In this document: piece after piece, positions 1-64,000 of the stretch | How the letters are laid out: each line of letters starts with the position of its first letter | Position numbering within the stretch: the stretch's first letter is position 1 | NCBI GenBank assembly: GCA_002269645.1 | Contig: NIVC01000827.1 | Coordinates: forward strand, 339,929 to 403,928 | Reading direction: 5' to 3' | Length of the DNA stretch: 64,000 bases | DNA from: Macrostomum lignano | Taxonomy: Eukaryota | Translations under genes and position numbers: made by a program | The notes under the pieces: model-generated | The model's input: only the letters and a program-made list of their open reading frames with translations | Database searches by the model: none | Told to the model about the DNA's origin: nothing

Positions 1-385
1 TAATCAGACTGTAGTTAAGCTGCGCTTCAAGCTATAATCAGGCTGTAGTTAAGCTGCGCTTTAGGCTGTAATCAGACTGTAGTTAAGCTGCGCTTCAGGC
101 TATAATCAGACTGTAGTTAAGCTGCGCTTCAGGCTATAATCAGACTGTAGTTAAGCTGCGCTTTAGGCTGTAATCAGACTGTAGTTAGCTGCGCTTCAGG
201 CTATAATCAGACTGTAGTTAAGCTGCGCTTCAGGCTATAATCAGGCTGTAGTTAAGCTGCGCTTCAAGCTATAATCAGGCTGTAGTTAAGCTGCGCTTTA
301 GGCTGTAATCAGACTGTAGTTAAGCTGCGCTTCAGGCTATAATCAGACTGTAGTTAAGCTGCGCTTCAGGCTATAACTAGGCTAA
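1..385. repeat. 34-bp tandem minisatellite (TAATCAGACTGTAGTTAAGCTGCGCTTCAGGCTA), probably intronic
   Basis: About 11 near-identical copies read directly; lies upstream of a TTGCAG acceptor at 481-486. Confidence 0.95.
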
Positions 386-486
386 ACTCCGGCTATACTT
401 GAGATATTAAGAATACCTGGCTTCATGACCTATAAGTAGATTATATCTACTTTTAATCCAATCCAAATCTTTCGTCTGATTTGCAG

Positions 487-798
487 GGTCACGAGCATTG
501 TCGCTGTCGTTGGTTGACGCAAAATCAGACCTCATTGGTTTATCCGCTTACAACTCCTGAGACAGCTGTGCTCAATTCGTCGAATTCGCAGAAATCCAGC
601 ACCGCCTCTAGTAGTAGCGCTGCTGCCGGCTACGAGCCGCTGTTTCACGGTCCCGTATTGCCCGTATTGTCGGCCATGTGCGCTATGCTGCTCCTGCTAG
701 TTGCTTACAGTCTGCGTCGATGCCTCACCCTAAGAGTTCGTAGGATGCAGCAGCGAGCAGATATTGAAGCTGCAATTGGCGGCGATCTGGGCGATTAA
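487..798 (+). CDS. Terminal exon of an unidentified single-pass membrane protein (gene starts left of the window)
   Basis: Acceptor ...ctgatttgcag|GGT at 486/487; open frame GHEHCRCRW..., Ser-rich stalk, hydrophobic segment PVLPVLSAMCAMLLLLVAYSL followed by basic RRCLTLRVRR; stop 796-798; AATAAA at 885-890. Confidence 0.6.
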   Translation, partial: GHEHCRCRWLTQNQTSLVYPLTTPETAVLNSSNSQKSSTASSSSAAAGYEPLFHGPVLPVLSAMCAMLLLLVAYSLRRCLTLRVRRMQQRADIEAAIGGDLGD

Positions 799-1048
799 TT
801 CAACGCTTGGGTTGCGTCATCATTAAACTAAATATCAATGCATTCGCTGATATTTTACCTTTCAAACCGATAATGAGAATTAACAAATAAAAGAAAATTC
901 TCAAATTTTTAGTCACTTGCCATTGAACTCTTCAAGTCCTTAACCTGTATCTGTCTGTGTTTGTCCTATTCGATGTACTTTTTTTGGCGGCAGTAACTTT
1001 GCAGATTTTTCCGTAAATATGGATGATTATTTCTCGTAGCCCTGCCGT

Positions 1049-1562
1049 ATCTCTGGGTCTCATCGCTCCCTATCTGCCCCTGTTAACCTCTGCCCCAATG
1101 TACACACGTAACAAACCCCCTATCTGTTCCTGCTATCCTCTGTCCCAATGTACACACTCCCTATCTGTTCCTGTTGACATCTGCCCCAATGTACACACCC
1201 CCTATCTGTTCCTGCTATCCTCTGCCCCAATGTACACACTCCCTATCTGTCCCCGTTAACCTCTGCCCCAATGTGCACACTATCTGTTCCTGCTGTCCTC
1301 TGCCCTAATGTACACACTCCCTATCTGCCCCTGCTATCTCTGCCCCAATGTACACACTCCCTATCTGCCCCTGTTAACCCCCGCCCCAATGTACACACTC
1401 CCTATCTGCCCCTGCTATCCTCTGCCCCAATGTACACACTCCCTATCTGCCCCTGCTATCCTCTGCCCCAATGTACACACTCCCTATCTGCCCCTGTTAA
1501 CCCCGCCCCAATGTACACACTCCCTATCTGCCCCTGTTAACCTCTGTCCCAATATACACACT
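1049..1562. repeat. ~40-bp C-rich minisatellite (CCTCTGCCCCAATGTACACACTCCCTATCTGCCCCTGTTA)
   Basis: Tandem copies read directly. Confidence 0.93.
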
Positions 1563-2199
1563 CCATCGTATTTTATTGGTTGATAATTTCCGTCTATCAT
1601 TTTTGTTTTGATCAGGAATAAGTTTTTTATGAATAAATATACTCATAATATTCGCTTTTTAGTAGCAATTTCACGTCGTCGCTTGCGGATATAAGTATGC
1701 AGTTTCTAATCGTATAGTAGTGTATTTTTGTAAGGCCTCCTATTTTTTTGTTTCCTTTGTTTTTTGGTTTCCGGATTCGAACCCATGTGCACACTTAACT
1801 ATTTTGTTCAATATACATATTACAATAGTTTTCTGAATGAATTTTTCAAACTTTACTTTTTAGTCTAGTTACCTGAAATGTTTATTAGAGGATCTGTGTA
1901 TTTTATAGAGATGCAAACATCATGGTTTGAATTTCAAGATTTAAGGTAAAAAAATAACATTTTCTTGTTGGCAAATTCTGTTTAAGGCAATCTTCAAGCA
2001 GCCGCTTAAATAACCAGTGGAGTAAGTACTGGAGTAAGTACAGTAAAGAATAATTTGTGTTGCAATCTAAATTACAGTTTAAATTAAAACGCTGCTTGCT
2101 CGATTAACCACAAAGATAATGTGCGTACACACTCATAGGTCCGTTTGTTTTCGTTTTAGTCTTCTTTTCCATTGTTTACCACTCCACACCCCTCCTTAC

Positions 2200-3115
2200 C
2201 CCCTGCTCCCCCAGTTAATGTACACTCTTCAATGGCCAACCCCCTGCTCCCTCAGTTAATTTACACTCTTCTATGGCCAACCCCCTGCTCCCCCAGTTAA
2301 TGTACACTCTTCTATGGCCAACCCCCTGCTCCCCCAGTTAATGTACACTCTTCTATGGCCAACCCCCTGCTGCCCCAGTTAATGTACACTCTTCTGTGGC
2401 CAACCCCCTGCTCCCCCAGTTAATGTACACTCTTCTATGGCCAACCCCTGCTCCCCCAGTTAATGTACACTCTTCTATGGCCAACCCCCTGCTGCCCCAG
2501 TTAATGTACACTCTTCTGTGGCCAACCCCCTGCTCCCCAGTTAATGTACACTCTTCTGTGGCCAACCCCCTGCTCCCCCAGTTAATGTACAGTCTTCTAT
2601 GGCCAACCCCTGCTCCCCCAGTTAATGTACACTCTTCTATGGCCAACCCCCTGCTGCCCCAGTTAATGTACACTCTTCTGTGGCCAACCCCTGCTCCCCC
2701 AGTTAATGTACACTCTTCTATGGCCAACCCCCTGCTCCCCCAGTTAATGTACACTCTTCTGTGGCCAACCCCCTGCTCCCCCAGTTAATGTACATTCTTC
2801 TATGGCCAACCCCCTGCTCCCCAGTTAATGTACACTCTTCTGTGGCCAACCCCCTGCTCCCCAGTTAATGTACACTCTTCTATGGCCAACCCCCTGCTCC
2901 CCAGTTAATGTACACTCTTCTGTGGCCAACCCCTGCTCCCCCAGTTAATGTATATTCTTCTATGGCCAACCCCCTGCTCCCCTAGTTAATGTATATTCTT
3001 CTGTGACCAACCCCCTGCTCCCCTAGTTAATGTACATTCTTCTGTGACCAACCCCCTGCTCCAATAGTTAATGTACATTCTTCTGTGACCAACCCCCTGC
3101 TCCCCAGTTAATGTC
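2200..3115. repeat. 41-bp minisatellite (CCCCCTGCTCCCCCAGTTAATGTACACTCTTCTATGGCCAA)
   Basis: About 22 tandem copies with 41-nt periodicity. Confidence 0.95.
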
Positions 3116-3597
3116 ACGATCTTCTCTCACCAACCCCAAGTATTGCTATCAGTACGTTGTGCATTGACTCCAAAAAATGTAAAACCTTTCTCACAATTAA
3201 GAAATGATACTATGAGAAGATTTTGGCGATGGCAAGACAGGGACATTTATTTGGCTGTGCTGTCACACTATCTGCTGCTACAACTTGCTTTAAGAAGCAT
3301 GAACCATTGATATATAAATTATCCAATACGAGTAAGTGCTTAATTTTAGAAAATATTTAGTTATCAGGATTAATTAAAATTTACATTTTCTAATAAAGCT
3401 CAGCAAAGAACAAAATCTAGAAAATCGAAAGTCTTAAACGGGTTAAAAAATATACTTCAAGTTTGTGTACACAGTTATTAGTACAAGCATATGCTATGAA
3501 GAAATACACTGTTCATGCACGCCACTTAAACGACTCTATTTCTGGTGTGTGAAGCATTTTTGTGAAAAACGAAATTTGACGTTTCGTTTGTGGGAGT

Positions 3598-3825
3598 GTT
3601 TACCGGGTGCACTCTTGCACAGGTGACTGGTGGCGGCCGCGCCTCTGGTGTACCTCTAAACAACTCGGGGGGCCCCCTCTCTACTAGATAAAGGGATCTT
3701 AATCACAACGTCAGCTACCGCACCATCCAGAGGCAGACAAAGTCTAGGGGACGAGGCCTGGTGGCTGTACCTTTCAGCACCAAAGCCCAGGGGTTGCACA
3801 GGCGTTTTCATGCAGCCCGGGTTTA
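3598..3825. repeat. ~230-bp dispersed repeat, copy 1 (copy 2 at ~11423-11631)
   Basis: Shared blocks TTTACCGGGTGCAC, GCACAGGTGACTGGTGGCGGCC, GGGATCTTA, CAACGTCAGCTACCGCACCATCCAGAGG, GGCCTGGTGGCTG and CATGCAGCCCGGGTT occur in the same order in both copies. Confidence 0.85.
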
Positions 3826-3860
3826 CATGTACGTCACTATCTCATCCCTCGGTGACCCGA

Positions 3861-5570
3861 TTAAGAAGAGCCTGAATCAAGAGAATCAGATAGTCTATTT
3901 TCAGGACGCGTCATGACCTTCATTTCCTCAGCTTCATCTTCAGATTCTCCGGCTGCATTTGAGCGTCTTGCTTTGGATTTTCGCTGGAGCAAGATTAGCG
4001 TTAGCACACAGTGATGAAAGATTTCGATCAGCTCGAACAAGGTGAGCACACTGCAGCCAATGTACAGGCCCAGCAGGCCGCCCGTGTCAGCCAGGAAATT
4101 CGTGAACGTGTAGGCCCAGGTGAGCATGATCTGAGACGACTTGATGGATGCTACGCATATCTTGACATTGAGCGTGGACTCAGCCACGTAGGTGCGAAAG
4201 ACGCCTTCCAGGTGAGCGGAGTGACTGCCGCTATCGACCTGCTTTGCAGTGTCAATCAGCTGGTGAAGCGCAGGCGCCAATTCCTTGCTAACTTGGGTGA
4301 AACCGGTCAAGTATTCGTGATTTTCGAAATCTGCAAAGAATTTCGCGGTTGAGCTGCCGAGCCCGGGCCACTTGCTGAATATAGAAGCTGGCGCTGTGCT
4401 CCGGACCGTAGACCGTACGGTATTCTCGCAGACCGTAGCTTCCAGTGAGGAACGTTTCATAGCCAGCTTTAGTCATTTCTGAGGCGTTCTCACATCGGGG
4501 AGCGTCCCGGTATCGCCATGGCAACGGGTGCGGCATATTGGCGTGGCAGCTGCGAGCCTGTCAATCAAAATTCTGTTAATTTGTTCGTGAGTCAGGCGGC
4601 AGTGCTGTAGTTGAATTCTTCTCGCCTTCGAGTCAGTGGTTTGGCGAAGACCACTGGCGATCGGTCGCTACGGCAGTGCGTGTTGTAAAGGTCCTCACTG
4701 CAGGAGTTCTCCAGCATGCTCAGCTTCACTATATACTCGTTGCCAGGTGCCATGAGGAAATTATTCTCGTATCTTAGCGACGGATAAGCACCTGGAGGGA
4801 CGATTAGCATGGAGAAGCCGGAAGCTTTTAACTGGTTAATTATCTTAACTGGGTGCCAATCCAGGAAGGAATAAGATTTATTCTGCTCGTCAGAAATCGG
4901 CCGCATAGAGTAGCCAGAAAAGTTAAAATCCGGGAAATACGGGTCCGTCATTAGATGGATCTCAAGTACGTCACTGCAGTTGACCAACATCTGTTTGTGC
5001 TCGTCACTCAGAATCGGCTGAAAGCATATCACGTTCTTGGGCTGTCGACTGTCTTCATTTCAACGTTTTTACCGCGAGTGCCTTGGCCAACTGTGGCTCC
5101 CAGAATCGCTTGCTGCTTTTTCACCAGAAGATACCTTTTCAGCAGGTGATGAGGAAATGCCAACTGCACACCGTATGTCAAGAGAAATGCCCGCACAGGT
5201 GCGAATTTGGGTTTTGATTTGTAGCCAAAAAGCCTATCAACAACATCGATAAGCCGCTGCACTTCAGCATCTAGCAGGTCGGCCTCTGATTTTGTCAGCG
5301 TGAACGGGAAGCTGCCAGAGAAGGGGCTGCTCGGGCAGAAGTACAGGTCCGGAAACACAAACGGTACCTGATCCAAGTGGTACTCTTTCGTCAGCTTGTT
5401 CTGTCTGAGTTTGAGCACCAGAACTAATGCCGCTGTTGAAAAACATGCCCATGCAGATGACGAACAGCAGAATCCACATCACGCGGACTGTTTTGCAGCG
5501 GGTGGCAGCCGCTCGGCTGAATGCCGTGCGCTGTACTGGAGGTGATGGCCTCCACTAGAACACCCGCCAT
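3861..5570 (-). pseudogene. DEG/ENaC (ASIC-like) amiloride-sensitive sodium channel with intronless CDS interrupted by ~6 single-base frameshifts (pseudogene or assembly errors)
   Basis: ATG at 5570: MAGVLVEAITSSTAHG (pre-TM1 HG motif); TM1 RVMWILLFVICMGMF; FPDLYFCP (FPxxTxC-like); Cys-rich thumb fragments; post-thumb ...FSKWP; TM2 FLADTGGLLGLYIGCSVLTLFELIE with the GxS filter; stop at 3861. Total span is 570 codons, typical of the family. Confidence 0.88.
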
Positions 5571-5631
5571 TGATAGCCTTTGACTAAGACTACCGCCTGC
5601 GTGAGATTGAACATATATTAACTGATACTAT

Positions 5632-5920
<289 letters not shown>

Positions 5921-6246
5921 CAAACTATCTGCAGATAAACTTACTACTTTGCCGCTGAAGAGAGCTGCTCTTTCTTGCAAACGCTAAAATGACAACTGAA
6001 TTTCAAACAGAAGCAAGGGTCGAGCTATTATATACGTCTACAGCGGGGCTGTCTCGCGGGGGTAGGTGCTAGTCTCAACGTTTTTAAAGAGTCGAAGAAG
6101 CAGTCAGGCTTATCCTAATTTGTATTGTGCTTTTGTCAAACCAACTATACGACCACGAGATAGCTGCCCCAGACATGGAAAGCTACAGATAGCATACGCT
6201 CGTACTGGAACCTCTGCATTGCTTTTGTAGTGAGCCGCTAGTTTAA

Positions 6247-7250
6247 TGTTAGGCGTCACCATTGTCAGCAGTTTCCCCCGCCCGCGCCCTCCCCCTGGGT
6301 TGCTGTCTGCCGCTGGTCAGCTTCCCGCCTCCCCTTGTCCGTCTGTTTGCCGCCCTCTCCCCTTTTGCTGCTCGTTTTCTGTGCTCCGGTTCTCAGCCCT
6401 CAGCTTCTCTGCTGTGGGCTGTCCTTGCTTCGCTCCCGTCCCCTTTTCCCTTGTCATGTGAGCAAGTCACATGACAAGCCTTGTTTTCTTGGAGTCATAA
6501 AGTGCGGTAAACATGTTTACTGCACTCACTGGTCCTGTTTACGGGTGAATCACGTGCCTCAGGGGTCTTGCCTTCTCTAAGGTAAAGGGTGACTTATGTT
6601 TCTAAAAATAGATACTGAGTCATGAGGCACTTTGCCCGCGGACCCTGCCTTCTGTAAGGCAGAGGGTGACGTCAGTTCTAAAAATAGATACTGAGTTACA
6701 GCCTGGCGCACTCTACCCGGAGACCTCAAGTGACGTCAGTTCTAAAAATAGAACAAGTCACGAGGTCTGGTGAGCGCGGCTATAAATAGGACCCCTCTCC
6801 CCTTGTTTCCGTCAAGGATCCTTGTCAGAGTGTTTGTTGGCGCTGTTCGCTGTTAACCGTTTCCGAGTTCTGAGTCTGAGTTTGAACGTCCGTTCTCTGT
6901 CTGAATACATTGAGTTCCCTACTGACTGACACTCTACTAAAGCCAACCCCGAGCCTACGAGAGGCTATCACAGCCCTACCATCCGCCAACCAAGCCCAGC
7001 AGGTGCTGCTGACGAGACACCCTGTACGTTGAGCTGCAAATTTGCACGTTGTGCTGAGTTCGTTGAGTTTGTTATTTCGTTCCGACGGGAAGCTCACCTC
7101 ATCGAAGCCTGAGACCTGAAGGAACTAGTGGCAGCACTACCTACGCTACTGAGAGTTAAGAAGGCTTCCGAGTGAGAAGACGGCGAGCCCAAAACACTGT
7201 GCTGGACAGCAGGAGAAGCACAGGTATAACACTGGTGGCAGCGGTGGGAT
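6247..7250 (+). mobile_element. 5' LTR (6247-7231, TGTTA...TAACA) with tRNA-Leu primer-binding site (7233-7250)
   Basis: Terminal inverted TGTTA/TAACA; TATAAATA at 6781; TGGTGGCAGCGGTGGGAT 1 nt after the LTR is complementary to the 3' end of tRNA-Leu (...ATCCCACCGCTGCCACCA). No matching 3' LTR found in the window. Confidence 0.85.
6590..6790 (+). promoter_or_regulatory. LTR U3 enhancer: three tandem CRE/MEF2-like modules, AP-1 site and TATA box
   Basis: CTAAAAATAG at 6602, 6678 and 6742; TGACGTCA at 6667 and 6731; TGAGTCA at 6616; TATAAATA at 6781. Confidence 0.65.
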
Positions 7251-8790
7251 TCAAAGACCTACCAGGTCACCCCGAGACAACCCTAAGTACTTCAATTTCT
7301 TAAAAGTACTAACGTTCTTGGACAGTAGAACTACCGAGAGGGGAAGCAGGTAGAATTCCCCACCCCTCCGCTTTCCAGTTGTACGGGCAGAAAAATGGCT
7401 TGTTATTTTTATTCCTACTGTTAATCAAATTGTTTGGCAGAAGTTTCGGGACAGGTTTGAAAAAAAAACAAAGGAGCCAAGTCTGTAGCGATCGGACTTT
7501 ATTTTTTTGTAGCGCTAATATAGAGTACTGAGGGAATTGCTAATTAAACTGCGCTTGACTGCTTTGCCACCTCACAGAAGCACGAACGTGCAAAATGGGG
7601 TAGTGTAATATATGGTGTACAATTACGTAAATAATTGAGGCGTGAAACGCGGTGGTTCGTTTGCTTTAATTTTCTTTGATTGTTTTCCGTGTGGAAAAGA
7701 ATAGAGAGACTTAAGTAACTGCGTGTTAGGGTGCTGTATATTTATATACGTGTTGATAGAACATTCCGGAATCCGAAAAGTTCGAGAAGCGGTTTTTAGA
7801 AAGGGGTGCGCGGGAGTTCAAAATACCAAAATATAGAAAGTGCGTGTTTACGCGGAAGTTTCTAGAATATAAGTAATTGTATACTTACTGTACGCCATCT
7901 TATACCGTATACGCGCGTTGTTTAGTTGAAGAAGCATGTTATAGAATATTATAGAAAATAGAAATACGCTACAATACTTATAATATAGTGAATACACTAC
8001 AATGGTCTAAAACAATAGAGATTGTCTCTTTTTAAATAGAGATTGCGTCTTTTAGATGAGGACTACACTGTTGTTGTCGAAGGAGAGAAACGTTGTTGTG
8101 CTTTGGAATCATGGCCAGTCTCCTAACTCACGAATTCCTGGTGCTTATATTTTTTGGAGTCAATTCTTTCTTCTCTTTCATATCTAAGTTATATCAATAA
8201 TTGGATTGCTCGGGAGAATGCAAAAATACGGAACTTTCAAAGTAGCTAGTTCATGTACGAGCGTACGTCGAAATATTGTAGGACTTTACCCATGCAACAT
8301 TTCGATGCGCACCACATTTCGGACTGCTGTACAGGATAGGGACACCAAAAATGAACTTAAATACCTCAGGGATGCCTTATATTGTTAAGCCATACGACCA
8401 TTGCTACTTTTAAGTAGGCATGGCAAGATAATTTTGTTGAGTGGACTAGCTTATCACTCAATTTTTTGCCAATTGGGTTACTCTAACTCATAGGAAAGCA
8501 TTTCGTATGTCTGTAACCCGATTTCAAGGACTGCGAAGTAAAATCACTTTAGTGCTTGTAATGGCATAGGCTTGAATTCATTAAGAGTGTTTGGTATATC
8601 CCTAGAACATTGGGAATATCAACGGAAGTCCGCTGCAGATTTAGGGCCTCTTAACCATAGACAATCATCGACGGTAGTTTCACGTAATTCCGAGATCGCC
8701 GGAATACCAAGGACCAATACAAGAATATAACAGCTACGCTTGGTAGGAAACCTACTGAAGCTTAAGTAAAGAGATAAAGTACAAAGCAGC

Positions 8791-9378
8791 ATGGCCGCAA
8801 CAGGGAGGCGACCGACGGCATCTGAGATTCTCGGCTCAAATTTCTCTGGCCTCACCAAACCGACGCTGCAAGTTTCGGCTCCGGAGTGCCCCGGTGGCTG
8901 GGAGCGTCTCGGCGAACTGTCCATCGTTGTAGAGTCGCCCCCGTTGCGAGTGGGACCGCCCGGTCACGAGTCCTTTGTCAGGCTGGCCGATGTCGAGGAC
9001 GACCCCAACCAGGAGCTGATCAGCTGCGAGGAGGAGTACAGCCAGGAGCGACGGGCCAACCTTAGGAGCAGGGAGGCCGCCGCCGCTGGCGTTGCCGAAG
9101 CCGACGCTCCGGGTGCCGAGACAACTGTCGCAGACGATGATGTCACAACCATTGATCCGAATGAAGCCTTACTTGACGAACTAGTAAAAGAAGTCGACTT
9201 GCAGCGTCTGATTACTAAATGCTTGCGCACTTCGGTTCGGCACACCAAGACAGCGGATCGGACAGTGCGCCTGTCCAGCCTGAAGGCGCTGCGCGGACAG
9301 CACGCCGGCTTGACTGTCGCCGCCAGCAGCAACCTGGAGTCGGACGATGAAGACGAGGACGACCTACCGGATGATTGA
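8791..9378 (+). CDS. Acidic 195-aa ORF of unknown function, downstream of the LTR/PBS
   Basis: ATG in good context (agcATGG); GC-rich coding-like composition against an AT-rich leader; acidic tail DDEDEDDLPDD; no gag zinc knuckle, protease or RT motif recognised. Confidence 0.5.
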   Translation: MAATGRRPTASEILGSNFSGLTKPTLQVSAPECPGGWERLGELSIVVESPPLRVGPPGHESFVRLADVEDDPNQELISCEEEYSQERRANLRSREAAAAGVAEADAPGAETTVADDDVTTIDPNEALLDELVKEVDLQRLITKCLRTSVRHTKTADRTVRLSSLKALRGQHAGLTVAASSNLESDDEDEDDLPDD

Positions 9379-9589
9379 CCGTGGGACCCATGCTGCAGAC
9401 TACTGACTGACCGACTAACTTTGACAATAGATAAATCCTCTTCCTCTCTCCTTAATTTTCGTTTTCGGAACAGACGGCTAGAGATGGGCTGTTGTTAATA
9501 CATCGGGACCAAAATAATTTCCCTTACGCATTGTAATCCTTGTAAACCAAAGTACCTAGACTTGGTTTTTTAAGATTTTGCCAAGATGC

Positions 9590-10140
9590 GGCTTGCCAGC
9601 TAGATCGAGGCACCGACGGTGCAACAGGTTGTTTGGACGGATCTGACTAGCGCGGCGATACAGGTGCCACGTTGCTGCCCCGATTCTCGCTCGTCGCCAG
9701 GCCAGCGTGCGTGCACCGCTTGTCAACTTGCTGTTCGAGCAAGTCTGTCAGTGCTCTGGGCTTGCGCTGTAAAACAGGACGGTCTCAATCACTTTCTGGA
9801 ACAACGCCGCCCTCTGGAGGTCAGGTAGGACCTCGGACTGTAAGAGCGCCCTCACAGAACGATAAGCAGCCCAGCGGAAAACCCATGGCGATACTGCAGA
9901 TCCTGGCGGACGCCGGGAACCAGACAGCCCGAGGTTCCGGAAGTTCCGTTGCATGTCCGTCAGCGCAATCGCAGCCTCGATGTCGACTGGCTCGCAGAGC
10001 ACGATGGTCTTCTACATGTTGACCATCAGACCGACACTCGCCGTAAGAACATACGGCTTTGGCCGGCGGTGCAGGCGCTTTCGTTCCTGTTCAAGCCCTG
10101 AGACGCCCCTAAAACAAAGACCTGACAGTGTACACTGTAT
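9590..10140 (-). mobile_element. Degenerate RTE-clade LINE reverse transcriptase, C-terminal fragment
   Basis: Minus-strand RNFRNLG...WAAYRSVRALLQSEVLPDLQRAALFQKVIETVLFYSA resembles RTE FxYLG...KxRLFxAxVxSVLLYG; LLHRRCLDLAG resembles RRLxLAGH. Confidence 0.7.
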
Positions 10141-10160
10141 TTTCTTGCTGATCTTGAACA

Positions 10161-10320
10161 GGGTTGTAGCCTAGTGGTTAGAGCGTCGAACTCGCAATTG
10201 AAAGGACTCTGACTCGGAACAATTTGTGTCCTTGAACAAGACACTTCACTCTGCATTGGCTTCAGTTCACCCAGCTGTAAGATGTGTGCCAGCCAGCATT
10301 AGCTGGGATAATTGAGGGTG
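10161..10320 (+). mobile_element. tRNA-derived SINE with CORE-like central block
   Basis: A-box TAGCCTAGTGG and a tRNA-like head with decayed B box, then TGTGTCCTTGAACAAGACACTT...TCACCCAGCTGTAA, resembling SINE2 core sequences. Confidence 0.7.
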
Positions 10321-11422
10321 TGTGTGGCGACGCTCCGGTCCTTGGACTGAACAGCCGTACGCAGCCTTCAGATGCACCGCGTAATAGCTGCCGACGGCGC
10401 AGTTAGGTCGCCTGAACAGGTCAGAGCGCCGTGATGGAATGCCGCGGAGTCCTGTGTCAATGCAGCTTTATTTTGCGACGTGTAAATGTGCAAAAACTTT
10501 ACGTGGCATAAATACGCAGGTTGAGAAGCCATAACAGACTTTGGTAGCGAGATGTTGAAAAATGCGACGAAAGTCTACAAAGTCCCGGCATTGATTTTTT
10601 GAAGAGGCTTCAGCCTACCTGTGCCTCATATCATGACCCTATCATGAATATGAATATAATAATGATGACCCATCATAACCCATCATGAATACAATGACCC
10701 TCTATCTCACCAAGCTTTTTCCTGCCTGTTACGTAGTCCCTCCTCATAAATATTTGTTCTCCGTTGCGCCCCACCCCGATTTCTTGCCCAATCGCAGCGC
10801 TGCTGGCGGGTGACGTCATCGGGGTTGCTTGGTAACAGAGGACAAGGACAGGCCATGGTAACCGAGCGTTTAAGGACAAGCTTAGGGCCAGTAATTCAGG
10901 GAATTAAAGCTATTCAACTCGTTTGCTTCTGTCTGTTTACTTATTTACCGAGTCGTGATTTGAAATGTGAGTAGTACATGTAACTGCGCCGGTCGCAGGG
11001 CATGGAATAGAAGCTGAGGATCAGAGTGGAAGATCACCGAGTATGAGCCGAATTTTACCAAATAATCATAGCAGTAACACTGCTTCTAAATAAGTCCCCG
11101 TAGAATGTGCACCACGAGAGAGCTCTGTGACCTGTACTTCCTCATCCCCTGCTGCATCGAACCCATCTGGGAGGAGACATTAAGATGGCGTTACCTATTA
11201 TCCACCCTAGGGATCCTGAGGCTTACGCGGATATTTTAGTATAGAATTATCGCTCACCAGCTAGAAGATCCCCCATGCAAAAGTGACCCTCGTTTCCAGC
11301 ACTGACTAGACTGTCCCTTGTATGCCTCACATAGAGTCCCTCAATCGGCCATCTCTAGCACAGTTGGGTCAAGAACCTTCGTCTGTTATACAGACCGGGA
11401 GTCCCCATCTCGCTTAGTGGGA

Positions 11423-11631
11423 TTTTTACCGGGTGCACTTCTGCACAGGTGACTGGTGGCGGCCAGACGAAGAACCGGGCCTGCGCTGTATGGATAATGG
11501 GATCTTAGCCTCAACGTCAGCTACCGCACCATCCAGAGGTGAACAAATTCTGGGGGACGTGGCCTGGTGGCTGAGCCTTGACAGCGCCAGAACGCAGGGG
11601 TTGTCACAGGTTTTTCCATGCAGCCCGGGTT
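11423..11631. repeat. ~230-bp dispersed repeat, copy 2 (possibly the 5' end of the adjacent minus-strand RTE)
   Basis: Block-by-block similarity to 3598-3825. Confidence 0.8.
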
Positions 11632-12097
11632 ACGTCAGAAGCTTTAACTACCGGTAGTCGAAGAAGACTCTTCGAAATTTAGAAATTTGCATGTAACAGG
11701 TAGCGAAGCACTTTTCCTGCAATAATTCAAGTGTAGGGTGTCAAGAAAATACTAATATAAAATTGCCTTAACTAAGGTTTTTCAACTTAATTGTGTACAA
11801 TTTGGCGTGCGTGCATTGACAACTACAGTTTATATCAATATTACACGTTATACAGTTGGGTTCGCGAGGAAAGGCTCAAATCTCGCGAGATCTCGCGAGG
11901 GGTCTCGCGAGAATCTGTGTGTAACTCGTTCGTCATTGGCTGAGCCATTAACTGGGGAGAGTAAGATTGAGCGCTGTTTGAGGTGGGTTGTTTATTGAGG
12001 TTGCCCGCTTTTTCGGCGTCCACCTTAACAGTTTCTCATAGTTTTTTATGGCAAACCCTTTCTTGTTTTTCCCCATCGAAAATACATTGTCTGACAC

Positions 12098-12273
12098 CAG
12101 GGGCGGATCCAGAGGGGGGGCCAAGGGCCAAGGGGGCCATGGCCGCGGCCAAAGAAATTTTGATCATACTTTTTTGGCCTGCTACTATGCCAGGTCTACT
12201 TTCCAATATGGGGTTGTAGTGTTTGGTATATCTATAGTTGCCCCCCCTCAAAAATTTTCTGGATCCGCGCCTG
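12098..12273. mobile_element. 176-bp hAT-type MITE nested in the Tc1-like element
   Basis: TIR CAGGGGCGGATCCAGA / TCTGGATCCGCGCCTG; perfect 8-bp TSD TCTGACAC (12090-12097, 12274-12281). Confidence 0.92.
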
Positions 12274-13270
12274 TCTGACACAGCTAATAGGAAGACTAAC
12301 AGCAATTTCACGAAGCTTGCAAATGGAGATTGGACGTCGCCTGACGGACAAGCAACGTATTGATCTCCTGTCAAAGTTTTACTTAGAGAAAAGAAGTGTA
12401 GCTGAAATTAGTAGCGAAATTCAGGTCTCCCGGCGTGCCATCAGGCGCCATCCTACTCTGTCAAGGACAAAAATTAGCAAGGATAAATCTCTGCCCCGAA
12501 AATGGGGGCTTCATCGATGCGCTGCTTGACGCCACTAATGGCCAAGTTTCAGCTCAAGACTTGTGCAATAGGGTGAGATTAAAGTTTGGTTTGCGCCTTT
12601 CTATCTGCACAATGAAGAGAATTCGGCGACTGCTGGGTTGGGTTCGAACAACAACACAGTATTGCCAGATGATCAAGTTGAAAAGCAACCCATTCGGCTA
12701 TTCTGTGGAGCCACCTCAAGGATCATCTGGAAAAGAAGATCAAGCCAAAGACGGAACAAGCACTGGCCGATGGAATTGAAGAATTCTGGAAGCTACTGGC
12801 TGTTCAGATGTGCAACAAATCTATAGATAATATTTTTCCGTACTGCCCTCTGTCATGTTACAGTCAGGACTTCCCTCAGGATTTTAAGCTTGTTTGCCTG
12901 CTTCTTGTTTGTAACACGGGGACTCTCAGCTACGCTCGTAGTTTGCTCGGTGCGGGCCATGGGGTGGGTGTTCTCGGAGCTAAGGCACCCTCTTGTTGGT
13001 GTATACCGACAGGCAGTTTTACTACCCAGTCCTATTAGCCGGTTTGAGGCAAAGCAAGCTATGATGCTCGCCCTTCTCCATTTCAATCCTTCACCAGGGT
13101 GAGTCATTTATTTGTCCACAGAGCCTCTATTTTACGATAGTCCGAATAAAGTATTCTAATAGTCCGAAGTCAGCCAAGCCTCTTATTCTCTGAACAAATG
13201 GGGAATGGGGATCAAACTATAACAGTCTACTGCAAATACCGTGCTCCATGGTTCAGACTTTGGGACTTCG

Positions 13271-13331
13271 AAAAGGTGGGCGGGGTGGCTGTCAATTCAA
13301 GCTTGAATGAGCAGAGTTAATTTATGGTCAC
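13271..13331. repeat. ~60-bp dispersed repeat with an inverted copy at 29165-29226
   Basis: GACCATAAATTAACTCT..GCTCATTCAAGCTTGAATT..CACCCCGCC.ACCTTTT is present on opposite strands at the two loci. Confidence 0.75.
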
Positions 13332-13659
13332 TGTCGTCAAGCCCCTTTTCTCCTTATGCGCATTGATTGTGACTAGTTGTGGATCGTTACACACAAGCCA
13401 ACCCTATAGAGTAACTTTTTTTTCAATTTAGGCCTACTGGTACGATTGAAAAGCAGACTATAGTCTAAATAACTGACTGGCTTGCATCGTGATAAAAATA
13501 TATTTATAACAGCTCACCTTAAAAGTCACATATCGTCATCTTTTGTCAGTCTTTTTCAGTTCCAACTTTTGGCCTATTGTTTCGGTTTGTATAGCGATAA
13601 AAACAGCACGCAAAGAACTCACTATAATGACTTAGCTTGCAAATAACTTCAATCACTCA

Positions 13660-14408
13660 CTCACTCACTCACACTCACCCACTCACTCACACTCACTCAC
13701 TCGCTCACACTCACCCACTCGCTCACACTCACCCACTCGCTCACACTCACTCACTCGCTCACACTCACTCACTCACACTCACTCACTCACTCACACTCAC
13801 CCACTCGCTCACACTCACTCACTCGCTCACACTCACTCACTCACACTCACCCACTCACTCACACTCACCCACTCGCTCACTCACACTCACTCAGTCGCTC
13901 ACAATCACCCACTCGCTCACACTCACTCACTCACACTCACTCACTCGCTCACACTCACCCACTCGCTCACACTCACCCACTCGCTCACACTCACTCACTC
14001 GCTCACACTCACTCACTCACACTCACTCACTCACTCACACTCACCCACTCGCTCACACTCACTCACTCGCTCACACTCACTCACTCACACTCACCCACTC
14101 ACTCACACTCACCCACTCGCTCACACTCACTCACTCGCTCACACTCACTCACTCGCGCTCACACTCACCCACTCGCTCACACTCACTCACTCACACTCAC
14201 TCAGTCGCTCACAATCACCCACTCGCTCACACTCACTCACTCACACTCACTCACTCGCTCACAATCACCCACTCGCTCGCACTCACTCACTCACACTCAC
14301 TCAGTCGCTCACAGTCATTCACTCGCTCACACTTACTCTCTCACTCGCTCACACTCACTCACAGTCACTCACTCGCTCACACTCACTCTCTCACTCGCTC
14401 ACACTCAC
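13660..14408. repeat. (CACT/CGCT)n complex microsatellite inside the Tc1-like element
   Basis: Read directly. Confidence 0.95.
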
Positions 14409-15067
14409 GAAGTTCGAGATTGGGTTTTAAGTTAAGCTTTCTTATTTTAGGTGTATATTGTAAAACATTTTGTTTTACAAGACGAACTGTCGGCAGATGA
14501 ATGAACTGGAAACCCTTGACGGTGCACACTATATTATCCCTCCATTGTCATGTTGCTCACTACTTATTTTGTAATTAACATTGTAAACTGCATAAAAAAC
14601 GCAAATTTTTCACTTCGCTGGAATTAATGAATTTTTACATTAATGTTAACATCAAAGTACTCATTGCTGTTATTCAACAAAAATCTCAAAATTCTAATTT
14701 AAAATTAATTGTATAACGATTACGAGAATCTTAGTATGCAACTTTCTAGGCAACAATTTTCACTGCTTTGAGACGATTTATATAACTACACTCCGAAATA
14801 TATCAAGCAAATCTCTGTGAGCTCGTACGAGCCCTGGACCCCCCATTTCGCACACCATGCATGCACCAACCCCAATTATCCCCATGGGGTTTTCTCTCTC
14901 GATTCAGCCTACAAGCTCAATAAACGCTCAGCCAATGGAGAGAGAGTTACACACAGATTCTCGCGAAATCTCGCGAGGGTCTCGCGAGATTTGAGCCTTT
15001 CCTCGCGAACCAAACTGTATATACGTTACGTAAAAAATATTATGTCCTCGCTTAAGTAATTTAACTG

Positions 15068-15683
15068 CAGGGGCATCGCCATCTCCATGGATTTTATGGT
15101 GGGGGGGGGGGTTAAAGCCAAGAATTCAACATGTACATGGCTAAATTCCTACATTTTCATTATTTTGAGAATCGTGTCGACAGAGCTCCTTTTGGCGCCG
15201 CAGGCACTCCTTTTGGCGCCGTAGGGTGCACTCCTTTTGGCGCCGCAGGCACTCGTTCTGGCGCCGCAGGCACTCCTTTTAGCACTTCAGGCACTCATTT
15301 TGGCACCGCAGGCTGCACTTCTTCTGGCGCCGCAGGCACTCCTATTAGCGCCGCAGGCACTCCTTTTAGCACCGCAGGCACTCCTTTTAGATCCGTAGGC
15401 AGTCCTTTTAGTGCTTCAGGCACTCATCCTGGCGTCGCAGGCACTCATTCTGGCGCCGTAGGCACTCATTCTGGCGCCGCAGGCATTCATTCTGGCGCCG
15501 CAGGCACTCATTCTAGCGCCGCAAGAACTTATTTTGGAGCCGAAGGCCCTTTGGTGCCCTCAAGAAAATAAAGATTACCACAACGGGTCACAAGGTGGGG
15601 TGGGGACAAAGCATTGGTGTGTCCCCCATAGCTTTACTGGAGGGGACATGTCCCCCCCTGTGCCCCTGGTGGCGACGCGCCTG
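15068..15683. mobile_element. MITE with CAGG-type TIRs and an internal 21-bp GGCGCCGCAGGCACTC array
   Basis: CAGGGGCATCGCCA / TGGCGACGCGCCTG imperfect TIR; no clean TSD seen. Confidence 0.6.
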
Positions 15684-16213
15684 TATCTGTGCGTGTACTT
15701 GTAAATGGGCTAAAGTCTCTCTACCAGCAAATTTCGTGTCAGTGCAGTCCACAGAGACAATGTAATATCTGTTATATAGTACCTGTGGCGCAGTCTACTA
15801 CTTCTTAGGGCGGGCAAAATTCTCGGCAAGCATTTAGCGTGCCCGCTTTCAGTTTTAATAATATATTTTATGTAGTTGAGCTAAAAAAATAGTAAAAAAA
15901 CAAACAGTACAGTAAATAACTAGCTGTATATTGCCTTTTGCCAAGTGACGTATTTGTATCCCCATAGCTACCAATGGGAGCTACCAATGGGAAGCTACCA
16001 ATCCTTGCTAAGGCATGGATTCCCGTAGTATACGTACTACAGTAACAACGTATATAGCGATCGTAGTAGCTATACCGTTTGCTCCAGTCATGGCAGTCTA
16101 TGGCTAGAAAGTCATCGGCCACGTCTCGGCACAATTAAAGAAGGTAAGTTTTTTAATAATAATTAAATAACTCATTGCCGTAAGTTTCATACAAAAATTG
16201 AATTTATAATAAA

Positions 16214-17911
16214 ATGACTCGCAAGTCTAAAACGCTCGACTGCCGGGAGACACTGCAACGAAAACGATGTGAGTAATTTGATTAACGATCGAGTATGTAG
16301 CTTTCTTTAAAAATTATCAATTACTCCTAAACATAAACTTGTAATTTTTGACGAGACAGCAGGTAACAGTCCAGAGAGTCTGCGGCCGAGTAGAGATGCG
16401 TCTAATGTCGACCACTGGCTTAATCAGAATGTTGAGCAGCGGTCTACTGACTCGGAAGAGAATAGAAATGCCTTTATGTGGGATCAGCTGTCTCAAGTGC
16501 CGCAGTTGCTGCACTCTAGTAAGTGATTTTTTATGTCTACATATATTTACATGTAAATAAAGCTGCAATATTTTTATGTTACACTGAAGCTGAAACACAA
16601 TTTTAGCTGCAGTGTAACATACTCTATTAAAATCAAAGCTGAGTGACTCAATGTACACTGACTGAAGCCGCAACAACCACCCCAATCTTATCTCCATTCT
16701 ATTCAAATCAAAGCTGGGTGACTCAATACACTAACTGAAGCCGCAACAACCAACCCAATCTTATCTCCATTCTATTCAAACCAAAGCTGAGTTAGTCAAT
16801 GTGCACTGACTGAAGCCGCAACAACCATCCCAATCTTATCTCCATTCTATTCAAATCAAAGCTGGGTGACTCAATAAACTGACTGAAGCCGCAACAACCA
16901 CCCCAATCTTATCTCCATTCTATTCAAATCAAAGCTGGGTGACTCAATACACTAACTGAAGCCGCAACAACCAACCCAATCTTATCTCCATTCTATTCAA
17001 ACCAAAGCTGAGTTAGTCAATGTGCACTGACTGAAGCCGCAACAACCACCCCAATCTTATCTCCATTCTATTAAAACCAAAGCTAAGTTAGTCAATGTGC
17101 ACTGACTGAAGCCGCAACAACCACCCCAATCTTATCTCCATTCTATTAAAACCAAAGCTAAGTTAGTCAATGTGCACTGACTGAAGCCGCAACAACCACC
17201 CCAATCTTATCTCCATTCTATTAAAACCAAAGCTAAGTTAGTCAATGTGCACTGACTGAAGCCGCAACAACCACCCCAATCTTATCTCCATTCTATTAAA
17301 ATCAAAGCTGGGTGACTCAATACACTGACTGAAGCCGCAACAACCACTCCAATATTTTCTTTATCTTATTAAAAATTAAAAATCAAGGCTAAGTGAGTCA
17401 ATGTACACTGGAGCCGCAATAACCCCACAATCAGTCATTGAAAACTACATGCATTATTTCAGTCTCACTGTTGCGCTTGATCCGCCGAATAAACTGGCTG
17501 GGCAGCATAATTCTTGTAGTCTACGGTTATCTTTACCGACTGCTCGCTAGCACGGATCCAACCGGCACTAAATACGAGTTCTATGATTTTCTAGTCGATT
17601 ACGGCATGTCGAATTTAATCATCGCCGAAGCGACAATCTTGGCTAGGACTTACTTTCTAATGCTTCGCTTCCATCGTGTAATGCATCATGTGAAAACCTT
17701 CAACGCTAAGTACAGAGAACTCAAAACGTACACATGCCTTTTTCAAGAGCAAAAGACGGAAGATAAAACCAAAAAATCTGTACTAGTGCACAATACCGAC
17801 TTTGGCGACTCAAATCTGCACTCAGAGATGCAAAGAGCGTTGTTGCGATCGGACAAGTATAGAAGCTACATGTACGAAAATAGGGCGGACATTCCTAGCG
17901 ACGATGATTAA
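16214..17911 (+). CDS. Orphan ~220-aa predicted membrane protein; exons 16214-16268, 16360(or 16363)-16518, 17463-17911
   Basis: Donors T|GTGAGT and A|GTAAGT; acceptors GACAG(CAG) and TATTTCAG; all phases match (55+159+449 = 663 nt); two hydrophobic stretches in exon 3; no family recognised. Confidence 0.62.
16590..17425. repeat. 75-bp minisatellite filling intron 2 of the orphan gene
   Basis: AACAACCACC recurs at 17041, 17116 and 17191. Confidence 0.95.
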
Positions 17912-17997
17912 TGGCGTATTACAGCTTACATTTTCATGTGAAAACTCTCAGGGTTTGGAACTGAAAACAAAAATTATTAGTTAGTTTGGGTCCTGAA

Positions 17998-18450
17998 GAG
18001 AGCCCCAGACTAGCCAATAAGAACGAAGCAAACAATCCGAGTGAGGTGGGTGTCGGAGAGAGCCCCAGACTAGCCAATAAGAATGAAGCAAACAATCCGA
18101 GTGAGGTGGGTGTCGGAGAGAGCCCCAGACTAGCCAATAAGAATGAAGCAAACAATCCGAGTGAGGTGGGTGTCGGAGAGAGCCCCAGACTAGCCAATAA
18201 GAATGAAGCAAACAATCCGAGTGAGGTGGGTGTCGGAGAGAGCCCCAGACTAGCCAATAAGAATGAAGCAAACAATCCGAGTGAGGTGGGTGTCGGAGAG
18301 AGCCCCAGACTAGCCAATAAGAATGAAGCAAACAATAAGAGTGAGGTGGGTGTCGGAGAGAGCCCCAGACAAGCCAATAGGAACGAAGCAAACAATCCGA
18401 GTGAGGTGGGTGTCGGAGAGAGCCCCAGACTAGCCAATAGGAACGAAGCT
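17998..18450. repeat. 60-bp tandem repeat (~7.5 copies), each unit with AGCCAAT
   Basis: Near-perfect 60-nt periodicity. Confidence 0.95.
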
Positions 18451-18989
18451 AGCTCGTACGTAACAATCTGAGTGAGAAAGGATGATAAAAAGCAAAGCTC
18501 TATCTGTTAAAGACTCTTGTTTAACTTTTCATGTTGAAGTTCGCGTATTCCGTCAATAGGAAAAATGCGAAAATGTATTGAATTAACTAAAATCATTACT
18601 TTAATTATATTTAATGAAAGTCCAATCTCCGAAATCAATTCCACAGCAATCCAGTAGTAATCTTTAATTAGTAGCACCAAAGCGCGTCAATACAAAAATC
18701 AACACGAGTATGTAAATGCGTACGAACGTCATCATATAAAGGACAAAAAAATATAACTTGAAAAAATTCGTTCGTAAATTACATATTTTATGCTACACTT
18801 AGCTAAAATGTCTCTAAAGTTAACTTTATCATTGAATAATTTAAAAAAATAACATTGGCGCATAACAAAGAACCCAAAAATCACATGATCTTAATGTACT
18901 ACCTCTGGCCAATCAAATGACACTACTAACACTTTTATCTCCCCTCAGCTAATCACAATATACTAAACCTCTAAGGTATGTCTGTCTTC

Positions 18990-19662
18990 AGATAATACTA
19001 AACCTCTTCTCTCTCCCCAGCCAATCAAATGACACTAAACCTCTTCTCTCTCTCCCCAGCCAATCAAATGACACTAAACCTCTTCTCTCTCTCCCCAGCC
19101 AATCAAATGACACTAAACCTCTTCTCTCTCTTCCCAGCCAATCAAATGACACTAAACCTCTTCTCTCTCCCCAGCCAATCAAATGACACTAAACTTCTTC
19201 TCTCTCTCCCCAGCCAATCAAATGACACTAAACCTCTTCTCTCTCTCCCCAGCCAATCAAATGACACTAAACCTCTTCTCTCTCTCCCCAGCCAATCAAA
19301 TGACACTAAACCTCTTCTCTCTCTCCCCAGCCAATCAAATGACACTAAACCTCTTCTCTCTCTCCCCAGCCAATCAAATGACACTAAACCTCTTCTCTCT
19401 CCCCAGCCAATCAAATGACACTAAACCTCTTCTCTCTCTCCCCAGCCAATCAAATGACACTAAACCTCTTCTCTCTCTCCCCAGCCAATCAAATGACACT
19501 AAACCTCTTCTCTCTCTCCCCAGCCAATCAAATGACACTAAACCTCTTCTCTCTCTCCCCAGCCAATCAAATGACACTAAACCTCTTCTCTCTCTCCCCA
19601 GCCAATCAAATGACACTAAACCTCTTCTCTCTCTCCCCAGCCAATCAAATGACACTAAACCT
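18990..19662. repeat. 37-39-bp minisatellite (CCCCAGCCAATCAAATGACACTAAACCTCTTCTCTCTCT), ~17 copies
   Basis: Read directly; a degenerate seed copy lies at ~18900-18960. Confidence 0.95.
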
Positions 19663-19785
19663 CGTCTATCTCGTCTAGATAACAACAAGCTCTTATGCCC
19701 TTTAACAGACTATTAAGTAACGCATTAAAAGAAGTAAATATTCGAGAAATTCGCCATACGCACAGTGCAGACACCAGGTATTCCA

Positions 19786-21871
19786 TCAAAGTTTGTTCGT
19801 CCTAGCTAATCGCCAGACATCGCCGTCCAGACATTCAACGATGCCTTCGTCGGCTAGAAACTTTAACGCCTGACCAAGATTGCGCAGGGCGCCCATTCGC
19901 AGAGCGGGGTCCGTGACCTCCGGGTACACAGTGTCCACCAGAGCCTCCGGCGTGGCGCCTGAAGGTCCAGCTTTGGCTACAGCGGTTTGCACCTGGGAGA
20001 GGCGTTAGAGTTTGAAGACGATAGGTATCAAAAAACATCACGGTGTAGTTTATAGGTCGAGCTACGTCGTTTAAAGGATCAGTTTGATAAATCAAGTGGC
20101 GCACCTGATTAATTCTCTGCATCCTGTGCTCAACGTATTCGTTCAGCTTATCAGCTGGTTGCTCAATGACGTCACCGTGAGCCGAGTACATGACTCGAAT
20201 GTCAGGCAGGGTCTGCATGAGACGCAGGGAGCGCATGTAGCCGGTGAGGTCCTCGAATACGCCGCTGCCATGACCGAGGACAGAGTCGCCACAGAACAGT
20301 GCGGACTCGGTCGGATAGAGCAGGCACAGGTGATCGTCTGTGTGTCCCGGCGTGTGCAGCACCTGCGTGGTCACGGGTGCGAGTGTACTTTTAGCTGAGT
20401 GGCCCAGCAACTGATCTGGGAGGCTGTCCCATCAACTGACAGTCTGGAAGGCTGGCCCAGCAACTGAGGATCTGAGAGAATGGCCCAGCAACTGAGGATC
20501 TGAGAGAGTGGCCTAGCAACTGAGGATCTGAGAGAGTGGCCTAGCAACTGAGGATCTGAGAGAGTGGCCTAGCAACTGAGGATCTGAGAGAGTGGCCTAG
20601 CAACTGAGGATCTGGGAGAGTGGCCCAGCAACTGAGAATTTGGGAGAGTGGCCCAGCAACTGAGAATTTGGGAGAGTGGCCCAGCAACTGAGGATCTGAG
20701 AGAGTGGCCCAGCAACTGAGGATCTGAGAAAGTGGCCCTAGACATCGCAAGTTCACCAAGCAGCCGCACCTTCAGCTGCACTTCGCCGCACTGCAGCAGG
20801 TCACCATCTCGCAGGTTGTGAAACACCAGGCCGTCAGTGTGGGGCGGCTGCGGATGCGTCAGCGAGGGAAACTTGTGCACAGTGGCGTAGGCGGCGCTTT
20901 CAGTCCACAGCATCTGCTGAAGCGCCACAGCGCTGCCACCGTGATCGGGGTGCCAGTGAGTGAGCACCAACTTATCCACGGTGCAGCGCTCTTCCCGCAG
21001 CACCTTATTTTGATTGGGAAAATAAAATGTAAGTGCGATTTAGTGCCGAATATTGAGAGTCCTATTTTAGTCCCGAGTATTGAGAGTCCCATTCTAGTCT
21101 TGAGTATTGAGAGTCCCATTCTAGTCCCGAGTATTGAGATTCCCATTCTAGTCCCGAGTATTGAGAGTCCCATTTTAGTCCCGAGTATTGAGAGTCCCAT
21201 TCTAGTCCCGAATATTAGAGTCCCATTCTAGTCCCAAATATAAAGAGTCCCATTCTAGTCCCGAATATTTAGAGTCCCATTCCAGTACCAAATATTAAGG
21301 GTCCCATTCTAGTCCCGAGTATTGAGAGTCACATTATAGTTCCGAATATTGAGAGTCCCGTTCTAGTCCCGAGTATTGAGAGTCCCATTCTAGTCTCGAA
21401 TATTGAGAGTCCCGTTCTAGTCCCGAGTATTGAGAGTTCCATTCTAGTCTCGAATATTGAGAGTCCCATTCTAGTCCCGAGTATTGAGAGTCCCATTCTA
21501 GTCTCGAATATTGAGAGTCCCATTCTAGTCTCGAATATTGAGAGTCCCATTCTAGTCCCGAATGTTGAGAATCCTATTTTAGTCCTAGATAAGAGTCCCA
21601 TTCTAGTCCCGAATATTGAGAGTCCCATTCTAGTCCCAAATATTGAGAGTCCCATTCAAGTCCCGCCACTCTAACATACCTGGCGCACTAAGTCAATATA
21701 CTCTGGCTTATCTGGACTGCTGGTGTCAATCATTAAGCGCTTGGCTCCAGTGCCAATTAAATAACAATTAGTACCTTGTAGAGTAAATGGGCTTGGATTT
21801 TGGCCAAGAATGCGGATTATTGAACTTGATAGGCGCTGTATGTCAGCTAGCTTAGGTAGCATTGCTGCCAT
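19786..21871 (-). CDS. LACTB2: LACTB2 metallo-beta-lactamase-fold endoribonuclease, 296 aa; exons 21871-21680, 21003-20770, 20362-20105, 19992-19786
   Basis: RILGQNPSPFTLQGTNCYLIGTG; THWHPDH (HxHxDH); HTPGHTDDH; LFCGDSVLGHG; AHG; four GT-AG-joined exons, all phase 0, no frameshift. Confidence 0.95.
20400..20735. repeat. 28-bp minisatellite in LACTB2 intron 2
   Basis: CTAGCAACTGAGGATCTGAGAGAGTGGC units. Confidence 0.93.
21040..21665. repeat. 27-bp minisatellite in LACTB2 intron 1
   Basis: AGTCCCATTCTAGTCCCGAGTATTGAG units. Confidence 0.93.
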
Positions 21872-23569
21872 TGTCTTGGGTGGTGATTCTGGATTAAATG
21901 CACTGGAAAGATTAATTACAGGATAGGCTGTTTGTTATTTAGTCTATATATAGTTAGGATACTCATTAGGACTTCTAGTATCAAAGCAATCAAGACATCC
22001 TAGGAAAGTACAGTATAGTTATAGTTGATAAATTTTAAATAAATAAAAGTGTTTAGCTTTATATTTGTTATGACATATTTGTACTCTACTATCATTATAT
22101 TCTATGCATTTTGCCTTTTTTATTGAAATATATCTTGAGCTTCCTTGAATTTTGCTATTTTATAGTTCTGGTCCTTCTTAAAATCAAGGTATAAAGTGAC
22201 ATGTGCACTAAAAATTTGCTATTGTTGTGAGTTATAATAACATATTTTTATTAGGCATTTAAATAAATATTATTAGGCAAATAAATATTGAAATAAAGGA
22301 AAAAAGTTAAGGGAATTTGTAAGTAGAAATATCTATAAATAAATAAATAGACCAACCTACCATACATGTTTATTTAATGGAAAGATCATTACCAAATAAA
22401 TAACAAACACAAAAATATAAAAAGTTATAACCTACTCTAGAAGGCACAGTAGAAGCTGCTACTACTCAATTTATATATTAGATCTTTTGAAAAATATTTG
22501 AAGTCATTAAAATTCAAAATAATAGAAGAGACCTAAATTATAAATAGTATTAGGTTTTATTTATTTATATTTTATGTCCATTTACATGATTTACTCCATT
22601 AGAAACAGTTGTTTATGGTATATAGGCTTGGTACCTACATAGTGTTAAGCGAAAATAAACATTATAAGCAAAAGGGAACGTAAAATTATTATTAACTTTA
22701 AGTTAAATGATTGTTTTTTTACTTTAAAAGCTAGATTAGGGTGAGCTTATAAGTTATCTGTTACAAATTAAAGCCTCTAATTAAAACAAGTTTGAATACG
22801 AAACGTCGCAATTGTAAATATGATGAACACGCTTTACGTGCTCTTTACTTTATTTAAATAAAATAAAAACTATACTATTCTAAAATTTTCACAAAAACCT
22901 GTTAATATTTAAATCACGTAATGTTTTATCTGGTTAATTGTTATAATGGTTTGTTTCTTAAAATATAGTAAACAACTATTTGAATTACTTTCCCGTGACC
23001 TGTTAGTTAGCACTTCAAGAGCAGCAGCAGATTAGTGTTAGAAATAATTCCAGTTGCGCTTTTTGTTTTGTATAAAATTTAGTTTCTTTAATACCATTTT
23101 TAAGAGACAATAATAAAGTAAGCTGGGCGACTTGGCCTAAGACTATAAAAGTCAAGTGAACTTTTTTTCAGGACAATAGGCCCTACAATTGAATTTCAAA
23201 AAAAAGTAAATTCAAATCATGTTTTGCGTCTTTTGGCCTACTAAGTACTAAATCTAATTTTTTTGAAATAGCTGTTTAATTTTGTTAATAATTTAAACTA
23301 CTGGGTAGCATCCTTCAACTAAAGTTAACAAAGACTAGGCTTAGCTACCTCCTGCACCTGCAATGGATGAATACTTACCAGTAAGTTTTGTTAAGAAACT
23401 AAATTGTCCATTTTTGTTACAAAATATTCTTGAATGGAAGTATCCTTGGTATCTGGTTGATTCTTCTAATACCTTTTTGTCTAATCCTTAGATGAAGGGG
23501 CTACAGGCCTACAGGTCAAAAGGGCAATAGATCATAAAGTCAATAGTCAAAGGGTAACAACAATCATAA

Positions 23570-24244
23570 TAGAGCTGTCACGAGATCTTGACAAGACAAG
23601 ATTTGAGACAAGATCTCGACATTTTTTCTTGTCTCGAGAAATCTCAAATTTTATCAAGAAATTTGAGACAAGATTCAAGAATTTTTCTGATACCTTTTTT
23701 CAAAAGATTTTAAGTGATAAGATATAAAAAGGGGAGCAAATTTTCATATAAATACAACTGTTTGTTGTAACATGCTTGATAGGGCAATTTTCAAATAGTA
23801 AAATCTAGCCAATGTCGAGCAGTTATTTAACAAACGTCGTTATATACAAGTTTGCATTGCATATGCACTCTTTTAGTTATCATTTCAGTTCTGCAGCAAG
23901 GTGTTCATAGTAGACTTGAAGACAATCTACACAGGTCTTTTGACAAATTAATAATAGACATAGTAGGGCCAAGGGCCTATATGCTACTTAAGCATAAATT
24001 CTTATAAATTAATAGCAAAGAATTAAAACTAGAATTAAGAAAGTATTCTGGAAAATCTAAAAAATATATTTTAGAATTGTATCTTATCAAGAAATTTAAG
24101 ACAAGATAAGAGCAAGACAAGATGCAATTCTGAAATATATTTTTTAGATTTACTTTGTCTTGTCTCGTCTCGAAATTCTCGGCTTATAAGCCTTTCTTGT
24201 CTCAAATCCCGTCTCGAATAAAATCTCTAATTTTGACAGCTCTA
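23570..24244. mobile_element. 675-bp hAT-type MITE
   Basis: TIR TAGAGCTGTCA / TGACAGCTCTA; perfect 8-bp TSD AATCATAA; subterminal GACAAGA/TCTTGTC motifs. Confidence 0.9.
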
Positions 24245-25339
24245 AATCATAATATATTTATTACAATTACAAGTTCACATGTATTAGACTTCTATGTGTT
24301 CAAAATATATTTGTTAAAATGTATGAGTAATTAAAATTAGGCCTAGACTTATACATGCATATTTGTTAACTTTGTTAAAATTTATTTTATGAGTAGTAGT
24401 TATATGAATTTGCAGTCTACTTTATAATTATTTGCTAAATATACAAAAGTTTTATGAATAACAATATCAATAGACCTATAAAAAAGGCAAAACATATCAA
24501 AAGATGAGCATTGGCTCATTGAGTCTAGACTAAGAGCAATAACAACTTTCTGTGCTAAGAATGAAAACTTGCTATGTTTAATATATATTTTTTGGAAAAA
24601 AAACTACCTTAAAATGTTCCAACAGGGTTTCCTGTCCTTCAATACTTGAGTAGGCCTTGGTACATTACTATACATGCATGTACTCTAAGCATGCTTAGGC
24701 GCAACCTTGGGACCAGGATGGAATTTTTGCTCAAAAGTTGTTACACGTTTGTGCACGCTTGTCAAATTTGTATGCGCTTGCACGCTAAAAAGGAGCCTAC
24801 TTGTGGGCTCTTAAAGAAGGTGTGTGTGCGCTCCATCGTATGTGCTTGCACAAGAAGCTGTTTGCCACAGAATCACAGATAGGATTTGACTTTTACATGC
24901 ATTCAACAAGGTTATATGCCATGTGGCATATGCGCGCTCAAGTTCTCTTATTTTTCATAGTCTGGAAGGTTGCATGACCAAGATGGCCACACACCAAGAT
25001 GGCCACAGCTCTGAATGGCTGCTTGGATAGGAGTAGGTCTATATATTTCCTCATTTCCTATTGGCTATGATTGGGGTGGGGTATGACGTAGCTTCAAGTC
25101 TCAGAGAAAACAGATTTCGTTAGTGAAATTAGACTAAGTAAAACAAAAAACACTTCCCTTTACAGCAGGTATTACTACCTACTAAAGCTAGTAGCACTAC
25201 TAGCACAAGACATTTGATTTTTGTATCATGGATAATAGTTTCAAACCTATCTCAATATACTAAAACTGACGTGTTGTTTGTATATGTTAAAAGTTAAAAG
25301 TAGAGGGTAAAGGTATTAGTTATGATAGAAGTTAGCAAA

Positions 25340-28300
25340 AATTGGAGTGCCCTCTTGTCTCTCATCTTTTTTCTCATCTCTGCACTCTCATCTCTTATCT
25401 TTTCTCTGTCATCTCAGCCCTCTCGTCTCTAATCTTTTCTCTCTCTCTCATCTCTGCTCTCTCCTTTCTCATCTCTTGCCCTCTCCTCTCTCATCTCTGC
25501 CCTCTCCTGTATCATCTTTCTCTCTCTCATTTCTGCCCTCTCCTCTCATCTCTTGCCCTCTCTCTCATCTATTCTCTCTCTCATGTCTGCCCTTTTCTCT
25601 TATCTTTTTTCTCTCATGTCTGCCCTCTCCTCTCATCTTTTCTCTCTCTCATCTCTGCCCTCTCCTCTCTCCTCTCCTCACCTCTCTCCTCTCCTCTCTC
25701 CTCTCCTCTCTCCTCACCTCTTTGCTCTCATCTTCCTTTTCCTCTTCATTCTCTTCTCCCTTTCCTCCTTTCTCCTCTCCATTAATCTTCCTTCTCCTCT
25801 CTCTCCGCTCGTATTTAATCTCTCCTCTCATCAACTCTCTTCTCCTTTATTCCTTCGCCTCTCCTTTATCCTATGCTTGTATTTCTCTTCTCTATTCCTT
25901 ACCCTCTCTCCTCACCTCTGGCCCACTCTGTCATCAGGACTCCTTGCTTCACTTTGGGGGCTAACGAAGCGGACTAGAAGGGCAGTCATGAGCTGGGTTC
26001 TCAATCAAGGTAAAAAGTTTGCCAACCCCTGCACTAAAAGCACCTGGCTTAGTCACATTAGATAAAAACTACATGTATAGTGGAATGGGATTGAGAACAA
26101 CGTGAACTAGCCTCTCTACTCTCAACCTCTCTACTCTCAACCTCTATCTACTCTCAACCCCTCTATTCTCAGCCTCTCCACTCTCAGCCTCTCTCTACTC
26201 TCAGCCTCTATCCACTCTCAACCTCTATCCCCAGCCCCTCTCTACTCTCAGCCCCTCTCTGCTCTTAGCCCCTCTCTGCTCTCAGCCTCTCTACTCTCAG
26301 CCTCTACTTTCATCTTCTCTCTCAGCTCAGCTTATATCTAGTTCTAAATTCTAAAATCTAAAGTCATACTCAAACAAAAACTTGTCTTTCGAAAACATGT
26401 ATCGGCAAAATCTCTGGCCTGCTGTCTCTCTCTATGCCCCTCGGATCCTTTGAAACTTCTATCTTCTCTTTTGTTTCCTCTCTCTCTCTTCTCTTCTCTT
26501 CTCTTCTTTCCTATCTCCTCTCTCCCATCTTCTATCGTCAATCTTCCCTCACCTCTCTTCTCTTTCATCTTTGCTCTCTCTTCTCATTTATCTCTGGTCT
26601 CCACTCTTTCCCCTTAGGAAAGAAGGAAAGATAGGAAAGATAGATAGAAAACATAGGAAAGAAGCCTATGTTGGAAAAAGTGCCCGACTTGTACCAGCTG
26701 AGGCCAGCTAGAAGGCAATGCGGGAGAGATATTGTTGTAGAATATCCAATCGAGAATGTGCCCACCCACCTTCTGGTGGATAGGGGCAGTGCGCTGTCTT
26801 TGCTAAGAGCCTAAGACTATTCTAAAAAAATCACTGGAAGGAGCGTGGAGGCCTTGGAGCCCCCATGTGTGAAGGCCGTGTCATGCCATTAAAGATTATA
26901 GAACTGAGAAAATGTATTTATTAGGAGTTAGTCTCCCATTCGACCCCCGCTGAGTGGCAGAATGGTAGTCAGCCCGTGATTGCTTAATCCCCTCCCAATT
27001 AGCGTATTGAAAGTTTGCTCGTGTTGCCCCATTGGATACCGCTTTTTGCTTATTTATATGCACTTTCCATTATATTCAAACTATGTTGTGACTCCGTGCT
27101 CATGTGGCAATGTTTAAACATTTAGGATTTGAGCTCAAATTTGAGCTCGTACGGTATGTGTTTATTCCCTATAAGTCAATATTATCTTGGAAACTGGAAA
27201 AATTTCTATGGGTCTACCCCGCAGGGGTTGCTTTCACAAACGCAAAATTTCACAACCGCTAAATCATTTACTTTCACAACTGCAAAACTTCATAACTGCG
27301 AAACTTCACAACCGCTAAATCACCTACTTTCACAACTGCGAAACTTCATAACCGCGAAACTTCACAACTGCTATTTTTTGCAGTCACTTTCATAAACGCG
27401 AAACTTCACAAACGCGAAACTTCACAACCGCTAAATCACCCACTTTCATAAGCGCAAAACTTCACAAACGCGAAACTTCACAACCGCTAAATGTCATCTA
27501 CTTTCACAACCGCGAAACTTCACAACCGCTAAAAAGACTGCAGTATATGAAAGTATGTGCAAAATTTTTAGCAGTTGTGAAGTTTCGCGGTTATGAAGTT
27601 TCACAGTTGTGAAAGTAGATGACATTTAGCGGTTGTGAAGTTTTGCGTTTGTGAAGTTTTGCGGTTGTGAAGTTTCGCATTTGTGAAAGTGACAGCAAAA
27701 AATTTAGCGGTTGTGAAGTTTCGCGTTTATGAAATTTAGCGCTTATGAACGTAGGTGATTTAGCGGTTGTGAAGTATCGCATTTGTGAAGTTTCGCATTT
27801 ATGAAAGCAAGTGCTTTTAGCGGTTATGAAATTTCGCGTTTGTGAAACCCACCCCCCGCAGGAGGTCCTGCCCCGCTGTTTAAAATTTTGTAGGAACAAT
27901 GGAAGTCTGGGACTGTTAAAATTAGCACATTTCAGTTTGATTTCTCGTGTTTGTTCGCACCTCGTAGGTCAGTGCAAAATTCTCTATTCTCTCTCCTCTA
28001 TCATCTCGACCCTCTCTCCTATCATTTATTTCCTGTCTTATCTCCTCTCTCTCATCTCTCATCTGTACTCTCCTTTAACATCTCTCCTCTTTTTTCCCAA
28101 CTCTCCCAACTCTTCTCTGAACTTTCTCCCCTTTACTCTTTCACCTCCCCTCTCTACTCTCTCCTCCCTCTCATCTCTCATCTCTCCTTGCTCTCCCATA
28201 TCTCTTCTCCTTTCTACTCTCTCCCTTCTTCATTCTTCTATTTCCTCTCATCTCTCTTCTCTCCCTTCCCCTCTCTTCCTGTCCTCTCGATTCTCCCCCT

Positions 28301-28610
28301 TTATTCTCCTTTCTCCTTCACTCCACTTCTCTTCCATTGTCTCTCATGTCTGCTCTCACATATTTCTCTTCTCTCTCCACTCGTCTCTATAATCTCTTCC
28401 CTCTCCTCTCTCCTCTGTTCTAGCTCTACTGTCTCGTCTCTATAATCTCTTCCCTCTCCTCTCTCCTCTGTTCTAGCTCTACTGTCTCGTCTCTATAATC
28501 TCTTCCCTCTCCTCTCTCCTCTGTTCTAGCTCTACTGTCTCATTTCTCGTCTCTTCTTTCTCATCTCTCCTTTCTCCTCTTTCATCTCTCCTATCTGATC
28601 TCTTCTCTTT
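25340..28610. repeat. CT-rich low-complexity tracts (25340-25920, 26110-26640, 27980-28610)
   Basis: Pyrimidine-only runs, a 15-16-bp CTCTCTACTCTCAGC array, and a ~50-bp triplicate at 28381-28540. Confidence 0.9.
27226..27853. mobile_element. 628-bp foldback element (MULE-type) made of inverted arrays of TTCACAACCGC/AACGCGAAAC motifs
   Basis: Ends GGTTGCTTTCAC / GTGAAACCCACC; perfect 9-bp TSD CCCCGCAGG (27217-27225, 27854-27862). Confidence 0.88.
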
Positions 28611-29568
28611 TCTGTTTGTATCAGACTTGTATCTGTACATGTACATATCTGTACATTTAGAGGTTCGGCTTATTTTGACAAGATTTCAGAATTGTCACAC
28701 TTTGATTGAAGCCTTGAGTCTCTTGGGTATCAGTACTTGCTGAAAAATACATGCATCTCATATCTGTGCAAATTTGCCGCAGTGCATAAAGAGTACAAAT
28801 GATATTTACATAAATAAATCTGAGGCTTCATGCTAATTGCTGCATGCAAAATCACTATATTGAGTTATTTATTTATGAGCCAAATTGTTATCATGGTTAC
28901 CAACCATAGCAGTTGGCTAAAATGTTAAAACTGAAAAAAATTGCAATGAAAAATAACAATATGGCTGATTTGAGGTGAGCTGTTTTATATAGATAGATTT
29001 TTATCTCCACGCAATCCAGTCAATTATTGAGACTGTATTTATATGACTTCCAATTGTATCGTATCAGTATAGGCCAAGATTGAAAAAATGTTGCTCTAGG
29101 GTTGGCTTGAGTGTAACGATCCGTGAGGCATCACCACCACTAGGGGAGCAATGTGAGGAATGTTTGACCATAAATTAACTCTTTGCTCATTCAAGCTTGA
29201 ATTAATAGCAACCCCGCCTACCTTTTGTATTCAACTCAAACAACAGAATATGGCTCATATGTGAACTCAATAGAAGTGGAAATCAAAAATAAAAAACTGC
29301 ATCAGTTGCCACCCATTCACGATATTTCATATTATTTCTTGATACCAACAGATTGACAACAGTTTGTAGCAATGAATAAATTGTTTTTCTATGAAATCTT
29401 TCATTAGGCCTAGCTGTTCTGCAAACGTGGGTGCAAAAGGTATCTCATATCTGCATTTTAATAGCTCGTATACGTAGCTCATATAATATCATGCATAATG
29501 ATGGGGATGATGGGATGATGATGAATTACAGAGGCAGAAGTGCAGTGAGTCACACATGCATGCAGTGA

Positions 29569-30519
29569 CTAGCCCAAATAAAGGCTGCTTGCTCTGTAAA
29601 TGCAATGCAATGAACCCCGCATCCCAAATTTGAACATAAAACAAAGTGTAATATCTGGCAAGAAAATGTGCACAGTGATTCTTAAATATGCTCCAGGGCT
29701 ATATTGGGTGCAGCAACTAAGTAAGTGTGGATTTTTTGGCTTTTTTAACTCGTTATGATCTGAAATGGCAATAAGGTACGGGTGGCATGGATAGATGACA
29801 ACATGCGCTTTGCTCCCTCCTTTACCTCCTTTGCTGCCTTTCTCTTCTGAAGCTGGCCGATCAACTGGATCGCACGTGTGTGGAGCAAGAGCTTCTATGG
29901 TTCCATCAGCATGGCGGACTGCAGAGCCATGACAGTGCAGTGATAAACGCTTAGTGCAGCAATAGTACGTGTTGCCATTTTGGCGCGTTTTTTCATCCAT
30001 CAGATGGCCAAGGTCTCGTTGGGCATACTGCACTAGAAGGTCTTTTCCGTGACTGCATCCTGCACCTGTAAGAATCTCAAAGGGCTGGGGAGTTGGGCTG
30101 CGGGGCAGTGCAAGCTCTGCTGGAGGAATTTGAATGGATTCTTCCAGAGCTGGATCAGGGTCATTGAAATCTGGATACTGGTAAAGAAAATTTTCTGCTT
30201 GTGCCAGAATCAAATGCACTGGTTCTGGATTTTCAGCAGGCAGAGGAACAGCCGCTGGTCCAGAATTCGGGGCTTGTACATGTACCACTGCAGCATCTGC
30301 AGCTTGAGACACTGCTAAGTTACCTGCAGGAGCCCATCTATTGCATTGATTGCAAAGCCAGAAAAACTCACCGACATTTCTCATTACAGAATACTGATCG
30401 ATTGTGACGCAACTATCACATGCACGGTGCTGCCAATTCAAGCATTGAGAACACTCAATTGCTTCTTGTCCATCGCAAACTGGCTGCAGACAGACCACAC
30501 ATGGATATGCGCCAGCCAT
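29569..30519 (-). CDS. PHD finger + FLYWCH/WRKY-like zinc-ribbon ORF (N-terminal part of a MULE-type transposase; DDE domain absent)
   Basis: Complete C4HC3 pattern: CVVC...ECSQC..WQHRAC...WLCNQC; later GKDLLV...TYYCCTKR..CHG...PHTC. The 3' ~100 codons look non-coding. Confidence 0.75.
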   Translation of the reverse strand: MAGAYPCVVCLQPVCDGQEAIECSQCLNWQHRACDSCVTIDQYSVMRNVGEFFWLCNQCNRWAPAGNLAVSQAADAAVVHVQAPNSGPAAVPLPAENPEPVHLILAQAENFLYQYPDFNDPDPALEESIQIPPAELALPRSPTPQPFEILTGAGCSHGKDLLVQYAQRDLGHLMDEKTRQNGNTYYCCTKRLSLHCHGSAVRHADGTIEALAPHTCDPVDRPASEEKGSKGGKGGSKAHVVIYPCHPYLIAISDHNELKKPKNPHLLSCCTQYSPGAYLRITVHIFLPDITLCFMFKFGMRGSLHCIYRASSLYLG

Positions 30520-31247
30520 TTTATATCTAAGTGCTTAGACTGCTGTCAGTGAATGAGACAGATGAATTTTGAACAGGGCATGAAATTTACCCAGTTTTTA
30601 TCCCTTTAAACAAGTAAATTAGTCTCGACCAATAAGAGAAATGGAAAAAAGCTACACCAGATTTTATATGAAGAAGAGATTTGTTTAATGCAAAATACGT
30701 TTACACCTCTTAGGGCCCTACTATAAGTAGGAAATTAAGACTCGTAACCATTTTTGTCATAAAATTTTGACTGCCTGTCTAAACCCCCCATTGCAACCCC
30801 ACATCTCCCCACCCGAAGCTATCCAATAGTAAACCAGCTGTCATTTTCCGTGACCCCCACCCCAGCTGTGGCCATCTTGGTGTGTGGCCATCTTGGTCTT
30901 ACACCGTTTTTATGCTGGAAAATTTCAAAACAAAAGTAAAACAAATAATAATAGTTTTAAGCAAAAGCAGTTACTTTAAAGTTTAATAAAACTCTTATAA
31001 TTTTTAAAGAATATTTTTTTAAAAGAAATGTAGTGTTTAAGCTGCTTTAAACTTCAAGTACAATTTTTTTATTTGTGTCGGCATAGAATTGAAAAACTAG
31101 AAAAATGAAATTTCATTTTTTGTGTATGGGCTGCCATGATCCGCATTATGACTTATTTTTACAGCTGGCGTGCACATTTGCATGTTGCTCTAAAACTGTG
31201 TGTGCACATTTTCCTACCCCCGAGCAAGAATTTCATCCTGGCCTTGC

Positions 31248-31378
31248 GATTCACTCAGCCGTTTCTATTGGCAACATACACGTGTAAGTTTCTATTGGAT
31301 TAAATAGTATCATGTGACTGCTCTTAGCCAATAGCAACTTACATGTATATGTTGCCAATAGAAACAGCTGGGTGATTC
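31248..31378. repeat. ~130-bp inverted-repeat hairpin (mini-MITE) with CCAAT motifs
   Basis: CACTCAGCCGTTTCTATTGGCAACATACACGTGTAAGTT pairs with AACTTACATGTATATGTTGCCAATAGAAACAGCTGGGTG. Confidence 0.85.
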
Positions 31379-33574
31379 CCAAAGTTGCACATGTATGACT
31401 CTTAAGTTTTCTAAGATGTACATTTTAACTATTTGTACATTTTTCACTTAATTCATTTTAAACAAATGTAATTTTTGACAATATATGCAAGTCTAATACA
31501 TATGCACTTGTAACTGTTATGACTGTCGCCTACTTGACTGTCACTTTTTTGACTATCATTTTTTCAACTGTTGCCCTTTTAATTGTTATCTTTTTGATCT
31601 GTCATCCTTTTGATTTGTTCCCAATAAAAGGATTCAAAACTCAGTAAAAGAAAAAAGGTCTTAAGGTCTATAAAAAAAGGTCCAAGCTAATAAACCTATT
31701 GAACTAATTTACATTGTCATGATAATAATATAATATAATTGCACTATTTGCAATTAGGTTTATTAAAATCAAGTTTTTTGGCATGAAGGTAACATTTTAA
31801 ATGTTATGAAGGTCACTAAATTTTATCATTTAGTGGATCTAGCTAGAAGCTAGTATATTTTTTATCATACTTCCTATCATATTTATTATTTATTTATCAT
31901 ATTTTATCATACTTTGTGGCTATGATACCACACTTTACGCAGTAACATCAACTTCCTTTCAATGAAATATCATAAATATCAGGCTTGACAACTCTTGGTT
32001 GCCCATTTCAAAAAAATTGTAAAAACTTTTTTTACCAAAATAAATGCAGATTTCAAGTTATAGCATATACACCATATCTCACTGATAAATAGTCTATAAA
32101 TTTGTTCAACAAAATGACTCAAAATACCTCTTAGATAAAATGGCATTAAAAGTAAAGTCATTAGACAAAACAACCTGGAATCATATCATTTTGACTATCC
32201 TCTAGTCATTTATTATATCAAACTATTTGATATAGCTTGGTGCAATAATTTTTTGAAAAAAGTAGCAAAGATAAAATTTTATTTTGTGTATAGTGTTAAG
32301 GCCTATACAATTCATTTAATACAGTGCTAAATCATAAATAGTTGCAGACAAAAGGAAATGCAGTACAATTGAAAATATAAGAGATATAAAATTGAAGAAA
32401 TTTTAAGGAAAAGTGGGAAAAAGTAATTATAAACAAATAAAACTGAAAATAAAATAGTCCATAAATAACAATAGTTTATAATGTTAATAGTATATTCTAA
32501 TTTCTTACCAAATTAGGCATAGTAAAAAATTACTTTCCTTAATTTTGTTTTATATAGCTATTTTGTTGTTTGACCATTCTGCATATGGTCATTTTGATGG
32601 TACCCCACTTGTGGCAACTATATGAATTGGTATTTATGCATCTTTTTAATCCTTATTTAGGAATGTATCAAATACATACCAAAATGAAAATAGGTAATAG
32701 CTGATTACACTATGTCAATATGCATAAAAAACAAAGATTGTGCAGTTGAAAAATGGTCAAAAAAGGTCACTTATCTGAAAGACACTAAAAATGTTTTTAT
32801 GCCATAACATATGCTGAGCAAAATATGCCTAGACAAATACATACTAGAAAATTCTGGCATATAGGCCACCCTCTTTAGCATGGTTTAAAGAACTAAAAAA
32901 GTACCTAAGTGTTTTTTTGAGCTGATATGATTGCTTTGATCTTGAAAAGTATTTTATTTGATTAATAAGAATATATTTGCTATTTTTAGAATATAGAAAA
33001 TAAGAATATTGATGTAACTGCCCTTGGTGTCCATCCACTCTGCGGGGAGGTGAACGTATGACCATAGGGGGGGGGGTCAATGACTGTAGGCTGCCTATGA
33101 CTGGGCAATGACCTGACATACCTGCAGCACCAGACTGTCCCATCCACATGATTTATAGCTTTGATAGCGCTTTCGTGACCAGAGGGCCAAGTACCCACAT
33201 GGACCCCACCTGTAGCCAAGGTGCAATAGTTGGTCACTCGGTTGCCACCACTCTATTTGACCTGGCGCACCTAGATCTCACTACCAGACCTCTCGAGGCT
33301 AGAGCCCCGCCTGGATTGGTTACCAGGGGATTTAGGCTAACAGGGGAGACGCATGCAGCCGAGTACAGGGACTCGGCTTGGGGCATGATCGGGAACTCTG
33401 GGCTCAATCTGGAGGATTTCTCAGCAGGGGATCCTTTTTGGCTGTGAACGAGGCGGACTTGCGGTTTCAATTACTGAGAGTAGTGTGAGGCGAACATGTA
33501 CTAGCTATAGTTTAGATTGCTCAGGGCGAAGGGACGCGTAAGCATGGGTTGCAACCTTTCTGCTGCCATTCTGC

Positions 33575-33810
33575 GCCGAGACCCGCTACTTCCCTCTACT
33601 GCTCCCTCTACTTCGTCCAAGTGAACTGCTGCGACTTCGGCGACTCCAGCTGGCAGGCCACATCATCCGCGCCGAGTCGGACTGCCCGCAGGCCGCAGCC
33701 GGTGCAGGAGGTGCTGCTGCTAGCGCTGCAGGCACCCTACCGGCGCGGCAAGGCCCAAACTCGGCGTTTCGTCGACTGCCTGCTGGCCGATGCTGGCGCC
33801 CCGGATACTG
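33575..33810 (+). mobile_element. RTE-clade LINE 3' coding fragment
   Basis: ELLRLRRLQLAGHIIRAE..., then after a frameshift PVQEVLLLALQAPYRRGKAQTRRFVDCLLADAG, resembling RTE C-termini. Confidence 0.7.
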
Positions 33811-33989
33811 GCGCCAGACAGCATACTTTGTTATTGTTGTTGTTTCCCACACACGAACCCGCAGCAGGCACACACAGGCAAGCTTTGCACGGGGAGAGGC
33901 CATCAGCTTACCCAAACTTCCTTATGCTTTGCCACCCAGGGAGAAAGGCTTAGTAAACCATGAATGAAATGATGGTGAAAGTGTGAATA

Positions 33990-34191
33990 ATGAGGAGTTT
34001 AGTAATGGTTAATAATTAGGCCCTTAGACATAATAAACAGGCAATTAGGCGGCTTCACTATTAAGTAAAATACAGCAAAGATACGGTAACACAATTGGCT
34101 CAGCTCTCTCATCAAGCAATGGGAAATAAGCAAACCCTGGATAAGCAAAGGCAATTGGAGCACAAATCAGTATAGGAACTTACCGGCAGCT

Positions 34192-34244
<53 letters not shown>

Positions 34245-35364
34245 CGGAGTGACTGAGAACGGCTGTTGACTGCGGACAGGCAGGACGTGAAGCAGCGATG
34301 CGCTGAAGCGACGAGGCGCTGATCTAGTTCAGGCTGAGGATGCTGGGCGGTATCAGACCGCGGGCCAGCGGATGAGCTAAAGGAACTTGGCGGTATCAGA
34401 ACGCGGACCGGCAGAGGTTCGTTCTATAGACAATTGGGTCAGATCAACGTCTGACAGCAAGTCCAAAGAAGCACCACTTCGGAACAAGTGCGTATAGTCG
34501 AAGCGTCTGAGGGTTCTCACGCCGAAAACCGCTCCCTTAAATAGCCTTCCCAGCCGCCGCTCCGAGGTCGTTTCCATGACTCTCTCTCTCTGATTGGCTG
34601 CCGGAGAAATGACGTCAGAATGAGTCATGATAAGAAGCATGAGAACGCCATAGCAACATAAGAAATGGGGAAATTGCGCAATCCGGAGGTGGGGTGGGGG
34701 ATAATTGGCGCAGCAGGATGTCTAAGAAGTGTTGCGCAAGCAAACATTGAGAACAATGGGGCGCAGGCCGAGAACAAAGGAAATGGAAATCGGGGATAAT
34801 TGAGGAGAACAGAGAACAATAAAAAGAGAAAATCTGGGAAAATGTGATAATTAGGTGCGAAAACGAGAACAATAGAAGCAGTGGGGTGGGTGTCATATGA
34901 AAAATCTTGAGAAGAGAACAATAGCATGAGAAACGGTTGCGCAAGAGGGCGTGATGAGTCATCGGGTGAAGGAGGGGTCAGAAGGCTTGCGTCACCGCTT
35001 GGGATTCTAAAAGGAGATGGGGCGACGGTGAGCACAAGAAGTACTGTAATTAAGCACGGGATGAGAAGGGGACAGTGCAAGAAAAACATGCTAAAACAGG
35101 GTGAGAAAAACATGAGAAGTACATGAGAAAAGGGGAGGAGTGCATGAGAAGTGGGGAGGCGGGCGAGGGGCACGTAGGGCTCCGGAAAGGCAAGTGTGGC
35201 TGAGTGGGAGACGGAACAGAGACAGCAGGGGCGCAACAGAGCGGGAGTCAGTCAGCCTGGTCAGGGACCCGGCCCAGTCTCGACAGCTCTGCCCAGTAGG
35301 TGCACAGGGATCGGGGATGCTTCAAAAAATTTCCCTCACGATCCCGCGACCAGAGCTGGTTACA
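33990..35364 (-). mobile_element. LTR-like element (minus strand); left boundary uncertain
   Basis: Starts TGTAACC on the minus strand at 35364; repeat-rich U3-like tract; TGAGTCA at 34621, TGACGTCA at 34610, CCAATC at ~34595, TATTTAA at ~34540; contains (GA)n at 34196-34240. No PBS or TSD seen. Confidence 0.45.
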
Positions 35365-35757
35365 TCAATATATTCTATAGAATAAGATTTAATATTCATT
35401 TCAAGAGTTGTAACTATAGGATAAATATATATCTTTAGTTATGTTATAAAGCATCTATTTTCTAGGTTTGAATATATTGTTAATGAAGGTTTAACTAATA
35501 AATATGATGAAAAAAGATAATAAATAACAAGCCTTTTATAAAATGGTTTATTTAAAAGTTAGTTTAAATAGCTTATAAAGCAAGGCTTATAAAAACTATT
35601 TTCTACTATTTTTTCTTATGGTCTACGTAATTCTAGTTTCCTTGACATACGTTCAACTATTTCTTGACTTTCTACTATTTGTGTCTTCTGACTTATATTA
35701 GAAATATTGTTTATCAATATTGTCGTATTTTTATAAAGATTTGAACCTGATTTTTAG

Positions 35758-38700
35758 CCATTAGAAGAATCCGCCGCTTTCATCCAAGAGATTGATCCTT
35801 CAAAGCCTCTACCTGTTGATATTGAAGCTTTGCAAGCATTGAAATTTGAATCTGAGGATCCAGATGGTAAGAATTTTATTTTTTTTCTATTAGTTTTCTA
35901 CTACAGACAGAGACAGAGACAGAACATTTTTTAATCGGGCGTTTATGCACACACTGTGCTTTTGGGGTTGGTTGGTGCCATAATATTTGACAAACGGGTC
36001 AATAATTGCCACGGTCATTATATTTACCAAAGCTGACATAAACTTGCGCATTGCAGAATCCGCTCGCAGCTACAAAGAGGAGGGCAATTATCATTTCAAG
36101 CGTCGAGAATTTCAGTCGGCCAAGGAGAACTACACGGAAGGCCTGAAATCTGGCTGCAAAGATTCCGAAATGTTGGCAGTCTTGTACACCAACAGGGCTG
36201 CCGCCGACTTCCATCTGAAGAATTATGGTAGCTGTTATAAAGATTGCGCCAAGGCGAAGCAGCTTAAGCCTGATCATTACCGGTGAGAAACTGATTTTCT
36301 ATTTATGTTCTGTTCTGCTAAGTCTATGATATGTTCACTCTATCTATTCCGCATCTATCAACAATCTATCCCGCATCTATCAACAATCTATCGACCATCC
36401 ATTAACAATCTATATCTATAATCTATCAACAATCTATACCCCATCTATCCCGCATATATCAACAATGTATCCCACATCTATCAACAATCTATCCTTCATA
36501 TATCAACAATGTATCCTGAATCTATTAACAATCTATCGACCATCTATCAACAATCTATATCTATAATCTATCGACAATCTATCCCCTATCTATCCCGCAT
36601 CTATCAACAATCTATCGACCATCTATCAATAGTCTATATCTACAATCTATCAACAATCCATCCCGCATCTATCAACAATCCATCCCGCATCTATCAACAA
36701 TCCATCCCGCATCTATCAACAATCCATCCCGCATCTATCAACAATCCATCCCGCATCTATTAACAATCCATCCCGCATCTATTAACAATCCATCCCGCAT
36801 CTTCAACAATCCACCCCGCATCTATCAACAATCCATCCCGCATCTTCAACAATCCATCCCGCATCTATCAACAATCCATCCCGCATCTATCAACAATCCA
36901 TCCCGCATCTATCAACAATCCATCCCGCATCTATCAACAATCCATCCCGCATCTATCAACAATCCATCCCGCATCTATCAACAATCCATCCCGCATCTAT
37001 CAACAATCCACCCGCATCTATCAACAATCCATCCCGCATCTATCAACAATCCATCCCGCATCTATCAACAATCCATCCCGCATCTATCAACAATCTATCC
37101 CGCATCTATCAACAATCCATCCCGCATCTATCAACAATCCATCCCGCATCTATCAACAATCCATCCCGCATCTATTAACAATCCATCCCGCATCTTCAAC
37201 AATCCACCCCGCATCTATCAACAATCCATCCCGCATCTTCAACAATCCATCCCGCATCTATCAACAATCCATCCCGCATCTATCAACAATCCATCCCGCA
37301 TCTATCAACAATCCATCCCGCATCTATCAACAATCCATCCCGCATCTATCAACAATCCATCCCGCATCTATCAACAATCCATCCCGCATCTATCAACAAT
37401 CCACCCCGCATCTATCAACAATCCATCCCGCATCTATCAACAATCCATCCCGCATCTATCAACAATCCATCCCGCATCTATCAACAATCTATCCCGCATC
37501 TATCAACAATCCATCCCGCATCTATCAACAATCCATCCCGCATCTATCAACAATATATCCCGCATCTATCAACAATCTATCCCGCATCTATCAACAATCT
37601 ATCGACCATCTATCAACAATCTATATCTATAATCTATCAACAATCTATACCCCATCTATCCCGCATATATCAACAATGTATCCCGCATCTATCAACAATC
37701 TATCCCGCATCTATCAACAATCCATCCCGCATCTATCAACAATCCATCCCGCATCTATCAACAATCCATCCCGCATCTATCCAGAGCTCACGAGCGCGGC
37801 GCCCGAGCCCTACTGTCGTTGGAACGCCACGCCGACTGCGCCGCCTGGTGCGACGAAGCCCTCAGCCGGTGGGTCGCCGACCCGGAGCTTCTGCGCCTCT
37901 CCAGCCAGGCCCGCGCCGTCGCCGAGGCCAGCGCCGCCAAAGCGCGCCGCGAAGCCGCCGTTGGCAGGCGCGCCGAGCGCCAACTTGCCGGCGTGGCGGC
38001 CGCCCTCGCTCGCCGAGGCGTCCAAATCCGGCCGGGCACCGGGCGGCTGGAGATGCCCGACGATGCCAAAGTGGAGTTCGCGGCTGGCGACGCCGATGGC
38101 AACGGCGTGCTGCGCTATCCTGTGCTGCTGCTGTATCCTGAGTTTGGCCAGACTGATTTCCTGCGCGGAGTTGACGAGACAGCTAGCCTGGCTGAGGTTC
38201 GTGTTTCGATGGCTATTGTCTTGTTTACACCCATCAGCCCGTTGAAAACGATACCGTGACAAGAGTCGCTAAGAGTCATTTCAAACAGCTCACTAGTGAC
38301 TCTTGTAAGTCGGGCGACTCTTGTGACTTTTTAACAACTCAATCGCGTCACATGAGTTTTAGAATGGCCAGAGTCGCGAAAAAGCCGTCCAAGGATGCTG
38401 GCGTTTAACTTTCTACTAACTTAGTAGGCTAGTTAGAGTGCAATTAAAGTTCAGTAGGCTAAAACTGAGTGTTCATTACCCAATGAAAAGTCCAATAGAG
38501 TCGTTTCAGACGCGTTGCAGATGACACAGGTCAAATTAGAAAGAAGTGATTCTAAACGACTCTTAAAAACGACGAGATGTCCCAGTACAAGTCGCCAAAA
38601 AGTTCGCAGAAGAGGTGCTTTAGCGTCACTGTAAAATCGTTAGTGCATCACTTTTGAGTCGATGACCATGCATTTTCTATTCGCCCAGAAATGTCGATCC

Positions 38701-41700
38701 AGCAGTCTGTTTAAGGCCGATAGTAAGGACTCTGTAACGCGTCCAGAACGCCTCAGAAGTGACGCACTAACGATTGTACAGTGACGCAAAAGCGCTTATT
38801 CTGCGACTTTTTAGCGACTGCAGAACGCCGCTGAAACGCCGGAAATGTGGCTCTAATGCGACTCTACAACGCCTCGCTCAAATACGATCTTACGGCCCCA
38901 TAATCGTTACACCGTTGCCCCAGAGTCACTAGAGTCGCGCCAGAATCACTTGCGGCGCCCCAGAGTCGCAGACAAAACGCTTCAAAGCGACTATGGGACG
39001 CTTCTTGGCCTAGGTACCGTTTTCATCGGGCAGGGCTAATCCTCTTTTGAGGGCACGGAGAGTGTACATGTGTACATGCAACTTTTTAACAGTTTTGTCA
39101 TGAGCGCGTCACGTGAGTTTTACGAGCTAGAAATTATATACGAGTCCCGAAAGAACGACCAGGAATGGTTGTGCTGGCGCTTAACTTTTGCTAGATATGT
39201 GACTGATTCATCAACTTGCTTCAAACACAACCCAGTGACTCTATAGCTACTCTGGCACGCCTCAGATACGACTCCACCGCCTCAGAGTGGTTTCAGAGTC
39301 GCCAGGCAATAAGACACCTTAAATTCACTGTTAGGCGACTTTTTGACGACTTTTGGCGACTTTTACCGTGACTTCTCATCGTTTTAAAGTCGTCTAATAG
39401 AGTCACTTCTTTCCTAATTTACCTGTGTCATCTGCAACGACTCTGGGGCGGCGCAAGTGCCAGAGTGAGACGCTTCTTGGCCAGTGTTGCCACTGAGCAT
39501 TGTGACAAAAAAACGCTGACAGAAAAAAATAACACAGGGCATTTTCATCGTAGATATTACTAATATATTGTAACACCAATGATTAACAACAACGATAACA
39601 GTTGAAGACCAACCCCACCTAAAAATACCAAAGTGATAATTAACCAGTAAAGAGACTGAATAACAATTGGAATGACAACTCCTTTTCAATGTTCAATGTT
39701 CAATAGTGTAGCAGTCATAGTATGAGCGTAGTGAGTAGTCAATTTTTTTCTTTTTCGGAACATTCGGGAGACGAACAAGCGAAGCATGCTCCGCCTGTCG
39801 TTTCAATCTGGCAGCTTCCTCGGCTGTGCGTTGGATGACATTGTCCATGGCACGCTGTTCGATTACCAGCCGATCCGATGCAAATTGTGTCAGGCGCACA
39901 GCAACGTCCTGGTATTTTCCTTGCGCCTTGCGCAACCTCTCAATCGCTAGCTGAACTTCTCTTTCAGCCTCAAGGCACTCTGCAGCTGTTGCAGCCTTTT
40001 TAGCGACCTGTTTTTTTTGTTCTTCAGCAAGGCGCTCCAATGCAGTTTTTCGTTCGGCATCCTGTAGTTTTGTAGGGAGAAATAATAAATAAAAGGGATT
40101 ACTGCAAATCTTAGAAGTTAGCTCACTTAATTATTACCTTTTCAGCTTCTAGTCGCATTTTCTCCTGTTCCGCCTCAGCTGATTTACGAATAGCCGCCAG
40201 CTCATTTGCCTTCTTTTCGGCAGCCATATGCTGCTTGTATTGTGAGCTTGCCTTTAAAGCGGCCTGGATGAGCTCCTCGGGAATTGGCACATTTTTCGGC
40301 TTGAAGCTCCGAGCGCACAGAAAGCTGCGTGCCAAGAGTGAGTCGCGAAGTCTTTCGTCCGAGAGCCGATTTCGCTTTGAATTAACGCTAACATCATGCG
40401 ACTTTCCAATAAACCGCTCCGCATCTGCGTTCCCGTGAAATAGAGTACAGCACGCAGATGCAAGACGAGAAAGACGCGGGTACTTTCCTGTGTCTGCAGC
40501 CTTCCTCCAACCGCAGGCGATGTCACGATTGTCAGGCAAGAGGAGCTCACCACTTTTGGTTCGCAGATTCAGTAGCCTGACCTCAGAGGAAGCTTTTTGG
40601 CGATAAAAGTCACAGAATCTTCCTCAATTTCCCTTGAGAAGTCAAGGAACTTCATACTTCGCAGAATTTTCTTCTTCAGGGGCAGCTTTTCCTGCAAGTA
40701 TGCTGCCACCGCAATGTAAAATTGTTTAAAGCGATAAATGAGTGGCTTCTGCCGATCTTGCAGATTGTTTTGCTGCCCAATGGCAATACTAGACATAGGC
40801 AAGTGCAGGCTTTGGTTTTTGAAGTCAACGGAGACAACAGATTTTCTCTCGAAGGCAGATGGCTGCATAAACTGAATAGCTATCGACTCCAGAAGGGCGA
40901 TCAGCTCAGCATGCGATCGATGAATAAGAACTGTGCAGCTTTCTTGAAATGCGCTCTCAAAGCGGCTAGCAAGCTTCAGGGCGTGGATCGCAAAGCGTAC
41001 GCAAACTATGGTGTCTGGGTCTTGAAAGGCAGATCGGAGTCTTCGCATGCGCTTCGAATCGTCTGTGGACTGCGAAAGAAAAGCTGTCAGAGGAATCCAC
41101 TGTTCGATTATTCGCTCCAAACAGGGCAATAGAATTAGCCATCTTAACTCGACATTCCGCTTGAAAGCAAGTTGTGCAACGCCAATTTCTTGTTGGAGAG
41201 CCTTAAACTCTTTTCTGCGAGTGATGCTTCTGCTGAAACAAGCAAAAATGTCGTCGGCAAGATCGGAAACTTCCGAAAGATGGTTGTCACAAGCTTTGCG
41301 ATATGCGTTTGCAACAGTGTGGAGAGTGCAGCTTCCTACATCAATGAGATGCTCAAGCTCAGGAGTTTCACGTAGGATGGCACCAACTCCGGCATGTTCA
41401 CCAATCATTACGCTACACCCATCAGAAAAATTGCCAATCCACTTAGACAACGGCAGCTTGCTGTCCATTACACACTGACGAATAGCCTGAGCACATGAAG
41501 CAGCATCGAGACGTTCCAGTGGAAGTTGGTCAAGCATTTCAACCACGACTTTGCCCTCAGAGTTCAAATACCGCACGCAAATCATCATGAGACCATCACT
41601 CTCATCATAACTGATTGAATAGAAGCCAAATGATGACTCCACCTCCATGGCTTCTGCGCCCACAATTGACTCTGTTATTTGCTGCTTTTACATAGGGGAC

Positions 41701-44114
41701 AATAGCAAAAGTCAGCAAGTAGGCTTGCTTGGTGCGGCCACAAGAAAAGCCTGCTGCAATTTTTGAGTCTGGAAACATGGCTCTGAATAAATCAGGCGTT
41801 TCGTCTTCAGTGTTGAAGCTTTTCGACTTATACGCAGAGTTCCATACCCAGCGAATTTCAGCTAAGGTATTTTGCGCCGATTTGTTATCATTAGCAGATG
41901 AAGCACTATGCTTTGTGAAGAAAGCTGAGATTGATTTCTGCTGAAGTGCTGCAGCAGCATTCGACTCGTGAATTTTGGCTTTCATGTGCTGCTTGATTGC
42001 ACCAATGCCTCCACTTCCAACAAAAATTGGTCGATCGCACACATTGCAATATCCGTCAGTGTCAGAGTTGCCCTTTGTTAGCCATTTCTCGGCATTCAAA
42101 GTGGTAATCCAACTACTGGTAGGATCAAAGTTGGTCTGCCGAATGCGTTTAGAGTCAGTTGACTCAATGTTCGTGCTCATGCCTGCAGAGTCACTTTTTG
42201 TCTTTGCTGAGCTATTTGTGAATCAGTTAATCACTGGAATGCAAAATAAAAACAAAATAAAATGTTATAAATGTGTTTAAATTGTATGAAAAAAGATAAA
42301 TGATGAGAAACAATAAGACAATGTCATATTTTCAAGAATGGAGCTAAAATTACTGTTTATTTTAGTCTTTTTACTAATAAATACAGTAAAAATTTTAGGG
42401 TCATAATTATTCATTGAAAAAACGCCAGAAAAAGGAATTCAGCAAATAAAAACACAAAACGCCAAAAAACGCCAGTGTTAAAAAACGCCAAGAGTGGCAA
42501 CACTGTTCTTGGCTAAGGTACCGTTTGCATCGGCTAATCCATGGTTTTTGTGCATGGGTTAGCGTGGGGTAATCAACATCAATTATTCTGGTCGAATAGT
42601 CTCTGCAGTGTAACATGACAGTGATCCGAGTCAAAGACGACTTCAGTAAAACTGCACTTCTACGGCTATCATTGATTTTAGTATTTTACTGCAGTATTTA
42701 ACTGCCTGTTTACTGGGCATTAAGCGCTCACTGGATTTCCTTACCCACCTCTGGCAGCTCGTCTTAATCAGCCGCTGCTTGGAATCTGGCAGCACTCTGT
42801 ATGGCTTACATACCAGCAGAACAGTACTGTAAATTGTACAGTAGCTTTTCGCAAAACGATCTGTAAACTTGCAGAATTCTAAACTGCAAATTGCGCATAC
42901 GCGTGAGACCACAAATAATTAGCGTAAATTAAGTCGAAGAGCAGATTGGCATGTGATGTAAGTACATAATAGATAAATAGCAGATGAAAATGTTTTTCCT
43001 TTAACTTTTAACACTTTAAACTTTATTTAGCTTGGCAAACTCAGAGAACGCAAAAAAACACAAAACAACAGAACATGTTAAACAGCATTGGAAAACGTTG
43101 GAAAATGGTACTTAGAAATGAGAAAAATGTGTAAAAAGGTAAGCAAAATAGCAGACAGAAGAAGCTAAAATTTTCGCCTTAGCCATGAGAATACCCATGT
43201 CAATACCTTAAAGGCGACCAACCAAGGAGCTTCAGTGTGGAGGTGGTACCCCACCTACCCTACAGTCCTAACTTGCCCCCTACGACTTCTAGCTGTTCCT
43301 CAACATAAAGAACTTGAAGAAACTGCCTACAAGAACGACTCCAAGGTCAAGTAGGCAGTCGTCCGGGTATTCAACGCCATGTCCAAGAAGGAATTCGCCA
43401 CGGCCATCCACAAGTAGTGGAAGATGCGGTGGTTGATGAACAAGGAGAAAAAATGTCCGTAAAAAACTGTAAAAAACTCCGTAAAAAGTGTTGTTCGTAA
43501 AAACACCAATAAGAAAATGCGATAAAATAGTGAGGCAGTGTTTCCTTCTGTAAATAAGTATGAAACTAGAATTCAAATTAGCGCGAACAATCTTCCCACA
43601 CGCTTTTTCTACAATCGTTATCCATTCACGCAACTTTAGGTGTTCGTTGCGCTTGCGCGCGCTCAGAATCATTCAACCATGCCAGACTCCCACCCCATGT
43701 TTTATTATAGAGAAAGAGCTTTGTGGAGAGAAAAGCAACCATTCCCTTCCCCGATAGCAATATGTCCTTGCCTAGCCTTTCTTGGCTCATTTTACCTAGC
43801 CAGATTTAATAAACGTTTTGTCCAATCTACCTATTAATACCTGAGTTCCTCTGTTATTTCTCAGTTTAGAAAGATCTGCCAAATCCCTTTACATTCCTGC
43901 ACCACTCCCCGGCGAAATCATCCATCAGCCTTAGCCACCCGAATTTACTCGCTTCTACAATCCTCCCTTAACTCCCAAACGCCCTGTAAACCCTACCTGA
44001 AGTCCACCAGAAGTTACTCTGAAACTCACCTGAAGCCCCATGAAAGTCACCTTAAGCTTAGGAATCCACCTGAAGTGTCCTAATTCCCTATGAAATCGTG
44101 CTAATCCCCGTTCC

Positions 44115-44174
<60 letters not shown>

Positions 44175-47100
44175 AGGGCTTTCACCAGGCAACTTCAATC
44201 CATCCTGATACGCCCCACGGCTGCGTGACTAAAATCGGTAACCTTAGCCCTCGTGCCAGTAGAAATACCCCCCCCCGTCACCATTAGTCGTAGCTAGTGT
44301 CTTGCCTACCTACATTAGCGCTGCCAAGGTACGACCCGCATTGCGAGGAAGTCACCTATCCCCACCCTAAAGTACGCTACCAGATCACAACTCACACTCC
44401 TCCACCTAGATACAATTTCGAAATATCCAGCAGAAAATTAGACGGAGTTGATAGGGCTGTTACAATAGCGAGGGCAAGTGCAGAAATGCGTAGACAATAT
44501 ATCTAGATTATTAATGTAATGTATTAGAGAATACGCTGCTTCACATCACTTCTTTCGCGGCTGACCACCTTCCTGGTTGGAGTTGGCAGATGACACAAAA
44601 GTAACAACTTTGGCCGTATCCTTCGTGAATACTTGACGCAAGCAATTTCGGGCAGTCTCCCCAGCGCTGAGCCCTACATGTCTCTCCAACAGGCTCTTCA
44701 GCAACTTTCTGTTATCAGGAGTGGAAGCCCACTCCTCTGCACGCTCCATCTCTGGTAGGGATGTTGCTGGCAGCTTCACATCATCTGGCAGCTCGTCTAA
44801 ATCAGTCGCTGTTTGGAATCTGGCAGCACTCTGTATGGCTTGCAAAATCCGCGTCTGCACTTTGTTTTGAGCAATCACTTGGATCACAAAGTCACGGAGC
44901 TCTCGAATCTCCGCTTGACAAGAGCACGAGCAGCTACCAGTTGCAGCACCTGCAGGTAGTCCTTGATGATGTTCAGTTGGGCTGCTGCTTGTGCCCGCGA
45001 GCTGTGCGACGCCAGCCGTAGTAGCACAATTTGCTGAAGTCGCATACGCACATGACAGAGTCCCTTCTTCAGAGAGGTTTACTATGTTATAAACTGCAGG
45101 CTCAGATTCTGGATCTAAAACACTGGCACGTAGGTCGAATTGACCTGCCATTGGATAGGGCGGGGCATGGACACCGATTACTTTCCCAGTTGTTACTTCC
45201 TGATTGTAGTCGCGCCTGCAGCGCGGAGCTCCGCCGTTGCATCAGAAACATCGGATTCAGTTTGTATATGGGCTGGGAAAGTGCATCTAGCGTTAGAACT
45301 CCTGAACCTCTGGCGAAAGAACTTCAGCATATCGGCTACCTTTGCCTCTTTTTCATAGCGCAGAGACCTCGCCTGCTTTAAAGATGCAGCGAGGCTATCA
45401 TGCGAGTGTGCGATCTGCAGGACCACACCCTCAGCCCTCCAATCAGAAGTAGTGCAGATCACAGATACTTCTTCGTCACAGTTGTTGTTCCACTCATCAG
45501 GAGTCCAGTTTTTGCAGCGATCCGGCAAATCAAGCATAACTATTGGTGCGATAAAAAAGCTTTGGTCTGTGCGAAAAAAAGCAGAAAGTGTGTATTTTCC
45601 ATCGCGCTTCAAGCAGTTGGCTGCAATTGTGCAAATGCGAAATGGCGTACATTTTCCCTAGTCAAGTTGAATTGGGAAAAATACTTGTTCATTGTCGACG
45701 GTGGGTAGGCACATATAAAAAAATCGTACAGCTTTTACAGGCACAAAGTGAATACAATCTTCCTCTCTAAATTTCGAATTGTCCCCTTGATGTCTTAGCT
45801 TACGAAAAAATAAAGAAAAGATTCCTAGTTCTGATGAAACTACAGAGTACTCATAGGCATCCTTTGCTAAATCCAGTTGCAATTTCTTTGCAGACAAAAT
45901 GCTTTCCGATTCAGTTCTAATTACTACTTTAAGTCGATAGATTTCTTTAAACGATATCGCAAAAAAACTGTCCATGCTGGTCTTTGCAGCACACTCTTAC
46001 GTTGTCAAATGTAATTGACTTGAATAGCGAAGCCGATCGCATTTCGTCGGGCAAAAAATTCAGGGCGAAGCGCACTTGTTTTTAATTCTTATTGATGTTT
46101 TATCACTGCTTCTTGACAACCTGCTCGTTCTAACCAAGTTTCTAACCTGCTGTGCTGAAAGGTAGGGAGACTTAATTGCCTTCTTTAGGAGCAAAAAAAA
46201 GTTTTCGAATGGAAAAGCACTCATTGGATGAAGTGAGAGCTTGTGGTTCTTGACATCATCAGGCACATGTGCCAGGCTGTGAACGTTAATAGAAAAGAAA
46301 CTAGCACCATAAATAATGCGCGAATGCCTCAGAAATTCGTCTATGCACTTCTTTGCCAAGTCCAAGTGTGTCACACAAAGGACGCTGTCTGAAAGAACGA
46401 AGAATGCAACATGCAGAAGCAGGAAGTTGCAAAAAGTGGCATCAGACAAGCTTCCTTCAAAAACCACTACTCCAGTGAACTTAAGTAACAAAGCGAATTC
46501 CGTTCCTTGAATTTGTTTACGAATTGCAAACTACGTGCCTTTTGACTAAAGCAGTTCTTCACTGATTCCATGCTACGCTGCAGCTTTCTATTTATAGTGC
46601 GAATAACTAATGAAGGGAGGCGGCATGCCACAGAACCTTGGCTAATCCAGAAGTTGAGTGTCCTACGCATTACACCTAAAAGTATTAGATGCATGGGATC
46701 CAAAATAAAATCTTCACCATGTCGACTTTAAGTTCCTCTAGAATGGATACCCCATTGTGATGTTATTGGTCAGTCTTATCTCGAAAATTCTTGTATGTGC
46801 GAGCATGTGCCGTCAATTCATCGAAAATGACTGTCCGACGGTCATGTTCATAGAAACCTTCAACCTCGCACCGCTCAACACGCAGAATAGCCTGTGTGAC
46901 ATTTTGTGCACTTGAAAAGTGCGCGTGCAGGTGTGTCGCAGATAAAGATAACCTTGACATTGGACAAATGGATGTCATGAAGAACAAGAGACTTTGATTC
47001 ACAAATGGGTTTTAGTTCATCTACAAAAGATCGCAAGAAGCTACTAGGATCAGGCTTGCATGAACCGGAATAGAATTGCACCAAAATTGGTTCTTCTTTG

Positions 47101-50100
47101 ATAGGATACAACTGCATTAATATTGTCCACGTGTGCTTGTCTCTACTTGAATGCAGGTCTACCCCATCAAAGTGAAACTTCAGTATCAGTCCTGACTTCA
47201 TGTGATCAGAAAGTTCATTACTTCTTAGCTCCCGCTCAAGAGACTGAAGAATAGTAAAATTGTGTTGCGAATATTCTGCCCTAATGTCTGACACAATTTC
47301 ACCTTGAAATGGTGCATGTCGTGACAAGAGTGTCTCGATACTCAGTGGAAGATTCACATGGAACTTTCTTAACTCAGACAGCAGGTCATTGCATGCTGTC
47401 TTTGATACAGACGGGTTCCTTCTAAACCAGCTAACTATTGCTAATTCAAAATCGTCCCTAGTACAATCAGTCTCAACACTATCCAAAGAAGATGACTTGC
47501 TAATGCAATCAGGATATGCTTTAGTTCCAATGTCAGAATTGTCGCTTTCATTTGCCCCATCTGGTGCACAAAAGTTCATTGGCTTCTTCCATTGGTGAAC
47601 TATGTTTTATCTCATACTCATTATAGGCGCTAGAGCCACTAGTAGATTCAACTCCCTGGTATCTACTGGTATTTTGGGACGGTTCATTTTCTTCTGGGCT
47701 ACCTTGCAGTCCACGTGTTTTTATTTCTTGTCTTTCATAATAGGTCTTGTCCCAAAGCTGCCGTTTCATTTTTGCTGAAAGGTTAGAGAATGATTGCTAG
47801 ATTCCCATACAATGTTGAAAATTATGATTAGCTAGCTCAATTAGTAGAGCATCTACCACTGTTACAAGTAGCAAAATTGGGCTTGATTTTCAAGAATAGA
47901 AATATAGATAAGAATTTGCTATGACCCTCTAGTCCTGAAAGACAGGATAATAAACTAGAGCCTTGATAAGTAAGCCACTTAAGCCACAGAAACCACTACC
48001 AAACAGCTACCCTAACACTGCCAATTAACATTTACTACATGCTACTTGGTAAGTACACAAAAGAGAATAAGCAGACGATAGAATTAGAGGGAATTTAGTA
48101 AGTTACCCATAGATAAAATGGCCCTTTTAAGGGACATTTTTTGTCAAATGCTACTAGGAAGTGAGAGGAAACTAGTAATACTTAGGTAGGAAGTAATTTA
48201 AATAATCAGTTATATTGAGATAGTAATAACCTGCAGAAGAAAACCCTGTAACACTTTAGTCAAACTAGTTATGATTAGGTATCAACACATACTATCTTTC
48301 TTAGACAATGGCTTTATATATACACAACTACAGGAAGCCAACTCCATATTTCTAAACTAGAATGAGAGTACAATATGGCTTGTAGAAGTATTAGCAATTG
48401 TTATGATTTGTGTTTTTGCTACTTTATATAGCTAAATAGCTATATCGCTATATATAGCAGAGCTAGTTGCAATTTCATTTCAAAGTGACTAATCATGATT
48501 TTTAACTGCCAATAAATGAATCGATTTTTTACCCATTTAGGCTTGGTAAGCCAACTTAGAATCTAACATTATTTGATAGACTAGCACTTTTATCTTCTAG
48601 AAACTATTTTATCTAATTTTTAAGGTAATAAATGTTTTTGCCATTATATCTTATATTACTAACGAACTGAACAAACACCTTTGTTGCCTAATATAAAATG
48701 AATATATTCATAAAATTATAGCTAAAAGCTGTTTTGCCTTGGACTAATGTAGAATAATTAAAGCTATATATATTTATACTAATAGTATATGGTTTAGAAA
48801 GTATATAATGTATATAGTGTAGAAAACTAAAGTATATTTTGACTAATTATGATGAAATTTAGGGCTAACATAAGTCTAAAACACTTTTAAATCAAAAGTT
48901 TATTATATATAACAGCTCTTTGCAAAACACAAAGATGTTATTTTTGTTGGTCCAAAATATTTAGGTTAATTGTGAAACCTCTTAGTGCAAAGGAAGGTTA
49001 AAAAAACAAAAAATGACTAGTAATAAAGTAAAAAGGATAAGTGACAATTTATCATTATTTTGAGAATTGCTCTACTATATTTCAAATCATAGACTACATA
49101 CTTCAGGAGCAAATTATCTACTTTTTTCCTATCTTAAAACAGTACTATTAATTAATTATAATACATAAAAAACAATATATAGTTATTAATATAAATTGCA
49201 ATACTAAGCTTCTAAAATGCATAGTACTCTATAGATAATATAGACTTATATTATTAATTTATAGGCCTAAGGTATATTATAATTTCTACAATAAAAGCTT
49301 TTTGTCCCTGGCCATAATTTGGCTATGCCTACTCAAATTTCTTTCTAATTTGATCCACTGATTCATCAATTTGTCTATATCTTTCAACCCAGCGAACCTA
49401 GCCTAACTACCCAGCTAGCAGTTAGATATCAATATGATAAACCAAGAAGCTAATTCCATTGCAATGGTCATGTGGTGATATGCTACGACAGGCTGCAGAT
49501 GTTATAACATGTTACAAAACAGTAAAGTATTTTAAATTAAATTCATTCACTAGGCCTATGTTAGGCCTATTGTTCTTTGCGATTCTTGCAGTTTTATTTG
49601 TTTCGTATCAACGTCCTGCATAGCCAAAAATATCCAGCAGAAGATGGACATTGATTGCAGAAGATAATAAAATCACAAATTAGTTTTAATCGACTGTCTT
49701 TCATGTCTGCCAAATCTGCCATGCCCATGATATCGGTTCTTAAATATTAAACTTTCATGTGAGGTGGGGGCGGAGAAAGTTTTGTTTGGAAATTGGTCGG
49801 TTACTGTCACCAGTGAGGTGGGGTGGATTCCACGTTTGAATTCCCGCCGGCGTTGCGTTCGCACGAATAAATCCAGAAAATCGCGCAGACGAATCACAAC
49901 GAATTTCTTTCTCCTGTTTTACTCCGACTGTCCTCAAGTTCCGGGGGGAGGTTAGTCGTAATCGTAGCGGAGCGGTCGTTAGCGGCACGGTCGTTCAAAT
50001 AGTAGACGCCGGAGATTCTGATACCGAAAACTAATGCGTCGAGTTGCTGAGCTTATTACTCTCAGTAGTGTAGAGCTGCCACCACCGTAATTTACGTATT

Positions 50101-51475
50101 ACGGAACGAATAAGTCTCGGAGCTTTCTTTGAGCTTAGAACTTCGTTTGTTTTACGCCCCGTGGGCAAAGAACTCAAGATAGGCTATTGCTTATGGATCA
50201 ACGAATAAGTAGGATGTAGTTTATTTATTAGATATTATTTAATGTCAGTTATTAATTCGCAAGCAGTTTGGGATAGCTGATTAAACGACTGAGATGAATT
50301 GCGACGGCACCGGGGTGCTAAATTATAATAGAAAACTCTCTGATTAATGAACTTATTAAACTTGGTTAACAGTCGAAGCAAGTAAATAATTGGGTGCACG
50401 AATCAGCAAAGGAAAAGGTAAAGGAAGTAGAGGAACGGGGGAACTGGGAATGAAATTGCACATGAAACAAGGGGGGGTTTAAATAGAGACAGCAAGCAGT
50501 TCCGCGGGTGGGAGCAGCTGCTGGAAGCCACGGTGGGCACACTGGTCACAGCATGGGCAGTAACAAAAAAACCCGGGACAATAGTGCAGTTTAACAAACT
50601 TCCACAAAAGGATAATATTTATCAACGCGTGGAACATGCGGTGGAGCGATGTCTGGGAAACCCAAAACAAGCCACACAGGGGAAACTTCAGCGGACAGCG
50701 CGGGGACGACTAATTGCAAAATTAACAGTTAATTAGAGTTTCAATTTACAGTGGCATCCCGCCTGCCACACATGTTAAACTGCAAAAACAAAGCTTTTAA
50801 AATCAAATTTGTTTATAAAAACAATTTTCATTTATTTAATTCAACCGCTTAGTGGAAGTAAAATTAGTTCTTATGCTACACATAATTGTCTTTTTGCTTT
50901 GGTCTTCGAATTAAGAGGCACTACGCCTTCAGCTTGTCTTAAAGAGCTTTCCCAGTAAATGCGCAGTAATTAAGTTTTGCCGATGTGCACATGCAGTATG
51001 TCACTGCTGTTTTACTTAGGTTCCGAGACAGTAAAAAATACCTAAGTAAAATACTGCTGTTCTACTGCAGTTTGATAAGAATATTTTTTGGGGACAGAGA
51101 TGTTGATGGTTGGTACGCTCGTAGATGTGGGTTGAGATGGCTATCATTTTAAATTCAATGTTTCCAATTAGCGCATAATTAAATTATCTCAAGGTGGCGG
51201 CAACCGTGTTTGATCCTAGTCAGCCACCGGCAGCCTGGAACTCAGCTAAAGCCTACAATCCAGACAGTGCTCTCTTCTACCTAGACTGCAGCAGCACCTC
51301 CGATTCAGCGGCAACATCAAAGGCTAAACCTGAGACGCTTGATAAACGCCTAACCTTGGCCCAGGTGTTAAAACGACCAGAGGCTGCTCTGACTGGCTCT
51401 GTACTGCTGTTGACTGTACTGCGGGCGGGACCTTATCACGACCGCTGGCTTAAGGAGTGGTGGGATTCGCAGTGA
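35758..51475 (+). CDS. TTC4: TTC4/Cns1 TPR Hsp70/Hsp90 co-chaperone; exons 35758-35866, 36057-36282, 37785-38196, 51194-51475; no ATG in the first exon found
   Basis: IEALQALKFE; ARSYKEEGNYHFK...YTEGL...LYTNRAAA (TPR); WCDEAL; LRYPVLLLYPEFGQTDFL; C-terminal PPAAWNSAKAY; intron phases 1, 2, 0 join cleanly (1029 nt). Confidence 0.92.
36345..37780. repeat. 22-bp minisatellite (ATCCATCCCGCATCTATCAACA) filling TTC4 intron 2
   Basis: About 60 copies; the last unit runs directly into the CCAG acceptor. Confidence 0.96.
38237..39031. mobile_element. Non-autonomous TIR element (GCCCG[T/A]TGAAAACG[A/G]TACC ends) rich in GAGTCGC/GCGACTC motifs; a second diverged copy at ~39090-39481 + 42514-42540
   Basis: Inverted ends at 38237 and 39031; internal similarity between 38320-38420 and 39090-39190; TSD unclear. 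Confidence 0.65.
39482..42505 (-). mobile_element. Near full-length hAT transposon, 3024 bp; transposase with two frame disruptions
   Basis: TIR CAGTGTTGCCACT / AGTGGCAACACTG; perfect 8-bp TSD TTCTTGGC; BED-like CNVC..H..H finger, FPDSKIA..FSCGRTK, SISYDES, SDG, CTLH, HGNADAERF dimerisation region (ORFs 42180-41605, 41663-40569, 40539-40123, 40040-39693). Confidence 0.93.
43240..43430 (+). mobile_element. Mariner transposase C-terminal relic
   Basis: VVPHLPYSPNLAPYDF*LF resembles the HPPYSPDLAPSDF motif; contains stop codons. Confidence 0.75.
44546..47769 (-). mobile_element. Degenerate CACTA/EnSpm transposon: Tnp2-type transposase (47769-~46060) plus second ORF(s) (~45975-44546); termini not located
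   Basis: FHFDGVDL, KPD..FL..FVDEL, ICDTPARA, CTKC, DPMHLILLG, FLLLHVA, NVHSLAH...AFPFEN; multiple frameshifts; a duplicate ORF2 fragment at ~42740-42810. Confidence 0.88.
49915..50750 (-). mobile_element. Solo-LTR-like sequence, with a block related to the U5 of the 6247 LTR
   Basis: Minus-strand start TGTAAAT; CTATTTAAAC TATA-like box at ~50480; TGGCAGC.CTAC..CTACTGAGAGT block resembles 7128-7157. Boundaries and TSD not confirmed. Confidence 0.35.
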
Positions 51476-51858
51476 CTGGGAAATCTGACTAATTTTATGA
51501 TCATTTATGATGAATTTTGATATCTTGTAAACTGGGGTTGTTACCAATTTGTAAGCGGTGATTGTCTGTCTGTTTGTCTTCAAGTCGGCGCACGTTTGTT
51601 AATAAAATATTATTTTTTCGATGAACTTGTTTATTTTCTTTATTCATTTGAATAAGGTCATCTTTATATATCTATATATCTTAGCTATCTTTATAACTAA
51701 GATAGGAGTAAGGTCAGATTCCCTTGTGCTGAGGGTGTATATACCTGAGGATTTATAGTCAGGGACCGCTGTACACCTTAGTTATAGACAGGCTAGCATG
51801 TCTCTGATAGTTACTTTTGGTTAACAAAGACACAGTCACCATGACTGATTGATACCTA

Positions 51859-52419
51859 CGAGGGGTGTCCAAAAGTAGTGGGAATTTTCAACATAACTCA
51901 TAGTTGGATTCAGATAGATAAACAGCGCTGAGGTTAAATGAAAGCGGCTTTATCTATCTATAACATACTTTTTGAATTTTGTAAATACCTACCGGCATTC
52001 AGAAGTTATGTCCAATCTAGTACCGTGCCCAAATTCCAAAATTCCAAAACAACAAAACAACATTCCAAAACAACAAAACATGACTATCGATCTGTAAGAG
52101 CATATCTATTGAAGTTCTTAACACGATAGTTAGTCACACTCAAATATCCTTGTCGTTAGGGATGGAGACCTTTACGTTCGTAGTCACCGTTGCAGTTGAC
52201 GTTCTTCTGCCAGCCAAGTCAGACAAGTATGGTCGGTAAGGCAGAAGTTCAAACTTCATGCTTTGAATTGCCTCTACTGTCCTTGAAACCGTGTGTGGTT
52301 GTGAATTGTCTTGGTGGAGCATCGGTGGATTGATCACGGTACTAGATTGGTATTCAAAAAGTATGTTATAGATACTATGAGTTAGGTTGAAAATTCCCAC
52401 TACTTTTGGACACCCCTCG
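51859..52419 (-). mobile_element. 561-bp internally deleted mariner
   Basis: TIR CGAGGGGTGTCCAAAAGTAGTGGGAATTTTCAAC at both ends; left TA; remnants LHQDNSQPHT and LLPYRPYLSDLA. Confidence 0.9.
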
Positions 52420-52457
52420 AAAATTGTTAACAAAGACACAGTCACCTGACTGATTGA

Positions 52458-53021
52458 TTGCTGGATTGGCCATCCATCCGTCGCTTATTATTCTACCCAG
52501 CTGTCACCAAGTCGCTGACGTGGCGACTGCTTGGCCTGTCTGACTGGTACAACCGTATCGATGAGCATCTCGTGCTGGGCGCGCTGCCATTGGCTAGAGA
52601 ATTCCAGTCTGTAGCAAAATCTGAGAGCATCAAAGCTGTACTGAGTATAAACGAACCGCACGAGGTTAAGCCGGCTTGGGTTGTTGGGGAGAAAGAGTGC
52701 CGCAGGCTGGGCCTAGCTCGGATGCAACTATCTGTACCAGATTTTGGCGGTCATTCGCCAAGCGCTAGACAGTTGCAGAAATGCTGCGATTTTATCGAAT
52801 CAACGGTTGTTAAGGGCGGCAGCGTGTACTTGCACTGCAGAGCTGGTAGGACTCGAAGCGGCACAGTGGCCGCGGCTTATCTAATGCGGCGCCATCGGTC
52901 CCTGGCGCCAGTGGATGCGTGCGATAGATTGCGCGCCAAACGGCCCAGCTTACTGTTGAATCGGCCTCAGCTGGATGCGCTGCACGAATTCTGGAGATTA
53001 GAGCAGGCTAGAGAAAGATGA
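52458..53021 (+). CDS. PTPMT1: PTPMT1 mitochondrial phosphatidylglycerophosphatase (dual-specificity phosphatase fold), single exon, no in-frame ATG
   Basis: RRLLFYP; WYNRIDEHLVLGALP; NEPHE; VPDF; catalytic loop VYLHCRAGRTRSGT (HCxxGxxRS); stop 53019-53021. Confidence 0.9.
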   Translation: MLDWPSIRRLLFYPAVTKSLTWRLLGLSDWYNRIDEHLVLGALPLAREFQSVAKSESIKAVLSINEPHEVKPAWVVGEKECRRLGLARMQLSVPDFGGHSPSARQLQKCCDFIESTVVKGGSVYLHCRAGRTRSGTVAAAYLMRRHRSLAPVDACDRLRAKRPSLLLNRPQLDALHEFWRLEQARER

Positions 53022-53438
53022 ATTCGATTTTTTACTGCGCTTGTAAAATCCCTAGATATTTGCTAGCATTTGAGTTTCCTAATTAAACAGATTAATCCAT
53101 AATGAAGTTGTCTGTAAAGTTTTTGGTCTCGTCGTTTTTCAATAATTTCTTTAATTTTTTACCATTTTGAATGCTTTGCACTACTAAAATAGTAATCTGT
53201 AGGGTAGGCGCGCCTCACTTCCTTGAAGAATCTCCACCAATTCCCCTGAAGTATATCCACCAATTCCTCTAAAGAATCTCCACCCGTTCCCCTGAAGAAT
53301 CTCCATTAATTCCCCTGAAGAATCTTCACCAATTCCTTTAAAATATATATATATCTTACATTTAATTTAGGTTTCGCAGCAGACAATGTAATTCATTGTA
53401 ATTGCTACGTAATTATTTTGTACTTTAATTTATTTCAG

Positions 53439-56400
53439 GAGAATTCAAAGCCGTATACAGCCTTGCTGCTGTTTCGTTTCTTTTTTATATTTTTGCCACA
53501 AACTGGCTATCTGCATCCGGATGAGTTTATGCAGTCAATTGAGATTTCTGCGGGTAAGAAATATATTTGTTTTCTTCCCTCCCACTAGCGCACGAACCGC
53601 CCCCTCAATTTATTTCCCTGCCCGCTAGCACACTAACCACCCCCTCAATTTATTTCTCTGCCCGCTAGTGCACTAACCACCCCCCTCAATTTATTTCTCT
53701 GCCCGCTTGCACACTAACCACCCCCCCCCTCAGTTTATTTCCCTGCCCGCTAGCGCACTAACCACCCCCCTCAATTTATTTCTCTGCCCGCTTGCACACT
53801 AACCACCCCCCTCAGTTTATTTCCCTGCCCGCTAGCGCACTAACCACCCCCCTTAATTTATTTCTCTGGCCGCTTGCACACTAACCACCCCCCTTAATTT
53901 ATTTCTCTGACCATTTTTATGACCAACCGACCAGCTACCAAGCTAGCAAGCTGTGTAACCGTATGTATTTCTATCTTTGAAAATCGCAGGCGACCTCCTC
54001 GGTGTCCGAACCAGCTCGCCACCCTGGGAGTTCACCGTTGATCGTCCAATCCGTAGCGCCGCCATACTCCATCTGTTCTATCACGGCCCGCTACTATTAT
54101 TTAAACATCTGCTAGTGGACGGTTTCTCTTGGTACGTTGACGCCTACTTTGTTGTGATAGTCACCCGGCTGTCTATAGCAGTTTTGTCGCTAGCAAATGA
54201 CGCTATGGTAGCATTACTGGCTAGAGAGCTCGGTCTGGACACGTTTCGCTGCCTGTTCCTCTACTCTTCATCGTACATAGTCATGGTGCACGGTACTAGA
54301 ACTCTGAGCAATGCCATTGAGTCGAGTCTTCTAGCTATTGTTTTTATCTGCCTACTGTTTGCCTTGAATGCCTATTCCGCGCCTGGCAATAGTCGTCATA
54401 CACTAGTAAAGGTGCTCCTATCAACAGCCGGAATTGTCACCGCTATCGGGGTTATGAATCGGCCAACTTTTGTCGCCTTCGCCGCTGTGCCCTATCTCTA
54501 CACAGCCTGGCGTTGCGCCCGCTCGCTAGTCGATCCTATTGGCGCCTGTTTCAATTTTGGCGCCACAATTCTGGCCGCATTTAGCGCCGCATTTGTCTCG
54601 TTAGTGTTGTACGATACGCTGACTTTTAATCCGACATTTGCTAGCAGATTCGCCTCGTTGGGTATGGACGAATTTCTAACCGTGAATGGCGCTTTCGATT
54701 TCCTGTCAGATTTTGCGCGATCGGCTGTTGTAACACCCTGGAACTTTGTTAGGTAGGCAGTGCCTGTTTTCCAATGATATTTATGCAGTTCACAATATCC
54801 TAGGAACCTATCACACTCCGCTTTCCTACCCCTTATACAGCCACCTCACTCCGCTTTCCTACCCCTTAAGCAGCCACCTCACTCCGCTTTCCTACCCTTT
54901 ATGCACCCACCTCACTCCGCTTTCCTACCCTTTATGCACCCACCTCACTCCGCTTTCCTACCCTTTATGCACCCACCTCACTCCGCTTTCCTACCCTTAT
55001 GCACCCACCTCACTCCGCTTTCCTAACCCCCTGTCGTAACCCGGGTCGGTTCGGGTGCCCAGCCCAAATAAAATACGGTGGTACCTGCAGGCGTTGTGAC
55101 GCTCTGCCAATATGGTATTACTGCTGACAGGCGTTATGACGCTCTGAGTACCAGGTTGCTCGTTCTGGCGTGATGACGCTCAGAACTAGCGTTGCCCCCA
55201 GAGGTGTTGCGACACTCTGGTGCTTATACAGTGGGTATACAGTATAAGTAAAAATAAAGTATGATATACAGGGTCCGCTCTCCTGGCGTTATGACGCTTT
55301 GGCGAGAATTTACTGTAATCTCTCAAGCTTCCCAGGAAAGACTGTGTTAAAACAGGCGGCTTACCGGTAGCCGAGTTATGAGATGCGCGTTTGCCCTGTG
55401 GCCGAGCTATCAGATGCACGTGTACCCTTTTTGGGTCGTTGTTGATTTTATTTGACGCGTTGAACAACTTGAGACTTTGTTAAAGTCACAGTACGAAGGA
55501 GCAAGAAAATTCCGAAGAAAAAAAGGCGAGTCAGAAAAACCTGGAGCGCAAATTAATATTAAATACCACCACAGGCTTAGGTTTAAGGGGGGGGCAGATG
55601 GCTTCACCGGCTGAGCCCACAAAAATTAGAGCAAAATAACAAACGCACTGGTCAGCCAATCAAAACCCCGCCTAGGGGGGGGGGGCGCTCCCACGCTAAA
55701 GCCGGCCCGGCCGCAGCCAACCAGCCCTGAGCACGGGGCAGGGGACACGGCTAGGGAGGGGCACGCGCAAAGCCCGGCCGCCAGCCAGACCCTGCCACGC
55801 CCGCCAACCCCCTTGCCAGCCCCAAAGTGCATCGCGCCCTGCAAACCGACAAGGGCGCATGCACTACACCCTTATGCACCCATCTCACTCCGCTTTCCTA
55901 CCCCTTATGCAGCCACCTCACTCTGCTTTCCTACCCCCTTATGCACCCACCTCACTCTGCTTTCCTACCCCTTATGCACCCACCTCAGTCCGCTTTCCTA
56001 CCCCCTTATGCACCCACTTCACTCTGCTTTCCTACCCCTTATGCACCCACCTCAGTCCGCTTTCCTACCCCCTTATGCACCCACTTCACTCTGCTTTCCT
56101 ACCCCCTTATGCACCCACCTCAGTCCGCTTTCCTACCCCCTTATGCACCCACCTCACTTCGCTTTATTTCCACCCTTACCTCACCATTTCTCTTTCCTCA
56201 GCTACAACTCTCAATCGGAGAACCTGGCTCAACACGGTACACACCCTCGCTGGCTTCACCTGATCAATCTGGCTTTGTTGCTAGGCCCAGCTGCCCCAGT
56301 ATTCGTCCGTCACGCCTGGGCTACTCTACGACAGTCGGCTCAGCAGCAGCAGCAACAGCAGCAGCAGCTCAGTAAAGCTATTGTTCTCGCCTGTCTAGTA

Positions 56401-57054
56401 CCTTTAGCCGCTCTATCACTGTTTCCGCATCAGGAGCTTCGCTTCTTAGTCCCGCTGTTGCCCTTAGCAACCGTGTGCGTCGCTCAACGACTCCGCTGTC
56501 GCCTGCCAATATTTAGCTTCGCCTTGCCCTGGATCGCTTTCAACGCTATCGCCGTGATTGGCTTGGGATTTCTGCACCAGGGCGGCGTCCTCCCCATGAC
56601 CGCTCATGTTGGCGAGCTGATTCGCTCGACCAATAGTCGACTGCAGCCACAGCAGGAGCCTCTCTGCCATCGGTTGCTGTTCCTAGGCACTTATCCGCCG
56701 CCGCAGCACACCCTGCTACTGCCGCAGTCTACCTGTGTACAACTCGAAGATCTCATGGGCAACCGGACTGCGCTGGAGTCCCGGGCTGCCCAGCTTCGAT
56801 CGGATCGAGTCGCCTCAGTCTATGCCGTGTTCTCCGCAGTTCACGCCGATCCCGTTAGAGCCGCATTCGCTAAATCTCGCTACGGTTTAAAGTACGCAGC
56901 CAGGGTGTACGGCCACCTGTCCGCTGAGAGCCTACCCCCGGCCAGGAGAGTGTTGGCGCGCCTGTCCGAGTCTTCTTCGCCAGTTGTCGAAGCCGGACGA
57001 TCGCTGTCCGAGGCTCTGTCCATTATGGTGTTTCATCTTGTGTTAACCGCCTAA
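53439..57054 (+). CDS. PIGZ: PIGZ/SMP3 GPI mannosyltransferase 4; exons 53439-53553, 53990-54752, 56202-57054; no ATG in exon 1
   Basis: PQTGYLHPDEFMQS; PPWEF...PIRS; TRTLSNAIES; NRPTF; YN..NLAQHGTHPRWLH; FPHQELRFLVP; GFLHQGGVLP; phases 1 and 2 join cleanly (1731 nt, 576 codons plus stop). Confidence 0.95.
53570..53905. repeat. ~41-bp minisatellite in PIGZ intron 1
   Basis: GCACTAACCACCCCCCTCAATTTATTTCTCTGCCCGCT units. Confidence 0.92.
54810..56165. repeat. 32-33-bp minisatellite in PIGZ intron 2, split by an ~840-bp TG...CA insertion (55032-55868)
   Basis: CACCCACCTCACTCCGCTTTCCTACCCCTTATG units on both sides of the unique insert. Confidence 0.88.
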
Positions 57055-57109
57055 CTTGCTGGTTCTTCTGTCATAGAGCTCTGGAGGTAGGGAAATTTCT
57101 ATCTCACTC

Positions 57110-57435
57110 CATTTTCCTGTCCCTAGACACCCACCTCACTCCACTTTCTAGCCCCTAGACACCCACCTCACTCCACCTTCTAGCCCCTAGACACCCACCT
57201 CACTCCACTTTCTAGCCCCTAGACACCCACCTCACTCCACTTTCTAGCCCCTAGACACCCACCTCACTCCATTTTCTAGCGCTAGACACCCACCTCACTC
57301 CACTTTCTAGCCCCTAGACACCCACCTCACTCCATTTTCTAGCGCTAGACACCCACCTCACTCCACTTTCTAGCCCCTAGACACCCACCTCACTCCATTT
57401 TCTAGCGCTAGACACCCACCTCACTCCATTTTCTA
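57110..57435. repeat. 32-bp minisatellite sharing the CACCCACCTCACTCC core with the PIGZ intron-2 repeat
   Basis: CCCCTAGACACCCACCTCACTCCACTTTCTAG units. Confidence 0.92.
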
Positions 57436-58004
57436 CCCAAAAACTCCTATTTCACTCTATTGTCTCAACCAAATGCTGCAATAATCTCTTATATTCATTT
57501 TGCAATTTATAGATTTATCCATTCTATAAACGCACCTTGATCTGTCAGTGAATTTGCATGTTTGTTTCAATTTTTTCTACTTTTTAATCTTATAATTTTG
57601 TGCTATCCGAATTTTCAATAGAAAATCAGTATTTATCGATATTACTTAATGCTTAGTTTTGTACAATAAATCGATTATTTAACATCTGTAGTTTTTAATT
57701 ACTATTACTTCATGCTTATATTTAGTTTTACTCACACGGAATTGCTCATACAAAGTTAATGCACATTCACTAGTATTGCTACTCTAAGTAACAATTAACA
57801 GCTTTTTCTCTTTGATTTTTTGCATAAAAATGCATTATTAATTCCGTCTTGTCTACGTTGTCAAGAACATGAATTTTATTCTCCATATTATTACACAATA
57901 TATTAAGGACAGGTGCAATAAATACGGTTTTTCATATTTCATTCTTGTAACAATAAGCTACCAAATCAGATGACTTTGCTTGGTTTAAGTTTTTTTATAA
58001 TCGA

Positions 58005-58285
58005 CCCCATCCGAATCTCTACCCCAAGCTCATCGACCCCATTCCGATCTCTACCCCAAGCTCACCCACCCCATCCCCATCTCTACTCCAAGCTCACCCA
58101 CCCTACCCCGATCTCTACCCCAAGCTCACCCACCCCATCCCCATCTCTACTCCAAGCTCACCCACCCTACCCCGATCTTTACTCCAAGCTCACCCACCCC
58201 ATCCCCATCTCTACTCCAAGCTCACCCACCCTACCCCGATCTTTACCCCAAGCTCACCCACCCCACCCCATTCTCTACCCCAAGC
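58005..58285. repeat. ~32-bp C-rich minisatellite
   Basis: CTCTACCCCAAGCTCACCCACCCTACCCCGAT units. Confidence 0.9.
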
Positions 58286-58555
58286 TTACGGTCGTTCATC
58301 GCAAAGACGCAACATTTCTTGATTACACCGTCTGAGTGTTTTTAGATGCGTTTTTTGAAGAAAAAAATCTACATTAACCTCAGTCTTCAGTTTCCTTAGC
58401 CAATCGCGTGGCTGACTGTGTTGGAAGAACCGCATTGGCTAGCAGAACTGGAATTTATGCATAAAAATTTCTTAGTAAAAATGTACCAATGGACTGCAAA
58501 AATATACATAAAAATACTCATTAATTGACACTTCTTATTGAAAAACAAGAAAGGC

Positions 58556-59244
58556 ATGCAGTCTGGAAACAGTCGGAATCCACTGTTGCAGCAGCAGCAG
58601 CAGCAGCAGCAACAACACAGTTTAATGCCGCAGCAGTTGCAGCAACAACGGCAGCAGCAGCGGCGGTCTGCCAGTTTTCGCGGTTGTCCACCAGCTGGCG
58701 GGCGACGCCCTCTGCTGTCCGATTCGAGCTCCCTGCAGCAGCCGCAGCAACAGCGGCCTGAGAGTCCTATGGGTGAGGCATGCAACCACGCCAATACTGT
58801 ACATGTACTTAGGCAAGCATTTGTACACCACGCTCACATAAGGTGTACAGCGGTCCTTGACTTTCTAATCGTCCGGCATTATAAGAGCCGTACACTCTGT
58901 CTGGACCAATTTTCGTGCAGAAGCGCGAGATTCGGACCTTGTCTGACCTACCCCGAGGCACAAATTTTTGCTTTGCTAACTAACGATCCAAAACAATCCT
59001 TGCTATAAGCCCCAGTAATCAATACAGTGCACTTACATACCGCACTCAGCCATCGACCCGTCCAAGCTGGCGCCAAAACGGTCTAGCTTCTCCGACGCCG
59101 TCAGCCTCTCCCCGGCGCGCCGCAGAAAATTTGCCACCCCAGCCCCGGGAGAATCCGAAGTGTTCGACCGGCGACTGGAGGACTCGTTGCGTGATTTGCG
59201 AATCATGCAGACAAGACAGCTGGCTCGTCAGCAGGGTGCCAGCG
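58556..59244 (+). CDS. First two coding exons (58556-58772, 59050-59244) of an unidentified polyQ/low-complexity protein that continues beyond the window
   Basis: ATG at 58556; CAG-rich Gln tracts; donor G|GTGAGG, acceptor ACTCAG|, donor G|GTGAGA; phase 1-1; exon 2 is open (AIDPSKLAPKRSSFSDAVSLSPARRRKF...RRLEDSLRDLRIMQ). Confidence 0.6.
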
Positions 59245-59289
59245 GTGAGAGCCATTCTCTGTAGAAATGTACGCCTTAGCCATATTCCT

Positions 59290-59790
59290 TACTCACTGCG
59301 CAACCCTCACCACCCATTCCTTTTCTGTCCTGCGCAAACCCCGACCACCCCGATTCCAATTCTCTGTCCTGCGAACCCCCTCGCCACCTCCCCATTCCTT
59401 CTCTGTCCTGCGCAGCCCCACCTCCCAATTCCTTCCCTCTGTCCTGCGATCCCCCTCGCCACCTCCTCATTCCTTCTCTCTGTCCTGCGAACCCCCTCGC
59501 CACCTCCCCATTCCTTCTCTCTGTCCTGCGAACCCCCTCCCCCACCCCATTCCTTCTCTGTCCTGCGCAGCCCCACCTCCCAATTCCTTCCCTCTGTCCT
59601 GCGAACCCCCTCCCCCACCCCATTCCTTCTCTCTGCCCTTCGAACCCCCTCCCCCACCCCATTCCTTCTCTCTGTCCTGCAAACCCGCTCTCCACCACCC
59701 CATTCCTTCTCTGTTCTGCAAACCTCCTCCACATTACCAAATTTCTCTGTCGTGCGTACAACCCACCCCCCACCACCCATTATTTCTGTC
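59290..59790. repeat. CT-rich degenerate minisatellite directly after the exon-2 donor
   Basis: CATTCCTTCTCTGTCCTGCGAACCCCC units. Confidence 0.88.
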
Positions 59791-60967
59791 TGCACACCCC
59801 ACGGGCCTCGGGGAGGCCTTCGGCTCTAGGCCTTCGGGCCATCTCTAATAGGCTTTGGGGGCCTTCTAACCTGGTTTGTGGGCACGGGCTTCCTGACTGG
59901 TTCGTCGAACCGCTACTGTCCCCCGGGGAGGTTTGGTTTTTCTGATACTGCCCTGTACAGTCCTCTATAGTCTAATTTGGCTTTAAGTGTACATTAGTAC
60001 ACTCCCAATCTGGAACTTATTTATCTCTAGTGGCGTAAGAGCCTTTTTACTTAGGCTGAGGCGCCGGAAGCACTTATCATAGTCATAGTCATAGTCCAAG
60101 GACAGCTTAAGACGACTGGTATCCTTAAAGCGTCCTTGCAACCCACCAACCATATTGCTTTCCCAGCAATATTCAGACCCAAAAATCGTTCTTTTTTGGC
60201 TCAAGTCGTCAATACGGATAACAATTAGTGACCTGCAGAGAGTCCCAGCACGTGCCAGCATTCGTGACGATTGACATTGAAATTGCATGGCGATTAATAA
60301 AAAGGGTCACAGACAGGCCTCACAATACATCAATTAAAGAGACACGCCTATTTCGTGTGATTCCGATTTTGCTTAGATTAATCCTTCCCTCACCTGACCA
60401 ACAGCCAATTAGTCAGCAAAATCTGGCCGCCCCTGCCAATCGAAGGGAAATTAAAAATCGAAAAAAATAGGGTATTCGAAAATCAGTAGGTGAATGCATC
60501 GAATGAAAGTACAAAATGGAACACCGAATTGTCTCATTTTCTAGCAAGTTTTAGCGCTGTATGGGGGGGGGCTTTACTCTTCAAGCCAGGCTGGGACAGG
60601 GAAATTTTCAAGTGGCGCACCCAAACCAATTTCGATAGCTCGAACTGCTTAGAAGTCTCTCTCTCTCGCTCTCTCTCTCGCTCTCGCTCTCACTGAAATC
60701 GATTCCATCTCCTGGACGCTTGCGCGAGCAAATCTGTAATGAAACTCTGCTTTTTCAGAAAAGAAAGTTGCTCTCAGCTGCTTTTATCCGCGCCGTTATT
60801 TCCTAGTCTTCATTTAGTTTCAAGCCGACGAAATGCTGAAACTTTCTAAATCGAACTTTTTTATCTTAGTGGTGGACCCCCCCTCTCTCCCTCTCTCAAA
60901 AACCCCCGACTGTTACTGCATGACTTTAGAAAATAGTTATTTGGAATTGCATACTTTGTCTGATGCA

Positions 60968-63900
60968 GACAGGAGAGGGAGAGATACAGACAGGAGAGGG
61001 AGAGATACAGACAGGAGAGGGAGAGATACAGACAGGAGAGGGAGAGATACAGACAGGAGAGGGAGAGATACAGACATGAGAGGGAGAGATACAGAGAGGA
61101 GAGGGAGACATACAGACAGGAGAGGGAGAGATACAGACAGGAGAGGGAGAGATACAGACAGGAGAGGGAGAGATACAGACAGGAGAGGGAGAGATACAGA
61201 CAGGAGAGGGAGAGATACAGACAGGAGAGGGAGAGATACAGACAGGAGAGGGAGACATACAGACAGGAGAGGGAGGGATACAGACAGGAGAGGGAGAGAT
61301 ACAGACAGGAGAGGGAGACATACAGACAGGAGAGGGAGAGATACAGACAGGAGAGGGAGATATACAAGCAGGAGAGGGAGACATACAGACAGGAGAGGGA
61401 GGGATACAGACAGGAGAGGGAGAGATACAAACAGGAGAGGGGGACATACAGACAGGAGAGGGAGGGATACAGACAGGAGAGGGAGAGATACAAACAGGAG
61501 AGGGAGGGATACAGACAGGAGAGGGAGAGATACAGACAGGAGAGGGAGAGATACAGACAGGAGAGGGAGAGATACAGACAGGAGAGGGAGAGATGCAGAC
61601 AGGAGAGGGAGAGATACAGACAGGAGAGGGAGACATACAGACAGGAGAGGGAGGGATACAGACAGGAGAGGGAGAGATACAGACAGGAGAGGGAGACATA
61701 CAGACAGGAGAGGGAGGGATACAGACAGGAGAGGGAGACATACAGACAGGAGAGGGAGAGATACAGACAGGAGAGGGAGAGATACAGACAGGAGAGGGAG
61801 AGATACAGACAGGAGAGAGAGAGATACGAACAGGAGAGGGAGAGATACAGACAGGAGAGGGAGAGATACAAACAGGAGAGGGAGAGATACAGACAGGAGA
61901 GAGAGAGATACGAACAGGAGAGGGACAGATACAGACAGGAGAGGGAGAGTTACAGACAGGAGAGGGAGAGATACAGACAGGAGAGGGAGAGTTACAGACA
62001 GGAGAGGGAGAGATACAGACAGGAGAGAGAGAGATACGAACAGGAGAGGGAGAGATACAGACAGGAGAGGGAGAGTTACAGACAGGAGAGGGAGAGATAC
62101 AGACAGGAGAGGGAGAGTTACAGACAGGAGAGGGAGATATACAGACAGGAGAGGGAGAGATACAGACAGGAGAGGGAGAGTTACAGACAGGAGAGGGAGA
62201 TATACAGACAGGAGAGGGAGGGATACAGACAGGAGAGGGAGAGTTACAGACAGGAGAGGGAGAGTTACAGACAGGAGAGGGAGAGATACAGACAGGAGAG
62301 GGAGAGTTACAGACAGGAGAGGGAGAGTTACAGACAGGAGAGGGAGAGTTACAGACAGGAGAGGGAGAGTTACAGACAGGAGAGGGAGAGATACAGACAG
62401 GAGAGGGAGAGATACAGACAGGAGAGGGAGAGATACAAACAGGAGAGGGAGACATACAGACAGGAGAGGGAGGGATACAGACAGGAGAGGGAGAGATACA
62501 AACAGGAGAGGGGGACATACAGACAGGAGAGGGAGGGATACAGACAGGAGAGGGAGAGATACAGACAGGAGAGGGAGAGATACAGACAGGAGAGGGAGAG
62601 TTACAGACAGGAGAGGGAGAGATACAAACAGGAGAGGGAGAGATACAGACAGGAGAGGGAGAGATACAGACATGAGAGGGAGAGATACAGACAGGAGAGG
62701 GAGAGATACAGACAGGAGAGGGGGAGATACAGACAGGAGAGGGAGAGATACAGACAGGAGAGGGGGAGATACAGACAGGAGAGGGAGAGTTACAGACAGG
62801 AGAGGGAGAGATACAGACAGGAGAGGGAGAGATACAGACAGGAGAGGGAGAGATACAGACAGGAGAGGGAGGGATACAGACAGGAGAGGGAGAGATACAG
62901 ACAGGAGAGGGAGAGATACAGACATGAGAGGGAGAGATACAGACAGGAGAGGGAGAGATACAGACAGGAGAGGGGGAGATACAGACAGGAGAGGGAGAGT
63001 TACAGACAGGAGAGGGAGAGATACAGACAGGAGAGGGAGAGATACAGACAGGAGAGGGAGAGATACAGACAGGAGAGGGAGGGATACAGACAGGAGAGGG
63101 AGGGATACAGACAGGAGAGGGAGAGTTACAGACAGGAGAGGGAGAGATACAGACAGGAGAGGGAGAGATACAAACAGGAGAGGGAGACATACAGACAGGA
63201 GAGGGAGACATACAAACAGGAGAGGGAGAGATAGACAGGAGAGGGAGAGATACAGACAGGAGAGGGAGAGATACAGACAGGAGAGGGAGAGATACAGACA
63301 GGAGAGGGAGGGATACAGACAGGAGAGGGAGAGATACAAACAGGAGAGGGAGACATACAGACAGGAGAGGGAGGGATACAGACAGGAGAGGGAGAGATAC
63401 AGACAGGAGAGGGAGACATACAGACAGGAGAGGGAGGGATACAGACAGGAGAGGGAGACATACAGACAGGAGAGGAAGAGATACGGACAGGAGAGGGAGA
63501 GATACAGACAGGAGAGGGAGAGATACAGACAGGAGAGGGAGAGATACAGACAGGAGAGGGAGAGATACAGACAGGAGAGGGAGACATACAGACAGGAGAG
63601 GGAGGGATACAGACAGGAGAGGGAGAGATACAGACAGGAGAGGGAGACATACAGACAGGAGAGGGAGAGATACGAACAGGAGAGGGAGAGATACAGACAG
63701 GAGAGGGAGAGATACAGACAGGAGACGGAGAGATACAGACAGGAGAGAGAGAGATACGAACAGGAGAGGGAGAGATACAGACAGGAGAGGGAGAGTTACA
63801 GACAGGAGAGGGAGAGATACAGACAGGAGAGGGAGAGTTACAGACAGGAGAGGGAGAGTTACAGACAGGAGAGGGAGAGATACAGACAGGAGAGGGAGAG

Positions 63901-64000
63901 TTACAGACAGGAGAGGGAGAGTTACAGACAGGAGAGGGAGAGTTACAGACAGGAGAGGGAGAGATACAGACAGGAGAGGGAGAGATACAGACAGGAGAGG
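60968..64000. repeat. 21-bp GA-rich minisatellite (ACAGACAGGAGAGGGAGAGAT), more than 3 kb, runs off the window
   Basis: About 140 copies with variant units. Confidence 0.97.

What the first reader, a model, noticed from the sequence alone, without database searches (positions are those of the whole stretch)
35365..35866. TTC4 first exon shows the same ATG-less, phase-0 acceptor pattern
Seen: an AT-rich ~390-nt outron-like tract ends in ttttag|CCA TTA GAA GAA TCC. The acceptor TAG is itself an in-frame stop, and exon 1 has no ATG. Adding an AUG gives M-PLEESAAFIQEID... (343 aa). Two independent genes in one cluster with the same geometry make chance less likely (one in three per gene for phase 0).
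Basis: partly seen in the sequence, partly recalled or inferred. Interest (0 to 1): 0.75.

Follow-up and report, generated by a model that had tools for sequence, protein, structure and literature searches.

The report
Spliced leader supplies TTC4 start codon
In the flatworm Macrostomum lignano the co-chaperone gene TTC4 has no start codon of its own, because the short leader RNA spliced onto its messenger ends in AUG and supplies one; this mechanism has been known in flatworms since 2006, so the finding is a real but ordinary example.

Summary
The window is M. lignano Mlig_3_7 contig NIVC01000827.1, and the gene is TTC4 copy Mlig020912.g2. A 392-nt tract of 22% GC ends in ttttag|CCATTAGAAG at 35758. 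The TAG is an in-frame stop. The 109-nt exon has no in-frame ATG, and the four exons encode 342 aa (343 with an added Met).

- The M. lignano spliced leader (SL) ends in ATG.
- Published tables tag Mlig020912.g3 and g1 as TRANSSPLICED with a length of 1170 nt. That length fits a 5' end at 35758 and a 3' end 10 nt past the AATAAA.
- Both rival micro-exons are broken in the two paralogous loci, while the acceptor and exon are intact.
- The first in-frame Met (codon 75) would delete the conserved N-terminal motif and TPR1.

One correction: this "first exon" is the ancestral exon 2. A cestode, a mollusc and a hemichordate have a phase-0 intron at exactly this codon, preceded by an ATG-bearing exon of 15-54 codons. 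Phase 0 is therefore inherited, not a 1-in-3 coincidence. M. lignano appears to have replaced exon 1 with the SL AUG.

I did not see the junction reads or any proof of initiation. This is a known mechanism (Cheng et al. 2006) and of low interest.

The parts
33006..35371 (.). GC-rich (53%) 2.37-kb insertion. It is bounded by a perfect 13-bp inverted repeat (ATATTGATGTAAC at 33006-33018 and GTTACATCAATAT at 35359-35371) and sits inside AT-rich DNA.
   Evidence: The block is present and collinear in all three paralogous loci. Pfam found nothing in its ORFs.
35372..35757 (+). AT-rich (22% GC) outron-like tract. It ends in the polypyrimidine/AG acceptor ctgatttttag.
   Evidence: A 1588-nt de novo transcript is 418 nt longer than the 1170-nt mature form. 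That difference suggests a precursor starting near 35340; this is inference.
35755..35757 (+). TAG. Its AG is the 3' splice site, and the triplet is an in-frame stop that closes the reading frame upstream.
   Evidence: It is identical in paralogs g1 and g3.
35758..35866 (+). First exon of the mature TTC4 mRNA: 109 nt, phase 0 at its 5' end and phase 1 at its 3' end, with no in-frame ATG. It encodes PLEESAAFIQEIDPSKPLPVDIEALQALKFESEDPD and is orthologous to exon 2 of other animals.
36057..36282 (+). TTC4 exon 2 (TPR1 and TPR2). It contains the first in-frame Met, at codon 75.
37785..38196 (+). TTC4 exon 3.
51194..51616 (+). TTC4 last exon. The CDS runs to the stop TGA at 51473-51475. The AATAAA is at 51601-51606, and the inferred poly(A) site is at about 51616.
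52464..53021 (+). Single-exon DSPc (PTPMT1-like) phosphatase gene, the next gene on the same strand. It is a possible second gene of an operon.
53439..53553 (+). First exon of the GT22 (Alg9-like) mannosyltransferase gene. The acceptor is ttatttcag|GAGAAT in phase 0, and there is no start codon. An SL AUG would give MENSKPYTALLLFRF...
   Evidence: Residues 6-37 align to positions 3-32 of PF03901. The annotated 5'-partial CDS starts exactly at the acceptor in g1 and g2.

Best explanation
TTC4 (Mlig020912) pre-mRNA is transcribed with an AT-rich outron of about 0.4 kb. The spliceosome joins the 35-nt spliced leader (...TTATTGCATG) to the acceptor at 35757|35758 and discards the outron together with its in-frame TAG. 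The leader's terminal AUG then sits directly in frame with CCA UUA GAA... and acts as the initiator. The product is a 343-aa TTC4/Cns1 co-chaperone that begins M-PLEESAAF.

The acceptor is the ancestral intron-1 3' splice site. The ancestral ATG-bearing exon 1 has been lost or bypassed, and the SL AUG stands in for it.

Shown here or in published data:
- the geometry of the acceptor, stop and exon;
- the SL sequence;
- the published trans-spliced status of this gene;
- the orthology of the exon to exon 2 of other animals.

Inferred:
- the exact junction;
- use of the SL AUG by ribosomes;
- loss of exon 1.
For: - The SL ends in ATG. The flatworm SL AUG is a documented initiator: it is in frame in 28% of S. 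mansoni trans-spliced mRNAs, and more than 40 cDNAs need it. The Macrostomum genome paper calls the terminal ATG a start codon.
- Mlig020912.g3 and g1 are tagged TRANSSPLICED with length 1170 nt. The tag means that SL-containing reads map at the transcript start. Counting 1170 nt from 35758 ends at 51616, 10 nt after the AATAAA. Starts at 35791, 35797 or 36057 would end 43, 49 or 119 nt past it.
- Among all AG sites from 35650 to 35800, only 35758 and 35791 give a full-length ORF from the SL AUG.
- Exon 1 is clearly coding. It matches mollusc and fluke N-termini at E = 4e-10 to 1e-7, starting at 35761. Yet it has no ATG and is closed upstream by TAG.
- The first in-frame Met is codon 75, while TPR1 starts at residue 39.
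- The acceptor and exon are identical in the three paralogs apart from one synonymous change. The upstream tract differs at 13-22 of 392 positions.
- All three NCBI models are 5'-partial, as expected from a pipeline that trims the SL, ATG included, before ORF calling.
- TTC4 is in the 'Neoblast, stringent' class, and 85% of that class are trans-spliced.
Against: - No SL-exon junction read was seen here. The tag and the length are indirect evidence for the exact site.
- Orthologs in a cestode, a mollusc and a hemichordate carry an ATG-bearing exon spliced to exactly this acceptor. A cis isoform is therefore conceivable, and flatworm acceptors are often shared between cis- and trans-splicing.
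- The older de novo transcript RNA1509_12784 (1588 nt) is typed 5UTR_CDS_3UTR and has no TRANSSPLICED tag.
- The NCBI CDS starts (35797-equivalent in g1 and g3; 36059 in the window copy g2) do not coincide with 35758.
- g2 itself is not listed in the table that carries the tag.
- The acceptor is TTTTAG and does not match the most enriched SL-acceptor motif [T/C]TNCAG. That motif is found at only 44% of sites.
Confidence: 0.85

Rival explanations
1. The acceptor at 35758 is mainly a cis acceptor. An unannotated upstream exon 1, like the 15-54-codon exon 1 of other animals, supplies the ATG, and SL use is minor or absent.
For: The intron position and phase are conserved with ATG-bearing exon 1 in Sparganum, Elysia and Saccoglossus. 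Every homolog has 15-55 additional N-terminal residues. The 1588-nt de novo transcript carries no TRANSSPLICED tag. A few ATG...GT phase-0 candidates inside the GC-rich block are intact in all copies, for example 34926-35027.
Against: The published tag is TRANSSPLICED, and the 1170-nt length leaves no room for another exon. All three NCBI models and the UniProt model lack such an exon. The only two candidates in the AT tract are broken in g1 and g3. The W-containing candidate 32712-32765 loses its ATG in g1. No homology was found upstream.
Confidence: 0.07
2. The mRNA is SL trans-spliced, but at another site (35790|35791, or the exon-2 acceptor at 36056|36057), or it is translated from Met75. 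The protein would then be shorter than 343 aa.
For: 35791 is the only other in-frame AG site and would give M-IDPSKPL (332 aa). The NCBI CDS of g1 and g3 starts 6 nt after it, and that of g2 starts at the exon-2 acceptor. The UniProt model starts at Met75.
Against: The length of 1170 nt fits 35758 and not the other sites. caagag|AT has a poor pyrimidine tract. An SL at exon 2 puts the AUG out of frame. The residues AAFIQEID upstream of 35791 match the HPAFLKEID motif that is conserved from molluscs to flukes. A Met75 start would remove that motif and TPR1.
Confidence: 0.06
3. The window copy (g2) is a decaying duplicate that is not processed like g1 and g3.
For: g2 is absent from the TRANSSPLICED table row. 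Its NCBI model starts at exon 2. Its downstream DSPc neighbour has CTG where g1 and g3 have ATG.
Against: The g2 ORF is intact, and its protein is identical to g3 over the shared length. The acceptor and exon 1 are the same as in g1 and g3 apart from one synonymous base. Reads cannot distinguish the copies here, so absence from the table is weak evidence.
Confidence: 0.02

Closest known systems
SL-AUG-dependent mRNAs of Schistosoma mansoni (Cheng, Cohen, Ndegwa & Davis 2006, J Biol Chem 281:733; known to me through PMC12582326 and PMC9851317)
   Same: The leader's 3'-terminal AUG is joined in frame to an exon that has no start codon of its own, and it serves as the initiator methionine.
   Different: The species differs (a free-living macrostomorph) and so does the gene. 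Here the acceptor can also be shown to be an ancestral cis acceptor (intron 1, phase 0). Initiation has not been tested for this gene.
slORFs: ORFs created by spliced-leader addition (slORFfinder, PMC9851317)
   Same: The reading frame begins inside the leader sequence.
   Different: Those cases were defined by ribosome footprints in nematodes, Oikopleura and trypanosomes, often with non-AUG codons. Here the evidence is an AUG and orthology, with no footprints.
Outron/SL1 trans-splicing of first genes and operon resolution in C. elegans (Conrad 1993 and Blumenthal, as cited in PMC8629364)
   Same: An AT-rich outron has an unpaired 3' splice site, and downstream same-strand genes lie close by (989 nt and 418 nt).
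   Different: The nematode SL1 carries no terminal AUG, so it does not supply the start codon.
TTC4 / Cns1 / Dpit47 Hsp90 co-chaperone family
   Same: TPR repeats plus a C-terminal Wheel domain (PF18972), and 37-40% identity to fluke and mollusc TTC4.
   Different: The M. lignano protein lacks the 15-54-residue N-terminal tail, which often ends in W-E-x and is encoded by exon 1 elsewhere.

Membership tests
Flatworm mRNAs whose initiator AUG is donated by the spliced leader | The organism's SL RNA exon ends in AUG, immediately before its GU donor. | tested here: met
   The M. lignano SL is ...TTATTGCATG followed by GTAAG (PMC8629364). The same is noted for other Macrostomum species.
Flatworm mRNAs whose initiator AUG is donated by the spliced leader | The mRNA is SL trans-spliced at the acceptor in question (an SL-exon junction in RNA). 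| tested here: inconclusive
   A published table tags Mlig020912.g3 and g1 as TRANSSPLICED, and the 1170-nt length fits 35758. The junction reads themselves could not be inspected, and the window copy g2 is not listed.
Flatworm mRNAs whose initiator AUG is donated by the spliced leader | The SL AUG is in frame with the main ORF, with no intervening stop. | tested here: met
   The acceptor is in phase 0, and AUG plus CCA UUA... reads through 343 codons.
Flatworm mRNAs whose initiator AUG is donated by the spliced leader | No usable cis start codon: none in the first exon, and the frame is closed upstream. | tested here: met
   Exon 1 has no in-frame ATG, TAG lies at 35755-35757, and the first in-frame Met is codon 75, inside the TPR region.
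Flatworm mRNAs whose initiator AUG is donated by the spliced leader | Ribosomes initiate at the SL AUG. | not testable with these tools
   This needs N-terminal proteomics, ribosome profiling or a reporter.
TTC4/Cns1 co-chaperone family | TPR domain followed by the Cns1/TTC4 Wheel domain. | tested here: met
   PF18972 at residues 218-338 (E = 1.2e-10), plus weaker TPR_2 and TPR_1 matches that fall below Pfam's cut-offs. The best homologs are TTC4 of flukes, tapeworms, molluscs and vertebrates.
M. lignano SL-resolved operon (criteria of Ustyantsev & Berezikov 2021) | Adjacent same-strand genes with a repeat-adjusted spacing under 1 kb. | tested here: met
   The gap from the TTC4 stop (51475) to the DSPc start (52464) is 989 nt, of which 561 nt is a foldback element. 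The gap from the DSPc stop (53021) to the GT22 acceptor (53439) is 418 nt.
M. lignano SL-resolved operon (criteria of Ustyantsev & Berezikov 2021) | The downstream genes are SL trans-spliced. | not tested
   The neighbours are absent from the tables held. The only hint is that the GT22 annotated 5' end coincides with its AG acceptor.

The most novel reading that the evidence does not exclude
The SL acceptor of M. lignano TTC4 is the ancient intron-1 3' splice site. Its position and phase 0 are the same in a hemichordate, a mollusc and a cestode. M. lignano would then have discarded the ancestral ATG-bearing exon 1, along with its 15-54-residue tail, and let the leader's AUG replace it.

If this is general, phase-0 first introns would be the predisposed route by which flatworm genes become dependent on the SL AUG. 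That rule could be tested genome-wide.
Probability: 0.45. Interest if true: 0.4.

Novelty: new member of a known kind. Interest (0 to 1): 0.2.

Why it matters
The practical point is annotation. The three M. lignano TTC4 proteins in GenBank are labelled 'partial' and the UniProt model starts at Met75. The likely full protein is M plus 342 aa. The same correction probably applies to the neighbouring GT22 gene and to many other 5'-partial models in this genome, because the annotation pipeline trims the leader together with its ATG.

There is also an evolutionary point. The case gives a clean example of an SL acceptor that can be traced to a conserved cis intron. It shows how a leader ending in AUG can make a 5' coding exon dispensable.

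The mechanism itself is not new.

Tried and rejected
- **Exact look-ups.** I looked up M+342 aa, the 342-aa form, the M-IDPSK form and M-DWPSIRR in the 15-billion-protein collection. None is present, so no transcript-derived protein shows the N-terminus.
- **Genomic loci of flatworm orthologs.** Four flatworm orthologs (P0007, P0009, P0012, P0014) were not on record. I used Sparganum, Elysia and Saccoglossus instead.
- **Cestode transcript.** The Logan cestode transcript L004 has its own ATG and no leader, so it is uninformative.
- **Search for an upstream exon.** tblastn with 17 homolog N-termini against window 1-36100 found homology only from 35761 onward. I enumerated 135 ATG...GT phase-0 candidates and ran a W-E/acidic-tail pattern search. 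Nothing convincing emerged. The one W-containing candidate (32712-32765) is broken in g1.
- **SL RNA gene in the window.** None was found, and Rfam gave no hit.
- **Acceptor motif [T/C]TNCAG.** TTC4 does not match it (ttttag) and GT22 does (tttcag). It does not discriminate, because only 44% of SL sites carry it.
- **Relic leader upstream of the DSPc start.** The local-alignment shuffle gave p of about 0.12. The end-anchored empirical test gave p of about 0.01. This is too weak to claim.
- **GC-rich block as a LINE.** From memory, an ORF in the block resembles a LINE ORF2 tail. Pfam found nothing, and I ran no further search on it.
- **NCBI CDS starts as evidence for the 5' end.** I rejected these. 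They vary between copies (0, +18, +22 and +39 nt from the nearest acceptor, or a whole exon), which fits coverage-limited transcript ends under end-to-end read mapping.
Full report
**Where the window comes from**

Window 26059-61475 is 100% identical to GenBank contig NIVC01000827.1 of the Macrostomum lignano Mlig_3_7 assembly. Window position equals contig position minus 339,928. The gene is TTC4 copy BOX15_Mlig020912g2 (PAA76370.1). Two paralogous loci hold the other copies: g1 on L001 and g3 on L002. All three loci are collinear for at least 6 kb upstream of the gene, including the GC-rich block next to the finding.

**The observation**

The tract 35366-35757 is 392 nt at 22% GC. It ends in cctgatttttag|CCATTAGAAGAATCC. 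The triplet 35755-35757 is TAG, in frame with the exon. The exon 35758-35866 is 109 nt long, has the donor GATG|gtaaga, and contains no in-frame ATG.

Together with exons 36057-36282, 37785-38196 and 51194-51475, the CDS is 1029 nt. That is 342 codons plus a stop, so a prepended Met gives 343 aa. The protein has TPR repeats and the Cns1/TTC4 Wheel domain. Its best matches are TTC4 proteins of flukes, tapeworms, molluscs and vertebrates.

**Is exon 1 translated, and from where?**

tblastn with the N-termini of 17 homologs finds homology that begins at 35761, one codon after the acceptor. The E-values run from 4e-10 to 1e-7 for molluscs and flukes. The sequence LEESAAFIQEIDPSKPLPVDIEALQALKFESEDP aligns with L(K/Q)NHP(A/C)F(L/I)KEID..KPL....E.L.ALKYESEDP. 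So the exon is coding.

The frame is closed upstream by TAG. The first in-frame Met is codon 75, after the start of TPR1 at residue 39. A start codon must therefore be added by splicing.

Among all AG dinucleotides between 35650 and 35800, only two give a full-length ORF from a leader AUG. Splicing at 35758 gives 343 aa, and splicing at 35791 gives 332 aa.

**The leader**

The M. lignano SL is CGGTCTCTTACTGCGAAGACTCAATTTATTGCATG, followed by a GTAAG donor (PMC8629364). All reported flatworm leaders end in AUG. Cheng et al. 2006 showed that this AUG can act as the initiator. It is in frame in 28% of S. mansoni trans-spliced mRNAs and is required by more than 40 cDNAs. The Macrostomum genome paper explicitly calls the terminal ATG a translation start codon.

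**Transcript evidence from the literature**

The Mlig_3_7 annotation pipeline trims the leader from reads and transcripts. It then cuts transcripts at SL sites and calls ORFs with TransDecoder (PMC5730564). Genes that depend on the leader AUG must therefore come out as 5'-partial. All three TTC4 proteins in GenBank are indeed 'partial'.

The supplementary table of Grudniewska et al. 2018 lists cluster MligTCv3c-11698.1. The cluster is assigned to human TTC4, falls in the class 'Neoblast, stringent', and carries the feature TRANSSPLICED. Its entry reads 'Mlig020912.g3 {Length: 1170} {TRANSSPLICED}' and also includes g1 (PMC5816591). The tag means that SL-containing reads map at the beginning of the transcript.

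The length can be checked against the sequence. Exons 1-3 sum to 747 nt. A 1170-nt transcript starting at 35758 therefore ends at 51616, 10 nt after the only AATAAA (51601-51606). Starting at 35791, 35797 or 36057 would put the end 43, 49 or 119 nt past that signal. This supports 35758 as the SL site, but it is an inference and not a junction read.

An older de novo transcript, RNA1509_12784, is 1588 nt long, typed 5UTR_CDS_3UTR and carries no TRANSSPLICED tag (PMC5173321). It is 418 nt longer than the mature form, about the size of the AT-rich tract. I read it as an outron-retaining precursor that starts near 35340, at the right edge of the GC-rich block. This too is inference.

An alignment of the three paralogous loci shows that both candidates are broken in the other two copies.
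- ATGGTCTAC|GTAATT (35618) carries a 4-bp deletion in g1 and g3 that removes the GT donor.
- ATGGTTTATTTAAAA|GTTAGT (35543) has lost its ATG (AAG) in both, and its donor is changed as well.

These are the only ATG...GT phase-0 candidates in the AT tract. By contrast, the acceptor and exon 1 are identical in all three copies apart from one synonymous change. The 392-nt tract differs at 22 positions from g1 and 13 from g3. Candidates further upstream either lie inside the GC-rich block and have no resemblance to TTC4, or are broken in one copy.

**Is an upstream exon expected?**

Yes, ancestrally.
- In the mollusc Elysia chlorotica, exon 1 (54 codons) ends ...GTG GAA|gtaagg. Exon 2 starts ttgttcag|GAG CTC CAG AAT CAT CCA GCA TTC. 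Exon 2 is 109 nt long, phase 0 at its 5' end and phase 1 at its 3' end, which is exactly the size and phases of the M. lignano 'exon 1'.
- In the hemichordate Saccoglossus, exon 1 ends ...TGG GAA AAG|gtttgt and exon 2 starts tttttag|GAA ATA GAG AAT GTT CCA CTC TTT.
- In the cestode Sparganum proliferum, a 15-codon exon 1 (ATG...GAG AAG|gtaagg) is followed by a 43-nt intron and then GAT TTG CGC AGT CAT CCG GCA TTC.

In all three species the intron lies in phase 0, exactly seven codons before the conserved Phe. The next intron is in phase 1, just before x-A-x-S-Y-K-E-E-G-N.

The M. lignano acceptor is therefore the ancient intron-1 acceptor, and its phase 0 is inherited. The 'one in three per gene' argument does not apply to TTC4. 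What is special is that the ATG-bearing exon 1 is missing. That exon has 15-54 codons, is poorly conserved and often ends in W-E-x. The leader AUG can replace it because the intron happened to be in phase 0.

**The neighbouring block**

The GC-rich block next to the finding shows no LTR features. It spans 33006-35371 and is bounded by a perfect 13-bp inverted repeat inside AT-rich DNA. It is present in all three paralogous loci, so it predates the duplications. Whether its insertion removed exon 1 cannot be told.

**The second gene**

The GT22 mannosyltransferase downstream has the acceptor ttatttcag|GAGAAT at 53438|53439, in phase 0. Its only Met lies inside the conserved HPDEFMQS motif. Residues 6-37 of its first exon align to positions 3-32 of PF03901, so M-ENSKPY... 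is a natural N-terminus. In g1 and g2 the annotated 5'-partial CDS starts exactly at this acceptor.

TTC4, the DSPc phosphatase and GT22 lie on one strand with gaps of 989 nt and 418 nt. Of the 989 nt, 561 nt is a foldback element. These spacings meet the published distance criterion for an operon. Their trans-splicing status was not available.

**What remains open**

- I saw no junction read and no evidence of initiation.
- The NCBI CDS starts do not coincide with 35758. They fall at the 35797-equivalent in g1 and g3 and at 36059 in g2. I attribute this to coverage-limited 5' ends under end-to-end read mapping, but the g2 start at the exon-2 acceptor could also reflect a second, out-of-frame SL site.
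- A minor cis-spliced isoform cannot be excluded.

**Verdict**

This is a real feature that was correctly read. The mechanism has been known since 2006, and the gene is already flagged as trans-spliced in published tables. The added value is a corrected protein N-terminus and the demonstration that the SL acceptor is a co-opted ancestral cis acceptor.

Noticed in passing
window 53439-53553: The GT22 (Alg9-like) mannosyltransferase gene has the same geometry: acceptor ttatttcag|GAGAAT in phase 0 and no usable ATG. The family domain starts at residue 6 of the exon. The annotated 5'-partial CDS begins exactly at the acceptor in g1 and g2, and 18 nt downstream in g3.
   Followed up: partly
window 52442-53021; L001 14175-14735; L002 27392-27952: The single-exon DSPc (PTPMT1-like) gene has a genomic ATG just before GATTGG in g1 and g3 (ttcATG|GATTGG), but CTG in the window copy (ttgCTG|GATTGG). 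All three GenBank proteins are 'partial' and begin right after that codon. The 18 nt before it (GACTGATTGATTCATG) loosely resemble the leader's 3' end. The end-anchored empirical p is about 0.01 and the local shuffle p about 0.12. This may be a relic of a retroposed SL-mRNA or may be chance.
   Followed up: partly
window 51820-52446: A foldback element at 51859-52419 has 46-nt terminal inverted repeats (98% complementary). It is flanked by an exact 21-nt direct repeat, GTTAACAAAGACACAGTCACC (51820-51840 and 52426-52446). The repeat duplicates the likely DSPc acceptor region (acacag|TCACC).
   Followed up: partly
window 33006-35371: A GC-rich 2.37-kb insertion is bounded by a perfect 13-bp inverted repeat and shared by all three paralogous loci. 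The 1588-nt de novo TTC4 transcript would start about 20-30 nt inside its right end, so it may carry the promoter. From memory, one ORF resembles a LINE ORF2 tail; Pfam found nothing.
   Followed up: partly
window 36057-36059: The GenBank model of the window copy (PAA76370.1) starts at the exon-2 acceptor. If that reflects a second SL site, the leader AUG would be out of frame and would open a 31-codon ORF (MNPLAATKRR...).
   Followed up: no
window 36342-37781: Intron 2 of TTC4 consists almost entirely of a 22-nt minisatellite (ATCTATCAACAATCCATCCCGC, about 64 copies).
   Followed up: no
window 38798-50732: Intron 3 of TTC4 is 13.0 kb here, and the g3 gene span is similarly long (about 16 kb), but in g1 the whole gene spans only 3.2 kb. 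The 11.9-kb extra segment carries several minus-strand ORFs (for example 40569-41663, 364 aa) with no Pfam match. No long terminal repeats of either orientation were detected.
   Followed up: partly
window 60962-64000 and many other sites: A 21-nt purine-rich tandem array (GATACAGACAGGAGAGGGAGA) has about 145 copies and runs off the window end. The tandem-repeat scan (39 rows, several describing the same array) lists many further minisatellite arrays across the window.
   Followed up: no
window 29569-30519, minus strand: An unannotated 316-aa ATG-initiated ORF has a weak PHD-finger match (E = 0.0018, below the Pfam cut-off).
   Followed up: no
L007 about 5725-5760: The GenBank TTC4 model of Sparganum proliferum (P0017) reads intron 2 as coding, which inserts GKFYPEFDRL. 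The transcript-derived protein of a related cestode (P0013) shows that this intron is spliced out.
   Followed up: no

What the first reader, a model, noticed from the sequence alone, without database searches (positions are those of the whole stretch)
35758..59244. Candidate polycistronic (operon-like) unit TTC4-PTPMT1-PIGZ, possibly extending to the polyQ gene
Seen: three housekeeping genes on the same strand. The PTPMT1 stop to PIGZ acceptor distance is 417 nt. The TTC4 stop to PTPMT1 distance is ~980 nt, or ~390 nt without the mariner and its flanking duplication. AATAAA at 51601 and ATTAAA at ~53083 sit just ahead of the next gene. Inference: this leaves little room for promoters and fits cleavage/polyadenylation coupled to SL trans-splicing, as in nematode operons and reported flatworm dicistrons. 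Two of the genes act in lipid metabolism (cardiolipin and GPI pathways).
Basis: inference. Interest (0 to 1): 0.75.

Follow-up and report, generated by a model that had tools for sequence, protein, structure and literature searches.

The report
Flatworm TTC4–PTPMT1–PIGZ gene cluster
This is a tight same-strand cluster of three housekeeping genes in the flatworm Macrostomum lignano; its last two genes already share one transcription unit in the public annotation, so it is an ordinary example of the spliced-leader operons known to hold about 15% of this worm's genes.

Summary
The window is Macrostomum lignano (Mlig_3_7, contig NIVC01000827.1). TTC4, PTPMT1 and PIGZ lie on the + strand with gaps of 988 nt (about 390 without a 561-bp mariner relic and its flanking repeat) and 417 nt.

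The PTPMT1–PIGZ pair is well supported as a spliced-leader (SL) resolved dicistron. PIGZ exon 1 begins directly after the only TTTCAG acceptor in the gap. It has no genomic ATG ahead of its conserved N-terminus, and the AUG at the 3' end of the SL would be in frame. In both paralogous loci the public annotation names the two genes .g1 and .g2 of one transcriptional unit.

Adding TTC4 is plausible under the published criterion (repeat-adjusted gap under 1 kb) but not shown. TTC4 belongs to a different annotated transcriptional unit. No AG acceptor precedes the annotated PTPMT1 5' end, and both paralogs carry a genomic ATG there; the window copy has CTG instead.

Extension to the polyQ gene is unsupported: the gap is 1.5 kb and that gene has its own ATG. 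Gene order is not kept in two parasitic flatworms.

Verdict: a real but already-known kind of feature, largely captured by existing annotation. Low novelty.

The parts
35758..35866 (+). TTC4 exon A. It starts after the acceptor TTTTTAG, with an in-frame TAG immediately upstream and no in-frame ATG inside. The SL AUG would be in frame, giving MPLEES...
   Evidence: Orthologue tblastn hits begin at 35761; frame and stop analysis.
36057..36282 (+). TTC4 exon B (TPR repeats). The annotated CDS of the window copy (PAA76370.1, Mlig020912.g2) starts here at 36059, directly after a TTGCAG acceptor.
37785..38196 (+). TTC4 exon C (start of the Wheel domain).
38797..50733 (.). An 11.9-kb transposon-filled insertion in the last TTC4 intron. 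It is shared with paralogue L002 and absent from L003.
51194..51475 (+). TTC4 last exon, with stop TGA at 51473-51475.
51601..51606 (+). AATAAA, the candidate TTC4 poly(A) signal. It is conserved in all three paralogous loci.
51859..52419 (-). Internally deleted mariner-like element. It has 46-nt terminal inverted repeats and a transposase C-terminal remnant on the minus strand. It is present in all three loci.
   Evidence: the only PDB hits are SETMAR and Mos1.
52426..52460 (+). Second copy of the ~35-nt direct repeat that flanks the mariner (first copy at 51820-51855).
52461..53021 (+). PTPMT1, a single coding exon. CTG at 52461-52463 stands where both paralogues have ATG. The annotated partial CDS runs 52464-53021, with stop TGA at 53019-53021.
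53082..53087 (+). ATTAAA, the candidate PTPMT1 poly(A) signal. It is found only in the window copy (ATTTAA in the paralogues) and is followed by a U-rich tract.
53224..53336 (.). 23-bp tandem repeat (4.9 copies) inside the PTPMT1-PIGZ gap.
53433..53438 (+). TTTCAG, the only [T/C]TNCAG motif in the 417-nt gap and the presumed SL trans-splice acceptor of PIGZ.
   Evidence: motif from PMC8629364.
53439..53553 (+). PIGZ exon 1. It has no genomic ATG ahead of the conserved PQTGYLHPDEF motif, and the first in-frame ATG is codon 31.
53990..54752 (+). PIGZ exon 2 (Glyco_transf_22).
56202..57054 (+). PIGZ exon 3, with stop TAA at 57052-57054.
58556..58772 (+). PolyQ gene exon 1, with its own ATG at 58556. 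A candidate acceptor TCTTCAG lies at 58385-58390.
59050..59244 (+). PolyQ gene exon 2.

Best explanation
The window carries one of three paralogous copies of a Macrostomum lignano cluster, TTC4 > PTPMT1 > PIGZ. Its core is a two-gene SL-resolved operon, PTPMT1-PIGZ.

Inferred mechanism: RNA polymerase II transcribes PTPMT1 and PIGZ as one precursor. PTPMT1 is cleaved and polyadenylated in the 417-nt spacer. The 35-nt spliced leader is trans-spliced onto the TTTCAG acceptor at 53438|53439. Because the leader ends in AUG and the acceptor is in codon phase 0, the leader supplies the PIGZ start codon, giving M-ENSKPYTALLLF...

TTC4 lies 988 nt upstream, or about 390 nt once a tolerated mariner relic is discounted. 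It may be co-transcribed, but this is not shown. The simpler reading is that PTPMT1 is the first gene of the unit, which ancestrally used its own genomic ATG. The window copy has lost that ATG (CTG).

Shown here: gene identities, exon structures, distances, the acceptor motif and its phase, the absence of a genomic ATG for PIGZ, and shared transcriptional-unit names for the two genes at both paralogous loci.

Inferred only: actual SL addition, the poly(A) site, and the position of the promoter.
For: - Species and locus.
- PIGZ exon 1 starts at the single consensus acceptor in the gap (motif from PMC8629364).
- The annotated partial CDS starts exactly at that acceptor in the window and in L003.
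- There is no in-frame ATG between the upstream stop (53316) and codon 31.
- The Met of mollusc, arthropod and vertebrate PIGZ orthologues aligns 1-3 residues before ENSKPY, so no coding exon is missing.
- An independent WormBase/UniRef model also lacks a Met.
- The SL ends in ATG, and flatworm SL AUGs act as initiators (Cheng 2006, cited in PMC9851317, and PMC12582326).
- PTPMT1 and PIGZ are Mlig019743.g1/.g2 and Mlig024868.g1/.g2 at the paralogous loci. The naming convention 'unit X contains genes X.g1 and X.g2' is stated in Wudarski 2017 Supplementary Fig. 5a.
- TBONE cuts transcriptional units at SL and poly(A) signals.
- TTC4 is in a separate unit cluster, Mlig020912.g1-3.
- PTPMT1 has a genomic ATG in L002 and L003 and no [T/C]TNCAG near its start.
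Against: - No RNA data could be examined here. SL addition to PIGZ and the shared precursor are inferred from the sequence and from gene names.
- An in-frame mini-exon (ATG at 53102-53113 plus donor GTAAAG) could in principle supply a cis start for PIGZ.
- In the window, PIGZ is named Mlig016694.g3 and the PTPMT1 name is hidden, so the shared unit is documented directly only for the two paralogues.
- In L002 the annotated PIGZ start is 18 nt inside exon 1, not at the acceptor.
- The annotated PTPMT1 5' end falls immediately after the ATG (or CTG) in all three copies. This is unexplained. It could mean SL-bearing reads were mapped there, which would favour TTC4-PTPMT1 coupling.
- ATTAAA is not conserved among the copies.
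Confidence: 0.7

Rival explanations
1. One promoter upstream of TTC4 drives a three-gene polycistron, TTC4-PTPMT1-PIGZ. Both downstream genes are released by polyadenylation coupled to SL trans-splicing, and transcription reads through the mariner relic.
For: - All three genes are on one strand with nothing annotated between them.
- The repeat-adjusted gaps (about 390 and about 300-417 nt) pass the published <1 kb operon criterion.
- That paper notes that assembled transcriptional units tend to break at repeats inside operon spacers, which would explain the separate TTC4 unit.
- The arrangement, including the mariner, is kept in all three paralogous loci.
- In the window none of the three genes has a usable genomic ATG. 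The boundaries 35758, 52464 and 53439 are all in phase 0 with the SL AUG.
- The annotated PTPMT1 CDS starts right after the ATG position, as expected if SL-trimmed reads defined it.
- The nearest recognisable upstream genes are on the minus strand, so TTC4 would be first in the unit.
Against: - The dinucleotide before 52464 is TG, not AG. The only [T/C]TNCAG in the gap lies inside the mariner.
- L002 and L003 have a genomic ATG, so PTPMT1 does not need the SL AUG. The CTG is a derived, window-specific change.
- TTC4 is annotated in a different transcriptional-unit cluster, and PTPMT1 is '.g1', the first gene of its unit.
- The three copies are only 1-5% diverged, so their shared order says nothing about selective constraint.
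- Gene order is not conserved in Paragonimus or Sparganum.
Confidence: 0.3
2. These are three independent genes that simply sit close together. Each has a compact promoter in its upstream spacer. PIGZ is SL trans-spliced as a monocistronic outron-bearing transcript, or uses the 53102 mini-exon. On this view the shared unit names are read-through artefacts of short-read assembly.
For: - About 60% of SL trans-spliced M. lignano genes are not in operons.
- A possible in-frame cis mini-exon exists.
- In the reported transgenes the regulatory elements are proximal, within 2 kb upstream.
Against: - A PIGZ promoter would have to sit within 417 nt that also hold the PTPMT1 3' UTR and a minisatellite.
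- Both paralogous loci independently have PTPMT1 and PIGZ in one unit.
- PIGZ annotations start at the acceptor, not at the mini-exon.
Confidence: 0.12
3. The unit extends one gene further, to the polyQ gene (exons 58556-58772 and 59050-59244), giving a four-gene operon.
For: - The polyQ gene is on the same strand.
- The gap is 1501 nt, falling to about 885 nt after removing two minisatellites.
- A TCTTCAG acceptor motif lies 166 nt before the ATG.
- AATAAA at 57665 and 57917 could end PIGZ.
- Indels relative to the paralogues keep the reading frame.
Against: - The gene has its own ATG and an AT-rich region of about 500 nt upstream that could hold a promoter.
- The acceptor motif occurs 2.75 times per kb by chance.
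- No protein-coding gene is annotated within 10 kb downstream of PIGZ in the GenBank record.
- There is no family hit for the product.
Confidence: 0.1

Closest known systems
Macrostomum lignano SL trans-spliced operons / multi-gene 'transcriptional units' (Wudarski et al. 2017, PMC5730564; Ustyantsev & Berezikov 2021, PMC8629364)
   Same: Same species and a single 35-nt SL ending in ATG. Same-strand neighbours with repeat-adjusted gaps under 1 kb. A [T/C]TNCAG acceptor at the downstream gene. Repeats are tolerated in the spacers. Most such operons hold 2-3 genes made up of conserved genes. PTPMT1 and PIGZ are already annotated as genes g1 and g2 of one unit at the paralogous loci.
   Different: The spacers (417 nt and 988 nt) are longer than the modal spacer of about 100 bp. 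TTC4 is annotated in another unit. PTPMT1 shows no canonical acceptor at its annotated 5' end.
Flatworm SL 3'-terminal AUG used as initiator methionine (Cheng et al. 2006 J Biol Chem, as cited in PMC9851317 and PMC12582326)
   Same: PIGZ, and possibly TTC4 exon A, lacks a genomic AUG. Its acceptor is in phase 0, so the SL AUG restores a full-length N-terminus that matches the orthologues.
   Different: The mechanism was demonstrated in Schistosoma mansoni. Here it is inferred from sequence alone.
Caenorhabditis elegans operons (SL2-type)
   Same: Polycistronic precursor. 3' end formation of the upstream gene is coupled to trans-splicing of the downstream gene. The genes are housekeeping genes and mostly unrelated in function.
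   Different: M. lignano has one SL and no specialised SL2. The spacers here are 3-8 times longer than the ~100-bp nematode spacer, and one holds a transposon relic.
Parasitic-flatworm candidate operons, e.g. cytochrome b-c1 subunit 7 - enolase (Davis & Hodgson 1997; PMC12582326)
   Same: Same-strand pairs in which the second gene is SL trans-spliced.
   Different: The operational threshold there is <=300 bp. This gene trio is not syntenic in the two parasitic species examined.

Membership tests
M. lignano operon as defined by Ustyantsev & Berezikov 2021 | Immediately adjacent genes in the same orientation, with no opposite-strand gene between them | tested here: met
   GenBank gene calls list TTC4, PTPMT1 and PIGZ consecutively on the + strand. 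The accessions PAA76370 and PAA76372 flank PTPMT1.
M. lignano operon as defined by Ustyantsev & Berezikov 2021 | Repeat-adjusted intergenic distance under 1000 bp | tested here: met
   Gap 1 is 988 nt raw and about 390 nt without the mariner and its repeat. Gap 2 is 417 nt raw and about 304 nt without the 23-bp tandem repeat. These are CDS-to-CDS distances, so transcript-to-transcript distances are shorter.
M. lignano operon as defined by Ustyantsev & Berezikov 2021 | The downstream gene is SL trans-spliced (SL-containing reads at its 5' end) | tested here: inconclusive
   PIGZ has a consensus acceptor, the annotated start sits at that acceptor, and there is no genomic ATG; this is strong indirect support. 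PTPMT1 has no AG at its annotated 5' end and an ATG in the paralogues. Read-level data are not available with these tools.
Polycistronic transcriptional unit (Wudarski 2017 TBONE annotation) | Two or more genes cut from one assembled precursor, sharing the unit prefix | tested here: met
   PTPMT1 and PIGZ are Mlig019743.g1/.g2 and Mlig024868.g1/.g2 at the paralogous loci. This is not met for TTC4 (Mlig020912). In the window PIGZ is Mlig016694.g3, and the PTPMT1 name is not visible.
Operon in the strict sense | A single promoter, with no internal transcription start sites | not testable with these tools
   This needs RAMPAGE/CAGE data, chromatin data or reporter assays.
SL-AUG-initiated ORF (Cheng 2006 type) | The trans-splice acceptor is in phase with the ORF and no genomic AUG can give the full-length protein | tested here: met
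   For PIGZ: phase 0, upstream stop at 53316, first ATG at codon 31 after the invariant PQTGYLHPDEF motif, and orthologue Met aligned just before residue 1. TTC4 exon A is also in phase 0, but an upstream cis exon cannot be excluded.
C. elegans-type operon | A specialised SL2 leader on downstream genes and a spacer of about 100 bp | tested here: not met
   M. lignano has a single SL, and the spacers here are 417 and 988 nt.

The most novel reading that the evidence does not exclude
All three genes, in all three paralogous copies, are expressed from one precursor of about 9-21 kb that reads through a mariner relic. Every one of them takes its start codon from the AUG at the SL 3' end. For PTPMT1 this would happen at a non-AG (TG) 3' splice site, which would explain two things: why its annotated mRNA begins exactly after the ATG position, and why the window copy could lose its genomic ATG without harm.
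Probability: 0.12. Interest if true: 0.4.

Novelty: already known. Interest (0 to 1): 0.15.

Why it matters
The locus is a clean textbook example of how a flatworm packs housekeeping genes. A downstream gene, PIGZ, has given up both its promoter and its start codon to the spliced-leader machinery.

It is useful as a worked example and as a test locus. M. lignano is transgenic-tractable, so the 417-nt and 988-nt spacers could be tested directly for promoter activity.

It does not open a new question. SL operons, start-codon donation by the SL, and repeat-laden operon spacers have all been described genome-wide for this species.

Tried and rejected
1. PTPMT1 as a retrocopy of an SL-bearing mRNA. 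By eye the sequence before its start resembles the SL 3' end. A local-alignment scan of the SL against both strands of the window and both paralogous loci put this site below many chance hits, so I rejected the idea. The scan also shows there is no SL RNA gene in the window.

2. In-frame AG acceptors for PTPMT1. The AG at 52499-52500 is out of frame. The AG at 52510-52511 is in frame but would delete the conserved LLFYP segment. CACAG|TCACC at 52441 would include the ATG, which contradicts the 'partial' annotation. None is convincing.

3. A missing upstream coding exon of TTC4. I ran tblastn with 16 orthologues against the window and found nothing upstream of 35761.

4. Transcript evidence from public assemblies. 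The protein clusters hold only GenBank and UniRef members, with no RNA-seq-derived contigs. Gene IDs do not occur in searchable paper text, and the Wudarski 2017 supplements held here contain no gene tables.

5. Synteny in other flatworms. TTC4 neighbours differ in Paragonimus westermani and Sparganum proliferum. Two Schistosoma proteins could not be located. No flatworm PIGZ or PTPMT1 orthologues outside Macrostomum were returned.

6. Relaxed constraint on the window's ATG-less PTPMT1. It has only one copy-specific nonsynonymous change and no frameshifts, which is too little divergence to judge.

7. Rfam and tRNA scans of the window found nothing. Pfam found nothing for the mariner ORF; the PDB search identified it instead.
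Full report
**Origin of the window.** The single-exon PTPMT1 ORF matches a GenBank protein at 100% identity. That protein is on contig NIVC01000827.1 of assembly GCA_002269645.1, which is Macrostomum lignano Mlig_3_7. Window position 1 is record position 339929.

Two further loci in the same assembly carry the same three genes in the same order and orientation: L002 on NIVC01000083.1 and L003 on NIVC01000082.1. This fits the known partial genome duplication of the DV1 line.

**Check of the observation.** The three gene identities are correct.
- TTC4 has TPR and Cns1/TTC4 Wheel domains, and its orthologues in flukes, tapeworms, molluscs and vertebrates are named TTC4.
- PTPMT1's best solved-structure match is mouse PTPMT1 (3RGO, E=7.7e-22). 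That is eight orders of magnitude better than any other phosphatase, and the P-loop reads HCRAGRTRS.
- PIGZ is a Glyco_transf_22 protein whose best named relatives are 'GPI mannosyltransferase 4 / PIGZ'.

Exon models were built from splice-site enumeration and confirmed against the deposited proteins.
- TTC4: 35758-35866, 36057-36282, 37785-38196, 51194-51475.
- PTPMT1: 52464-53021.
- PIGZ: 53439-53553, 53990-54752, 56202-57054. This is the unique solution and reproduces PAA76372.1 exactly.

The quoted distances hold: 417 nt from the PTPMT1 stop to PIGZ exon 1, and 982-988 nt from the TTC4 stop to PTPMT1.

The mariner is real. It is 561 bp (51859-52419) with 46-nt terminal inverted repeats, and its minus-strand ORF remnant hits only SETMAR and Mos1 transposases in the PDB. 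A ~35-nt direct repeat flanks it. Removing both leaves about 390 nt.

AATAAA (51601) and ATTAAA (53082) are present. However, ATTAAA is ATTTAA in both paralogues, so it is a weak candidate for the working signal.

**What is known for this species.** M. lignano has one 35-nt spliced leader, CGGTCTCTTACTGCGAAGACTCAATTTATTGCATG. About 30% of genes are trans-spliced, and about 15% of genes are assigned to operons. The operon rule is same-strand neighbours, a repeat-adjusted gap under 1 kb, and a trans-spliced downstream gene. The preferred acceptor is [T/C]TNCAG.

The genome annotation was made by cutting assembled 'transcriptional units' at SL-read peaks and poly(A) peaks (TBONE). Genes from one unit share its prefix, for example Mlig030697.g1 and .g2. 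Flatworm SLs end in AUG, and this AUG can serve as the initiator.

**PTPMT1-PIGZ.** The 417-nt spacer contains exactly one [T/C]TNCAG, and it ends at 53438, the base before PIGZ exon 1. In the window and in L003 the deposited partial CDS starts at exactly that base.

Upstream in frame there is a stop at 53316 and no ATG. The first in-frame ATG is codon 31, which lies after the invariant PQTGY(L/I)HPDEF motif. Aligned with mollusc, tick, horseshoe-crab, lizard and opossum PIGZ, the M. lignano protein starts 1-3 residues after their Met, so no coding exon is missing. The acceptor is in phase 0, so SL-AUG + GAG AAT... gives MENSKPYTALLLF. An independent UniRef model also has no Met and simply reads back into the acceptor (NLFQ-ENSKPY).

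At both paralogous loci PTPMT1 and PIGZ are Mlig019743.g1/.g2 and Mlig024868.g1/.g2, meaning two genes cut from one unit. In the window PIGZ is Mlig016694.g3; the window's PTPMT1 name is masked.

I therefore regard PTPMT1-PIGZ as an SL-resolved dicistron in which the SL donates the PIGZ start codon. The remaining alternative is an in-frame 12-nt mini-exon (ATG at 53102, donor GTAAAG). It would put a start site only 80 nt past the PTPMT1 stop, and no annotation uses it.

**TTC4-PTPMT1.** Only proximity supports coupling here. TTC4 copies are Mlig020912.g1-3, a different unit cluster. The authors do note that units tend to break at repeats inside operon spacers, and a mariner sits in this one.

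No [T/C]TNCAG lies near the PTPMT1 start, and the dinucleotide before the annotated 5' end (52464) is TG. L002 and L003 have ATG immediately before GATTGG, whereas the window has CTG. The window shares the 11.9-kb intron insertion with L002 but not L003, and both L002 and L003 keep ATG. The CTG is therefore a recent, copy-specific loss of the start codon. The next in-frame ATG is codon 87.

The window copy is otherwise intact, with one private nonsynonymous change.

One feature is unexplained. In all three loci the deposited CDS is '5' partial' and begins at the codon right after the ATG position. That is what SL-trimmed reads would give, but there is no AG acceptor there. An SL-like sequence in the genome could have misled read parsing, so I tested for one. 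The similarity is no better than many chance sites in the window.

**TTC4 5' end and surroundings.** Homology to orthologues begins at 35761. Exon A follows TTTTTAG, with TAG in frame immediately upstream, and contains no ATG. So either an undetected upstream exon or the SL AUG (in phase, giving MPLEES...) supplies the start.

Annotated TTC4 5' ends differ among the copies. One is at 36059, right after a TTGCAG acceptor. Two are 39 nt inside exon A.

No protein-coding gene is annotated within 10 kb upstream. The nearest recognisable ORFs upstream are on the minus strand: a PHD finger at 29569-30519, a metallo-beta-lactamase fold at 19835-20410, and a DEG/ENaC channel at 3861-4460. TTC4 is therefore the first + strand gene of this block.

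**PolyQ gene.** Its exons at 58556-58772 and 59050-59244 have clean splice sites. Indels relative to the paralogues are multiples of three.

The gene has its own ATG and lies 1501 nt after the PIGZ stop, or about 885 nt without two minisatellites. It has no family assignment. No annotated CDS lies within 10 kb downstream of PIGZ in GenBank. A TCTTCAG motif lies 166 nt upstream of the ATG, but such motifs occur 2.75 times per kb. Extension of the unit to this gene is unsupported.

**Conservation.** The three M. lignano copies are 95-99% identical across exons, introns and spacers alike, so they carry no information about constraint.

In Paragonimus westermani, TTC4 is preceded by a ZER1-like gene. 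In Sparganum proliferum it is flanked by HYPK and a FERM-domain gene on the opposite strand. No PIGZ or PTPMT1 orthologue from another flatworm was returned. The cluster is therefore not an ancient flatworm operon on present evidence.

The phenomenon and its genome-wide extent are published. This pair is already encoded as one transcriptional unit in the public annotation. Novelty is 'already known' and interest is low.

Noticed in passing
window 52461-52463 (compare L002 and L003 at 9998-10000): The window copy of PTPMT1 has CTG where both paralogues have the ATG start codon (TTCATGG becomes TTGCTGG). The next in-frame ATG is codon 87. This is either a start-loss allele in a redundant neopolyploid genome or a copy that relies on a CUG or SL start.
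   Followed up: partly
window 52464; L002 and L003 at 10001: All three deposited PTPMT1 CDSs are '5' partial' and begin at the codon right after the ATG position, yet no AG acceptor precedes it. This may be an annotation artefact of SL-read trimming or an unusual junction.
   Followed up: partly
window 38797-50733: An 11.9-kb insertion in the last TTC4 intron carries several long minus-strand ORFs (40569-42180 and 44546-47579, with a weak DUF4218 hit at 46060-46491). These are probably DNA transposons. The insertion is shared with L002 at 97-99% identity and absent from L003.
   Followed up: partly
window 36300-37780: A long 22-bp minisatellite (ATCTATCAACAATCCATCCCGC-like unit) fills TTC4 intron 2.
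   Followed up: no
window 53581-53909, 54814-55030, 55864-56165, 57103-57435, 58004-58286: C-rich minisatellites of 32-41 bp recur in the PIGZ introns and 3' flank. They give the long spurious proline/leucine-rich ORFs seen in the ORF list.
   Followed up: no
window 60860-63650: A tandem array of about 2.8 kb produces open reading frames of 760-800 aa in several frames (SPSPVCI... and GEGEIQT... repeats). It is likely satellite DNA rather than a gene.
   Followed up: no
window 36051-36059: The TTC4 exon B acceptor TTGCAG matches the SL acceptor motif, and the window's annotated TTC4 transcript starts there. This is possibly an internal acceptor shared by cis- and trans-splicing. The SL AUG would be out of frame at this site.
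   Followed up: no
window 3861-4460 (-), 19835-20410 (-), 29569-30519 (-): Minus-strand ORFs upstream of the cluster have Pfam hits to the amiloride-sensitive sodium channel family, the metallo-beta-lactamase fold and the PHD finger. They show that TTC4 opens the + strand block.
   Followed up: no
L003 10977-14259: The paralogue's PIGZ is annotated as only 380 aa, although the DNA aligns through to the equivalent of the window's stop codon. The model is probably truncated.
   Followed up: no

What the first reader, a model, noticed from the sequence alone, without database searches (positions are those of the whole stretch)
53400..53553. PIGZ exon 1 has no ATG but opens in frame at a 3' splice site: start codon probably donated by a spliced leader
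Seen: a strong acceptor (tactttaatttatttcag|) is followed at phase 0 by GAG AAT TCA AAG CCG TAT..., giving ENSKPYTALLLFRFFFIFLPQTGYLHPDEF. This is the expected extreme N-terminus of PIGZ/SMP3, yet there is no in-frame ATG before the HPDE motif. Known: flatworm spliced-leader exons end in AUG, which can act as the initiator Met (shown in Schistosoma). Inference: SL-AUG + this exon gives M-ENSKPY..., 577 aa, close to the usual PIGZ length, so translation would depend on trans-splicing.
Basis: partly seen in the sequence, partly recalled or inferred. Interest (0 to 1): 0.85.

Follow-up and report, generated by a model that had tools for sequence, protein, structure and literature searches.

The report
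Flatworm PIGZ gene lacking start codon
This Macrostomum lignano gene for a GPI-anchor mannosyltransferase has no start codon of its own and almost certainly gets its AUG from the trans-spliced leader RNA, a mechanism already known in flatworms, so it is a clean example and not a new phenomenon.

Summary
The window is Macrostomum lignano scaffold NIVC01000827.1. A TTTCAG acceptor ends at 53438. The exon after it (53439-53553) opens at phase 0 with ENSKPY…HPDEF. Three exons give 576 codons plus a stop, identical to GenBank PAA76372.1 (Mlig016694.g3, "partial"), whose CDS starts exactly at 53439. The frame has a TGA at 53316 and no ATG before the catalytic HPDE motif. The first genomic in-frame ATG (53529) lies after that motif.

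The published M. lignano spliced leader (SL) ends in ATG. The published trans-splice acceptor motif, [T/C]TNCAG, fits this site. At two duplicated loci the annotation puts the upstream phosphatase gene and PIGZ in one transcriptional unit (g1/g2). Adding one Met places the HPDE histidine at residue 27, against 24-28 in the closest orthologues, all of which start with Met.

I could reach no read-level SL junction, so trans-splicing at 53439 is inferred from the annotation and the sequence. SL-AUG initiation was shown in Schistosoma in 2006, and the M. lignano SL's ATG is already labelled a start codon in print. This is a new member of a known kind, of modest interest, mainly useful for correcting "partial" annotations.

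The parts
52464..53021 (+). Upstream single-exon gene for a PTPMT1-like dual-specificity phosphatase (185-aa GenBank CDS, 'partial'). It is the neighbouring gene in the same transcriptional unit.
   Evidence: Pfam DSPc at 3.5e-15. Called gene at L001 9026-9583, which equals window 52464-53021. The duplicated copies are named Mlig019743g1 and Mlig024868g1.
53022..53438 (+). Intercistronic region, or outron, of 417 nt. It holds an ATTAAA poly(A) signal at 53082 and a 23-nt tandem repeat at 53224-53336.
   Evidence: It meets the published operon criterion of a repeat-adjusted distance under 1 kb (PMC8629364).
53316..53318 (+). In-frame TGA that closes the PIGZ frame upstream of the acceptor.
   Evidence: Frame translation.
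53421..53438 (+). Pyrimidine/T-rich tract ending in TTTCAG, the inferred SL trans-splice acceptor.
   Evidence: Among the AG dinucleotides scanned between 53100 and 53470 it is the only one that matches [T/C]TNCAG. It and three AGs inside exon 1 (53442, 53451, 53461) are the only ones after which an SL-ATG fusion reads through to the exon 1 donor.
53439..53553 (+). PIGZ exon 1. It starts at phase 0, encodes ENSKPY…TM1…HPDEF…, and ends at a GTAAGA donor.
   Evidence: The GenBank CDS PAA76372.1 starts at this base.
53529..53531 (+). First genomic in-frame ATG. It lies downstream of the HPDE motif and so cannot give a full enzyme.
   Evidence: Orthologues have F at this position (HPDEFFQS).
53554..53989 (+). 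Intron 1, containing a 41-nt tandem repeat array at 53581-53909.
53990..54752 (+). PIGZ exon 2.
   Evidence: with splice sites cag|GCGACC and TTAG|gtaggc. The protein is identical to P0043.
54753..56201 (+). Intron 2, rich in 33-34-nt tandem repeats.
56202..57054 (+). PIGZ exon 3, including the TAA stop. It contains a CAG-encoded Q9 tract.

Best explanation
PIGZ (GPI mannosyltransferase 4, a GT22 enzyme) of Macrostomum lignano is the downstream gene of a small operon shared with a PTPMT1-like phosphatase gene. The polycistronic precursor is resolved by trans-splicing the 35-nt spliced leader onto the TTTCAG acceptor at 53438. The leader ends in AUG and contains no other AUG, so the mature mRNA begins with 32 nt of leader followed by AUG|GAG AAU UCA…. 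Scanning ribosomes therefore start at the leader's AUG and make M-ENSKPY…, 577 aa. Without trans-splicing there is no AUG that can produce the first transmembrane helix and the catalytic HPDE loop. Shown here: the gene structure, the missing genomic ATG, the reading frame, the acceptor motif, the species and its leader sequence, the shared transcriptional unit in the published annotation, and orthologue N-terminal lengths. Inferred: that the SL is actually joined at 53439, and that its AUG is the initiator.
For: The gene model and the lack of an in-frame ATG come. Species identity and exact identity to GenBank PAA76372.1 (Mlig016694g3, partial), with the CDS starting at 53439, come. A second copy (Mlig024868g2) also starts at ENSKPY. 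The SL sequence ending in ATG, the SL donor ATG|GTAAG, the acceptor motif [T/C]TNCAG and the operon criterion come from PMC8629364. The annotation pipeline cuts transcriptional units at SL-read peaks and poly(A) sites (PMC5730564). The phosphatase gene and PIGZ carry the same transcriptional-unit prefix as g1/g2 at two duplicated loci. The stop-to-acceptor gap is 417 nt, of which 113 nt is tandem repeat. With one added Met, the H of HPDE falls at residue 27. It is at 24-28 in mollusc, chelicerate and vertebrate PIGZ, all of which start with Met. Between the window copy and a duplicate there are 6 synonymous and 2 non-synonymous differences and the ORF is intact, so the gene is under constraint. 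The acceptor and exon 1 are conserved in all three copies, with only a synonymous AAT/AAC change. There is precedent: more than 40 Schistosoma mansoni cDNAs need the SL AUG (Cheng et al. 2006, as summarised in PMC9851317).
Against: No SL-containing read or cDNA spanning SL|GAGAATTC could be retrieved. The exact 577-aa M-ENSKPY protein is not in the 15-billion-protein collection, and no RNA-derived contigs for this gene or its neighbour were found. The third copy's GenBank CDS starts 18 nt further in, at TALLL. The neighbouring phosphatase gene's annotated start has no AG acceptor before it. Annotated 5' boundaries are therefore not always true SL sites. The 15 nt ending at 53439 resemble the SL 3' end at 12 of 15 positions, so mis-parsed reads cannot be fully excluded. 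Fixed trimming of such reads would put the boundary at 53440, which does not fit a CDS starting at 53439.
Confidence: 0.8

Rival explanations
1. A short upstream first exon carrying a genomic ATG is cis-spliced to the 53438 acceptor. The reader's candidate is ATGAAGTTGTCT|GTAAAG at 53102-53113, which would give MKLS-ENSKPY….
For: The candidate exists, is open and is at phase 0. Two more weak candidates start at 53171. The candidate is retained in all three copies, but the copies are about 98-99% identical, so this says little.
Against: All intergenic candidate donors are weak. GTAAAG lacks the G at +5 of the published GT[G/A]AG consensus. The candidate lies 14 nt past the end of the upstream gene's ATTAAA poly(A) signal, so it sits in or at the end of that gene's 3' UTR with no room for a promoter. 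Orthologues need no extra N-terminal residues. The GenBank model has no such exon and starts at 53439.
Confidence: 0.07
2. Translation does not use an SL AUG. It starts either at a near-cognate codon in an unspliced leader, such as the in-frame TTG at 53418, or at the internal ATG at 53529, giving an N-terminally truncated protein.
For: An in-frame TTG exists at 53418. An in-frame ATG exists at 53529.
Against: Starting at 53529 would delete TM1 and the HPDE motif, which is present in all but four N-terminally truncated homologues among those examined. An out-of-frame ATG at 53523 precedes it. The TTG lies inside the polypyrimidine tract of a consensus acceptor that the annotation treats as the transcript boundary. 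Near-cognate starts are inefficient, whereas an AUG is supplied whenever the SL is added.
Confidence: 0.06
3. The locus is a 5'-truncated or decaying gene copy, and the apparent 'complete minus ATG' state is an artefact of annotation or assembly.
For: GenBank flags all copies as partial. One copy (L003) has a 1-nt gap in exon 3 and a truncated 380-aa product. The assembly is highly duplicated (PMC5730564).
Against: Two copies keep an intact 576-codon ORF, with 6 synonymous and 2 non-synonymous differences between them. The N-terminus aligns end to end with orthologues and nothing is missing except the Met. All splice sites are canonical.
Confidence: 0.04

Closest known systems
SL-AUG-initiated mRNAs of Schistosoma mansoni (Cheng, Cohen, Ndegwa and Davis 2006, J Biol Chem 281:733; cited in PMC12582326 and PMC9851317)
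   Same: The flatworm spliced leader ends in AUG. The AUG is in frame with the ORF at the acceptor. The recipient gene has no genomic initiator for the conserved N-terminus.
   Different: The species here is a free-living macrostomorphan. The gene is PIGZ. No experimental proof of the junction or of initiation is available here, whereas the Schistosoma work tested translation directly.
slORFs: open reading frames created by SL addition (slORFfinder, PMC9851317)
   Same: The start codon is supplied by the leader, and the ORF exists only on the trans-spliced mRNA.
   Different: That survey identified slORFs in nematodes, trypanosomes and Oikopleura, and stressed that non-canonical NUG codons in leaders can start translation. 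Here the ORF is the canonical, conserved protein, started by a true AUG.
Macrostomum lignano operons resolved by SL trans-splicing (Ustyantsev and Berezikov 2021, PMC8629364; Wudarski et al. 2017, PMC5730564)
   Same: The genes are on the same strand with a short repeat-adjusted spacer. The downstream gene has a YTNCAG acceptor. Both genes are named gN of one transcriptional unit.
   Different: In the passages I read, those papers describe trans-splicing frequency and operons but do not discuss genes that depend on the leader's AUG. The GenBank records simply call such CDSs 'partial'.

Membership tests
SL-AUG-initiated flatworm mRNA | The species trans-splices a leader whose last three bases are AUG | tested here: met
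   The window is M. lignano scaffold NIVC01000827.1. The published SL is …TTATTGCATG (PMC8629364; PMC10468722).
SL-AUG-initiated flatworm mRNA | The leader is joined to an acceptor immediately 5' of the ORF | not testable with these tools
   No SL reads are reachable. Indirect support: the TTTCAG site matches the trans-splice motif, the GenBank 5'-partial CDS begins at 53439 in two of three copies, and the gene is g2 or g3 of a cut transcriptional unit.
SL-AUG-initiated flatworm mRNA | The leader AUG is in frame with the conserved ORF, with no stop between them | tested here: met
   ATG|GAG AAT TCA… is at phase 0 and gives a 577-aa product.
SL-AUG-initiated flatworm mRNA | No genomic in-frame AUG can give the full conserved N-terminus | tested here: met
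   There is a TGA at 53316 and no ATG up to 53529, which lies after HPDE. The same holds in the two duplicated copies.
SL-AUG-initiated flatworm mRNA | Translation actually initiates at the leader AUG | not testable with these tools
   This needs ribosome profiling, N-terminal proteomics or a reporter assay.
PIGZ / SMP3 (GT22 GPI mannosyltransferase 4) | Glyco_transf_22 domain over most of the protein | tested here: met
   PF03901 at E=1.2e-51, residues 6-436.
PIGZ / SMP3 (GT22 GPI mannosyltransferase 4) | HPDE motif in the first luminal loop after TM1 | tested here: met
   LPQTGYLHPDEF aligns with LPQTGY[IL]HPDEF of orthologues.
PIGZ / SMP3 (GT22 GPI mannosyltransferase 4) | Closest relatives are PIGZ and not PIGB, ALG9 or ALG12 | tested here: met
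   Hits with functional names are 'GPI mannosyltransferase 4', 'PIG class Z' or the generic 'mannosyltransferase', and the yeast hits include an SMP3-type alpha-1,2 mannosyltransferase. No formal phylogeny was made.
PIGZ / SMP3 (GT22 GPI mannosyltransferase 4) | Adds the fourth mannose to the GPI precursor | not testable with these tools
   This is a biochemical assay.
M. lignano SL-resolved operon | Same strand, with a repeat-adjusted intergenic distance under 1 kb | tested here: met
   417 nt from stop to acceptor, including 113 nt of tandem repeat. The criterion is from PMC8629364.
M. lignano SL-resolved operon | Both genes lie in one RNA-seq-derived transcriptional unit | tested here: met
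   Mlig019743 g1 is the phosphatase gene and g2 is PIGZ. The same holds for Mlig024868 g1/g2. The window's PIGZ is Mlig016694 g3 (naming per PMC5730564).

The most novel reading that the evidence does not exclude
PIGZ depends obligately on the leader's AUG in all three genomic copies. If so, the genomic start codon was lost before the recent duplications, and translation of this operon's downstream gene is gated by trans-splicing. By extension, a sizeable share of the M. lignano CDSs that GenBank flags as 'partial' may be complete SL-AUG-initiated genes. That would show the initiator role of the flatworm SL AUG in Macrostomorpha, outside the parasitic lineages where it was demonstrated.
Probability: 0.5. 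Interest if true: 0.4.

Novelty: new member of a known kind. Interest (0 to 1): 0.3.

Why it matters
The finding explains why GenBank lists this conserved enzyme as "partial": the CDS is complete once the leader's ATG is added. That gives a simple rule for repairing M. lignano gene models: a 5'-partial CDS that starts at phase 0 directly after a YTNCAG trans-splice site should have Met prepended. It also gives a clean candidate in a transgenesis-capable flatworm for testing SL-AUG initiation directly, and for asking whether trans-splicing gates translation of downstream operon genes. It does not reveal a new mechanism.

Tried and rejected
1. I looked for direct RNA evidence. The exact M-ENSKPY 577-aa protein is not in the 15-billion-protein collection. 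The PIGZ and phosphatase homologue searches returned only GenBank/UniRef M. lignano entries and no RNA-derived contigs.

2. I looked for other Macrostomum or flatworm PIGZ sequences to compare N-termini. None was identifiable among the 150 best of 1.84 billion representatives. Apart from the M. lignano entry itself, the highest identity is 42%, over partial matches; of the ten representatives I looked up, the named ones are molluscs, annelids and arthropods.

3. I searched supplementary tables for a trans-splicing flag on Mlig016694, Mlig019743 or Mlig024868. Nothing was held. Wasik et al. 2015 is not in the library.

4. I searched for an SL RNA gene or SL copy in the window and found none.

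5. I tested whether the upstream phosphatase gene is a retrogene carrying a relic SL. Alignment of the SL to its 45-nt upstream flank scores only at about the 90th percentile of the window background, so I rejected this as unsupported.

6. I considered that the annotated boundary at 53439 is an artefact of the SL-like 15-mer at 53425-53439. Trimming on that match would place the transcript start at 53440 and the CDS at NSKPY, which is not what GenBank shows.

7. I ran no further search on an N-terminal fragment, because made success very unlikely.

Full report
**What is in the sequence.** At 53421-53438 the + strand reads tactttaatttatttcag and is followed at 53439 by GAG AAT TCA AAG CCG TAT…. 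The exon runs to 53553 and ends at a GTAAGA donor. Two further exons follow, at 53990-54752 and 56202-57054, with canonical cag| acceptors and one more GT donor. Together the three exons give 1731 nt, or 576 codons plus TAA. In the same frame upstream there is a TGA at 53316-53318 and no ATG between it and the exon. The first in-frame genomic ATG is 53529-53531, the M in HPDEF-M-QS. An out-of-frame ATG at 53523 precedes it.

**What the gene is.** The protein matches Pfam Glyco_transf_22 (PF03901) at 1.2e-51. Its named homologues are GPI mannosyltransferase 4 / PIGZ, and the fungal hits include an SMP3-type enzyme. The LPQTGYLHPDEF segment aligns with the LPQTGY[IL]HPDEF segment of orthologues.

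**Where the window comes from.** The protein is 100% identical over its full length to GenBank PAA76372.1, "BOX15_Mlig016694g3, partial [Macrostomum lignano]". The encoding contig, NIVC01000827.1 of assembly GCA_002269645.1, is base-for-base identical to the window over 20.5 kb. Window position 53439 is record position 393367. The GenBank CDS begins exactly at 53439. Two duplicated copies exist:
- L003 (Mlig024868g2) also starts at ENSKPY.
- L002 (Mlig019743g2) starts 18 nt further in, at TALLL.

**The leader.** M. lignano has one 35-nt spliced leader, CGGTCTCTTACTGCGAAGACTCAATTTATTGCATG. In the SL RNA gene it is followed by the donor GTAAG. The motif enriched at trans-splice acceptors is [T/C]TNCAG (PMC8629364). 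Our site, TTTCAG, fits. Of the AG dinucleotides scanned between 53100 and 53470, it is the only one with that motif. It and three AGs inside exon 1 (53442, 53451, 53461) are the only ones after which an SL-ATG fusion reads through to the exon 1 donor. The leader has no other ATG, so on a trans-spliced mRNA the terminal AUG is the first AUG, with G at +4. A later Macrostomum genome paper labels this ATG "translation start codon" (PMC10468722).

**Operon context.** Upstream, at 52464-53021, lies a single-exon PTPMT1-like dual-specificity phosphatase gene (Pfam DSPc).
- Its stop is 417 nt from the PIGZ acceptor.
- The spacer contains an ATTAAA signal at 53082 and 113 nt of 23-nt tandem repeat.
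- This is within the published operon criterion of under 1 kb after subtracting repeats.
- The Mlig_3_7 annotation assembles "transcriptional units" and cuts them into genes (g1, g2, …) at SL-read peaks and poly(A) sites (PMC5730564).
- At the two duplicated loci the phosphatase gene is g1 and PIGZ is g2 of the same unit. In the window PIGZ is g3.

The published annotation therefore treats these genes as one primary transcript that is cut before PIGZ.

**N-terminal completeness.** Thirty-five homologues start with Met and have a locatable HPDE motif. In these, the H of HPDE lies at residue 18-80. In the nearest groups (molluscs, chelicerates, vertebrates) it is at residue 24-28. With one Met added, the M. 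lignano value is 27. HMMER alignments of the best representatives start at query residue 4-9 against subject residue 2-8. Nothing is missing except the initiator, and there is no homology-based need for another upstream coding exon.

**Is the gene alive?** The window copy and L002 differ by 6 synonymous and 2 non-synonymous substitutions, and both ORFs are intact. The acceptor and exon 1 are conserved in all three copies, with one synonymous AAT/AAC change.

**Mechanism.** The operon precursor is trans-spliced at 53438|53439. The leader supplies the cap, a 32-nt 5' UTR and the AUG, and translation yields M-ENSKPY…. Un-trans-spliced RNA cannot make a protein containing TM1 and the HPDE loop. 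The trans-splicing event and initiation at the SL AUG are inferred. The rest is shown. I put the confidence at about 0.8.

**Weak points.**
- I found no read-level junction. The collections hold no RNA-derived M. lignano sequences for this gene or its neighbour.
- Annotated 5' ends are not infallible. L002's CDS starts 18 nt downstream although its sequence there is identical to L003's.
- The phosphatase gene's annotated CDS starts at GAT in all copies with no AG before it.
- The 15 nt ending at 53439 match the SL 3' end at 12 of 15 positions. There are 5 such hits in the window against 2.9 expected. Much of this is inherent to a TTNCAG|G acceptor. Trimming on that match would shift the boundary to 53440, which contradicts the GenBank CDS.

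**Rivals.**
- A cis-spliced ATG mini-exon (53102-53113 or 53171-…) has weak donors. It sits just past the upstream gene's poly(A) signal and is not needed by homology. Confidence about 0.07.
- Non-AUG or internal initiation would be inefficient, or would delete the catalytic motif. Confidence about 0.06.
- A decaying or truncated copy is contradicted by the substitution pattern and by the end-to-end alignment with orthologues. Confidence about 0.04.

**Comparison with what is known.** Cheng et al. 2006 showed that the flatworm SL 3'-terminal AUG acts as an initiator methionine. They reported it in frame in 28% of trans-spliced S. mansoni transcripts and required by more than 40 cDNAs, as summarised in PMC9851317 (see also PMC12582326, and PMC5832876). 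M. lignano trans-splicing and operons are well described. The papers I could search say nothing about which M. lignano genes depend on the SL AUG, and GenBank labels this CDS "partial". The finding is therefore a new, well-supported member of a known kind. Its main uses are correcting annotation and serving as a test case in a flatworm where transgenesis works. Interest is 0.3.

Noticed in passing
window 52455-52466 (compare L002 9001-9012 and L003 9016-9027): The upstream phosphatase gene has gattCATG|GAT in both duplicated copies but gattGCTG|GAT in the window, so the window copy has CTG where the others have the ATG start. GenBank starts the 'partial' CDS at GAT in all three copies, although no AG acceptor precedes it. 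The window's TTGCTG is one base away from the trans-splice motif TTGCAG. The reason for the annotated boundary, and how the window copy is translated, are unexplained.
   Followed up: partly
window 53425-53439: TTAATTTATTTCAGG matches the last 15 nt of the spliced leader (TCAATTTATTGCATG) at 12 of 15 positions and ends exactly on the first exon base. This is probably acceptor-tract composition: the window has 5 such hits against 2.9 expected.
   Followed up: partly
window 53436-53441: CAGGAG is a NAGNAG tandem acceptor. Trans-splicing at 53442 instead of 53439 would stay in frame and give M-NSKPY…, one residue shorter.
   Followed up: no
L003 about 13017-13870 (PIGZ exon 3 of copy NIVC01000082.1): This copy shows a 1-nt gap relative to the window in exon 3, and its GenBank protein stops at 380 aa. 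It is either a frameshifted duplicate or an assembly error.
   Followed up: no
window 53581-53909, 54814-55030, 55864-56165, 57103-57435: Both PIGZ introns and its 3' flank are filled with related C-rich tandem repeats with 32-41-nt units, in 6 to 10 copies each. A different 23-nt repeat lies in the intercistronic spacer at 53224-53336.
   Followed up: no
window 35797-51475: An upstream gene on the same strand has a Cns1/TTC4-type 'Wheel' domain and is presumably g1 of the same transcriptional unit in the window. Its GenBank CDS in copy L003 starts mid-exon without an AG or an ATG, which shows that many 'partial' models in this annotation are simply truncated.
   Followed up: partly
searches from the window PIGZ: No PIGZ from any other flatworm was identifiable among the named homologues or the ten best-scoring representatives I looked up. 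Apart from the M. lignano entry itself, no hit exceeds 42% identity, and the named ones are molluscs, annelids and arthropods. Either other flatworm sequences are absent from these libraries or the gene is lost or highly diverged in them.
   Followed up: no
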